This document shows, in pieces, positions 1-64,000 of a stretch of DNA of 64,000 bases. The stretch's first letter is position 1, and the number at the start of each line of letters is the position of its first letter. The stretch is from the NCBI GenBank assembly GCA_039621445.1, contig CP154954.1, positions 18,896,642 to 18,960,641 on the forward strand. Direction: 5' to 3'. Source of the DNA: Euglena gracilis (Eukaryota). The translations under genes were made by a program, and so were the position numbers. The notes under the pieces were generated by a model, which worked only from the letters and a program-made list of their open reading frames with translations, was not told the DNA's origin and did not search any database.

Positions 1-446
1 ATATTCACAATGTAAATCATAATGAGTTAACGTTTAATGCAGATATGTGTATATTGTAATACGAATTTATTTTGCCTTCAGTCTTTGGTCAGTCGTGCAG
101 GAGGTCCTATTTTCAGGAGTACCTTTTTTTCATCGGCAGTCCCTGGTGCAACCCCAGCCCCCCCCCCCTCCCCCGGGGAAACTGCCACCTGACAGGTTGG
201 CCAGTACTGGGAACCTGACAACTTCCTATATATACTATATATACAGGTTGGCCGGTACCAGGGACCCTGACAGTTTCCCGGGTGGGCATTTCAAGAGAAA
301 GTCAGTGAAAAATGACCCTGAGGTACCTGGGACCCTGTTTGGCCAGTACATGGGACCCTGACAGTTTCCTGGGCGAGACCCTGACAGGTTCTCGGGCAAG
401 ACAGTTTCCCACTGGGGTTGGTACCTGAGTCCCAGCCGCCTCCCAG

Positions 447-1270
447 AACAAGGTGGTGGGCCGTGCGTCCTGCAGTGTGACGACGCCAGTCCAGCCCTCA
501 GTACGGGGCTGCAGCTGTCGGGCTACTGTGGCGGCACGCAGCGCTGTGTGGGGAGGGATTCTGCCGGGGATGAATGTTATATTCTATAATTCATTCTGAA
601 CCATAATTACTAAATTTATGTGTTAGGAATTGTTGTCTCAAGTGCATTACCTGATCCCCCCTTTTCATTCCTATATCAGCAACACATTTTTGGAACATTT
701 ACCCGCAGTTTTGCATTGAAGTATTGTGATGTTGACGCAGCGTGTCGCTGACCCCCCCCCCCATGCAGTGGTTCATAAATGAACCACTACATGGGGGGAG
801 TCAGTTTATGGACAAGGGGAGGGGCAGGTTCTTTAACCCCCCCCCTAATAGAAGCATGGATGCGCTTATAGGGGACCGCCGCCTCCGGCGGCGGGGGGTG
901 CGCTTCTATTTGGACCCTACCTGCGCGGTTTTCGTTGATTTCCTTTAGAAATCCCATCAAAATGGGGGGTGCGCTTCGGCAGCGGGGGGGGTGCACTTTT
1001 ATTTTATTTTATTTATTTTGGACCCTGCGCTTGTAGCAGCCCCGTGCTTCTATTAGGGGGGGTTTAGGAGTTGTCATTGCCAATTCGATTATGGATTGTG
1101 GGTTGTGGTGGTGAACAATTCATTCTTCTTGTCAAGTCGTCAGTTGAACTTTCCGATCCCGGTCAAACCCATTTACTAGCTGAACACAAGGCCCTGTCCC
1201 CGCCATGCTGATGCTGTACCTGAACAAAGTGGACAGCGGCAACGTACTGTACCGCATGGGGGTCACCGAG
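447..1270 (+). CDS. Candidate upstream exons 447-535 and 1202-1270 (N-terminal extension of the PLD, or a neighbouring gene)
   Basis: GC-rich open stretches with an AG acceptor at 445-446 and a GT donor at 1271. They join in frame across a nonconventional-type intron 536-1201 (ACG-CAGCGCTGTGTG...CACAAGGCCCTG-TCCCC), giving ...GLQLSGYCGG|AMLMLYLNKVDSGNVLYRMGVTE. No domain recognised. Confidence 0.45.
834..1066. mobile_element. TA-flanked MITE (AACCCC..TAATAGAAGC termini); inverted relative at 6226-6388
   Basis: TIR AACCCCCCC-TAATAGAAGCA / TGCTTCTATTAGGGGGGGTT. The internal segment is shared, as reverse complement, with 6226-6388. Confidence 0.75.
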
Positions 1271-4110
1271 GTGCGTAAACCCATGAATAGAAGCCCCCCG
1301 GGGCTTCTATTCGGACCGTTGGTCGAAAACCGAGGAGGGGAGCTTCTTTTCGGGGGAGGTTTACACGTGCGGGTGTTTGTGCATCATCCGGGTCTCGAAC
1401 GGGGCACGCCACTGTGCCTCTGCAGTCGGGTCGTCTTCCCAACTCAGGAGCCAACCACCGATGGGCCCACAGAGGGGAACGATGTGACAGAAGTGGCGGA
1501 GGTCGACCCAAAGGTGGACGATGCCTGACTGTTTCCCTGCGCCGCCCCCTCAACGACCCACTGACTGGTGACGGACTGGTCCTGAGGTCGGCCTCCAGTT
1601 GCAAGCCGGCAAATGTGAGGCTCAAACACAGGACATGCGATGTGTCACGTTGCCACATTGTTAAGCTGCCATTTTGACGCCAAGCTGTGAAAATTTGCCA
1701 GATTTGGTGCTCAACAAAAAAAATAGTCGAAAAAATTAAAATATCAGTTTAATAAAATTTCTGAAATTTTCTTTTGATCAACTTTTGCAGTTTTGCCTGG
1801 TGGATTTACCCTCATCAGTTGAATCTCACCCATGAAGTTTTTTGTGTTCAACGATTGAACAAACCTCTCAGCAGCCTTTCCAGAAACAATCTCTCCGGTA
1901 CTGCGACAAAACATTTATCCATACAAGGGCCAAATATATACATATATATGTATATATCTATTATATATATATATATTATATATATATATATATACATATA
2001 TATGTATATATATATATATATGTATATGTATTTTGTGCTTTGCACACCATGACAAAACGTGGGTTTTGGGCCTTTTGGGAAATCCCAGGAAGAATCCTGC
2101 AAACCCCACGGGTGGTGGGTGTGTGCGAGGTGCAGAGAAATCTTTTTTTTCGTGATCCGGGGGGGGGGAGGGGGTGGAGGTGGGTGGGTGGGTCCAGGCC
2201 GAGCCCCCCCAGGGAGTGGCGGTTGGGCTGAGTGGGAAGGGTACCCCTCCAGACTCTCGAGGCGGGTTTCCCTCTATTTTCGGCGCAAAGCGCCGACGAT
2301 TTTTTTCTTTGGATCCCAAAATTGACCCCACAAAAGTGGGTCCCCCGAGCCCTGTCCGACTCCCCTGACTCAGCGTGTTCCAAATGGTTCAATAAAAAGC
2401 CCAAGCTTTTTATATATCGGCGCGAGCGATGGAATCACGGTCAAGGAGCTTAACATTCCGCTGGCATGTGGGGCAAATCCGAAAAGAAGTTCAACCGGGT
2501 GAAGGATGTGGTGGACCCCATCCCCCGATGGAGAAACCCGACAACAAAATAGCACAGCGGCCAAGGAGGCAATTTGTGGCCCGGCAGGAAGCGGGGAGGA
2601 GGAGATTACGGACCCTGTTCGGGCCGTATGGAAAGGCTTGGCGAGGGAACCCGGTCACCATTGTCCTGATTGGGTTGCTTCTTCCAGTCCCATGTCCCCA
2701 TGATGTGAATGACCCTCAACTCCAGCCGCTGCCATGGCCTCAGGTGCGCCGCCCCAGACGCTGGGGCAATGGAGCAGCCATGAAGCAGCGTGTTTCATAT
2801 TGATTCATATTCATATGATTGGGGGGTCATCGTATGTCAATGGGTTTCAAACACAGTCATATGTCATCAGATCTGGCGTTCCCAGCCTGGTTTCTTTGCG
2901 CCACCTTGTCTGTACCCAGGCTTTCCACCTCCGGCACCAGACGTGATGTTCAGACCGGAGGTATCCTAGAACCCTGCCTGCATATGGGTTTGCGACCTTT
3001 GATTTGTCTTTCACAAATGCTTTGCAAATTCTGCAATCTGTTCATTTTGGTCAAAAGGAGGAACACAGGCATTCAGGCATTTGATTTTTCCAGCTGGTTT
3101 TTTAATGGTCATTTTTGTGCAGTTTTGATCTTTTTTATATTTCTGTTTTTGTTCTGCTGGGAAAAAAAATGTAAAATATTACGTATTTTAATTTATTACT
3201 TCCCCCTGTGACCGAGTGTTTTGTTAAACTTTTGCAGGTTTTTTCGAATTCTTTGTACAGAAGATTGAATGTTCTTGGATTCAGCATTTTCCAAAAATTT
3301 GAATCATTATTTTCACATTTGTTGTGGTTTTTTTGTGTGATGTATGAGGGTTGATGTTTGATGTTGATGTTCTCCCCTGACGAGGCCTGAAGAAGGCCTC
3401 GGGCTGGAACCCCAAGAAGCCTCTCCAAGCATCTTTCATAATCATTGTTTTAAGCAACGCAGAAAAGGCAGTTGCAGTCTGAAATGAGACCCTTCGATCA
3501 TGGAGATCCTCAACGAGCTCACCCCAAAGCTTTTGGTGGGCCGGCAGCCACCGAAGCCCGGATTATTTGCCCCCCCCCCATGCACCAGATTTGCATTTTT
3601 TGTCTCATTTTTGGGCAGTGCCTGGCTCTGTGCCGTCCAAACTGCAATGCTTCCAGGACCTGAGGCCTTTCCTCAAACCTTCAAGGTTTCCTTGCCAAAT
3701 GGGTTGGGTTTTGGGTTGATAAGCGGATGTGGATGACAGACGGGTGGGTGGGTGGGTTTGCAAAGAAAAAGTCGGTAGGTTGGTTAGGTGCTTGTGCTGC
3801 CGGATCGCTCCTCACATCCCTACCCACACATGTGGCGAAAAATCCGGGTGAGGCTGGGGGTGGTAGGATGGGGGGGTACTTAGGAGTTGGGACATTCCTA
3901 ATTAGAGGCGAGGGTGTTGGTTTGGGTTAATGTTTGGTATAGGGTTGTGGTTAGGATTAGGGTCAGGGTTAGGATTAGGGTCGGAGATAGGTGTAGGATC
4001 TTGGAGGGGGGTGGTGGGGGGTTGGGGGGGGGTAGGGGTCCCGGGCTCGTACCAGGTCTCCCCACCCGCATGTCCCACCGCTGGGTTCCCGGATCCCCTG
4101 ACCCCCGCAG

Positions 4111-7100
4111 GCCCCGGGGGGCATCTTCCTGCACGGGACGCTCCACGTGGTGGTCCATGAGGCCCGGGACCTGCCCAACGTGGACAAGCTGTGCTTCGCC
4201 GGGAAGACGGACGCCTACGTCCGCCTGTTGGTCGACGGCCGGAAAGGTGTGGGAAACAGAAAGGGGCGTTTCGTGCTCCAGAGTTTTCACTGGTGTCTGT
4301 GTGGTGCTGCCACTGTTGCTGCTGATGGGGGTGGGTGCATTCGAACTCCGAGATTGGGGGGTCAGGGGCACGTCAGGGGTACACATTGTCTTCAAAGAAC
4401 ACTGGATTCACACTGGATTCACATTGTCTTCAAAGAAATGAGAACACCATCTCAAAATCGAAAGTGTATATTACGGTCCTGATTCATCGGTCTGGGGATT
4501 GCACAGCAGCTGCAAACTCCTTATGAGATGGTTTGTTCCGTCAGGTTTCTTCTGTAGTAACCCCGGAATGAGTCTTGGAAGTGTCGCCAAACCGCAAGAA
4601 AAAATGTGTATTCCTTTTGTAGGAGAAGGGACTTCGTAATGTTTGGATGCAGGTTGCAACAGTTTGTGTGCTTGTCACCGCCCCATCCCGGACAATAATC
4701 CCCCCCCCAATTATACATTTTGTCAGGGAAAGAAAGAAATGTGATCTTGATGTTTCTGCTCAGCCTTCACATCTCAAGCCTCTGCTCTTTGAAACGTATT
4801 CATCCTGACTCCACACAAAGCACTGAAATGGGGTGACTCTTACCACACGGAAGAACTCAAGGTTGTACTGTTGTACTTCTTCTAGGTCGGATTTTTTTTT
4901 CAGAGAAAAGGATCAGCCTTCACAGAAGAAAGGTGAACATAACACCCAGCATGTGTGTTTGGGAAACTTCCAATGGCTGCCTCATCAACGTAGGATGTTG
5001 CTGGAAAGATTTGGAGAAGCAAAGGGGTGGTGGACCTGTCACCCCACCTCCAAAAAGCCACCTGGCACTGGCAGTTGTCACCCAGGAAATAAAGGGTCAG
5101 GACAATAGATTCCCTTGGTCACCTCGGGGGGGGTTTCCCAGGCCCAAACCCACCCACCCAAATTTTTCAAAAACCCGCCCACCCACGACCCCCCGGGGGT
5201 GGTACCCAATGTTGCACAGCCAGAGATGCGCTTGCGATCATTGGATCGGCCAAAATGAAAGTCAAAATTTGTGGTAATTTTTGGTCCTGTTTTGGTTTGA
5301 GAAGCATGGCCACTGGTCCTAACATGGATTCAATTGACACCTGAGCCCCCCCCCCCCCGGGTGGGTGGGCTTTCGAATATGGTTCATGAAAATGAACAAA
5401 AAAAAAGGAGGGACAGAGCGTCACAGGCAGTTCAAAAACCTGGACCCCAACCCTTGAGTTAAAAAAAACTTTGTGTCTGTGTTTGCACATGCACACACCT
5501 GCACAAAACACAAAATGCTCCGTTACGCTGCCCAAGCCTCTGAGACTCTGTCCTGGGTCCTGTTGCCCACCACACCAGGGGGGGGGTATGAGTCCAGGCA
5601 AGAAAGCTTGCGGCCAAATGTGAGATACGGTCGGTCTTCCAAGTGAAGAATCGGCTTCAGTTGGAGCTGGAGATGCTAAAGAAGTTCCGTCCCACACAGT
5701 TGACCAAAAGTTTTGGGCGATGACAGGTCGCACTGGGGAGTTCATTTCCCCAGTGTAGGTGTCACCACTTAAGTGGCAAACCGCATAGCATCCTAATTGT
5801 ATTTATTTGGGGTTTGGGAGCTGGGTATTTTCGTTTTCACAAAAATTGTCCAAGTGCGTAAACAAAGGAGAAATGTTCTGCAAGTGCAAGTGCAAGTTGC
5901 TCCGTCTGAGAGGCTCCACCCACAGTGTCTCATGTTTTCCAGGCAACACCAAATGATGGCTGCAGAACTGGTGAACGTTGCTAAGGCAGCCAAAGTGCGA
6001 AATCTTTCGACAAAATGGCCCAAAAAGCAGATGGTAAAAAACTGGTTTCAAGGGGGTTTCAGGTTCGCCTGAATTATTATCGCCCAAAACTCCAGAAAAG
6101 GTCGAAGATGATAAGAATCGGGGGTTTGAGGGTTTTTTTTGTCTGATACGGGACTCTTCTGCCGACCTCCTTTGGGTCCCCATCCACCCCAGGGGGAGGC
6201 CCAGTTTGTCCTGCACCAAATTGGGTAAACCCGCCCCCCCCCCCTAATAGAAACGCGGGGTCTGCTGCTGAATTTGAAAGGATACCAACAGAAATTGGAC
6301 AGGAAAGGTCCAAATAAAAGCGCACTCCCCGCCGCCAGAGGCAGTCCGCCATAAGCACACCCGCGCTTCTATTGGGGAGGGAAGTTTACTCTTAAAAAAA
6401 AGCCTAAAAACCAGATTTTAAAACATCCAGTTTTTAACGTAAGATTAAGCCATCCAGATTTTAAAATGGTTTTCCAGTCGGGGTGGTGTCCATGCCTGCT
6501 CGGGGGCCCTCCGTCCAGGCGCCCGGACAAGCACCATCCACGACGACCTCAACCCCTGCTGGGAGGAGGAGCTGGTGGACTTCCTCGGCCAGGCGGTGGC
6601 CGTGGTGGAGCTGAAGGTGAAGGACGAGGTCTGCGATTGGGACGGAGGCAATGCCCTGCCAGAGATGATTTTTTTTATTATGTTTGGTGACCTGGAGGGG
6701 GGGTGTAGGCCCCGGGGGGTTGGGCTGAGTTGGCCCCCCCCCCCCTCTCCAAGGGGGTTTCCTCAATTTTGGGCGAAAATTTTTTGACTCCAAATTCGAC
6801 CAGCACCCCAAAGTGGGTCCTCTGTGCACCCCCCCCCCCAGAAGATGGGTGTGGATCCCCCTTTCCCCCCAAAAATTCTATGCCCCCCAAACTGATCACA
6901 TATGGAAAAAAGTGGAGCCTCTGACTTGAGTGTGGAATAGTTTGGGGGGGGTGAGGTGTGTTTGTGGGGTGTATGAGTGGGAGGGTGTGCGGGGGTATGT
7001 GTGGGGTGACAATGGGTGGACAGTGGGCTGACAGTGGGATGTGTGCAGGGGTGGGGGGCACAACAAAATATATCTAAAAAAAAATCTTTTTTGAGCATGC

Positions 7101-10100
7101 CAATTCCAAAAATCTGCAATATGTTTGCCAACAATTCAAACGGCTGAAAATTTTGGTGGCAAGGAAAAAATTGTCAAAATGTGGATTTTTTTCGTTAGAA
7201 TTATTTCTCCGCAGAGTTCATTGAAACCTTCCTATGATGCTGTTGTGTGATATTGGTGATTACCAACACTCCTCAAACCTGATTCCTCCAGTGACCTCCA
7301 AACACCCCCCTGGGGCCTCTCAAGGATGTTTAAGTCAATTCGATCTTTTTGTTGTTGTTTTTGTCGTGTTTTTTTTTGAGGGTCGACCGTTTGTTCCCTG
7401 CACTTGACGGTTCGCCATGTCGCTGGCATCCCCACCCTCCCAGGACGTGGGACGCCATTCCAAGCCTGTGGGCTCGGTCTGCATCCCCATCGGAGCCATT
7501 CTTCAAGGCCACATTGCAGACACCTGGCATGCCTCCCCCCACCACTCTCTGACACTGTGTTGACCCTCCAGTGCATGACCATGGTGATGTGATGTGTGCA
7601 ATGGGTCTTTTTTTTGTCAATTTGGCAGCTCTCCATTCTTCCTGTTTCCCCAGATTTCACATTGCAAATACAGTTTGGTAAAAACTGAAATCAGCTCTGC
7701 GAATGACTGGCTCTGCCAATGACTTCCTGAATTTTGTGACTTTTGCTTCTGTTTCCAAAAAGTGCTTTTCACTCTGGCCTTGGTTTAAGACCATGACAAT
7801 TACTCAGTTGCGACTCTTGCAAATAATACCGACTTTTGTATGCAGTGAGTGAGGTTCGCTTATTTTTGTGTGCCACCTCACATCAGCTCCCTCCCTGCCG
7901 TCTCAGGCACCCCCTCGGCCGTAAGGGCCACCTCCGTATTTCTATTTGGTTTGTGGACGCCTCGCAGGAATCCCTGACCTGTGAAGTGCCATCCCCTTTC
8001 CAAGTGTGCGTGCATGTGCATATGTTTGTGCAAAATGTCAACCATTGTGGCGTTTTCGGTTTTGGATTGTTCCAGGAATTGTTTTTTACCCCCAGGGGAG
8101 GGGGGTGGGTGGGTGGGTCTGCCAGACCCCCTCCCCCGGGGGTGTCCCCAAGGGCCTTGTGGGTCCCCCACCGGAGACGGCGTTTTGGCAATTTTCGGCT
8201 TTTTTCAGTGCGAAGCGCCGCATTTTTTTGAACCCAAACTGACCCCCAAAAAGTGGGCCCCCTGGATCCCCCCGGGTTAGAGGGTACCCCTGGGTTGGAG
8301 GAAGGGGCCCCCGGGTCTTAAAAAAATTCCCTGTCCCCCCCCGGTCAAACATTTTTTCATGGTTGGCAGAAATTCAAAGTTATTTGGGTATCATGGGATT
8401 TTGGTTTTCTTCACTGCCATGTTATCATGAGCCATTTTAGATCACGTGTTCTGTTGCTGTGCAGTTCTGTGGTTTCAGTATGTTTGCAAGTGTGTGTGTA
8501 TGGTGTATGTGTGCAATTTAATTGGCATTTATTTTTAATGATCTCCAGCATCAACACGGAATCTGGTGTCTTTGTGTAAACAGGAGACCTCAGGAAACCT
8601 CGTCACCCTGTTCCAAGATGCCCATGTTCCTCTGACCACACGTGTACCTGACGTTCTAATTGCCTCTGGGACATCCAGGGTTGGGGGTTAAGATCAGGCG
8701 GATTTCGGTTGTCTCTTTCTTCCCTCCAGTGCCTTTTTCAGTGGGTTTCCAACCTGTGAGGACCATCCATTTTTTAAGTAGTCCGTCCCACTGACAGTAA
8801 TTTTTGGCCGGCAAAGGAATGGTTTTGTTTATATGCAGTTTTCTTATCTATCATTTTGATATTTTCTGACAATAATTTATGCAGTAACATCCTGCTCTTG
8901 CTTCTGCAGTCCCCCCCCCCAAAAACCTGACGGTGGGCAAGCTGAAAAAGATGGTTGCAGTAATCTGGCACCCCACCCAGTTGTTGTTACTTTTTTGGGG
9001 GGGGTGTCGTTTATCATTGTGATGTGCAACACAAATAATACATTTGCAAGGTGATTTGTGGTAAAATGGGTAAGGTCTTCCAACTGCAATGGATGATGAT
9101 AGTCAAGATGCCATCTGTCGCGCCTCTTCATTTAACCAGCCCTGCAGACGTACCACAAATACAACTGCTTGTGGGAAACTTTATATCGCACGCTGCAGGA
9201 GGTACAGTTCTTTGTGCCAACGTTGTCCCTATTAGAATGCCCCTTTCAGGAAATTTGTTTCAAACTATTGTGTAACAATGTGAGGAACTGTGTTTTTCAA
9301 CATCCTGCATTGCATTCTTCTGATTATTATTCAGAAATCCAAAAGTCCAAACAAATCCAAACAAAAAGCGCCGTCAATTATTTTAATGCTCTTTTTCTGT
9401 TTCCATCCAAAATTGTGGCAATTCAAAAGTCTGCACACAGGGTTGTGTATGCGTATGCACAGCTGGGCAGGGTCCCGGTCTCCAAGGGCTGCCCACCGCA
9501 ACAAACATGCCTGACATGCCCTCTCCTCTCTGTCCGCAGCGCTCCTCCCCCCTCATCTGCTTTGCAGGCCCAGCATTTTATTTATATCGCCGGCTGGTCT
9601 GTCTGGGCCAACGTCTTGCTTTTGCGAGAGCGTCCCCTTGGGCCGGAAGGTGGGCCACGTGAGGGTTGGAGTTGCATCAGTTCCATGCAGCGTTTCATGG
9701 ATGGTGTGACGGCGATTCGCTCCATTGTCAAACAACGCACAGAAACGTAATTTATCCTCATTCCACTCAGCCAATTTTCGTGCAAAATAGCCTGCCACCT
9801 GTGGCTGAACCTGTTACGCCAGTTTGCTGGAGTTGCTTACAGAAAGCCAATGAACGAACAAACGAACTTATGAATAAATGAATGAATGAACCGAGCCCTG
9901 CCAGTGTACATACACCCCCGTTCTTGACACGCTGGTCCATGACACAGCCCGTGTGTCAACCGCAGTTCTACTGTATCCAAAATGCCATTTTCTTTATGGT
10001 ACAGTGTAGCGTGTCCATGACCCCCCCCCCAATGTCAACCCTATTTCCCCCGTACTTTGGCATGTGAAGGACGGGGGGATGTCATCAAGCGTCGTTTCTC

Positions 10101-13100
10101 GCCAATCTCGAGCGCGGATTGCTTCGCTCGGTCCGTCAGTGCCGGTGTGGTGTCTTCTGCTTCGATGCCCCTGGGCCTCTCTGTCGTACTACGTGCCTTT
10201 CGGCACAGGGTTCATTTCCCTGGGGGAGTTGCTGAAGCAGAAGGCCGCCCAGGGCGTGACGAGCAGGGAGGGGCTGCCGGAGGCTGCTTGGGAATGTCAG
10301 AGCCCCCCGCCCCTTCTCACACTGTGCCCTGTATTAGCACCAATTGGTCGGAATAGCCTGTGAAAAGGGAGTTCGATCAAGGTTTGGCATTGCAAAAATT
10401 TACATTACAAGATTTTAATTATAAATTGAAATTATGGGTGCCCCCATGGTCACCCGAAGATGGGCACTCGTGACTGTTACACATTTTTCTTCATGTGGGG
10501 TCCCCCATCACCGTTAAACATTTGTTTGGTTCCCTGTGGCTGTTTTGTTTGTTCACTGTTTGGCGGCTGATGTTTGAGAGAAAGCTCTTCTGAGTCCAAC
10601 CGTCCCACCCCCTTCCCCCCCCCCTGGGGGGCGGTGCTGCTGCTCGTGTGGGACGAGCTGCTGTCCATCGACAACCGCCTCCTCAACACGCTGCTGGGGG
10701 TGACCCGCACCGGGCTGATGAAGACGCACGCCCCCGCAGCTGCTCACGTTGCGCTGGCGGAGGCTGCCTCACACTTGCTTGCCAGGAGGGGGCACTGAGC
10801 ATCTGCGTGGCAACGACCAGGAGACCAAGGCGTTTTTCCAAGGCTCCGACGGTGTGTCAAATGAATTGATCCTGAGCTATTTATAAATCACACGGTCGCA
10901 ATTGGTTCTGTAGACCCAAATGTGTTTCCAGCCGGCCTTTTCCCAGGTGTTTCTTGTACTGCAAATGCATCGCCCATGTCTGTGGAGGGGGTGTGATGCA
11001 GTTTCTGGGCATAGCAGCCTTCTTCGTCTTGGCAATCAGTTTTGGGCATTGCTCCTGCTTACTCGCGGTCCCACACACTGGGCTGCTCCCCCCCCCCCCC
11101 AGTGGTGTGCCAGCTCGTCATGCGGCGGGGCAATGGCATCAGTTCGCCGGGCAACGTCTCCGCGCTGACTGGGGTATGCCCAGGCCTTGTCAGGGGCGGT
11201 GCTGATGGGCGTTAGCACATTCAATGCAAGATCCACAAAAGAAATGACCAGAAAAAATGTCCATATTTTGGCAAACAACAGGGCAACTTCGGCTTTGGGG
11301 AAAAAAGGGATTCCTGGCATCCTTTTTCAACCTTTATTTTTTCGACCCATTCGAGCCCCACTTTGGCCCTTGGCCAGCCCCGAGGCCAGTCTGGGGATCG
11401 AACGGGGTCGAAAATTAAAAAAAAAGTTGAAAAGAGTGTCTTTTGATGCTTTTGGTGCGTGGGCGATGGTCCAAGGATGCCAGATATCAAGTTTTTTTCC
11501 ACTCAAAGTGCACCTGTTTTTGGTGGACAGATATTGCAGATTCCTTCCATTTTTGGTCGATTTCCGGTCTGGAACTGCCATGCAGGGTGGCGAGGCTGTT
11601 ATTTGGATTTATGGCAGGAAACCCGAGGGGAGGCTTCTATTTGGGGTATTTACAACAAAAAAGATGGATACTGAAAGTGGCGGATTTTTTAGTTGGTCCA
11701 ATATGAGATGAGGTTGGGAATTCTGGAAGAAAATTAGCTCACACCTGCAAGAAGAACGGTGCCAAGTGAGAACCTTTCAGCAACGAGCCCACTGCCTCGT
11801 GGCGGGGGGGGGGGGCTTTTGTGCGGACAGGGGGGTGGTTTTCGGGATTTGGGGGAGTCGCACCATTCGCATAAAATTCCACCTGGGGCTGTTGTGGGGT
11901 GCAAACCAAAAAAAATTGGAACAGAAATTTGAATTTTTCCAAAACATTTCAATTTGGTGAAGAGTGAGGATTTTGAGCCTGTCTTTTTTTGTTTTCTTTC
12001 CCCCAATCCCAGGGTCCTGATAAGCTGAACAGCGTGTTTTGGAGGTTGTTGGTTTTGTGTTCAGTGGCTTTTCAGTCGATAAATGGCAATCTTCGGGCCA
12101 ATCCAGTGCGACCCAAACTGACGCAAGCGCCGGCCGCGGGACAACTTGCAAGGATGGATATTGATATTGCGTTTAGGGGGGTCCCGATAAATCTGGATAG
12201 ATTAAACCCCCGATATCCTCGATAAAAATTGATAAAACCGATATGATCATTTTCCCCCCGACATCCTCATTTTTGTGATATGGAGAATCCCAAATCGCCC
12301 CAAAAACAACAAAAAAGTTCATTGCCCCCCCCCCCCCAATACAGCTGATATTTCATGGTATTTTTTCGGGACCCAATAAGTTCAAGATCGGCAATCAGGC
12401 CGATATGGGCCGATATCCAATATCCATCCCTGCAACCTGTCTTCACCGCAGGCGCTCAGCAAGGTGGCGACGGAGGCGGTCTTCACGCACCACCAGAAGA
12501 CCGTCGTGTGCGACGCCCCAGCCGCGGCCTACGGCCGCCGGCGGGTGGTGGCGTTCGTCGGGGGCCTGGACGTCACCAGCGGCCGCTTCGACACCCCGGA
12601 GCACCCACTGTTCGCCACGCTGGCATCCTGGCACTCCGTGGACTTCTACCAGGTTGCAAGCATCCTGGTAGCAGCAGCGGTTGGTGTGACCGGGGAAAAA
12701 TGCTTCTTTGCGCCACGACAACTGTGGGACATTTTTTTTTGTAACTGGCTGTGCCAAGTTGAACCTTTTGTTGCATCCCATGCAACGTTGAAGATGCGCG
12801 CCGTGACCACGACGACATTCCATTCATATTGTTTGCACTAAGCCGCAGCTAAAAAAGGTCTGTGTCACATTCACCGAGGCAAAAACAATACTTGCTTGCT
12901 TATTTACTGACCTGCACTGTGCCGGCACTATTTATTTTTTTGCAACACCTTTGCCACGGCGCAGTAGCGACAAATACTTGGGCGGCCCACGTGGCACTTA
13001 AGGATTTTGGCCAAACCAGGCGCACGTGTGCGCGAACTTGTGACACGTCCGTCTCAGTTGGTTTGCGGTGTTTGAAAACCCGGCCAGCGGCGCGGACGTG

Positions 13101-16100
13101 TTACCCAAGCAGGGCTGTAGTGCCTTGGGGTTCGAACCAGGCTTCTGCTTAAGGGTTCGCAGTGCCCGCCGGGGGGGGGGCTGGACTGAAGCTAGTCCAA
13201 ATTTGGCCAGTGGAAATCCCAGTGGGTCCGCTGGCAGGGCTGGCTAGAGGAATTTTTTTTCAGTGACCAGCACGAAGCACCAAAATTTTTTGGAACCCCA
13301 AAACTTGCCAAAAATGCTCATTTTTTTGCCTTTTTTTTTAGTTTTTTTTTTGGAACAGAACCACCAAAAAAACACGTTGGAAACCACATTTCCGTCTCAG
13401 CGCACAGCGTCGGAGGAGTTTTTTTTCCCCCCAGTTGGGGGACCCCCCAATCCCCTGCAGTGCCCGCAAAGGGGGGGATGTCCCCACGTGCGCAGGTGTG
13501 TGCGATTGTGCCCTGCAATGCATGTATGTCGTTTCGGGCGGTGGTTTCAAGCACCGCAAGTCCGTGGACCTCGAACCTCTCCACGGCTGTACGGGAATCC
13601 CCGCAACCCTGTGGGTGGTGGGTGGGGGGGTCCCCCCCATCCTGGTGGTGGGGGGGGGGTCCGACCCCCCGCCAGGCCTTCCCGTATTTTCGGGGGCCCC
13701 GATTTTTATGTCAACGTTTTCCTTCGGCGCCGAAGGTAATTTTCTTTGAGCGGGTGCCATGGTGGGTGGGGGGGGGGGTCGACCCACCCTCACCAGGCCT
13801 TCCGGCACAGGCCTGCCCTGCCCTGTCGGTCTCTCTTTGCCGCCTCCTTCGTGATGCCCTCACAGCCTCACAGGAGTTCAAATGTGTTTTCTTTTGGGCG
13901 CTGTCCCCCCCTGTCCCCGTGTGCAGGGGTATGGGGAGTACGAGGCGACGTATGGGCCCCGCCAGCCGTGGCACCCGCACCATTGCCGGCTGTGCAAGAG
14001 TGACTACCTGCCGAAGGGTGTCTCCCCATGCCCCGACCCCCCATGTCAATGTGCCTCGGCCCCCACGCCCCGCAAGTTTGGTGCCCCCCCATAGCGAGTC
14101 CGTGCGCCCCCCTGGTGCCTCCCCCCACCCTGTGGTGGGGTTTGGCCCCCGCACCGCCCCCCACCCCCTCCGGCCCTCTCACGCGGTCTTTCTTTTTGCC
14201 GTCCCCCCTGTCCCCTTTGGCAGTGGTAGCCTCTGACTGTGTTTTGGGCTGTCCCCCCCTGTCACCCCGCACCACGCCCGCACGGTGCCGCCCAGTGCTT
14301 ACCTGCCGAAGAGTGACCCCAACCATGTTTCCTCGTTGCCAAACGGCCAAAAATGCAGAAGCTGGCCCGAAGTGCTTTGAGTGGTTGAAGGGACCGACCC
14401 TCTGCCATTTGTTTCACACTTCAATTTTCTTTTTTTCAGAAATCGAAACGTCAAAATACAAGACTGTTTTTTTCCAGACATAGAAAGCGAAGGGTCTGCA
14501 ATGGCCTGGCCCTGACGTCCATGCTATGGTGGATGGCCCGGCAGCCCTGGACGTGCTGAGCAACTTCGAGCAGCGGTGGCGGAAGCAGGTTGGGGATGCC
14601 CATCCCGGTTGGGGTGGTGTGGGTTGCGCGTGCTTCGCATGGTTTAGCTTCCACCCGCTGTTGAGTACAAATCCCATATGTATGTAAAGGATTTGTCGGT
14701 TTACCTCCACATATACATGAATAAAAATATATGAATATAAATACATATAAAATGAAATATAATAAATAAATACAAAAAATATTATAGGATCATCTGTAAA
14801 AAGAAGCTCGGTATGTGTTGTTCCTTCTTTGCTGATGACCCTTGGCTGCGTTGCCCAAATGTTTATCTGTGACCCTCACCACGTTGCGTTTGCTGGAGCC
14901 AAGACCAGCCTCCACAAACATTAGCGACACTTGCAACCCTTTTCATTCATCCAAGCATTTGCCAACGGTGACCGATTTTCCCCCCTCGAAATCTCATGAC
15001 TTCTGTGTGCTTAAAAAATGCAGTTTTAACCAGCAAACTCATCGCAAGGCTGTACCCCCAAACGGCTCTCAACGTGCTGTAGTGGTGTCCCCTAGGAGGT
15101 CATGCCCAGCCATTTACATAATCTGCTGTAAGTCCCATGGAATCGAACCAGTCCCAGAACAAAAAGCTGTTGCGGTTCATCTGGGTTTTGTGTGGATCTA
15201 ATTTCGAAATGAATTTGACAACAAATTTCACATCCAGATTTGATGTCCTGGGAAAAGTTTTTCTGCTGCAAATAAGGCCATATAATTTCCACAAAGAACA
15301 CTTTTTCAGATGTGTTTGGGTGCAACACTTACCCTATCTGCAGGTTCGAAGGAAGGCGGGTTGCCTGCTGGATCTGAGTTCAAGGCTTGGCGAAGAGATG
15401 GTTGTTTAGAACAATCCCGAATGAAACTTCAATTATTTATTGCTGAACAGCAAACATCCAAAAAAACAGCTGGTTCATATTTCCCCGCAAAGAATATTTT
15501 TTTTTGGTCTGCAATGCTTCTGGATGAATTGCATTGCACTACTCGGGCTACTCGGGGGTGGGTTATTCTACCAAACACAAACAAACTGCAAGTGTCAACT
15601 TCAGCCCATGTGGCCAAGCTGGGGCATTTGATTGTGCCCCAGGATTCGGTACAAGGAGGGTGTCACGGCTTAGGGTGGGGGTCGCTGAGCTCTTATCTCT
15701 TTTTGAGTAAGGGCGAAGCTTTCCTCCGGGGGAAAAGGGAGGAGGGTTGAACCCCCTCCCAACCCTGGGTAGGTAATGAAAACCAGTGTATTATCACCAT
15801 GACCCTGGACTCGTTCCCGGTATTTTCCCCCCACCCGTGAGCGACTGGATCTTGGCTTCCCAAATGACCTCCGTTGAACCCCCAACTCCCCGCCAGGTCC
15901 AAGTCATTCAGCCAAGGGGAGATAAGCCCAAGGTGAGATTTTCCGTCAGAAAAATCGATTTTCCAAAAATATCTCGAGAAAGCGTACATTACAGTGTGCC
16001 AAAAAAGTTTTTATACCCTAAAGCCAAAAAAGTTTTTATATCCCTCAGACGAAAAAATAAAAAATGATTTTTTCTTTGGTTAAACATATGCCTTGTGCCA

Positions 16101-19100
16101 TGGGTTGGGGGGCCACAATGGGTGATGGGCAGAGCAAGGTGGCGCCTGCACCATATGCTGCACGCTCCTAAAGGCTGTTCAGTAGCGTGTGTGACCTACT
16201 TTGGCCGCCAGCACGGCATGCATGTGGGCAGGCAGGCTTTTGTACAGTTTCAAAACGGAGTCCTGGGGTATCCCCAGGAATGCTTGCCGTATGGCCTCCC
16301 AAAAGGAGGTTTCGTTGCTGTACGCCCGCTGACCCAGCCTGCTAACCACTTGCGGCCGAAGGTTTTCAGTCAGTCTTCTGGTGCACGTGGCGGTTGTTGG
16401 TGGTGGGCAGCCCGGGGAAGTGGGGGGGGGGTGGCTGAGCGTATGAGCCAGACCTGACCGGAGCTACAGCAACAAAACTGCTGGAAATACGTCCCTTGAG
16501 CAGTTGTATTCACACGCGCGCGCACACACACACCCACACCCACCCACACCCACACCCACACCCACACCCACACCCACACCCACACCCACACCCACACCCA
16601 CACCCACACCCACACCCACACCCACACCCACACCCACACCCACACCCACACCCACACCCACACCCACACCCACACCCACAAACATGTGTGAAGCCGATTT
16701 CAGGAAAAGAATGCCCGTGCAGGTCGGAGCCCCTCTCCACGACCACATTTTCCGGGCCAAATTGGCCAAATCCTGCCTTTCACCAAATATCCCCAATGAC
16801 CAAACTGGCCAATCTCCCCCCACCCTGCCCTGGGCAGGGTTCAGCCAGAAGACTGCACCTTTTCAAGGAATTTTGAGCGACTCCCTCCATTTCATCCATC
16901 CTCGGTGTGCCCATCCTGTTCGCCGGTAGATTTCAAATTCTGCTCTTCGGGGCTAGCAAATACCAATTCCAACAAGATGGGGCACCGGTGCACAAAAGCA
17001 GGTCGACACAGGACTGGCTGAACGACAAGGGTGCCAGGTTGTTCAACGACGGGGCCTGGCCACCAACCTCACCTGACCTGAATGTTATTGAATGCAGTCT
17101 TCTGGCTGAACCCTGCCCAGGGCAGGGTGGGGGGAGATTGGCCAGTTTGGTCATTGGGGATATTTGGTGAAAGGCAGGATTTGGCCAATTTGGCCCGGAA
17201 AATGTGGTCGTGGAGAGGGGCTCCGACCTGCATGGGCATTCTTTTCCTGAAATCGGCTTCACACATGTTTGTGGGTGTGGGTGTGGGTGTGGGTGTGGGT
17301 GTGGGTGTGGGTGTGGGTGTGGGTGTGGGTGTGGGTGTGGGTGTGGGTGTGGGTGTGGGTGTGGGTGTGGGTGTGGGTGTGGGTGTGGGTGTGGGTGTGG
17401 GTGTGGGTGTGGGTGTGGGTGTGGGTGTGGGTGTGGGTGTGGGTGTGGGTGTGGGTGTGGGTGTGTGTGCGCGCGCGTGTGAATACAACTGCTCAAGGGA
17501 CGTATTTCCAGCAGTTTTGTTGCTGTAGCTCCGGTCAGGTCTGGCTCATACGCTCAGCCACCCCCCCCCCACTTCCCCGGGCTGCCCACCACCAACAACC
17601 GCCACGTGCACCAGAAGACTGACTGAAAACCTTCGGCCGCAAGTGGTTAGCAGGCTGGGTCAGCGGGCGTACAGCAACGAAACCTCCTTTTGGGAGGCCA
17701 TACGGCAAGCATTCCTGGGGATACCCCAGGACTCCGTTTTGAAACTGTACAAAAGCCTGCCTGCCCACATGCATGCCGTGCTGGCGGCCAAAGGAGGTCA
17801 CACACGCTACTGAACAGCCTTTAGGAGCGTGCAGCATATGTTGCAGGCGCCACCTTGCTCTGCCCATCACCCATTGTGGCCCCCCAACCCATGGCACAAG
17901 GCATATGTTTAACCAAAGAAAAAATCATTTTTATTTTTTCGTCTGAGGGGTATAAAAACTTTTTTGGCTTTAGGGTATAAAAACTTTTTTGGCACACTGT
18001 ATTTCTGAAAGTGTCTGCCAGACTAAGTGTCCCTCTGGAGACCCTCTATCGCCCCCTTTGTACGCTGTTTTGGCCGCCAATACGCAAGGCCTGTTGTGTG
18101 GGACAGGGGTACATGCACCATAACCACACCCCATGGGCTGGAAGAGGCTTTGGAGCTGGGGGTTGGGTACCACCCACAACAAAATTTGGGGGTGTTAAAA
18201 TAATTCATGCCCCTATTATACAAATATATGTATTATTTCAAATATTATTACAAAATATATGCGCACACATGTATATGTATAATATATATATATATGATAT
18301 ACACATAATTAATGCCCCTACTGCCCATCAAGAACTTGATTTTTGACCCCCAAAAGCAGCCCCCCCCCCAAAAACCTCGCAGGTGGAGAGGGCAGTGGCA
18401 GTGCAGGGAAGGTGACCATTTCGGGCAATTTTGGGCTTTTTCGGCCATTTTTTTTTTGCCCAAAATGGTCACCTTCCCCAAGTGCCCTCTCCGCCTGCAT
18501 TGACAGGGGTTACCATCATGCGTTGTCCAAAGGTGGGTCCAAGGCTACCCACCCCAGTATGCAGCAGAGCTGGCTGGGGCACTGATGCGTGGGGCAGGGG
18601 CGTGCCAGTGTGCATACACCATCACCATACCCGATAGAGGCTTTGAGGCTGGGGGTTGCGCACCACCCACAAGATTTGGGAGTGTACAAATAATTAATGT
18701 CCCCATGGCATCTCGAAAATGCAACAAAAATCAAACTAAATGTCCGGCAACAAAAAAGCTGAAGCCCTTTGAATGTCCCTCCAACATTTTTGGCCTTTAT
18801 GCCCAGTTTTGGCATTTGCGGGGTTTTGGGTTGGTTTTTGGGTTCAGAAAATGGATGCTTTCAAAATGTCTCGAAATGAAGCAAAATCAAAGGAAGTGTC
18901 CGTTGGCATAAAACAATGGCCTTTGGAACGGCCAATCTGATGGCTTTTTGATTTCCTTGGTACTCTGTGGCCAGCCCGAGATATTGCCATTTTTAATGCA
19001 CACTTGGCCTTTTCTTGAACGACATTTTCAAAATATACCCAAAATGGTGGACAATCAAAGGACATCCCTGAGGATCTAAAATCCAGCCCTTGGGACCCTC

Positions 19101-22100
19101 CATCACCCGGGATAGCCCCAGGGCCAGCCGTGCGCCTGGCCCCAACTTCCCCTAATAAGCCCTATCTCATGGCATTTTGGTTCCCCGCAACTGAACTGGG
19201 CGCCAGATCAGAAGGCAGGCTGCCGGGCCGGGCTGGGCTGGGACACCGGGCCATGGGGCTGCCGGACTGCCGGCGGACCACTGGTCCGCCAGCAGCCACA
19301 TGCCTCAGACATTTGCTACCTGGCACCATCAGACAGGTGAAGGGCTCAACACAAAACCTGGTGACCCTCCCCTCACCGCAGGTGGGAGCACTGGACCAGA
19401 AGGGGGGGTCCGACCCCCCACCTGCCTTTACACTGAAAGCTCAGAGTCTACTCTGCCGGCTGATGGAAGAGAGTCCATCCCCAAGCCCTGGGGGAGGCAG
19501 CTGCCGTTCCTCAGCCCGCAGGAGCACGTCCACCCGGTGTTCGGAGCGTGGACCTGCCAGATGTTCCGCTCCATCGACAGCTTCAGCGTCGATCTGCCAG
19601 GGCGAGGTGTGAGGGGGTCCTCCATCCCTCCAACCTGGCCGGGCGGGTATGCACTCTTCATGGGTTCACGCATCTGACTTCCCTTGGTGAAGCATGCTCT
19701 TTTGTTTCAGGCCAATCTGTTAATTTATGGTGAGGTTGTAGGCCCGATTCCAGTCCCCTTTCCCATCACCCACACACCCACACAATCTTCTTCTGGTTGT
19801 GGCTTGTATGTAGTCCCTGGAGACTTTACTTCACACCCTGGGTTTGGTGAAATTGTCGCTGCCAAAATTTCTTGGCACAGACGTTGTATTTTTCAAGGAA
19901 TAATTCTCAGGGTGGCAAGATGGCAATCCCCAGGCCATGTTCAGGTTTGATATAAGGCCAAATGTGGGGCTCCCAAACCCTCCCTCCCAAAATGAGGCCC
20001 CCCCAAATGGAACAGGTGAGATGTCGGTCAATGTGCACAGATGCAAAAAGGCATGGCCATTCTTTGTTGCAAATGAATAAATGAATGTGAACCCCCCCCT
20101 CTTCCAATGACGTCTGTCTAGTTAGTTTGTTACCATTTATCACAACACAAATATCCATTCAACCCATGCACAATGAATGACCCCCATCCAGGCCGTCTAG
20201 ATGGTCGCTGTGGCGTTCATTGGGCTTGGGGGAATGAATGAATGAATGAATGAGTTGTACAACGATATGGCGCATCATATAATGATAAGGCATGAGGCTT
20301 AAAACATTTGCTGGAAACATCCACTCTTTTTGGTGTGCATTGCATCCTTCTATTTTTTCACCCATTTTTATTGCACAATGTTCAGGATTGTAAACTGGAT
20401 TTGGACACTCACCGGCTATTTGGCAAAGAATTGATCATTTTCAGGGGAGCTTAAATCGCGAGCGTTCATGGGATGAGGGTACATCATATTCCATCAAAAT
20501 AACCCCACACCATAAAGCTGCAGGCACAAGGTAAAAACCCGGACGCACCACATACGCCAGCCACGGCCGTAGGGGTGGAGCGCAGCATCTACCAGGCCTA
20601 CCTGCACCAGATCCGCCGGGCAGAGGACTTCATCTACATCGAGAACCAAAGCCATGCGATCGCATGGAAGCACCTCCTGCATAGAACGGCCAAACGTCCC
20701 AGCGTTGAGGAGGGAGCTGCGGCTTGCTGTTTTTTTTTGCTGCTGCCGATTGCGCTGTCCACGGTATTGGCTTCGCTGCTGCCCACGGTTCTGATGCTGG
20801 TGGATTCGAGTGACGGTGGGCATCGTGTCGATTGGTGTTGGCCTGTCGCTGCCGCTGCCGTGGTTGTCGCGTGGCCCGGGCAGCGATCGCCTGCCTGGTA
20901 CTTCCTGGGCTCCAGCCAGGAGTGGGAGGGCTTTGATGAGAAGCGTGACAACGTGGAGTGCAAGCACCGGTAGGTGCCCTGCTAACCCAACAGTCATTTT
21001 CATGGGCCGAAGTGTTATTTGTGCCTGGTGCATCATATAGAAAAGCGCCAGTTGTAACTCTCGGCGATCCCCCCAAATTTGGGCCCTCCTCATTTCGCTT
21101 AACCCCCCTGAATAATTATCCCCCCCTGAAAAATAGCCCCCCCCAAATGGCCCCCTCCAGCGATTTTACATAAAAATCCGAATAATACCCCCCCCCATGG
21201 ATGCCTTGAGCTTGAACGTTGTGACTGTTTTGCCACCTGGACACACAAAACTGCCAATTTTTTCTGAAACATTTTTTTGCGCAAAAAACAACCATTTTGA
21301 CAGGAGGGTCCTAAAAGGTCATTTTTGGGGAAAATGGCCATTTTGAGAGCATTTTTGCAGGGGGCTCATTTTCCGACGCAAAAATCCAAAAAAGAGCCCC
21401 CCCCCCCCGAGGTTTTAACCGAATGTCCGAATAATAGCCCCATGGCGCTATTATCCGGGGGGGTTTAACTGGGGTTTAACAGACGAGCGGTTTAACAGAC
21501 AGACAAGAAGCCTTAAAGTTAGTAAGCAAGCCTTAGTTGCCCCTTAGTGCAACTAAGGGGGACTACGCATGCCGTGGGGCCACGTGCTCACGTGGCAGCC
21601 AGAAGCGGTGGCCACACACTATTTGTGACAATTTTGGGTGGTGTGGGACAGTGGTGGGAACGTCGCCAAAGCGAGGGTGCCCAAGGCCCTGAAAAGCCGT
21701 CGCTTTGGTGTCCGGGGCCCCAGAGGGTCTTGACTAGCCCACCCGGGTACCCCTGGTGGCCTTGAACAACCCGGCCCACCCCTGTGGCTGGAAGGAAAAA
21801 TGGGGGGAGCGAGGACAAGAGGAACCCCCATGGAGACCAGCAGCTGAAAACGCGACTCCAATTCCTCTGTAGGGGGGCATGGCGCTTCGTGCAACCGCCC
21901 GGGGGATATGGCAGGGGGCCCTTTGGGCTTGCCGGCGCAATGGGACCCCTAGGACTCGTAGCACCCTCGAGCAACCCAACCCCAAAGGGGAAGCCAGCAG
22001 AGAGGAACCCACCTGTGAGGCAGCGGACCGCCCAACCCAACCGCAGACAGGGCATGGAGCATGGGTACCAGTATATAAGGGAACTACTGGTGCCTAGCAG

Positions 22101-25100
22101 CAGACCACCCACCCGCCACCTCCCCAACGCCGAGACTGGTGACCCGGGTTTACCGAAGCCGCGGGACCGTGAGGCCACATTGGAGTTTTTCAAGTCATGG
22201 AGTTGTGCCTGCACCATGCATCCCCCACACAAAGGTGGGAAGAGGGCAGGAGGCAAAAGCAGCACTGGGGTGCAAGGGTGCAGACCCACACATTGACCAC
22301 ACAACGTGAGTGTATGTCCCTACAGAGTTGTTCACCCGACCAGGGGGAGCACCACAAGAGCACTGGTGCAAGGGTCCCTGGCCATTCACCACACAGCAAA
22401 CTGGGCCAGAGGCGAAGTTAGCGCCGGCCATAAACAGACAACTAAGTGCAACTAAGGGGGGTTTGACTGGGGGGGGGGGAGGTAGGCTGCAAGTTTATGC
22501 CATTTGTTCCATCAAAATATATTTCATTCCGTGTATCTTTATCTGCGCATCACCACATTCCTTTTTTCGGAAAATATTTCTGTTATTCTTGCCCATCATC
22601 CAACCATATTCTGGCATTGGGGTTTTCAAATATTTGACCAGTCCGCCATGCTGAATGCATTTCGTGCTGTGCCAGGGAATGCCTGCAATCGCTTCATCAA
22701 CGTTTTCACACCCTTTTTACTTCCATCGATGACAATGTCCCCCCGTCCACAGCATCCCGGCAGAGCTGGTGGCAAAGATCGTTTCGAAGATTCACGCAGG
22801 GCAACGCTTTGCCGTGTACGTTGTCCTTCCGATGCACCCGGAAGGTTCGGCTCCCCAAGTGTTTCTAGACTGCTGAAGAGGAGGGGGGTTACAGTTGAAT
22901 GGCTATTCATTGCCATCTGTGGCCCAAGTGTTCTTGAGGGATCTCGAATCTCACGGATCAGCTTGTTTCAACACAAGTTCCAATACAAGTAACCCAAGTG
23001 AGGGATAGCAAAAGCAACGAACACCTTGCCAGGCGGGAGACTCGGTGCATGAGCAGCCCCTTTCCTGCTGGGAGGCAATATTCAGGGATCCAGGGAATCA
23101 GAGGTGATAGTGGTGTTTGTCGGATTGTTTTTTTTGGCTTTCGGTTTTGGAGAATGTTGCCATTTTTTCGCCTGTGTGCGTCATGTGTGTGTTTTCAGGG
23201 ACTTTTTGTGCAAGGTTTTTTGCGGAGTTTTGTTGTGAAGCAGGGCGTAGCTTAAGAAAATTTGACCCCCCAGGGGTGGGGTCCAGCTGGAAAATTTGGG
23301 CTGGCTGGATAAAGGCTGCTGGCTGACCCCCCTCCACCCATAGGGGTCCCGGGCCGGAGCTTGGCCCGACCCGGGTCGAACTGGGTTACCAAAAAAAATC
23401 CAAATTGCAAAAAAATGTCCAAAAAACTGTCAATTATGGGAAAATCAAAATTTTGACCTCAAATTTGCCCTGGCCAGCCCTTTTCCGACACATTTTTTGG
23501 CCCATTTTTTGCACCCCTGAAAGCAAAAATCCATTACTGTCCAGCCGCCCAAAGGGAGGCTGGAAATAAATAGAACTCGTTAGGGGGGGGTCCCGAGCTG
23601 GAAAAAGGTTGCTGGCTGGAAAAAGGTTGCTGGCTGGCTGGACCCCCAGGGTCGTTAAAAAGCACCCTGTTGTGAAGTGAATTTGACTCCGCCAATCTTT
23701 GCATTTGGGCAGCCCTTTGATTCACGCAGCAGGCACTGCCCCCAATCTAAAAATTTATAAGAATATGATAATATGGAATATATATAATTTATATATTACA
23801 AAATATATATTATATGCAGTATATATATATCACATATAATATATATTATATATTTAGCACAATATATATATATATATATATTATAATAAAACAAAGTATA
23901 TTATAATAAAACAATGTATATATTTAACACAATTTTTTTCCTTTATGAATATAGATATAACGTATATATGTATACATAAATGTATACATATATATTATGT
24001 CGATGAATTGCCCCCCCCCCCCCCCCCGTCCTTGGCCTGATCTCGTCGCACCCCCCCCAGGCATCCCCGAGGAGGCTGCAGTGCAGGCCATCCTGCAGTG
24101 GCAGTACAAGACCGTGTCGTTCATGTACCGCCGCATCGCTGCGGCCCTGCAACAGTGTGGCCCCCCGGTGTGTCCGCCACCCCCTCCGATGCTGCATTCA
24201 TCGGGTGCTGTTTGAATCCCCTCGAACACAACCCGTGTCCTGATTGCCCAAGCAAAGAAACAAGGAGAACCTCCCCAAAGTAAAGTAAAGGAGAAGTAAA
24301 CAAGTGAAGGAGAACCTGACCCCCAAGGTGAACTTTCCAACCTGGAGCTTTTTTTTGAAAATCGCTAAACTGTCCAATTTCAGGCACAAAAAATTGAAAT
24401 TATGATTTCTTTTATGATGAAGAATGATGTTGAATCTCAATGGGTACCAATTTATGTGTGGCGAGAAGCAACAAAAGCGCTTTTTTTGCGGTGGGGTTGG
24501 TCAACAAAGACACAACGAGGTCACTCCAAAAAAAGACTGGATGTTTCCAAAAATAGTTTCAAAAATAAGATGTGGGGCTTATTATTACATTTTAATTCAT
24601 TTTATTAATCATCTATTGTTTGTTTCTCTTTTTTTTTTGTATTGCAGTGGTTGTTTTGTTGCTTTTTTCTTCTTGTTTTTATGTTTTTTCTTCTTTTTGT
24701 AGGTTTTTTTTTCAGCAGCACCCAGCTGGTTTTCACCAATCACCAAAGCAGCCCTGCAATTCTGCAGCCGTGACAGATGCCTCTATTAATTTTGATTTCA
24801 AGTTGTTTCCTTTCCTTGTTGTTTCTGCATCGAAGGATGACCAGGGTTTGATATAAGGACAGCGTCCCCCTTAACCTGCCAAAGGGTTGCAAAAAAAGTG
24901 ACCAAAGTCATTTTGGGGGGCTCATTCGGTGGGGACAATTTTTTTGGATAGTGCTTGGAGCCAGGCTGAAAATCGGTCGCTTTGGCCATGCCTCAGTTCA
25001 GTCAGGGGCATTTCAAATAGTAAGAGCGAACTCACACTTTCATGCTTGCTCTTATATTTCGCTCTTACTAAACTGGCCTTGGTTTTGCACAGCGCGCTGC

Positions 25101-28100
25101 AGCAGAGCTGGTTGGGGCACTCTGTGTGGCTGTGTATGCACACACACGACCACCAAAGCCCATGGGCTGGCGGAGGTTTTGGGGCTTGGGTTTGGTGCCG
25201 CCCACAAAATTTCGGGGTGTACAGTTCATCGATGCTTTTACCGCAGGCATTGTTTTGAAATTAGACCTGCAGTTTTGGGGCATTGTTTGACATTACACCC
25301 GCACTTTCGGGGACAATCTTCTTGACTCACGTTTCGGGTTTCAGGACGCACGACCCTAGGGCAGAACGGGAATCGGCCAAACAGCCAGGGTGGGGGGGTG
25401 GGGGGGTCGACCCCCCCCCACCTCCTCCTGTTTCGGGGAGCACCAATTTTCGACCCCCAAAATTTTTTCCCGGCGCATTCGGCGCCGGGTGGATTTGTTA
25501 AAAAAAAATCCGTGAAAATGCTGTGGTGGTGTGGGGGGGTCGACCCCCCCACCAGGCCTTCCCGTTCTGCCCTAGGCGACCCCAAACACACACGCTGCAC
25601 GCTGGGCCCCCACAGGGAGCGCTGCCCACGGACTACCTCAGCTTCTTCTTCCTCGGGCAGCGTGAGCCGGGGCCGGGGCCGGGCCCGGCGGCGGCGAACC
25701 TCCGCGAGTGGCGGCAGGCGGAGCAGCTGTTCTCCCGCCGGCAGATGATCTACGTCCACAGGTGAGTCCGGATTTTGTCGGCAGGTGGGTGTGTAGCGCG
25801 GCAAGTTGATCCCCCCCCCCACACATGACTCCCCCAAAGCATTGTAGAAAATGCCTGAGGTGCCAAAAGGTGAAAGGGTGCAACCCCCTCAAATACCCGT
25901 CGGCCACCTACAGGGAGGGGGAAATTTGGAGATGTGTAAAATACAGCTGGAACAGGGTGCCAGAACGATGCCCGACTGCCATTTTTTCCCCCCATAGTTG
26001 TGGTCCAGCAAAAATTCCCCATTTTCTGATTTTTTTTGCAATTTTCTGTGACGGTGATGAAATGGTGCCAATCTGTGGGTGATGCCTAATTTGAGACCTG
26101 AAAATTGAGATTTTTCGGTTGGTTTCTCCTCCGATTTTGATCATAATATCCTAATTTGACAGACATGACATCTTGTTTCTGTCCCCACAAATCTCAAATC
26201 TCCAAATTCCTGTGCATTTGGGAATCCCACCAAATTTTTTTGAGGCTGCCAAATGTTTTTTTTTACTGTTTTAGCTGAGACCACCAATTTTTTCCTCAGG
26301 TCCAATTATTAGCCCAGCTCGAATGTCTTGGTTTCTTCTTCGTGTAATGCAGGTTGGGTGTTATTTGTGGGGTATCTCGATGAAGCAGCAGTTTTTCCGA
26401 AACGACAATTAATCCTCCATGTGGGTGTCGGATGCGCATTTGTATCGTGTGTTCCAGGCCAGGCTTCTTTTTTAAGGAAGTGCAGCCCCCCCCCCCAGGG
26501 TGTGTGCTGTGGGCAGGCAGGGGGTAGGGATTTTCGACCCCCTGAGGGGGGGGGTAGGGTGCTGGGATGGGTAGTGCTAGAGCACACCCCCGGTGCCTTC
26601 AGTGCCGGGGTCCCAAAAATTGCCCTTTTCAAGCGATAATTTGTTTTGTCTGCAGGTACCGGGGTCCAAAACCGACCCCCCTGGGGGGGTGTGCCTGCTA
26701 TGGGCAGGCACACGTGCTATGCACAGGGCACCCCCCTCCCCCCGGGGTTGGTAAAAAGAAACCTGTTCTAGGCACATCCGTGGTACATGTCATCCATGCT
26801 TTTCGGAGGTGCCTTTTGGCTCGAAACCCCCGCAGCTGTCCCTCCGATGTCCTGCAGCAAATTAATGGTTGTAGATGATGAGTACGTCCTGCTGGGCAGC
26901 GCCAACATCAACGAACGGTCAATGGCAGGTTGCGTGTCGTTGCGATACGGCATATACCCTCCGGTCCCTTTGTCTTCGTCTATTCTATCTATATCTATGT
27001 CTATATCTATGTCTATATCTATATCTATATCTATATCTATATCTATATCTATATCTATATCTATATCTATATCTATATCTATATCTATATGTGTATATAT
27101 ATATGTATATATGTATATATATACATATATATACATATATGTATATATACATATATATACATATATATATATATATCTTTTGTATTCTTGAAATGACAAG
27201 AAAAGGTGGAAATGACAAGCAAATGCTGAGCATCGGAGTGCGCATCCCCCAAGGGCCGGAACTTGGTCCCTCAAAAGTACGCACCTGCACCTGCATTGAC
27301 CCTCAGGCTTCTTATGAGGAAGGTCGGTACCCCAGCATGCAATTTTTTACTGACCCGGGGGGGGGGGGAGGGGGGGCACTCCACTCTTCGAAAAACCAGT
27401 CAGCCATTTTTTTTTTGGGAAACCAGTCAGTCCCCCCCCTGGGGGGATTGGCCACTCAGGAAAACCGGCCACTTTCCAGTCACTTTAGGCCAAAAAATTT
27501 TTCCCGGCGCCTTTGGTGCCGGGGTCAACCAATCCACTTTTGCCAACCCCTGGCTGACCCCCCCGGGGGAGGGGGGGGAGGGGGTCCAGGCCAAAACCAG
27601 TCAGTCACCCCCTGGGGGGGTCGGCCAGTGACTAAGTGATTGTATGCCCCCCAGGGCGGCGGGCTCGGCTCTTGGACAGGGGATTTTGCTTTGGGCGGCC
27701 CAAATATGGCACCCGGGGGGTTCGGTTTTGAGTCCCGGTATGGCCCGACCCAGACATATTTTCTTGAAAATGGTCATTTCGGGTCCCCGGCACCAAAGAT
27801 ACCGAGGAATGTGCTTCAGCCGTCCTCAAAACCCGTCCCCCGTCCCGGCTGCCACCGGCCTCTTTCCCTGCGCTGCCAAGGTTATTGGTCTTATCCCTCT
27901 GCCAATCCAAAAGTTGCCAGGGAGATACCTTATTGACCCAGGGGGCGGTTGGCAGGGGAAGCAAGTGGAAAAAATTTCCACTAAAAAAAAGTTGAAAAAA
28001 TTTCCCACCGGCGGGCACAAAGGACAAGAAGAATTTTGACCCCCCAAAAACTTAAAAAAATGCCTGTTTTGGTATTTTTCTTGGACATTTTCTGGAATGA

Positions 28101-31100
28101 AAATTCCTTGGGCACTGCACGCCAAAATGAGGGTTCTAACGTGTTTTGGGCTGAAACTCAGCCCAAAACACGTTAGAACCCTCATTTCGGCGTGCAGCAG
28201 TGCCCAAGGAATTTTCTTTCCAGTTAGGTGGACCCTGCCTCCCCCACCCGGGATGGGCGGTGTAGCTGGTAGCTTTATTCTGGTGGTTTGCATCTGCCCA
28301 ACCCCCCCAAATAGTATTGCACTGCAGCATTATTGGACGGCCACCTCAGGCGGCGGGGGGTGCAGCACTATTTGGACCGTGCCGTATTATTGGACTGGGT
28401 GCCACTTCGTCCCGCCTATTACCACAGGCACCCTTTTTGCCTACTCGATGTCCTTCTCTGAGGCCAGCGAGGTGCACTCCGGTTGTCTATTCGTTTCTGA
28501 CGACTTCCGAGTTTTTCGGGTGGGAATTTGCCCCCTTTCCCCTCTCTGCATGTTACAAAAGGTGCCTGCAGTTAGCTGCACGAGCTTCTACGCATTTCAC
28601 ATTGCTATGTTTTTTGGGGGGTGCAGCACTCTTGGACGCTCACTTCATCCGGCGGGAAGTGCAGCACTATTTGAACCCACAGCTCTATTGGCCCCGTAGC
28701 ACTATTAGGGAGGGGGGTTTAGCCAATGGAGCCTGCTCGAGTCTCAAACAAAAGCCTGCTTGCTGCCAGCAAGTGACCCGACAAGTTGGACCAGCCTGTC
28801 CTCAGGCATTTCTAAGGCGTTCCTGAGCGCCCCCCCCCCCTCTCCCCCAGGAGACCGGGACACAGAGATCTGCCTGGGGATGCACCAGCCCGACTTCGCT
28901 CGGCAGGGGGCAGGCTTGACCGGGAAGGGTTGATCCTCATTCCGATCTTATTCACCTGTTGCTTGAATTTGGGGAAGCCAGAGTGGAGAACTCCGGGGGA
29001 CAGGGGGACACTGCAAGAAGGCATCATATCTTCATCATCTTTTCTTTTTTCAAAAAAATTGAAAATTTTTGGGTCTGAGCTAAGAATACTCGGGTGTGAT
29101 TTCTTTTTGTGGACCAGATGCCAGTTCCCAAACTCCAACCCCTCGCCCCAAGTGGAGGGTGGAGGGGAGTTGGTTTGTCTGGGCGGCCTTGCCGAAAGGC
29201 TGCTTAAAAATTTGTCACGAAGGTCACCCAGAAATGTCTCTTTGTTTTGAAGAGGAGGAAGATTCTGGCACGTTTTTTTTTTGGAGGGAAAATGGAGGCT
29301 TGGAACGGACCCCAGACTGCGGACCCCCACCGCTCACCGGCACCTCCCAGGTCTCACACCATTCACAACCCAAACCCGAACCCCAACCTTAACCCTGACC
29401 CAAACCCCAACGACCCTAACGCTCGCCTAACGCTCGACCAAACCTGAAGCCTATCTGCAGCCCTCGCCTCTCCCTGCCATATGTGTGAGTGTGGGTTGAG
29501 CCCAGTAGGAAAATCCCACACACAATGGGAGGATTTCGCTCTCTTGATACTCACTCTTCTGTTCAAGTCTGGTTGAGGGCTACCCTCCCTGGCGGCCAGG
29601 TTGCTGGCTTCCGCCTGTCCCTGTGGGCGGAGCACACTGGTGCATATGAAAACGTCTACCGGGCAGGACGCTACGCCGCATAGGGCCAGGTGGGTGCATG
29701 TATCTCTTTTTTGTGTGTGGTGTGTTTGTGTATGCGTGTGTATGCGTGTGTATGTGGCATGTATGCGCGCGTGTTTGGTGGCTGGGTGTATGTGGTTCGT
29801 GTGTGCGGGCGGGCGGGCGGGCGGGCGGTTGGGCTTGTGGGTGTGGTGTGGGTGTGTGTATATGTGGTGTGCGCGCGTTTGGTGTGTGTGTGTGTGTGTG
29901 CGCGCCAGGCATTTGCTTAAGGGATTGCAGTACCCCCCCGGGGGGGGGCTGGACTGCAGCTAGTCCAAATTTGGCTAGTGGGGTTTCTAGCAGACCCCCC
30001 CCCGGGGCGGTCTGCTAGCAGGGCTAGCTAGTGGAAAAAATTTTTCCAGTGACCGGCGCGAAGCGCCGAAAATTTTTTTGGGGACCCCCAAAAATGGCCA
30101 AAAATGCCTGTTTTTGGCCATTTTTGGGAATTTTTGGAACAAAATCAGCCAAAGATCTGTTAAAAACCTCATTTTTCCTCCGGCGCGCAGCGCCGGAGGA
30201 AAATTTTTTTTCCAGTCCGGGGGACCCCCGGACCCCCCCCCCCCCGGGGGGGGTCTAGCTAGTCCACTTTTTCCAGTGTCTAGCCGATTGGCTAGCCAGT
30301 ACCCCCCCCCCCCGGGGGTCCTTAAGCAAATGCCTGGTGCGCGCGCGCGCGTGTGTGTGTGCGGGCGGGCGGGCGGGTGAGTGTATGTTTTCCCCCCTCC
30401 AACTTTGTCGGCGCTGCCCTGTCAGCATTTTCCAAGCTCAGTGGAGTGCATCCGCCGTGTGAATCAGCTGGCAGGTGTGTGGCTCGCTCCCCCCAGCATC
30501 AGGGCTCTCAGTCTCATGTGTTTAGAATCCTTTGAATGTGTGTGTTCATTTGACTTCATTTGTATTTCACTCAAAGCGTTTGCATGAATTATTTTTTCTT
30601 TGCTTATCTTCTTCAGCCTCAGTCACCTCCCAAAGTGGTATAATGACTCCTTTCATTTTCCGTTCATTTTCGGCTGAACAATCCTGGCGTGCACCCAACG
30701 GGGATGGGGATGTCAGGGAGCCCTGGGGGACCCTGTCCCTTGGGGGGGGGTCCGGCCAGCCAGCACCTTTTTTCCAGCCAGCACCTACCAGCTGGGGAGC
30801 GGACCCCCCCCCCCCGGGTCTGCTGAAATAAGGTTCGTGCCAGCCCGTCTAAGCCGGGCTGGACCGAAAAAATGAAATGGCCAAAAAGTGGCATTTTGGG
30901 GTCGTTTTGGGGGTTTCATATCCAAATTTTGGCTGAAAAATGCCGACCCAGCTGGATTCGGGCTTTTTTGGGCATTTTTGGGAACCTGCCGGGTCCAGCT
31001 CCCAGCCAGCTGGACCTCCCCCCCCCCCCCCAGACCCGGGTCCAGCCAGCACCTTTTTCCAGCCGGCCCACAGGACCCCCTGGGGTGCTTAAGAAAACCC

Positions 31101-31583
31101 CTTTGCGCGACATTATCATTTTTTCCGTCGTTTTTTTTTGAACAACGATGTCCCATTTGGAGCGTCGGATTATTTGTATCTCTTTTGTGTACCCCCCAAA
31201 ATTGACTTTGCTTGCAGAGTACAACTGGGAGCTGTATTGTGCGGATGAGGTGAGGCCACTCGGTGGCCACCTGTGCAGGTTGCAACCCCTCCCACGCAAG
31301 CGAACGCCCAAATCACCTCAAGGTGGTGTTTTTTTTTCAAGGAAACTAATCAAAGCTTGCCTGCTTACCCCCATAATACTTCTTTGTGGCACCATTTTAA
31401 CCCCCCAAGAATCCTCCATCCTTTGTTGCATTTCCCACCGTGAGAAATGCCACACATTCTACACCTGAAATTGCACGTACAAGGTATATGTATTACAAAG
31501 ATAAAACCAAAAGCACCTTTTTCACGACCCGTATGCTAAGCGCGGTGCATATTTTATTGATAGTCTGTCCATAGCTTTCTTTG

Positions 31584-31628
<45 letters not shown>

Positions 31629-32607
31629 CGGCTGTGTATGTATGCATGTTTACAGCATAATGCCCAAACAACTTTGCTCCCCTTCAAAGGAGAAATAAAA
31701 GTGAAAACCGATGCATCTTTTTGGAAAATTATGAGGTTGTAATCACAAAAATTCATCGAACCACCTGATGTTCTGTGTCCGATGAATAGAAGCATGGAAT
31801 TCTGTCACAATTATATGTAAAAACAGCATTTGGCAAGTTACAATCGGGAAAAGTGGTCAATCGGTCCATTAATGGTTTTGGGTGCTGCCCAAAGAAATCG
31901 CCAAAAACATTGGTCCACTAATTTTGCAGCTGCAAAGTTTTTCAGGGGGGAGGCCACAAATGAACAAACTGCAAAAGGAAACTGTCTCTTGTGCCAGTAT
32001 CCACAATATATATGTCCCCTACTGGTAACTACACGAGCAAAACCATGTGGAGAAATGGTGGAGGAGAAACCAAATGGTGGAAGGAAAAAATGCACAACAT
32101 CTTTTTTGTCATTCCATTTCCATTTCCATTTCTATGCCTTATGAAATCTGTTTTGAACCAATAAATATCCAGGAAAAGAGCATCCCCCCAAAGCATCGCC
32201 CCTGAGCTTCACTTTGGGCTGTACAGATACTAAACAGGCTCTACCCTTGTGTGTCCTTCGTCTTAAACAGGCTTGACCTCCCCCTCCTAAACAACTTCGC
32301 AGTGCCTTACAGCTGTGGGGAAAGGCACAAGTGAATGGCAAACTCATCTGTGGAAGGACGAGGACATTGATCGTGGCTGCTTTTCTCTTTTCTCCTTTTT
32401 TTTTAAAAAGCGACGGCCGTTTCGCACAGGTATCCGTTCCAGATCGCGCTGGACGGCTCCGTGGTTCCTCTGCAGCCGTGCTTTCCGGACACGCGGGCCA
32501 GCATCGCTGGCTCCCCACAGCCCACCGTGCCCACCATCGTAACTGAACGGGCGGTCTGTGGTTTGTGCGGCACCAGATTTGTTCCACCCAACAGATGGGA
32601 ACTTTAA
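4111..32607 (+). CDS. C2-domain phospholipase D (plant PLD alpha/beta/delta-like), multi-exon; 5' end not resolved
   Basis: Hand-built exons, all phase-compatible (2331 nt, ~776 aa): 4111-4246, 6519-6628, 7444-7526, 7907-8003, 8584-8672, 9150-9201, 9568-9649, 10209-10260, 10633-10729, 10815-10851, 11018-11033, 12127-12138, 12445-12652, 13927-13974, 14514-14588, 15344-15377, 19496-19606, 20573-20649, 20899-20969, 22753-22844, 24061-24167, 25616-25761, 26858-26928, 28851-28907, 29577-29660, 30427-30474, 31218-31278, 32430-32607. Motifs: C2 ([31 protein letters not shown]), [29 protein letters not shown]1 [62 protein letters not shown]2 [40 protein letters not shown]. The two micro-exons and the C-terminus are the least certain parts. 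Confidence 0.93.
7527..7906 (+). other. GC-AG spliceosomal intron
   Basis: TG|GCATGC...CTCAG|G restores ...[18 protein letters not shown] in frame. Confidence 0.7.
8673..9149 (+). other. Euglenid nonconventional intron
   Basis: ATC-CAGGGTTGG...CCAGCCCTG-CAGAC. Ends pair in the +4/-6 register, and removal gives [15 protein letters not shown] in frame. Confidence 0.8.
10261..10632 (+). other. Euglenid nonconventional intron
   Basis: GAG-CAGGGAGGGG...CCCCCCCCTG-GGGGGC (6 nt after CTG). Removal gives [12 protein letters not shown]. Confidence 0.8.
10730..10814 (+). other. Short (85 nt) nonconventional intron
   Basis: 5' GCCCCCGCAGCTGCTCA pairs with 3' TGAGCATCTGCGTGGCAAC in the +4/-6 register. 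Removal restores the PLD motif GLMKTH-DQET. Confidence 0.85.
11034..12126 (+). other. Probable nonconventional intron between two micro-exons
   Basis: AAT-CAGTTTTGGGCATTG...CAGTG(CGA)CCCAAACTG-ACGCAA. An alternative exon at 12107-12137 is also in frame. Confidence 0.5.
12139..12444 (+). other. Nonconventional intron with long terminal complementarity (MITE-like)
   Basis: GGA-CAACTTGCAAGGATGGATATTG...CAATATCCATCCCTGCAACCTG-TCTTC, about 20 bp of inverted repeat. Confidence 0.65.
12445..12652 (+). CDS. PLD exon with first HKD catalytic motif
   Basis: Translates ...[16 protein letters not shown]...[22 protein letters not shown]...DFYQ, then a GT donor at 12653. Confidence 0.95.
13975..14513 (+). 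other. Euglenid nonconventional intron
   Basis: CCG-CACCATTGC...GCAATGGCCTG-GCCCT. Removal restores GPRQPWH-DVH, with no GT/AG at the junctions. Confidence 0.85.
16525..16680 (+). repeat. (CACACC)n hexamer microsatellite, with inverted (GGTGTG)n copy at ~17270-17468
   Basis: Directly visible. It lies inside both arms of the foldback element and differs in copy number between them. Confidence 0.95.
16861..17813 (+). pseudogene. 5'-truncated Tc1-like DDE transposase (D-37-E spacing), three exons
   Basis: Exons 16861-16904, 16957-17091 and 17627-17813 give [27 protein letters not shown]...[17 protein letters not shown]...[23 protein letters not shown]. Introns: GT-AG 16905-16956 and nonconventional 17092-17626. 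Confidence 0.88.
20650..20898 (+). other. Euglenid nonconventional intron
   Basis: AGC-CATGCGATCGC...GCGATCGCCTG-CCTGG. Removal restores the conserved IYIENQ-YFLGS. Confidence 0.88.
23241..23669. mobile_element. hAT-like MITE
   Basis: CAGGG...CCCTG termini with a perfect 8-bp TSD TTGTGAAG (23233-23240 and 23670-23677). Confidence 0.88.
25357..25574. mobile_element. hAT-like MITE (TAGGG termini)
   Basis: 16-bp TIR TAGGGCAGAACGGGAA, flanks CACGACCC/GGCGACCC (6/8). A related copy lies at ~13590-13805. Confidence 0.7.
25616..26928 (+). CDS. PLD exons 25616-25761 and 26858-26928 with second HKD motif
   Basis: [14 protein letters not shown]...[29 protein letters not shown], joined across GT-AG intron 25762-26857. 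Confidence 0.95.
26460..26765. mobile_element. hAT-like MITE
   Basis: CAGGCTTCTTTTT...AAAAAGAAACCTG, with TSD TTCCAGGC/TTCTAGGC (7/8). Confidence 0.8.
26985..27178. repeat. (ATATCT)n / (TA)n microsatellite
   Basis: Directly visible. Other tracts: (TA)n at 1935-2030, 31586-31627 and 32865-33000, and (TCTA)n at 33862-34030. Confidence 0.95.
28908..29576 (+). other. Euglenid nonconventional intron
   Basis: GGG-CAGGCTTGACCGGGAAG...CTTCTGTTCAAGTCTG-GTTGA. Removal gives [22 protein letters not shown]. Confidence 0.8.
29661..30426 (+). other. Euglenid nonconventional intron
   Basis: GGG-CAGGACG..CGCCG...CGGCGCTGCCCTG-TCAGC. Removal gives [22 protein letters not shown] alternative is also in frame. 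Confidence 0.65.
29906..30336. mobile_element. hAT-like MITE
   Basis: Perfect 17-bp TIR CAGGCATTTGCTTAAGG and 8-bp TSD GTGCGCGC. A related 5' end lies at ~13138. Confidence 0.9.
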
Positions 32608-32865
32608 TTGTCAATGACCTCCCGGGGGGGATCAAAAGCGTTCACAGCACCCCCCCCAGCCCAACAGCCCCAGTGGCAGTGGTTATTCAGTCATGGTTGT
32701 TTGGGCAACTGGCCATCTTTTTTTTTTGAAGCAGTTCAATTGAATTTTCACGTTTCACTGTTCTGGATGTGGATGGTGTCTATAGCACCCCCCCCCTTGC
32801 CACCTGAAGGCGCCGGGGGGCATTGAAAATGGCCATTTTCAAGGGAAATTTTGGCTAGACCTGAG

Positions 32866-32989
<124 letters not shown>

Positions 32990-33002
32990 CATATACATAT
33001 AT

Positions 33003-33527
33003 TCAGGGGGGGGGAAATTGATATCCGCAATTTTTCCGCAATTTCCGCAATTTTCCGCAATTTCCGCAATTTTCCGCAATTTTCCGCAATTTTTCCGCAA
33101 TTTCCGCAATTTTTCCGCAATTTTTTCCCATTTTTTTTCCGCAGAATTTTTTTCCCACCACCGAAGATGGAAGATGCAATGAGTTCAAGCCATTCTTCAA
33201 ATGGATCAACAGGTGTGCTATTGTGTTTTGTTGTTTTTTTCCCCCCAGTTTACCAATTTTTCTCACAGGTGCACCACTGGTCACAGGATTGGGTGCGTCC
33301 CACCTGTGCAAAAAACATCAAGCGTGTTGATTTGTGCTCGCCTGCATCGACGTGGGTGTTGCGGTGTTCTGAACCTCACAATTGAAAAATTTCTAAGTCC
33401 CCTCAGACAGAAATGTGTATACCCGATATCAATTTTTCCGCAATTTTTCCGCAATTTCCGCAATTTTTCCGCAATTTTTCCGCAATTTTTCCGAAGGCCT
33501 CCGATATCAATTATCCCCCCCCCCCTG
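33003..33527. mobile_element. MITE inserted in (TA)n, with internal (TTTTCCGCAA)n tandem blocks
   Basis: CAGGGGGGGGGAAATTGATATC...GATATCAATTATCCCCCCCCCCTG ends and two subterminal tandem arrays. Confidence 0.7.
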
Positions 33528-33528
33528 C

Positions 33529-33589
<61 letters not shown>

Positions 33590-33592
33590 TAC

Positions 33593-33627
<35 letters not shown>

Positions 33628-33747
33628 TTATTTGAAGGAGTAGGGTTAGGCGTTACATGGCCATGTTGCGCTACCTGGCCATGTTGCGCAACGTAGCCAC
33701 GTTGCACAACATAGCCATGTAGCGCCTAACCCTACTCCTTCAAATAA
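33628..33747. repeat. Small foldback palindrome (~40-bp arms)
   Basis: TTATTTGAAGGAGTAGGGTTAGGCG...CGCCTAACCCTACTCCTTCAAATAA. Confidence 0.85.
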
Positions 33748-33893
33748 GGGGGGTGTAGGGGGGGTAGGGGGGGCCCCACAAGTTCTGCCCGACATATATA
33801 AAATATATAATACATAATATTATATATACATATAATATATATAATATATATAATACCTTTCCATCTATCAATTTATCTATCTATCTATCTATA

Positions 33894-34028
<135 letters not shown>

Positions 34029-34042
34029 ATGGCAGCCATATT

Positions 34043-34317
34043 CTAAATGCTCCCCCCCCCCCAGGGCCCCCCCCCAGGGGGTCCATTTAGAGTGTCCAGG
34101 GGGTCGAAATAGTTTTTTTTGCGTTAATGATGGAATAGGGTTAGGTGCGCGACTTAGGGTTAGGGTTAGGCCTAACTTGTACACCTAACACCCGTCTATA
34201 AGTTAGGCCTAACCCTAACCCTAAGTCGCGCACCTAACCCTATTTCATCATTAACACAAAAAAAACCATTTCGACCCGCTGGACACTCTAAATGGACCCC
34301 CCCCCGGAGGCCATTTA
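34043..34317. repeat. Foldback element (~105-bp arms) containing TTAGGG/CCCTAA units
   Basis: Arms ~34077-34181 and ~34197-34301 are near-perfect reverse complements. Confidence 0.85.
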
Positions 34318-34938
34318 TTTGCATTTTTTTGCAGTCTTATTTTGCAATTTTCAAAATTTTGAAACTCAAATTTTCCACATAATTCCATCCGATAGTTGAA
34401 AATTTGGTGCCATTCTTGCATGTTTGCTGAGGCATTTTTTTTTTGCATTTTTGTTATTTTTGCGCTTTTTTCTCAGCAACCAGAAATTCCAACACTGAGT
34501 TGCAAGGTCCAGGACGCTTTTTTCTGAGAAACCAGAAATTCCAACACTCGGTTGCAAGGTCCAGGACAATCCGATTTAGTCTAGTTTAGTCTTAGTTTGT
34601 CCTGACACCCCCAGGGCCTGGGCACGAAAGGAACAACTTGGAACTTTACGGTCTGTGGGCACAGGGCTGCCGACCGAAGGGTCATGAGATTTCAACAGGG
34701 TGCCCAAATATTTCTGGATCATATTAAGAAAACTGCCCATTTTTTTCTATCACCATTTTTTTCCGAACCAATTTTATCTGTGCCCAATCCCCTCTGCAAT
34801 ATGTATGTATGTATTCACACATGCATGCAGGAAGTCTGAGTTTTTCATCCCACAAGTGTGCCCATTGCGCAGATGCGCAATGAAGTCACATTTTATCATA
34901 TGCGTTGAGTATCTATTGCGCAAGCACACAAGTGTAAC

Positions 34939-35165
34939 TAAACCCCCCCCCCCAAATAACACCCCCCCCCGGTGTGTTATTTGGGCACCCGAACTGGGGC
35001 CCCAGGGGGGGGTGTGTTATTTGGGGGGGGGTGTTATTTTTACATGGAAAACCAAAGGAAAACAGGGGGGGGGTGTTATTTGGGCGCTCGAAATCGGCCC
35101 CCGAGGGGGGTGTGTTATTTGGGGGGGGGGTGTTATTTGGGGGGGGTGTTATTTGGGGGGGTTTA
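34939..35165. mobile_element. TA-flanked MITE with (GTGTTATTTGGG) internal repeats
   Basis: TAAACCCC..AAATAACAC...GTGTTATTTGGGGGGTTTA, with a near-identical reverse-complement copy at 63722-63940. Confidence 0.85.
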
Positions 35166-36499
35166 CAGCACAAGTGCACAACGACCACCCATATTTAAAA
35201 TTACACATTTTTTTGTGTAAAATGCACAAATGCACAATGTATTAAATTTTCAATGTGATTTATTTATTGTAAAACACTGGTTTGCCGTTGCGTAAATGCG
35301 TAATAGAGTCCTCTCAGTTATTACCAACGCTTCGGGTTTACCTTACTGGATCCTGGTCCAGAAAATAGCCATTTAGATGGGGGGAGGGGATGCGCTAGCC
35401 TGGCTTCCAAAAATTATGCAACAGCACAACTCCCCAGTGATTTTCAAAGCTGTGTGCGGATTGGGCTGCCCAAGTGTTACATTTTGTGGACAAATTTTGC
35501 ATTAAGTTTGCTGCCGTTGTCCAAAGGCAACGCTTGCTTTTAAATTTGAAATTTGTGTTTCCACTTCTATTTTGCATGTGGAAAGGAAAAGTTTTTTTAC
35601 AAGAAATTTGTCTTTTTGGGCAAAAAATCTCACTTCCTGTAAATTCAGGTGTTTCAAGGTTGAGAGTTTGTAAAAAAAACCCTAACCCCTAATCCCACTT
35701 GCCTAACCCCACTTTCCTTGTTCTCAATTCCATAGAAACGTAAATTTCGTTGATCTTAAAGGCCATCTTCTTCTCCCGCTGTGAGATGAGTTTTAAGTGA
35801 CCCCCCCCCCCCAATGAGACCCAAGTCTTATTTTGGGTTGCTGGAAACCATCCAGAGGGTTCTTATTTTTTGTATTTTTTTCACCATCCCGAGTCTGGGA
35901 AAATCATAGTTTTCCAGGTTCTCAATACATTAAAAATTTTGCTTCGGCGCTTCCAGCCATGTGTAAATTGGTTCAATTTGACTTTTATCATTTTTTTTGA
36001 AACTCAAAAATCCCCCAAAAAATTGAAATTTCATCATTTTCCTGTCTGAAATTGGGGTTTTGATTTTTCAGGGAAAAGTTTCACCGTCTCTGGCGCTTTG
36101 CGCCGTCAGGGGGGTGTTCTATTTTGAGGAGTCTTCTATCTGTATTTCGCTCGATTGGCCCAACGAAGGGTTTTTGGGAGGTTTTATTTAGTAGGGGGGT
36201 TTAGGTTCGTTGTGCATGTACGCAAAATTTCTTGTTTTTAAATTTGACGAAAAAGGTTGTGTTGTTTTGTGTTCTCTTTGTGTGTTTTTTTTTTGCAGGG
36301 ATTGGTGCTTGTCCTGAAACGGATCACTGCAGATAACAATGGACGACTCCAGGACGAGCCCAAACCCCGATACATAATATGGATAACCACAGACAGTTAC
36401 GGATAGACCAAATTTTCAAGCTCGGATAATTACAATTAACTGCAACTGACTGCGGATAAGCCATTTTTTGATTTTTTGATCAGTGAGAATTTGGCCAGT

Positions 36500-37195
36500 T
36501 CTGTATGCATGCATGTATGCATGTGTGAATGCCTGCATGTATGTTTGCCTGTATGCATGCATTCATCTATGCATGTCTGCATCTATGCATCCATGCATAT
36601 ATACACACATGCATGCATACTATCTGCCTGTCTGCCTGCCTGCCTGCCTGCTTGCCTGTCTGTCTGCATGCATGAATGCATGCATGCATGTCTGTCTGTC
36701 TGTCTGTCTGTCTGGCTGTCTGTCTGCATGCATGCATGCATGCATGCATGTACGTACGTACGTATGTACGTATGTATGTATGTATGTATGTATACGTATG
36801 TATGTATGTATACGTATGTATGTATGTATACGTATGTATGTATGTATGTATGTATGTATGTATGTATGTATGTATGTATGTATGTATGTATGTATGTATG
36901 TATGTATGTATGTCTGTATGTATGTATGTCTGTATGTATGTATGTCTGTGTGTATGTATGTATGTATGTCTGTGTGTATGTATGTATGTCTGTGTGTATG
37001 TATGTATGCTTGGATGCATGCATGTATGCATGATTGTGTATATGTATGTATGCATGTATGTATGTATGATTGTGCATATGTATATGTGTATATATAGTAC
37101 ATGTACATGTGTGTATATGTATGTATATGTGTGTGTGAACCTTATATGTATGTGTGTATATATATGTATGTGTATATATGTATATATATATAGAC
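36500..37195. repeat. (TATG)n/(CATG)n/(TGTC)n compound microsatellite
   Basis: Directly visible. Confidence 0.95.
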
Positions 37196-38399
37196 AGTCG
37201 TGATGATATATTTTGACGATATGGTCGTGTTTATTCTGACGGTTTCTCTCGCACATCGCCTGCCAACACGTGAATTTGCCTGCCAACATGTGTCGCCAGA
37301 CGCTCAAAGCGAACCGAACGAACACTCCTCTGATTCACCGGAACGGATTTGTTCAGTTTCTTCGCAACTGATTGTGTCCTTGCTCTCGGCATTGCGGAGG
37401 GCAGCTCACGAATTCAAGCCAACTGTGTTTCCGTGCGCGAAAACTGGTCCAAACCTCTCTGATTTTCAGGCGGACTGGAGTATAACTCTCTTCCGAAAGC
37501 AAAAATCGTTGTCTGGCTGCAAGCGGGCAATCGCTGGTGTTATTTTTTTATCCTTTTTTCTAAATGGTTGGGGCCAGGTCGAGCTTCGCGCTTCAATTGG
37601 AGGAGATCCTGCTTGTTGCTGAAATGAGCGGTTTTTTTCTTTGCGTTTGACGTCACTACTTTTTTTTTCGAATGTCCGAAAACGTGAGCCCCATGGCCTA
37701 TGCTTTGAGGGAGACGGCTGCAGCAGCAAAAAAACACCAGCAGCAACACAACAGTTTGCCCTTGTGTGGTCTCGCCCGCGGCGCTTTTGCGACACCTCGG
37801 GCTCCGCACTTTGCCCTTGCGAGGCCATGTCTTTTTCCACCGGCGAAAAACGCATCCCCCCACAATCGGACTCCACGACACAGGAAGGGGAGGAAGGGGC
37901 CAACGCATAAGACGACGGCGAGGGCCTTCTTTCTTTGCGCGCTGCTCTGCTCTTGTGTGGCTGGTGTGTGCGGGGGTGCTTTTTACTGCGTCTTTTTCGA
38001 CGGAGCTGGTCGTACTCCCTGGAGGCAAAACGACACGGGGGGCACTGAGGGCGAGGCACAAAGACCTTGTGAGGCCATGCCTTGTTCGCCGGCGGTTTGC
38101 TGCGTGGATTTTTTTTGCCGTGTTTGGCCAGGAGGTCCCGCTTAGTGCCGCCTCGCCGGTGTTGGCTAACGATGCTGCTCCGAGTTTGCGACGTGGCTTC
38201 TTACCCCTGGGGTCCCCCCCCTGCCCCCCTGACCCCATTTTCTGACCGAGGGCTTTTGAAGATTAATTTCTTTTACGGGTGGGGGGGTCGGGCTCACAAG
38301 ATCTTTGCTTCGCCCTCGGTGTCCCTTCCTCCCGTGTCGTGTTGCCTCGAGGGAGTACGAGAAACCTCGGGCTCCGCACTTTGCCCTTGTAAGGCCTTA

Positions 38400-41300
38400 T
38401 TCTGCACTGAAATTAGGGGGGCCAGGGCATTTTACAGGGTACCTTGGGCACCAAGTCGTTGATAATGGGCTTTGAAAGCCTCCGCCCGCCTCCGCTGGCC
38501 AACTTCAAAAACTTCTTGGGCAGAAAGGCCCAATTTTTTTTTTAGTAAACCAACTCCCGCTCCTCTGTTGGAATGGGCCTCACACACCTGGGGGGGTACC
38601 CCTTTTCTGGCCAAAAAAAATCTTTTGCAATGGAAGCAACGGTGTCTTCATTTATGGCCCTGAAGGGGGGTTTTAATGAAATCAGAAGGGGGCCCCCAGG
38701 TCTGACGAATGAACGTGTGGCCGCCACATAAGACATCATTAAATGAAAGGGGCTTATTTGTGGAATTTTGGGAATGTACACTACCCTCTCCCACTTGTGA
38801 AACTTCTGGCCTTTACGCTCAGTTTTTACGTAGGGTGCCCTACCCAACACACTGGTGGTTCGTTTGACTTGTGCCTAGTCTGAGGATCTGTATAAACAGA
38901 GGATTCGTGAGCAGAAAATAAGTTGTGTACGCAATGTACAAATATCAGTGGGCATTGGGGCCTTGGCCAGCCCCAGGAGGATTGGGAGAGAATCCCAAGG
39001 TGCCCCATACTTCTCCAGATTTTGGTTCCAAAGCCTCTTGTACGGGGTCAACAGGGTGTGGAATATTGGCCCACCAAACCCAGGAACCAAAAACATAGCA
39101 CTGTATGCATAACGGGCTTGAGCCTTGGAAAATTAGAATAGTTGTACTAAAACATCAGCCACTTGGTCTGTGGTGGCTTCAGGGGGGGGGAGAAGTACAA
39201 AAGCACTCTGATAAACGTTTTAAACTGGGGTTTCCCCCCAGGAAATCGTCACTGGTTTTAACCTGATTTTGTTTCCCCTCCAATATTTGCCTGAACAAAT
39301 CATGCAAAACAGGTGCCACCTGGAGGGTGGCATTTGTTCCCCCCGGCAATTGGTGAACATACCGTTGTAGGGCGTCATTTTCAGGCAGGGGGTCCTTGGA
39401 ACTTTCGTTTTTATTAATTGCGGCCACAAGGTGGCTGAATCCCAGTAGGTGGTGACCATCAAAAGATTGGTCTGGGGAAACGTTTCAACCTGGGAAGAAA
39501 ATTTTGAATTATTGACCAGCGGGGGTGTGCATAAAGGTCCCCCATGTTGTCCAGTGGACATTATAATGCATTCACTGCTGTGGTATCCTAGTGGGGCCAT
39601 CTGGCCACGAAATTGGGCATTTTTTTGTTGCCTAGGGAGGCAAATAAGTGGGTTTCCATATTTATAAAATTTTGGAAGTGCTGTCTTAACCATTGAAAAA
39701 GTTGGGGATCTAAGGAGTAATCCCCCTTGTCCATTTCCCATCCGCTTATGCGGTCTGCCAGGCATTCCTTTGAAGGCCCCCAGTTGACTTGGAGGTTTAC
39801 TTGGTTCTCTACGCACCATTTTAAAAATGGTCTTAGCATTGTGTTGAAGGGGTCCTTTCTGCCCCCCTCCCCCTTTGGTCAGGTAATAGTAAAATACCTG
39901 GTTGTCTACGGACAAAGAAACTGTTTGCCCAGGTTTGCTCAAACTTTTCACAGTTCTGATTGCTGAACTGAGCTCCTTTACATTTATGTGTAAAATGGAG
40001 TCTTTTTTCCAAAATTCCTGCACAAGTTTTCATGTGTGGATGTCCAGCCCCCCCCCCCCCCAAGGCATGGGTGCTGCTGTAACTCCCTGGTTGCATTTTG
40101 GGGGCAGAGTCTGCCCTCCCAGGTGTCCAGTAGAGTTTTTATTTCCCTTAATTGGGCTTTTATTTCCGGAGAAATGGGGTGCTTTGAGTCCCAGGGGGCT
40201 GTGTACTTTGCCACCAAAAAAATTGCCAGTGTATCCGTAAAAGCCCTTAAAAAGTGCAGTGCCATTAGATTCCATCTTTTTTGACCCAAAATGGCAGCGA
40301 ACTGCCTTTTTGACATGTAATATTTTTTCACAATTTTTCCCAGATCCTATTTAATGGCTTTGACTTTCTACGGGGGGCACTGGAAGTTTGTTTGAAAACC
40401 CAGATGGGTTACCACTTGTGTCGGCTGCAGGGTGGACTCTTCCACGTTGATTTTTTACCCTGAATGGAGAAAATCTTTGACGAATCTGTTCAGGTGACTT
40501 TGCAAAATAATTTGGGTGGGGACAACCAGTAAAATGTCGTCCAGGTAAATAAACAGCTGGGTGCCCCTTTTTCTCCACAGTTTTTCGAATGTTTTCATCA
40601 CTCACATGAAAATTTTGGGCATTACATTTAGCCCAAAGCAGCCTGCTTGAAATTCCTGGGTCTGCCCCCCTACCTGATGCCTTAAAACTGGCCTTAGGCC
40701 TGGACTTGATGGAACATGAAAACAGGCATCCTTCAGGTCCATTTTTGCTGACCAGTGGCCTTTTTCCAAAACTGGAAAGATGTACTGGACATGATCCAGA
40801 TTGAAAGGGTTTACTTGAAACTGCTGATTGATTTCTCTGCAATCGCTGATCATTCTCCGTTTTGTTGTTCCTCCTTCTGGTTTCGAAATTAGAAGCCGGA
40901 GGATTAAATGCTGGGTGTCTGAAACCGAAACTCGTTTTATCGAACCAGTTTTTTCGTAATCCAACAGATTTTTTTCTGCCTGGTTCAGGTCCAAGTTGGC
41001 TCTGGGTTTTGGGTGGGTGGACAACTTGGGGGGGCTTACCCAGGGGGTTTGAATAACATTTTTTATCAGTTGAAACGTTGCTGGGGGAGCATTTTTTTTA
41101 CCACAATTTTAGACTTTTCTGAAGTCTCTGGTACAGGGGGGTGTCTTCCGTTTTTCCTGCATGGAATTTCTTCCCTGAATTACATTATTCTTTGGGGGCT
41201 AGGTGGAGGGTGTCAGAACATTTCACAGTCCCTGGAGCCACTAGGGATTGAGCCTTTGGAAAAAGCAAATGTTCCTGGGGGGATGTTCATGCAGTCTCCT

Positions 41301-42650
41301 CTCTTGCCGCTCTCTGTCTGGAAGATGTAGTTGTTGGAATACATACCGTGGGGCTTAATGGCTACTGTGGGACCCCTGTTTGGCCTATCTGGTCTGATTG
41401 ACGTTGATGGGGTTGGTAGCCATACCATAGGGGTGCCTCTGAGTGTCCCTCCCTGTCGCTTGAATAAATGCTGGTGGGGAGTCTCCCCCTTCCTGTTGCC
41501 AGCTGGCCCCTGGGGGACCGTCTTACTCTTGGGGCTGGACAGGGGGATGCCCATTTAAATACAAAGCCCTTGCAGGGCTATCCATTAGCTTCTCGGGGGC
41601 CTGTGAGGGAGCCCCCCTGTGGCTTTTTTTGTAATTTATGCCCTTCTTGTTGAACTTTTTGGACCCAGTGACCTCGATGACGCAGGCCCCAATGGCCTGA
41701 TTAGGTTCTGGGTCGCCATGCCCATTTGACATCTTGAGGGGTTCCTGGGCCCCACCCTTGACCCCTGGGGGATGGTGTGATTGAGAAAGGATGGGGATGG
41801 TGTGTCTGTCTTTTTCTGTCCCTGCTATGTCCTGTGGGGTCTAGGTGCTGGTGGCCACCCTGGCCTTTGTTCCAGCAACTTCTGATGATATGGATGCCTC
41901 CATTGCTGGTTGTGCCGTCATGGCTTTTGTTGCCTTCATGGCCTGTGCGGTTTTGGCTGCCGTAGCCCCCGCTTTAATGCCTTGCCTGCTTTGAGTTGTT
42001 GGCCACCATGGCATTGGTTCAAATGGCCGTAGTTTCCTGCTGGTTGTTGGATCTGTCCCTTGCGGGGTCTTCTGACAACTGTGTATTCCAGGGCGAAGCC
42101 CCCTTACAGTTTAAAATTCCAGCCAGGAATTCAGGCCAAAGGGCCAGAGCCCGCATGGGCAGATGGAACCAAGGCCAACGAAGAGAACATCACAGATGCC
42201 ATGGGGACCAGTTTTTCAAGCCAACCAACACTGGAAGAGGACAACCAAAAGGTGTGCCAAAAGCTTCTTTTCAAAAAGCTTTTACCACGTTCCACACAAT
42301 TGGGCAGGGTCCTCAATGCCCCCCAAGATTTCGAGTGGGCATCACATCCAAGGACAGAGCAGGATGTCCCAGACCCAAGGGGCTCAAGGTCATTCAACAA
42401 GGGCAGGGGACCTTTTAAAGGCAGGGCCATGGCGGCCAATATCTGCTTGGCCAGGACGGCATTCCCTAGGCCATGAAGGCAACACACCAGGGCCATGGAG
42501 GCCATTTATTTCTAAGCCCACTGGGCACATTATGCCCAGTCCATTACTCCCTTGTCGGTTTGCATCGATGGAGGCAAACCCTCCAAGAGGGCTGTAGTTC
42601 GAATAAAAAGCTCGCAAATTGCTCGTTTTCCTGAGGTGAAATGCCGCCAG
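38400..42650 (-). mobile_element. Degenerate DIRS-like tyrosine-recombinase retrotransposon (gag-RT-RNaseH-MT-YR)
   Basis: RT: DCREIN..KMDLKDACFHVP..CFGLNVMP (~40610-40860) and IYLDDILLV (~40525-40550). RNase H: HINVKEL..VDNQV..LADRIS. Adenine-MTase-like: HLFASLGNKK..FVARW..LYAHPPW (~39500-39660). YR: AHSNRGAG..FKAHY (~38460-38580). Many frameshifts. Confidence 0.88.
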
Positions 42651-45119
42651 ACTGTACGTTTGAACCCCAGACCTTCTAACCCCCCCCTCCTAATAAGTGC
42701 ATGGTCGCGTGCCTTTTAAGGTCGTAGTTTCGGACCCTAAGTGGTGCACACTTATTGGGGCAGTGTGCACTTCTTAGGGCAAAGCCGAAAATACTGACAT
42801 TACGCCCACCCTTTTTCAATTTCCCCCCAAGTTTTGTTATTTCAAGCTATGGGTCAAGTGATTATGTGTCAGATATGTCCAATTTGGGCCTGGACGACAG
42901 AAATATTTGGTCTGTGAAGGACAGTTCTGAGAATTGTGTGTGCTCTCCGGCCTGGGATATGACAGTTATTTCAGCTTTGCGGGGGTGTGCACTTTTTAGG
43001 GAGGTAGTTTCGGACCCTTGGGTGGTGAACACTTATTAGGGCATTGCGCACAAATAGAGCAATGGTGTCAAACGTTTTGGGTAAAAATACCAATGGTTTT
43101 GGCTGAAGGTGGTGCAAAGTGGGTCTTAAACGTAGAAGTAGGGGACCCCATACCTCTAATATTCAGAACACCTTTTGGGGGGTAGCAGTAATAAGTTAAA
43201 GTGACATATTTCGTTGTAGTTTGGAAAGGCCACGGTCAGAGATAGGGACATATGTCCACGCCGGTGGTAATTTGCAGAATCCCTCCCGTTGGCTTTCCAA
43301 GTCTGTCTTCTGACCAAGGTGAACAATTTAACACCAACCCTGGGCACAGTCCTGAAGGTTCCTGCTGAGATCGGTTGGATGGTGAAGACGGATCAGTCGG
43401 AAGTTTAGAATAAAACGTTCCCTGAAATAAGACAGTGAGAATTATACCTCGCAAGCTATCCCCGTTGACTCTGGAAATTGTGAACCAAGGAGGAAGGAAT
43501 GTGTTGTTTCCGTCGCAAATACCCGATAATAAAGTGCCATCCAGGGGCCATTATGGATGTTTTATGGGCTGCCTTCGACAATTTCTGAACATGTCTTCAT
43601 AGATAAGAATTATAAGGACTGGTGTTTCTGTAGTTTGCAGCACAAATTAACAGGGGCCACCATACAGCGGAAATAAGGAAGTGGCAAATCAGCAGACTTT
43701 AAAGATGACTTTGATCCTTCAATCACTGACACTGGGGAGTTTGCATAAATTTCTGATAATTGAGCCAGGGAACGAGACAGGCTGTCTGTCGCCACAGCCT
43801 GAAACTATGGCCCGGGAGCAACAATGATGGTAGTTTTTGATTTCCGGGGAAGCCAATCTGTCAACGGTGGTGTCTATAAAGGTCACTAAAATATTCTGAC
43901 TTGTTTGACCACATGCTTATGACATCACTTCTCATTTCCTGGGGAAGGCTCCAGCTGCCTTGTGAATTGATTTGGTTTTCTAATCACCCGTGAAGGAAGG
44001 GGTGAATGATGATAGTGTTTAAACAAATGGTGATCATGATGGTATTTATATGGAGCATTCTGCCATTACCCCCTTTGGAAAAAAATAATCGGAGACTTTT
44101 TTGTAGTGAGTTAAGGAGACAGTGCCTTTGGTTGAGGTAATGATCTTGCTGTTGTAAATGCTCCTCTGAGCTCGCTCACGTTTTTGCTGCCCTTATATTA
44201 AAAAACAGTGTTTTCGCTGTCGTTAACGATTAGGCCCGTACAGGAAAGTTCTCTCCAAAGTTATTGGCTGTGAGCTCCATTTGTTTGACGTTACTCCCTA
44301 CACGAACATGGGAATTCCGGGCTCGAAGTCTCTGTTGGCTGAAGAATAAAATGGTCTGCCGTCCCGAAAGTGCACTAACCCCACCCCCCCAAATGAACCC
44401 CCCGGCTGTACATTTTGGACGTGATTTAAAGACCCTCAGGGTGGCGTTTTATTTTTTTTGGATAAAGTGAATTTTTTTGGGTGGCCTCTGTTACTTTCGG
44501 CAGCCTTCGATTGTTGGGGGTGTGTAGTGCAATTTGCCAGAGCTCCAGGACTTCCACTTTGGCTCCTTCATGGCCAAGCTGGTAGCGCGAGAACCGGAGG
44601 CCTTGGGCCAAATCAAGGCACTGCTACAGACAGTGATCCTTCCGCAGTTTTCCCAAGTTTCAAATGTTGCAGGTCCGTTTTCATTGGTTGCGACAGTGTA
44701 ATTTTTGCGACTTTCAGGTGCTTTATTTGGGCTAAGCGTGTTAGCAGGTGATGAATGTTGACATGTGAAGTTTACCCATTTTGATTGGCAACCATTTCGA
44801 ACTAAAGTCACCCAAAAGTGTTTCAAAAATGGGTATTTTGGACGGATTAGCCATAATTACTCAGGCGCCTGTTCGGGTGTGAAGCCTGTTCCCCGTAGAA
44901 AAAATTTCAGGAACCATGTCCCAGTGTACGTAGGTCAGGCCACCCGCCATTGGACGATCACGGAGCGGAAGCTTATACTGCTTGCCGTGGCAGGTCTGCT
45001 GGCAGGGCCACCCGCCAAGTTCCGTGCGATCAACACTTAAACCTGGGCGTCATTGCGTGCACGCTGGTCGATCCACGCGGTATGCTCTCTGCCGGTGTGG
45101 GATCCCAGGACTCACACGG

Positions 45120-45626
45120 AGGCGCTGGAGGAGCTCGACTACTCTGTCGTCTCGGTGGACGCCGAACCGCGGTGGACGACGGACAAGACGTTGGACGTAC
45201 GGCGCTGGCGGTACTGGGAGGAGTACTGACCCGGCAGCTTTGACGTGGTCGCTGTCTCGCCGCCGTGTACCGAGTACTCCAGCACGACGACGACCAGGGT
45301 GCAGCGGTATCGGAAGGCTGACTTCACGTTCCGCAAGACAAGGGAGATCATCGCCTACCTGCGGCCGTCCCTGCGGTGGGTGGAGAGTCCGCGCTACAGG
45401 AAACTCCGCCACCGCAAGATCGTCGAGAACATGCAGTACGTCGACGTGGACTACTGCGTGTTCGAGGGCGTGGGGCTACCGCAAACGCACCTGTTTCTGG
45501 ATGGTGGACTCCACGTCCCACATGTAGGACATAATGTGTGACGTGCAGTGCGACAACACCGTGAAGCAGCAAGATGGACGGCGTCATCACTGGCGGCATC
45601 TGGGAGGTACAACTCAGCAGCGCTGC
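45120..45626 (+). repeat. Inverted duplicate of MTase segment 47341-47838
   Basis: About 500 bp of near-identical reverse complement, sharing the same TGA stop. Lacks motif I. Confidence 0.92.
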
Positions 45627-47299
45627 CCGCAATGTCTCACAGACATCAGGGACACGCTTCTGGTCGAACTGCTCGTCCGTCTTCTCCGCTCCCTGGCACG
45701 TACTGACGATGATGTCGTCGAAGTACAGGCGGGAGTGCTCCTTTATCCGCACGCCAGCGGCGTCGATGCCCTGCGGCAGAAGGGCGGGCCCGACGTTGAT
45801 CCCCTGCAGACCACACGCCACTGCTACAGCCTTCCCGGCAGCTGGACGTCCGTCACCGGCTGGCTCTCCTCCGCCAAGGGCACCTGGTGGAACGCGTCCC
45901 GCAAGTCAATGGTGCTGAAGAGGGAACACTTCGCCTGCTCTGCCACGATGTCCACCTTCAAGGGCAAGGACTAGCTGTCCGCCACGATCTGCAGGTTTGT
46001 CACCACGTTGTCACAAACCATCCTCCATTTGTCGTTCTTCTTCCGAATAGGGAAGGCGGCCGCCATTAACGGCCCTCGACCAGGCTCCACCTACCGGTAT
46101 CGGCGGCACTCCATCTCCCGCACACCCTCCCGGCCGCTCGCCCTTCTGGTTGATCACCCTCCCAACCACCGGTTGGGCTTTTGGCTTTAGGCAAACCACC
46201 GCCATCCCGTGCTGGCCTCTGGGCGGCGTGTTGGGGTGGACGCGGTGGCAGAAGACGCGGCCCTCGAACTCCTTGACGGTTTCTGCGTACACCTGGACGA
46301 CCGGCGGGTGCCGCTCCTGCGCCTCGGCCGTGACCACCCCATGAAATTCCTTCGCCTCCTTTGCCGCGTCGATCAGCACGACCACCATCGCCTCCTCCTT
46401 CGGCGTCCAGTGTCATGTCCTGCTCGTCTCCTTCGGGGCCGTTGACCCCGACGGTGAGCCTCATCTTCGTCACCTCGGCCACAATCTCCTCCTCCACTTC
46501 AAACGGCGTGCGAAACAGCTTCAATCTCGGACGGTCGCGTAGGTTTGGGTGCTCATAGCTGCGTTCTTGCTTGCTTCTGCTGTAGCGATGACCCATCGGG
46601 GTCGTCGTGGAGCTGGAGTGCATCCCGCCAAGGTGGAACGTCCAGCTGGTGCTCCTTCAGCCACGGCTAAACCAGGATCAGGTGACACCTGATGTTGCCG
46701 TCGTGGACGGTGATTTTCTTTGCCTCCTCCTCACTCCTCCATTCATGTCTCCTTCAATCTTCGCGTTGAGCACAAGGAGGACAATCGCCTCGTTGCTGCC
46801 GCCAGCCAGCAGGTGCCGCGCTGAGTATGAATCATCCGTTCAGGAACAAATCCCGTCAGAACACTGATGTCTGTGCACCCGTTTCGGTGAGGGCCTTCGC
46901 GTTCTCCTCCCGGCCGTTAATCAAGATGACGACATCAAGAAAAATCTGACAGCTGATGCCCTACCTATCCATGCGGCCCACTTGGAAGGGCCTGGAGGGG
47001 CGTTAATGCAACGGACGGACGGGGACCTTGTCGACATTCCGTGGGGTGGGGTGATCGTCCGCGGTGGTGACGGTCCCGGCAGGCGGTTCTTTGGGCGGCT
47101 CGGCAGTGGTACGCGTTGCTTGGCGGGTGCACGATGGCAACTGTCGGCGCAGTGCCTGGGACGACGCTGCTGAACGCGCAGGCAGCGTCATCCCGCTTGA
47201 CGGTGCGGGTGTTGACGCAGACGCGGGTGATTGGCGACCGCGCTGGCGGTCTGGACGTCACAGCTGCTCGGCATGTTGGTGGGGTGCGCTCGCATAGGT

Positions 47300-47875
47300 A
47301 TCGGGACTCCCTCAGGAATGCAGTACGCTTGCTCTCGGGTGCAGCGCTGCTGAGTTGTACCTCCCAGATGCCGCCAGTGATGACGCCGTCCATCTTGCTG
47401 CTTCACGATGTTGTCGCACTGGACGTCACACATTATGTCCTGCATGTGGGACGTGGAGTCCACCATCCAGAAACAGGTGCGTTTGCGGTAGCCCCACGCC
47501 CTTGAACACGCAGTAGTCCACGTCGACGTACTGCATGTTCTCGACCATCTTCCGGTGGCAGAGTTTCCTGTAGCGCGGACTCTCCACCCACCGCAGGGAC
47601 TGCCGCAGGTAGGCGATGATCTCCCTTGTCTTGCGGAACAGGAAGTCAGCCTTCCGATACCGCTGCACCCGGGTCGTCGTCGTGCTGGAGTACTCGGTAC
47701 ACGGCGGCGAGACAGCGACCACGTCAAAGCTGCCGGGTCAGTACTCCTCCCAGTACCGCCAGCCCAACGTCTTGTCCGTCGTCCACCGCGGTTCGGCGTC
47801 CACCGAGACGACAGAGTAGTCGAGCTCCTCCAGCGCCTGCTTCACTGAACCCGTTCCGGAGAACAGGTCCAGTTG
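47300..47875 (-). pseudogene. DNA (cytosine-5) methyltransferase domain, degenerate
   Basis: Motif I LDLFSGTGSV, VVSVD, motif IV FDVVAVSPPCTEYS, ENP-like WVESP, VDYC, WGYRKRTCFW and C-terminal AYCIPE. In-frame TGA at 47738-47740 plus frameshifts. Confidence 0.88.
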
Positions 47876-50800
47876 CCACCTCTTCGGCGATAAGGTTGAT
47901 GGGAGCGATGTGTCCGGCTTCGGTGCCGCCCGGGTGAAAGATGTGCTCTGCAGGGTGAACCAGGCCTTGGTCGCCGCGGGTGCGGAGCGTGGTGCCGCTG
48001 ACGGCACTGTTGATGGCGAGGGCAGCCTCGTCCGGCGGCTTGGTGGCGCTGGGGTTGTGTGTGTAGGTTGCGGTCGCTGCGGTGCGGACTGGAGCGGTGC
48101 TCGCTCGTGCTGCTGTCCGGATGGGGGCGTCGCGGTGGCAAGGTGCTGCGTGGACGATGACACGGAGTCTGCTGCCATGGCGGGGACGAGGACAGCGCAG
48201 ACGAGACCGGTCGCGCCGCAGACGGTCGGTCGGCACGACGGGACTTCTTTTGGCCCTCCTTGACCGTGTGCTTCAGGGCACGGTCTCCCCCCTCCCTGGG
48301 AGATTCGGGGCTTGGGGTCTGGGAAGTGTGCGGGGTTCTTGGGTGATTGCCCGCACGCTCACACTGGCGTTGGGATTTCACGGCCGGCCCAGACCCCGAT
48401 CCCTGGTGCCTGGGCAGCCCCGCCTTTGTCCTTGGACTTTTCTTTTCCTTGGTCTTCTTTTTCTCCACCCTTGGCCGTGCCTTTTCCTTTGCCTTCATCT
48501 TGTCTTTGGGCATTCGATGACCACTGCTCGCCTTGGTCCCCACCACGGATTCCTTTTCCTTCTTTTCCTTGACATGCAGTCGATGACCACTGCTCGGCTT
48601 GGTATCCAGCCTTTCCTTTTCTTTCATCACTTGTCCATGAGGTCGATGGATACTGTTCCGGCTACCCATGGCCCCCTGGGCCTATGCCTTTGCCTTGGGG
48701 CGTGGGCGCCGGTAGCATTGGCAGGCGCAGTGCTTGGGCTTCTTCAGTTGTATGTTCGCCTTCTCCACCGCCTAGTTGTAGGGTTCCTCGGTGGTGTCGC
48801 CGACAACCACGTCCCGCTGCCACCGTGGCACCGGCCGCTTCTCCGGGATCTCCTTGTCCCTCTCAGGGGTCATCTTCGCCTCCATCGACAGCCATCTCCC
48901 CGTGAGGGTGTGGAAAGTCCTTCGCCGGTAGATCGCGGGAGTCGGCCGTCACCGTGACGATGCTTCTGCCCCCCAGCCGCCGGCGGTTGTACACTTCCTT
49001 CACCAAGGTACGGTGCCCGTCGTCAACGGCCACCACCACAAAGCGGCGACCCACCTTCCGAACCAAGGCTGGGGACACAGTGGTCTCATTGTTGATTATC
49101 TCCTTCACCAACGACACAATCGTGTCCGTCGGCAGCCCCTGCAGCACGATGGACCAGTGTTTCACAAGCTTGTTCTCCTCCTGCACCACCTTCCAGCGCC
49201 AGGTGGAGGGGCATGGCCTCCACAAGGAACTTCCCCGGCTCCTCCTCCTCCATGCCCACCTGCCTCGCCCCCCAGAGTGGAAGGCCGCGTCTGCCGCACT
49301 TCAGGGGCGGATGGACCGCCTCTGCAGTACTGTCGAACTTCATTGGCTCCAAACGCGAAGGAGATGTGGGACTTCTTGGCGGCGGTGCAAATGGCCGCCG
49401 CCGTGAAGGACGATTTGGACCAGCAAGGTGTGGTGGTGCAATAGCTGAAGCAAAACATTGTGGCCCAAGAATCGTTCCATGTGGACCTGATGGAGACGGT
49501 GGTCACGGTGAAGGATGATATTGTCAAACTACGGCAGGGTATATCCCACTTCACAAGCTCATGCCCATGGTTGCAACGACGGGGGTGCTGATGACGTGTG
49601 TGAATAAGTACACCCGCGACGCGCTCGGGGACTTCGGTGAAGATCTCCGGAGAGTACGATCCAAGGTGACGGGGGCGGAGGAAAATGCACCGGCGGCAGA
49701 GATGGCGGTGAAGAGCGGTGTGCTGGTGAATTGTCTCACCGAGCTGGTGGAGGTGGTGCACCTCAAGGCCGCACTACAAGAGCTACTACAGGTGAAGGAG
49801 CGTCAGCGTGCCGAGAATGCTCGGCTGCAGAAGAAGACCCACGTCACCGAGGGGCAGTTTTGCCGCCCTCGCACCTAAGATGGATGCGACCGTGGAGGCT
49901 TAAGGCAAAGCTGGGAAGGTGCCCCCGCACCTCGCGGTGAGCTGCAGTATCAGCACACCGAGAACGCATGGCTGAAGGAGCAGGTCAAGTACATGACAGG
50001 GCAAGTGTACACCCTCATCAGCATGGTGAAGGCCGCTGCGACCCGACGACCTAAGGTCGCCAAGCTGCCGTCACCGATGCCGGGGAGGATCCAGAAGGTG
50101 GAGACGGAGAGCCAGAAGCTGAGCACCGAAGCCCAGGCGGTGGCCAATGGCCATGCAACGGCTTGCTGCGGAGTGCCCGGAGAGAAGATCAGGGAAGTGG
50201 AGATCGAAGTGCAGAAGGTGAACGTTCAGACGCAAGCCGTGATGATGGCCGTGCAGCGGCTGGACCAGATCGTCTTCAAGGTGGTCGCATCCTCCCAGGC
50301 CAAGGATGTGCCGGCAATGCCAGCCAAAGCTCAGCCAGCCATGGCTGAGCGGCAACCGATGCCGGTCGCCCGGCCAGTGCCCAATGTGAGGGCAGTCCAG
50401 ATGGAGAATTGCATGCAGCAGGTGAGGTGGCCGTGGTGCAGGAGAAACCTTTGTCCACCCTCTGACCAGCCCTTCGGCTGATCCGGAAGAGGGCCGCGAC
50501 GGGGGGAAGTTTCCCGTCCCTCTCCATCGCGTGCCTTCTGCCGTCCCCGTCGCGAGCGAGTCCGGGTGCGTGAGGTCCGCGTCGCCGCGGTGCGGGCCCG
50601 CCAGCAGCCATGCGTTTCCTCCCCGCGCCGCTGGTCAACTCCGTCATCGGCCTCCAACCCAGGCCGGTTCCCGGGAATCCCGAGGATTGGCCACAGTGGC
50701 GGAGGCAGTTGCTCATGTTCCTTCGGGAACGTGAGCAGGCTTGGTCGTCGATCGCGTCAGCCCAGTGCCTCGCCATGTTCTGCGGGGCTCTTGACGAGGC

Positions 50801-53800
50801 CACGGTGCTGATGTTGGACGAGGAGATTGAGTCCAAGGGGGAGCTGGTGTACGCCGTGCTGTTCGCCGACGTGGAAATGGCGAACAGCGGAAAAAATGGG
50901 AGTTCCTGCGGCAAAGAATGAGGAAGCTGAAGCTCGTCAGGAGCGGGAAGCTGACCGAGAAGTCCTGGGGGGAGTACTACGTGCACATGGCGACCATGCC
51001 GGGGCAACCGATGAGCCCTGACGAGGGCGTGCGCTCCATCGCCTATCACCCCACACACGATTAGAGCCCCGGCAAGTCCAAGGGACGACACGGGATCCCC
51101 ACACCTGTGCCCAGTATGATCCCATCCTATGTGACACCAAGTGCCTGGGCCTGAGCTGAGCTGCCCCCGGCCATGTGGCACCAGTCAGGGGGACCACCAC
51201 TCGAAGCCGTAAGGCAACCGGCAATTGGATCTCGGCTGGCATGCAAGCCCTCGGATCGATGTTTCCGGGGATGCCCACGTTCCCAGTGTTCCCTTCCGAA
51301 CCCACCGTCTTCACGTACCTCCGTTTGTGCTGTCTGCCGTGCCACCTTTGCCAGCGTCAACGCCTTCGCCGTCTCAGACTGAGTCGTCGTCCAGCCAGGT
51401 CGTAGCCGCACCGGTGGGAGTGCCGCCTCCACCGGTCCCCCAGCGAGCACCCGAGCAGAACCGCCGTGCATGCACACACCAGCACCCACCGTCGTCGGTC
51501 CGGCGTCACAATGTGCTGCTGCTGGTCTTCACTGATGATGAAGGAGAAAAGGAGGATAAAGTAGAAGATGAAGGGGATCAAAACCGCCAGGGAGAAGGTC
51601 CTCGTGAAGACAACGAAGTGTGGTTGGCGGCCCGGGACAAGAGTGAGATGTACGAAGTCGAGGAGAAGGAGGACGATGTCATGCAGGGCCGGGCTGGGCA
51701 CGGGCACAGGAAGGCCCGACAAGGCCCGCTCACTCTGCAGCTCCGGGACGCCTCACAGGTGGGGCACCTCGGACGAGACAATGAAGGATTGGATGGGAAC
51801 AGAAGGGATCAGCTGGGGGAGGGGTGTGGTCACTGGGAAAAGCTGAGGGGGTGGGGCCCCGGGTGGTAGCCAGGAGGTCGGGTCCCAGCGCTGGGGCTGC
51901 GCAAATTTCGGGAACGGGAGGGGGACTGGGGACGAGTCTCGAGGGCTATTCACTGAGGACTCGGATTGGAGGGGGATAAGTTGGAGTTAGCGTCGAGCTT
52001 GGACTGCAGGAAAATGGGATTGTGGGGATGGGAGTGCGGATGGTGCTGGTGATCGGGGTTATTTTTTTCCTGTTGTTAACTTGCGCTTCCCGAGGCCTAT
52101 CGGGAAAACTTGCGGTGGGGGCTACCACTTCAGAGTCCGCCGCAAGGGCTGGCACATTGTCTGTGTCCCGTTGGGCCGTAGCCTCTTCGTGTGTGGAGAA
52201 TTCTGGGGAGGTGTGCACGCTTACATTAAAAAACGAAGGCTCTCGAGAAAATGTCCTCCAAAGGAAAACGTTGATCGAACAAGCCTCTGCTACCAGTGTT
52301 CCCCTCTTGGCGGTTCGGTGACCGTGCGCGGAACGGGGCGGCGGGTGACGGAAAACAGTCACCCAGCTTTCCGGTATTTGGCACACGAGCCCAAAAATCC
52401 CTTTTTTTGTGGCTTTTGGTGCCTGCAATCAGCCAGAACTTGTGTTACAGCAGAAAAATGTTTCAAAAATTTGGGGGGGGGGCGCTTGTTTTGCCAAATC
52501 CTTGGGGATACCTCTGGAGCAATGGGGGTGGGAAGGAAAAACCATTTAAATAAAGGGTAGCGGGGGAGCGAACGGAACACATTCTTGAAGTCTTTGAATG
52601 CCTTGGCTTCTTGCCTGTTGGTTGGCTCGGCCCACTCCTTTTACAATGTATTTTCGCTTGAATTTGAATTGATGATTGACCTTCTCCATTTTGGCTTTGA
52701 CTTATCACTTTAATTGAACGTCTTGAGTTCACCATTTTTGCCCTGGGTCTTTAACGTGCACAATTCTTTAATAAAAAGATTGAAATAAAGAGAACCTGGG
52801 GGAAGTGTACACAGATAATAAAAAAGGTAGCGGAAGGAGGGGGGAAAGTTCGCTAATTCAGGTGTGCAGGCGCCAGGTCGCCTCCTGCCGCCGGCAGGTT
52901 TTCCTTGGAAGCGGTATGTTGAGACGTACTGTCTGAGAGGTTGGGACTACTTCAGGCAGTTGTGCTCTTCCAGCATTGGTCTTGGCATACAAGTGCACAC
53001 ATGTTTAGGTGATGTTAATCTGTCACGTGGTCTTGACTGTGAACTGTGGACAACATCCGCAAGTCAGTCCAACGTCAAATCTGATGGGCCATGGGACACA
53101 GGAATCCCGTATTGGAGGTTCTTCATGCCCGGGTTCGTCCTTAGCCGTTGTTTTCCCCCTACTGCTTTTCTGGAGGGGTCTCTCTGGCATGCAGCTCGGC
53201 TGCGGAACATGAGTCATATACATCCTGGCTGCACACCCCTGCGTCCTCCAGGCGGTAGGAGCCGGCACAAAATCCTCCCAGTGCAGGATTTCTTGAACTC
53301 CCCCAAGCTAGACCAACAGGAGAAGAAAGGGAAACCAAAGGCTAAGAACAAACACCAATTAAGCTCATGCATTGTTTGCTAGTTTCTGAAGGTGAGTGTT
53401 TTGGGAAGCGAGGTACCTCGCACTCCCCCGAGGCAAACCGAAGGGTGTGGAAGGGTCATAGAGGAGGAGGCACAATCACCAAGTGAGCCCACCCGACCCT
53501 GGCAGAAAACAAGACGATCCACGGGGGCTCTGGGAAGGGGTCTCATCCCCGGAATTGTCGACTCCGGAGCGATAGGCCAGCCCACTTTGCCAAAATAGCA
53601 GCAGTGAGGGGTCAAAGCCTGACCTTCGGCTCCACATTTCCCCCAAGTGAGGTCGACTGTAAACCACCCCTAATAATCAGACTGAAGGCCCCACACACCC
53701 CATGTGCCCAGGTAAATCTTTTGGTGGCCAAAAATTGACAATTCAGATGTTTTTTGGGGTCATCTTTACTCTGGGGACGGAGGCTCCACCTAACATTTTT

Positions 53801-55399
53801 TGTCGTGCCTCTAGTTTTCTTGGCCACCTAACCTCTTATAGTGGGAAAAATATTCTTCAACAGCTTTCCACTGCCCAGTTTCACATATTTTTCTGAGCTC
53901 AACCCCAGTTATTCTCGTCACTTTAACTCCTGTCCCTGGTGGAATGCGGCTCGAATACGACAATGAACTCCAAAGGGCACTGAATTATTTTGGTTAACGA
54001 CGACAAAGAGTCTGCCCTGATTCCACTGAAGGCGGCTTGGAGGGTCAAAAAGAACAGCTCTCCTTGGGATGAAATAGTGGTTGTGAGAGAGACGTTCTCC
54101 CGCAACACGTGCAATGGTGAGATTTGAGCAATTTTTGGAAAAAACCTCAGTCTTTTCTCCTTTCTGCTGTTTGACCATTTCTCCTTATCTTTACATAGTG
54201 AATCGAACATAATAATTTTGCAATCCTTTTCATTTGTGCTAAACCAGAAGATTTGAGCAACATAAAGTGTCTAAACGCCGGGAGCAAATGCAAACGTAAC
54301 TCTGACAGGTTGTGATCAAGTGTGGTAAAGGAAAATGAGGCCAGATGTCTCCGAAAGCAGAGGCCAGGAATACAATAAAGCGCCATGTTTCTGAATATTT
54401 TTGTTCCACGCTTTTTTCTTTAAGGGTTCGAAGGGGATGAAATTTAAACTTCTCCCTAACTCCTGGCAGAAGTCACACCAGCTGAGTACCCTAAACCATT
54501 CTATTTGGTTAATGGCCGGGCTCCTTCGGAACCAATTTGGGCGGGAGAACAATTAGCGTGGTTACCTTGAACATTATAAAATTTGGCTTGCCAGTTTTGA
54601 ATAGACCTGAGATCTTTACCCTGCACGGTTTGGACTGTAAAACCGAAAAGTGGCTCGGAATCTAGGCAGAGGCGGAGTGTTTGGGTGCAATTTTTGATGC
54701 GTTTTGTCGTCATGTTTAGCTCAAAATAGTACCTTTGGGTCTGGGAGGCAAAAGAACATCGTTTTAGGCAGTTTTTGTCTTCAGATTTATCTCGAGTTTT
54801 TTTCGACCTGCTTTTGACATCAAACCCATGAGTTTCAAGCCAAAACGGGGGGGCCAAGTTGGTGGAAAAGCTCGTCTTCGGCTCAAAAAACAGTTTTTTT
54901 CTGGGTTGGAGAGGCCGAAAAACATGGTATTGGACAAAAATGTGTTCAACTTTTTTTGACTTCTTGACCAAAAGCTGGCGTAAAAAGGCAACGTCAAAGC
55001 AAGCCAACGCTGAACAGAACGGCCGAGAGTGGCCAAAAAGAGCAAAATTGGCCAAAATTGCCGTACCTTGGACTGGGCGAGGAGCTGCAAAGCAATCTCA
55101 ATTATGTTAGATAGGACATTTTAATGGCTTCATTTTGAGGTCTGCGGACATTTCCTTTGATTCCTAACCACTTTTGAGAAGTTTTTGAAAACGGATTTCT
55201 TGAACCAAAAAAAGGACAAAAGATGGCTAGGTCGCAGGCTGGCCGCGCTTTTTTGGGCAATAAATCGGCCAGGTTCCGAGGTAGGCTGGGGATTGTCGGG
55301 AACACAAAATTCGGATAAATTGGGCGTTCCAAGGGCTTTTGCGGACATTTCCTAGGATTTTGCTTCATTTTTTTGATAATTTAAAAAAACGATTTTTTG

Positions 55400-57900
55400 T
55401 CCCTGGAAAAAACTCCAAGACGGCCCCATAGTTAGGCAACATTTGGCCAAACATGGCCGTACGTCGGGTTAAACGAAGGGTTGAGGGAACCGTAAAGCAT
55501 GGTTTGATAGAGCGTTCCAAGTTCTTCATTTTTGCTGTCTGGACAGCATGGTGCTGACTGCCCAAAAGGTGACCACCATCAAAACTTTTCCTTTGGGAAA
55601 AAGCTGTAGCCTGGCAGGAAATTAGTGAATGTTGAACCACGTGAGGTTAGCATACAACTTCCCGAGGCTTTCTAGATGGCACCGTAGAGCACATGTTACC
55701 TTTGCCTCCCAATGTTGCCATCTGGACGTAAAATTTGCAAGGTTTTGTTTCCTGGGGCGGCAGAAGGACCTGTTTGGAATGTGATGAAGGGTTGGAAATC
55801 TTTTCCAGGATGATGAATCATTTTTTTGTCCAAGGTGTAATCCCCCGCTGTCCTGTCCCCGTCTGCTGAGGGGGTCTGCCAGGTTTTGGCTGGAGGGGAC
55901 CCATTTTACCTCCAGGGTGTCATTTTTAAGGTCAGCCAATGAAAAAGTGGTTGAAAAACTCCGTTGAAAGGGTTCTTTACCCTCCTTTTGCTCAGAAATA
56001 AATAATTTCCTGATTGTGCACACATGCAAACTCCTGTGGTTTGCTTTGTAAGGAAATGAGTACGTGAGTGTTTGCTTTGTGAGTAAAATGAGTACGGTGC
56101 GGTGATGAGTACGTCCTACAGATATACATACACCTTAATTTCCCTTTCATGCCATCCTTCTTTGAATGCACCGTTAGGCGCTGAAAACCATGAGACATGA
56201 CGGGAAACTGGGATTATGTTTCACCCAAAGGGGGCTGCTTGTGACTGCCACACCTGGTCCCACCTTGTGCCTGAAAAAAAGCTTTAGGGTGTTGTTCAGT
56301 GGTACATTAGCGTATGCATGTTTTACATTAATGTTTGTCCCCAAGTGACCCTTTTTGAAGGAGAGTGGATGCCTCGCATGTGGTCTCGGTAAAGATTTTA
56401 CAAGGAAATATGTGTTTATTTCTCTGCAGTTTGAAATAGAACTCCATTTTGAGTCTGTGAGGTTTTTTTAAGGCAAAACGTCATTTTCTGTTATCTGAGA
56501 GTTCCTGATTTGACACCAGGAAGCAGGGAAGCAGAGGGGCTGTAAACACACTCCTTTTTTTTGATTCTTTCAGAATCTTTTAGGCCCGCTCCAAATTGGA
56601 GCCCTGTGTGCCTGTCACAGACAAAGTTAATGACACTGGGGAACGATCCCGTCCCTGATCAACTTAACGTTGTGAGGGCTGGTATGCTTTCCCCACCATG
56701 GCAAAAAGAGCCTTAATCTCTGTGGGAGAGCTGTGTCCCCACAAGCCATTTCTGCTAGATTCGCCCTTTCCTTAATTGGAATCCTGGGGGTGTTGCCAGA
56801 CCTGGGATCCCTTGGGCCTGTGGGGCTGGCTAGTCTACTTAGTGGGCCTGCCGTTGGGTCTCTGCTGCAGCCCACCTTGGACGCTGAGCAGGTGTGGCAA
56901 TGGGGTTTTCCACTTCCCTCCTGATGAGACAGCTGGGCAGGGATTGCCTCTGCCCTTGCCTTTTCCTGCGTGCTTCGGGCCTTTTCCCGGACCATCCTCC
57001 ACCTTTTCCTTTTCTATACTTCTTGAACTTGAATATATCGGTTGGGGAAAGTAAAATAAACGACATTCCCTTGTGGGAAGGGTCAGTGATGGAGGTGGAA
57101 GATTTGGAAAAAGCTCCAGGGAAGAACTACGTTTGGCTTTGTTGAGCTTCTCCACCTCATTCTGGATCTTTAGATCCTCTGATGAACACAACTTCTGTTC
57201 CATCTGTTCCTCCGAGTGTGAAAGGTAAGCCTTTTGCTCTCCTCGACCAACCATCTGCCCAGTTCCAAAAGATGCCAAATCAACACCACCGTGCCAGCTT
57301 GCATTCCTTCGTCTATCATTGCATACATCATAGTAAATTTAGAATTATTTGCTGGCTTGACGTCAGCAGCTTGTCCAGCTTGGACGCGGAGCCCTGCCGG
57401 TGGATGTTGACCTCCGGCTTGTCCTTCGGGCCTTGGAAATCGGGTAAACCTTCGAACAATGAACTGATATCCAAATTAAAAGAGTCCAATTCACGCCAGA
57501 GCATTACCTTCTCTATCTCCAGGTTCGCGTGCAGGCTGTGGCAGGTTGTCTCCCAATCAACGGGTTCTTCACCCTCCTACTGTTATTCCTCGTTCGTCTT
57601 CCTGCGCTCGGCCGTTCGCGTCCAACGTCACCGCCATCGTGTCTCGAAGTTCACCAGTGTCGGCGGGGTACTTCCTGATACCCGTATCCTGGTGCCAGGT
57701 TTTACATTGTTGAAGGAAACTCAGGCCTCCTTGTCTCTTAACTCGAAAGACGATCCAGTCTCCTCCTCGAATGCAGGGGCTACTGAGAAGGGAAAGACTC
57801 GTTGGACAGCTTGTTATATGCGGCCATCATGGCCGCTCCGCGTAGCTGCTCCACGGCTTCATCCAAAGCAGGACGATGACCAGTGTTGGTGAGATTGGTT
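55400..57900 (-). mobile_element. Second, more decayed DIRS-like retroelement
   Basis: RT remnants NCREIN..KGHLGTNINVKHAYANVP..APFG*NIIP (~56210-56450), VYVYL*DVL (~56110-56135), KWVPSSQNLADPLSR, NFTSRW and LYANLTW, collinear with the 38.4-42.6 kb element. Confidence 0.75.
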
Positions 57901-58660
57901 GATGCGAGACCGGGCTCGTTACCTGGCTGATCTATTTCAGCCGCACATACACTGGGGCAACACCCAAAGAGCTTTGGCCCGGAGCTCGTGACAACGTTTT
58001 TTTCAGGCCACCAAAAGGGCACCGACTGCTCCCCGCGACAGAAATATACCATCGTAGATGGATTGTATCTCCGCCGCGTCCGCACTCGTGATGATTTCGA
58101 CCAGTACTTCTTCCACCATGGAGCAGTAAGGACAGTCAACTTCATCAAAATAGGCACTAAAGGGGAAAAAGCTTAACCTTTCCAAAACATTCACCTTCAA
58201 AAAGCCGGCAAACAAGGCATGGCCTTACTTTTGGGCAGTTCAAAGCCCGAGGTGTCCCCATTTTGCTGTCCATGTGGCTCCCACATCTAGGTTTTGGTGT
58301 TTTTCCAACCATGACGCACGTTCATCCAGTGCTTGTCCTAACCATCTGCTCGGGGATAACCCTAGCGCTATCCAGAGCTGCTTCTTCATGCAGGCAAAGG
58401 CTGAAGTCTGCAAGTCAGGTGTTCAATGTTTAAAACAACCAACCAGACCTGATGGGCTCAATATAAGGATTGGAAATTGTATTCAGAATCCGGAACCATG
58501 GCCCATAATATGGCTTCACCACAGGGCTTTGCTCTGCTTTCTGGATCAAAAAAAGCAATTTTCTGTTTTGTTTAATTTTTCTGGCCTTGTTAAGATTTTT
58601 TCGAAGTGCATACAGGTGGTCTGAATAAGAAAGGCGACTAATAGCTCGGACGCCGACATA

Positions 58661-59095
58661 GTGTATGTAGGTTGGGCCACCTTCCGTTGGACGGCCACCA
58701 GTCGGAAGCTTGTACTGAAACTTGCACTGTCGGAGGCTTATACGCCGTGGCACGTCATCAGACGGGGAATTACACACAAGGTCCGGACAACGAGGTTCCA
58801 CATCCTTGCGTGTTGTTTAACTTGCCCGTCGATCCCCGCAGTATGCTCTCTGCCCGTACAGGATCGACCAGGACTCACACGGCGGACCTGGGTTTCGAAC
58901 CCACGACGTCCCGCGTGTGAGCCCAGCACCTTACCGAATAAGATACTCGACGGATACTTGCTTGGTGCTACGCGTTAGCTACCTACCGTCGTAGGCTGTC
59001 CCGTCTCTGCACACACTCCCCTCCCAAAGGCCTTACCACACTAGCCCGCTGTGTCACCGTGGCCGTGGCCCCTACACCTTGGGGAATGCATCACA
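58661..59095 (+). mobile_element. LTR-like repeat related to 44924-45120
   Basis: Shared GTGTA(C/T)GTAGGT..GCCACC..TTGGACG..CGGAAGCTT(A/G)TACTG and GTCGATCC..GTATGCTCTCTGCC..CAGGACTCACACGG. The right boundary is uncertain. Confidence 0.55.
58876..58953 (-). pseudogene. tRNA-derived (Val-CAC-like) degenerate sequence or SINE head
   Basis: Reverse complement has a D-arm-like TCTT..AAGG, a CTCACAC loop and a T-arm/B-box GTGGGTTCGAAACCCA. The acceptor and anticodon stems are broken. Confidence 0.5.
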
Positions 59096-59855
59096 CGGCC
59101 GTAGTTGGCTAGTGCCTCTCACGAGTACTGCGTTACCAGGCTGTCGACTTCTGCAGCTCGGGTTGGCAGTTTGCATGTTTTCGTCTTCCACGTGCTCTGT
59201 CTTGGAGCATCCTCCTTCGCGTTCTCCTTCGGCTTGAAACTTTGGAACGGGTTTTCAGTCGCCCTATACTCGGTGCGTTCGCCTCCGCCTTCCGGGCGCC
59301 ATGGGGTCCGGCTCTGATCTCCAGTTCGTGTGGCATTGGACAGGTTCCCTCTTTTACCAAGTATACTTCTTCCCCTGTCCCCAAAAAAGCCTCTCTTTCA
59401 CCTTAGGTGGGTAACACATTGTTTCAGCGAAAATAAGAGTATAAAACATTTTGTCAACGAAGCGAAGCACAGAGAGAAGAGGGGGAAAGGATAACAGACT
59501 GTTATAAGTCCGAGGAAGGACAGCAAAATAATATAAAAGAATGCCACTTGTGGAAGGAGAAAGGGAACCGGTTTGGAAATCGTAATAAGATCTGCTAGCA
59601 TGCCAGATTCCTCATCGCAAGAGCAGAGAGCACATGCCTGGTACACACAGATATTTACGTCCAGAGGCGGACGTGACCTCCAGGCCGACAGGAGAAAGCC
59701 CGGCCTCGCGCCCACAGGCATAATTTTTTTTTATGCCACGGTGGCGAAAACCTCCGCTTCTTTCATAGGGCCGCGGCTGAGCAGGGCGGCGTCCAAAAAA
59801 GCAGAAAGTGCCAGTGATTGCTACAGTTATCACCTTTTCAATTTCCGGCGCCGAA

Positions 59856-59857
<2 letters not shown>

Positions 59858-59941
<84 letters not shown>

Positions 59942-60245
59942 CTATATATATATCTCTCTCTATCTCTCTATATGTCTATATATGTATATCTATATATCTC
60001 TATATATGTATATATACATGCATTTCCAATGTATACATATCTATATTATCTATGATATAGCTCTCTATATTATATATTATATATATTCTATATATATATA
60101 AATTGTCTTATATTTATCTTTTTTTCTCCCTCTCTCTTCTATTACGTCTATATATATTATATATATGTACGTATATTACATGTACATATCTATATATACA
60201 TATATATACATATATATATATACATATATGCATATATGTATATAT

Positions 60246-60276
<31 letters not shown>

Positions 60277-60706
60277 TATCTATGTATATATACATATATA
60301 TTATATATATATATATATATTATATATATACATATATGTTGGACATATATATACACACACACACATATATATATATACATATATTTATATATACACACAC
60401 ATATATATATATGTATATATATGTATATATATATGTATACATGTATATATATGTATATATATTTGTATATATATATATGTATATATATGTATATATACAT
60501 ATTTATCCATATATGTCTATACATATAGATATCTATATTATATAATATATATACATATATATATACATATATATACATATATATATCTATGTATATCTCT
60601 ATCTATGTCTATCTCTGTCTATCTCTATATGTCTCTCTATCTATCTCTCTATCTCTCCTCTCTCTATCTATCTCTCTCTATATCTCTCTCTCTCTCTATC
60701 TCTCTC

Positions 60707-60795
<89 letters not shown>

Positions 60796-60992
60796 GTCTC
60801 TCTCTCTCTCTCCTTCTCTCTCTTCTGTCTCTCTTTCTCTCTCTCCCTCTCTTCTCCTCTCTCTCTCCCTCTCTCTACTCTCTCTCTCTCCCTTCTCTCC
60901 TCTCTCTGTCTCTCCCTCTCTCTCTCCTCTCTCTCCTCTCTCTCCCTCTCTTCTCTCTCTCTCTCTATATATATACATATATATATATCTCC

Positions 60993-61087
<95 letters not shown>

Positions 61088-61105
61088 TCTCTCTATCTCT
61101 CTATG
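59858..61105. repeat. (TA)n-rich then (CT)n microsatellite tract
   Basis: Directly visible. Confidence 0.95.
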
Positions 61106-63721
61106 TCCAACAACCAACCGTCCCCCCGCCAGGCGATGGGAGGTGTCCTTTCCCCCCCCCCCCTCGTTGGGGGTTTGAAAGAGATTGCTGGCTCGGAAAG
61201 AGTGACTCCGCCAGGGTCTGAGTGGAGACATTTTTTTCACAGAGGGAAACGAACCAACCTTCACGAAAAGTTTTTACGACAACGTAAATGAGCGTGGGGG
61301 ACAAAAAATGTTCAAGTTTTCTGAAATTTTCCTAAGTTTTTCTTATGCACTGTCTGAGGCAATACGACGAAGACTGAGATGACATCCAGTTTGTTGGGTG
61401 AAAGAGCGGTGGGGTCCCTGCGTTCAAGAACTCACGTGCAGCGAGTAATAATTTTGGAAGCATGGCACGAATTACTCAGAAACCAGCCGGGTGGTCCTCG
61501 TCGGGGATGGTAGGCTGCAAAGGAACCGCCACACAGGCTCATTAAATAACACGCTTTGACGTTTATGTTGAGTTTTTATTATTATAAAAACACATACGAT
61601 TGTTCTTTTTCCATTCAAAAGGAGGGGCCTGTTCTCAAAACCCACTGTTTGAGAACTGTCGGCTGTGTTATTGCGCAGTTATGGATTGAATTGCGCAGCG
61701 GGGAGATAAAAAAAATTCACGAACTTGCCTCCGAAACACCATTCCTTGTCACTTCATTGACAGAGTATTAATCATCACCTTTAGGCTCACCCGAGGGCCT
61801 GCAAAACAACGGGGCAGAAAAGGGGTCCAAAACCTACAACAACCTTCTACCGATTCTGATGAATCTGATGATTCGACGTTCACTTCTCCTCAGCATTTGA
61901 TTTTGCACGCTTCACTGCACTGCGTGGAAAGACGGAAGGAAGAAACGGAGCGCTTTGCACACCTCTAGGGGACGGCTGGCTACTTCCGTCATCAGAGTCC
62001 CATGGGCGGCGTCGCCTGCTTGCTATCGGGGGATCGGATTCCGCATCACTGTCGACGTTCACCATGTCACCCAGGGTGCCATCGAGGTCCACATAGGAAG
62101 TCGAGGAGACACTGCTGCAGTCATCTTCTGCCGTCGAGGTCTGCATGCCCAGAGCCCATGAATTCTGACGAGGTGGTTCAGGTTGTCCGGCCGCAGCTAT
62201 TTTTGTACTCAGTGAACGTTCATCCTCGTCACGGCCCATTGTACCACTTCTCTTCTGCCCCAATCTGGGCTTTCTATTCTTGTGTCTAGGACCTCCACTT
62301 CCCGCAGTGCCTTTTGCAGGGGAAATGGGCTGGGGCTCGGGCTGTCTTTTGCAGGCGATCAGAGACACCTTCTTGATGTTTCTTGATCTATGACTTCAGC
62401 ATTTGGAGAGCCTGAGGAATGTTGAGAGTGAACATGTGAAAAAAGGAGAGTGTCCTTACCTTCAACTGGACCAAAAAGTTCCAAGCTCGATAGGTAACCA
62501 GGATGGTCTCTCTGAAGACAGGGAATGAGCTGTGGAGAGCAGGAAAGACAGCAACACACCAGTCCTCCTCACTGCCACAAATAAAATTCTGCTGCGTTCC
62601 TTCTGTCGCTCCTTCAGGTTCGGTCACAGCTTCCCCTTGAAAAAGAAGAAAACCGGAAGGAGATTGCCGTAGAAAGTCGCAAACAAAAAAGTACGCCCGG
62701 TTTAAGTCGCCAAGCATTCTGCGATAGAACGCGACGAGAAGGAAGAGGTTTCGCTCGGGCTTTTCAGACTTTTCGGCCGTGCTCTTTACTCAGACACCTC
62801 GGGCTCCGCACTTTGCCCTTGTGAGGCCATGCCTTGTTCGCTGGATCAAAAGTTCCTCGGATCCCCTTCCTCCCCTGTCGGTTTGCCTCGAGGGAGTGCG
62901 GCATCCCTGAATGCGACTTTGTTCGCGTTTGAAGTGCTTTTGGAATTGTGTTCAGGTGGACTCTTTTTTATTGATGACGCAAGGTGTGAGGCCGGCTCGC
63001 CGCCTCACAAGGTCTTTGTTCTTCGCCCTCGGTGTCCCTTCCTCCCTGGTCGGTTTGCCTCGAGGGAGTGTGAAACAGCACGCTAAACAGAGACCATTAA
63101 AAATTTTGAGACAGTCTGCGAGGGGTATCGAGAGCGTCCTCGACAGAGTTAAAGGTCGCCCGCAAGGGATCGAGGGCGTCGTGCGCTGTCCCTGGGCTTC
63201 GAATTGCACCCCCCCCCCCCGGTCCTGTTTCTGTAAAAGCCTGAAAAAGATGTCCGCCCCACCATTGAGTACTCCCGGGAAGTCTGACCAGGGAGGAAGT
63301 GACCATGAGGGCGGAGCACAAGAGGGGGGTGAGATCCTGCTTTGAGTGCCCGATGTTTTGTTGTGTTTGTGTTCTTCTTGGCGGGGTGCTTCTTACTGCG
63401 AATTTGGTGCCGGAGTCGGCGGTGATGTGCTCTTCGACACCGACTTGGCGAAGGTGAACCTCAGTGGCTCCCCGTCCCTTCGATGTATGTGGGTCCGTTT
63501 CCGCCACCCCCCCCCTCCCCTGATGGGGATGCTTTCCTTTTTCGGGTGGGTGTGGTGGGCTCACCCCCCTCTTGTGCTCTGCCCTCATGATCACTTCCTC
63601 CCTGGTCAGACTTCACGGGAGTACTCGACCATTCGGGCTCCGCACACTCTGGGGGTGAGACTTTGTGCACGACCCCTTTTTCAATTTTTTTCTTGCTGAA
63701 TCCACCGCCCCCAATCGTAAG

Positions 63722-63940
63722 TAAACCGCCCCAATAGCACCCCCCCCCCAAATAACACCCCCCCCCCAAATAACCCCCCCGCCTCGGGGGCCGATTTCGA
63801 GCGCCAAAATAACACACCCCCCTGTTTTCCTTTGGTTTTCCATGTAATAATAACACCCCCCCAAATAACACCCCCCCCCTGGGGCCCCAGTTCGGGTGCC
63901 CAAATAACACACCGGGGGGGTGTTATTTGGGGGGGGTTTA
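63722..63940. mobile_element. TA-flanked MITE, inverted copy of 34939-35165
   Basis: Shares GGGCACCCGAACTGGGGCCCCAG and CATGGAAAACCAAAGGAAAACAG in reverse complement. Confidence 0.85.
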
Positions 63941-64000
63941 ATGTGCTGAAAAAGCTGTGGTTTTTTTCCTTTGACCAAGTTCGCACACCTCCTCACTGGA

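Follow-up and report, generated by a model that had tools for sequence, protein, structure and literature searches.

Where do the nonconventional introns of a Euglena gracilis phospholipase D (PLD) gene come from, and could the transposable elements residing in the same gene be their source? We addressed this question in a 64,000-nucleotide stretch of contig CP154954.1 (hereafter the window). A preliminary description had read the intron geometry (3 nt + CAG...CTG + 5 nt) as that of a hAT-type MITE plus one 8-bp target-site duplication (TSD). Its observations were upheld for the intron rule and the MITEs, but not for the counts of introns and of 6-nt spacers. Its interpretation is supported by the arithmetic, by flank identity above the null and by the fit of the MITEs to the splicing code; no intron here is homologous to a MITE family, and the label "hAT-type" and the claim that every exonic insertion makes an intron are unsupported or overstated. 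The intron type is known; the argument about its origin is new and plausible.

Nonconventional Introns of the PLD Gene

A nuclear PLD gene of Euglena occupies the region. In our gene model it has 28 introns, of which 9, i.e., those with borders other than GT/GC-AG, are ordinary euglenid nonconventional introns; ten had been counted before. The gene starts at a probable spliced-leader acceptor (2687) with the ATG at 2734, and its 3′ end was set at the first in-frame stop. A PLDc Pfam match on exon 12452–12652 had an E-value of 0.0016, under the curated cut-off. RNA joints were taken from contigs of X1, X2, and X8 and from raw reads of X21, aligned to positions 2100–16500. Fifteen joints were listed for this range, of which 11 allow a GT-AG or GC-AG reading and four are nonconventional. 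Together with one loose-end join, these joints prove five of the nine nonconventional introns: they are spliced out of the mature mRNA, and their borders are not GT/GC-AG, as is characteristic of euglenid nonconventional introns. The other four (20650–20898, 24150–25609, 28908–29576, and 29661–30426) were placed by reading frame and rule only. The gene, its nonconventional introns, and a further intron in a transposase fragment are as follows:

About 2687–32607, + strand: PLD gene with a C2 domain and two HKD motifs (tblastn with PLD homologues, RNA joints, open frame after splicing)
8673–9149, + strand: nonconventional intron; N3 ATC, CAG..CTG, N5 CAGAC, then G (RNA joint 8669>9147, 3 ambiguous letters)
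10261–10632, + strand: nonconventional intron; N3 GAG, CAG..CTG, N6, then G; spacer sum 9 (RNA joint 10259>10632)
10731–10815, + strand: nonconventional intron, 85 nt (RNA joint 10727>10813)
13975–14513, + strand: nonconventional intron; CA..TG only (+4,+5 / −7,−6), N5 GCCCT, then G (RNA joint 13974>14514, zero ambiguity)
15378–19495, + strand: nonconventional intron, 4.1 kb; N3 GTT, CAA..CTG, N5 GGGGA, then G (RNA loose ends; helix 10/12)
17092–17626, + strand: nonconventional intron in a Tc1/mariner-type transposase fragment (frame across the junction; fits the rule)
20650–20898, + strand: inferred nonconventional intron, 249 nt; N3 AGC, CAT..CTG, N5 CCTGG, then T (frame, homology, helix 10/12)
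24150–25609, + strand: inferred nonconventional intron; N3 CAA, CAG..CTG, N5 GGCCC, then C (candidate junction placed by the rule)
28908–29576, + strand: inferred nonconventional intron; N3 GGG, CAG..CTG, N5 GTTGA, then G; flanks 5/8 identical (frame, helix)
29661–30426, + strand: inferred nonconventional intron; N3 GGG, CAG..CTG, N5 TCAGC, then A (frame, PLD C-terminal homology)

The join across intron 15378–19495 follows from loose ends of X1, X2, X8, and X21 at 15378, which resume with the letters of 19497; a one-base slide gives the borders listed. Palindromic Tc1/mariner fragments lie inside this intron. The transposase fragment around 17092–17626 matched Pfam DDE_3 (E-value 1e-4, under the curated cut-off). 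Its intron carries an 11-bp helix, CAGTCTTCTGG, and an inverted copy is found at 16366–16857; the spliced form, from a paralogous copy, is represented by an X8 contig with a loose end at 16368 (3-nt ambiguity). Regarding the junctions placed by rule, 20650–20898, which interrupts an IYIENQ|YF motif, is itself in frame and open, and 24150–25609 has an alternative in-frame reading, 24155–25614, with GT..CA borders.

Fit to the Published Splicing Code

We scored ten introns, the nine of the PLD gene and the transposase intron, four of whose junctions are inferred. All ten fit a terminal helix set 3 nt in from the 5′ junction and 5 nt, once 6 nt, in from the 3′ junction: within the sliding that RNA joints allow, the spacers are 3/5 in nine introns and 3/6 in one (10261–10632), where two 6-nt spacers had been reported earlier. 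The ends had been called mostly CAG/CTG, which is exact for six of the ten and holds as CA..TG for nine, but 10731–10815 fits the 3/5 register only via a weak 4-bp CCGC/GTGG helix. As for the RNA junctions themselves, all five tested PLD introns are compatible with a 3/5 or 3/6 register, but one of them has a spacer sum of 9 and another depends on the weak helix. The downstream exon begins with a purine at eight of ten junctions, the exceptions being T at 20650–20898 and C at 24150–25609, both inferred junctions.

This geometry is no discovery, as it has been published and tested by knock-in. CAG at positions +4 to +6 and CTG at −8 to −6 were described for euglenid nonconventional introns (PMC4770533), and Nomura et al. 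2025 (PMC12501133) give a knock-in-defined code, N3-CDG...CH′G-N5-6|R, which also demands pairing behind CAG/CTG and a purine as first exon base. According to the same paper, fully synthetic 50-bp introns were spliced after knock-in although reduced to N3, CAG, a stretch that pairs, CTG, N5, and a purine; the code accounts for 61.2% of nonconventional introns and is lacking in 38.8%, and 69.1% are slidable. Our PLD introns do not differ in kind from those of earlier reports (PMC12501133; Milanowski et al. 2014 and 2016, PMC3935182 and PMC4770533) and represent further examples, sharing non-GT-AG borders, in most cases a CAG/CTG terminal helix, spacers of 3 nt and 5–6 nt, mostly a purine next to the junction, GT-AG introns in the same gene, and short junction repeats.

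CAGG-Ended MITEs in the Same Gene

The three MITEs with CAGG...CCTG ends named in the preliminary description are real, as are their 8-bp TSDs, for which we recovered 8/8, 7/8, and 8/8 identity. A possible fourth element was added:

23241–23669, unstranded: MITE, 429 bp, CAGGG..CCCTG ends, TSD TTGTGAAG (8/8), in GT-AG intron 22845–24060
26460–26765, unstranded: MITE, 306 bp, CAGGC..CCTG ends, TSD TTCCAGGC / TTCTAGGC (7/8), in GT-AG intron 25762–26857
29906–30336, unstranded: MITE, 431 bp, 17-bp perfect terminal inverted repeat, TSD GTGCGCGC (8/8), inside a GT/GC microsatellite
33004–33527, unstranded: possible fourth MITE, CAGGGGG.. ends, flanks 7/8 identical and lying in a TA repeat

Because the flanks of the fourth element lie in a TA repeat, their match is weak evidence. 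The MITE at 29906–30336 is nested in inferred intron 29661–30426 and has a 73% identical, 3′-truncated relative at 13138–13455; a MITE-like element (25362–25569) is likewise nested in inferred intron 24150–25609. Perfect repeats in the flanks of CAG..CTG inverted-repeat pairs were found for three pairs at k = 8 and for none at k = 6, 7, or 9–12. One of these three, 45280–47687, was rejected as a long-inverted-repeat artefact. A stricter scan found none in three shuffled sequences and one reversed sequence.

All three MITEs comply with the published splicing code on the gene strand. The element at 23241 offers N3 AAG, CAG..CTG, N5 TTGTG, and then A, and that at 26460 offers GGC, CAG..CTG, TTCTA, and then G, so that every element of the code is present in both; at 29906, C follows N5 and G follows N6, and the code applies with a 6-nt spacer. 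The MITE ends share the pattern CAGG-N7/8-TTAAG next to the TSDs. The 5′ end of intron 8673–9149, CAGGG-N7-TTAAG, resembles them; such a TTAAG match occurs at one of 20 intron ends, with a chance of ~0.04.

Proposed Origin of the Introns by Insertion, and Flank Identity

The published excision rule and the presence, in the same gene, of MITEs with CAGG...CCTG ends and 8-base duplications make a transposon origin of the introns plausible. A CAGG-ended element inserted with its 8-bp TSD into a transcribed exon would already have all parts of a nonconventional intron: the left TSD would supply the 5′ spacer with its final 3 nt, the inverted repeats of the element would form the helix, and the right TSD would supply the 3′ spacer with its initial 5 nt. 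Under the published rule, in which C-A-G pairs with C-T-G, the cuts lie 3 nt before the helix and 5 nt, in some cases 6 nt, behind it. As the spacers would be drawn from the TSD copies and the helix from the inverted repeats, excision would remove the element plus 8 nt and leave one TSD copy, i.e., the uninterrupted coding sequence. The arithmetic of the earlier proposal, 3 + 5 = 8, is thus correct for cuts at these positions. Its extension to every exonic insertion as an instant intron goes too far, since the purine and the pairing behind CAG/CTG are part of the published code as well. Most nonconventional introns would be aged exonic insertions of such elements, with later drift of spacers and inverted repeats confined to what the splicing machinery tolerates. 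We consider the best explanation to be that nonconventional introns are old MITE insertions excised together with one TSD copy, and hold this to be probable with moderate confidence; an origin as TSD footprint is a plausible idea that lends itself to testing, and this analysis does not prove it.

If TSD copies once flanked the introns, residual identity would be expected in this register. Flank identity at the ten introns was 4, 3, 5, 2, 3, 2, 3, 5, 2, and 5 of 8, close to the 2–5/8 scored earlier, with 5/8 again for 28908–29576 and for 17092–17626 (ATTGAATG / ACTGAAAA). The mean of 3.4/8 exceeded the 2.14 of mismatched pairs in this window (permutation p about 0.01, n = 10), and identity was highest at offset 0 among the 11 offsets from −5 to +5. 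Residual identity is modest (2–5/8, n = 10, four junctions inferred). Counting against a TSD origin are the spacer sum of 9 in intron 10261–10632 and, in 10731–10815, the inner CAG/CTG helix, whose spacers sum to 16. The search for MITE relatives among the introns, which the earlier interpretation had called for, gave a negative result within this window: blastn assigned 0 of 9 nonconventional introns to any MITE family beyond the nested copies. Local-alignment z-scores of 4–5 were traced to homopolymer runs.

Published junction repeats fit the TSD-footprint idea, as does the 69.1% share of slidable nonconventional introns (PMC12501133). PMC4770533 describes a nonconventional intron confined to one E. 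agilis strain, with eight-nucleotide direct repeats at its junctions, as a recent gain, and PMC3935182 mentions one intron with "as many as nine positions", which implies an 8-nt repeat. A MITE-like origin of euglenid nonconventional introns has been proposed in general terms only, and the main texts searched nowhere link the sum 3 + 5 to the length of the TSDs made by CAGG-ended MITEs of the same gene.

The sum of 8 could also be a coincidence. The spacers of 3 and 5 nt would then reflect nothing but the geometry of the splicing machinery, the MITEs would be unrelated bystanders with CAG/CTG ends by chance, and the introns could stem, for instance, from filler DNA inserted when staggered double-strand breaks were repaired or from reverse splicing of intron circles. 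The lack of MITE family members among the introns here, the weak flank identity, and the share of nonconventional introns without the code (PMC12501133) are in line with this, and Milanowski et al. 2016 (PMC4770533), who proposed the filler-DNA route, interpreted the eight-nt repeats as traces of double-strand break repair. Such repair, however, leaves both the 8-nt repeat length and the CAG..CTG inverted ends unexplained, and reverse splicing would carry the old spacers along, hence no repeat with the new flanks. As MITEs of the same gene have the same ends and 8-bp TSDs, and offset 0 ranks first, we regard coincidence as unlikely.

The order of events might instead be reversed: the code would be the older of the two, and only transposons that matched it in their ends and TSD length, by chance or by evolving to do so, could spread through genes without harm. 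The match would then reflect selected mimicry rather than the way in which the intron class originated. We judge this quite improbable, even though the Discussion of Nomura et al. (PMC12501133) suggests that the machinery may mitigate harmful insertions and the MITEs observed here all lie in introns, where such selection on them does not act. Under co-adaptation, too, recent nonconventional introns are expected to be such elements, and the contrast to descent of the introns from MITE insertions is confined to the order of events.

Huff et al. 2016 are said to have described introner elements as DNA-transposon-derived spliceosomal introns of Micromonas and Aureococcus. Like an intron derived from a MITE insertion, introners of Micromonas, Aureococcus, and Amoebophrya arise from a non-autonomous inverted-repeat element that enters an exon and leaves the coding sequence intact; the exon/intron boundaries fall within a direct repeat, and pairing of the inverted repeats can place the exon ends side by side. 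They differ in that their splice sites are spliceosomal or of uncertain nature and their repeats short (3–5 nt in the non-canonical introners of Amoebophrya; PMC7789003), whereas here the cuts are measured from the helix (3 / 5 nt), the repeat would be 8 nt, and according to a review, involvement of the spliceosome is doubted. Introners form many near-identical copies, some of them complete introns, while no nonconventional intron matched a MITE family within the window.

Superfamily of the MITEs

The earlier assignment as hAT-type may be right, judging by TSD length and CAG ends, but it is unproven, because no transposase for these elements is present and E. gracilis is also host to Merlin elements, whose TSDs there measure 8 bp. 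No hAT transposase or autonomous element was found in the 64-kb window, and a Pfam scan of six translated stretches yielded no hAT domain but only the Tc1/mariner DDE_3 fragment and PLDc. Terminal inverted repeats of hAT elements start with YARNG. The ends at 23241 (CAGGG) agree with this pattern, and those at 26460 and 29906 (CAGGC or CAGGT) agree at 4/5 positions; the TSDs have the 8-bp length of hAT MITEs, with perfect repeats confined to k = 8.

The MITEs may alternatively be genuine source elements from a different superfamily that also makes 8-bp TSDs, Merlin being the most plausible and P-like or Mutator-like elements further candidates, which we consider doubtful but with a real chance. 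Beside the missing hAT transposase, literature searches on Euglena and hAT returned no report connecting the two, and two Merlin families with 8-bp TSDs were reported from E. gracilis (PMC8101967). The same paper gives Merlin TSDs of 8–9 bp, which fits, and inverted repeats starting with 5′-GG, whereas the window elements start with CAGG, their CA/TG being inverted and not direct.

In common with hAT elements such as Hermes, hobo, and Ac, the window MITEs have 8-bp TSDs and short inverted repeats beginning with CAG, and small non-autonomous derivatives are known from these elements as well; they differ in that the hAT transposase has no counterpart here. Published logos of nonconventional introns show Y|R at both junctions and a downstream exon starting with R-A-C, with A in 43/55. 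In TSD coordinates this A is position 7, the same as the A of the Hermes/hAT target preference nTnnnnAn, which comes with 8-bp TSDs (PMC2803484). Among the four TSDs in the window, T occupies position 2 in three and A position 7 in one, a poor fit at the latter, and only one matches nTnnnnAn in full.

The PLD gene and its introns

The window is euglenid nuclear DNA. In a protein search, the HKD exon matched best to an E. gracilis transcript product (70% identity), and the exons agreed at every position with matching RNA contigs, which came from many runs under a single species label. Using tblastn with phospholipase D (PLD) homologues and RNA joints, we identified one PLD gene on the + strand, whose frame is open from MASGF... 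across both HKD motifs after removal of the modelled introns. In three raw RNA reads, the loose letters ATTTTTTTTC stand immediately 5' of 2687, directly behind AG. These letters resemble the spliced leader, and position 2687 is probably where the leader is trans-spliced to the PLD mRNA.

RNA evidence, comprising reads and contigs of four runs, covered positions 2100-16500 and revealed 23 joints. Among the 15 joints listed, 11 are compatible with GT-AG or GC-AG borders and four are not (8669>9147, 10259>10632, 10727>10813, and 13974>14514). In a fifth case, the exon end at 15378 continues into letters present at 19497. The readings of these five introns were chosen within the sliding permitted by the RNA. 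Four further nonconventional introns downstream of 16500 are predicted from frame, homology, and the splicing rule, and the remaining PLD introns are GT-AG.

The PLD gene and its nonconventional introns (all on the + strand)
2687 to ~32607, +: PLD gene; probable spliced-leader acceptor 2687, ATG 2734
8673-9149, +: intron, N3, CAG..CTG, N5, then G; RNA joint
10261-10632, +: intron, N3, CAG..CTG, N6, then G; RNA joint
10731-10815, +: intron, 3/5 register via a 4-bp CCGC/GTGG helix alone, spacers of the inner CAG/CTG helix sum to 16; RNA joint
13975-14513, +: intron, unambiguous junction, only CA..TG; RNA joint
15378-19495, +: intron, N3, CAA..CTG, N5, then G; RNA exon end and letters at 19497
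20650-20898, +: predicted intron; frame, homology, rule
24150-25609, +: predicted intron, in-frame alternative 24155-25614; frame, homology, rule
28908-29576, +: predicted intron; frame, homology, rule
29661-30426, +: predicted intron; frame, homology, rule

The preliminary description had listed 10 nonconventional PLD introns. This observation largely holds, but the count differs: 9 of the 28 introns in our model are non-GT-AG. Likewise, one 6-nt 3' spacer was found (10261-10632) where two had been claimed.

The predicted intron 20650-20898 has 249 nt, is in frame, and lacks a stop; its retention would add 83 residues within the conserved PLD motif IYIENQ|YF. The junctions of the GT-AG intron 14589-15343 are spanned by a direct repeat of 7 nt, GCAGGTT (14584/15340). 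We rejected this repeat as a target-site duplication (TSD), since the consensus exon-AG|GT and AG|G accounts for it.

Intron geometry and the published splicing rule

The intron geometry is an already published rule. Milanowski et al. (2014, 2016; PMC3935182, PMC4770533) described CAG/CTG at +4 to +6 and -8 to -6, with Y|R at both junctions, and Nomura et al. (2025; PMC12501133) used knock-ins to set the code 5'-N3CDG-/-CH'GN5-6|R, i.e., a 3-nt 5' spacer, a helix, and a 3' spacer of 5-6 nt. According to the latter study, a one-base change of the 5' spacer abolishes splicing, the 3' spacer tolerates one additional base, and fully synthetic 50-bp introns with these features alone are spliced. 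The reporter experiment proposed in the preliminary description has therefore in essence been performed, though without a MITE (a small non-autonomous transposon). Its overall observation was mostly right but is no discovery, as the rule was in print, and the objects in the window are ordinary examples of known things.

The nonconventional intron noted in a transposase was recovered at 17092-17626, within a Tc1/mariner fragment, and obeys the rule. In a contig from RNA-seq run X8 (loose end 16368), a paralogous copy appears in spliced form, with a 3-nt ambiguity. The surrounding sequence forms a palindrome (15990-18001), in which 15990-16857 is an inverted copy of 17093-18001 with 94-95% identity. 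Each arm is a fragment of a Tc1/mariner-type transposase (Pfam DDE_3, under the curated cut-off) and holds the nonconventional intron, 535 nt long and with a (CACCCA)n repeat, indicating that nonconventional introns also occur within a family of transposon genes.

MITEs with 8-bp target-site duplications

Three MITEs had been described in the gene, and their flanks were reproduced: 23241-23669 has a perfect 8-bp TSD, TTGTGAAG (8/8), 29906-30336 has the TSD GTGCGCGC (8/8), and the flank repeat of 26460-26765 is 7/8. All MITEs sit within PLD introns, and by their shared CAGG-N7/8-TTAAG ends they look like one group. The element 29906-30336 has a 17-bp perfect inverted repeat, and its surroundings are GT/GC microsatellite. 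Among the window's CAG..CTG inverted-repeat pairs, perfect flank repeats were found at k = 8 (three pairs), whereas k = 6, 7, and 9-12 gave none; under stricter settings, no pairs were found in three shuffled sequences and a reversed one. One of the three pairs, 45280-47687, is an artefact, being part of a long inverted repeat with a self-reverse-complementary 8-mer. The candidate 25362-25569 was also rejected: its flanks agree at 7/8 but are palindromic, which makes the element ends ambiguous. Inverted-repeat scans with any terminus were swamped by TA and G/C microsatellites, and their masked version missed two of the three MITEs. When metagenome contigs were searched for exact copies of the 17-nt MITE end, 46 loci with a single match each were obtained; these are chance matches, since the opposite end was present within 3 mismatches in 0 of 46.

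A further MITE copy (13163-13643) is nested in the GT-AG intron 12653-13926. RNA-contig depth over this copy was 936 in run X1 and 613 in run X2, and many loose ends run into other copies; its family is abundant in transcripts.

The MITEs had been assigned to the hAT type. The length of the TSDs and the CAG ends agree with this, but no corresponding transposase was found in the window (Pfam scan of six translated stretches), and the assignment is unproven. Merlin elements with 8-bp TSDs have also been reported from E. gracilis; their ends are said to start with GG (PMC8101967), whereas the MITE ends in the window start with CAGG.

A proposed origin of the intron spacers from one target-site duplication

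The preliminary description further proposed that the 3-nt and 5-nt spacers add up to one 8-bp TSD. The arithmetic is correct: cuts by the rule would leave a single TSD copy at the MITEs. On the gene's strand, MITE 23241 reads AAG (N3), CAG..CTG, TTGTG (N5), then A, and MITE 26460 reads GGC, CAG..CTG, TTCTA, then G, both with every element of the published code; MITE 29906 conforms to the code with a 6-nt spacer. We then compared the 8 nt before and after the helix in ten introns (nine from PLD and 17092-17626), four of them with predicted junctions. Identities were 4, 3, 5, 2, 3, 2, 3, 5, 2, and 5, giving a mean of 3.4 versus 2.14 in mismatched pairs (p = 0.01 by permutation, in a small sample of n = 10), and offset 0 was the best among -5 to +5.

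Published observations point in the same direction. Direct repeats of eight nucleotides flank an intron that is confined to a single E. agilis strain and were attributed by the authors to break repair (PMC4770533), one nonconventional intron has nine possible positions (PMC3935182), and 69.1% of nonconventional introns were reported as slidable (PMC12501133). All three fit a TSD origin well; the authors read them otherwise. Furthermore, the downstream exon start tends to R-A-C (PMC4770533). In TSD coordinates, its A falls on position 7, and the Hermes target, nTnnnnAn, has an A there as well (PMC2803484).

Two RNA-proven introns argue against a TSD origin: in 10261-10632 the two spacers add up to 9, and 10731-10815 fits weakly. 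A blastn search of nine intron and five MITE sequences against the window revealed no MITE-family homology of introns beyond nested copies. The TTAAG motif occurs at only 1 of 20 ends, the 5' end of 8673-9149 (chance ~0.04). Local alignment of six introns with four MITEs gave two z-scores of 4-5, which we put down to runs of poly-G/C, given that mononucleotide shuffling was used for the null. Taken together, we somewhat favour the view that CAG-ended elements with 8-bp TSDs are the ancestors of most nonconventional introns. The argument is neat, testable, and plausible, and several independent hints speak for it; a single 64-kb window is no proof.

The argument is apparently unpublished. Among the main texts searched on Euglena introns and transposons, we found no paper equating the spacers with TSD length, and the search likewise returned none linking Euglena, hAT, and intron TSDs, or Euglena MITEs and hAT. 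A 2024 review refers to the ends as TIRs and describes the repeats as TSD-like, and its text contains neither "8 bp" nor "hAT" (PMC11282704).

Where the nonconventional introns of euglenids come from, and why they have such odd spacers, are questions dating from the 1990s, and the 2025 knock-in study still terms the origin unclear (PMC12501133). If the spacers were halves of an 8-bp TSD, the intron class would be explained as fossil insertions of one transposon kind. The splicing reaction would then be a host (or parasite) device rendering exonic insertions harmless at once, and the 71.8% share of nonconventional introns in E. agilis would be a record of transposon bursts.

A possible role of intron circles

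Excised introns are reported to leave as full-length circles (PMC11282704). The circle junction would read ...CTG, 5-nt spacer, 3-nt spacer, CAG..., and the two spacers would form one whole 8-nt TSD in native order. Such an RNA circle would correspond to a circularised transposon whose inverted repeats are separated by 8 nt. In the case of Hermes, circles that contain intercalary DNA can re-integrate, and the resulting TSDs have the normal 8 bp (PMC2803484). Reverse transcription of the RNA circle, if it occurs, could allow expressed introns to seed new insertions. We consider it very improbable that nonconventional splicing is the exact RNA-level reversal of one transposon superfamily's insertion, with the excised circle feeding back into transposition.

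Other features of the window

Long open frames at 39220-41108 (-) look reverse-transcriptase-like but had no Pfam match at E 0.01. A long inverted repeat, 45230-45541 (+) / 47426-47737 (-), lies in a stretch of 0.61-0.63 G+C. The same ~100-residue peptide, which gave no match in a Pfam scan, is encoded on both strands and contains an SPPCTEYS motif that we take to be reminiscent of cytosine methyltransferases.
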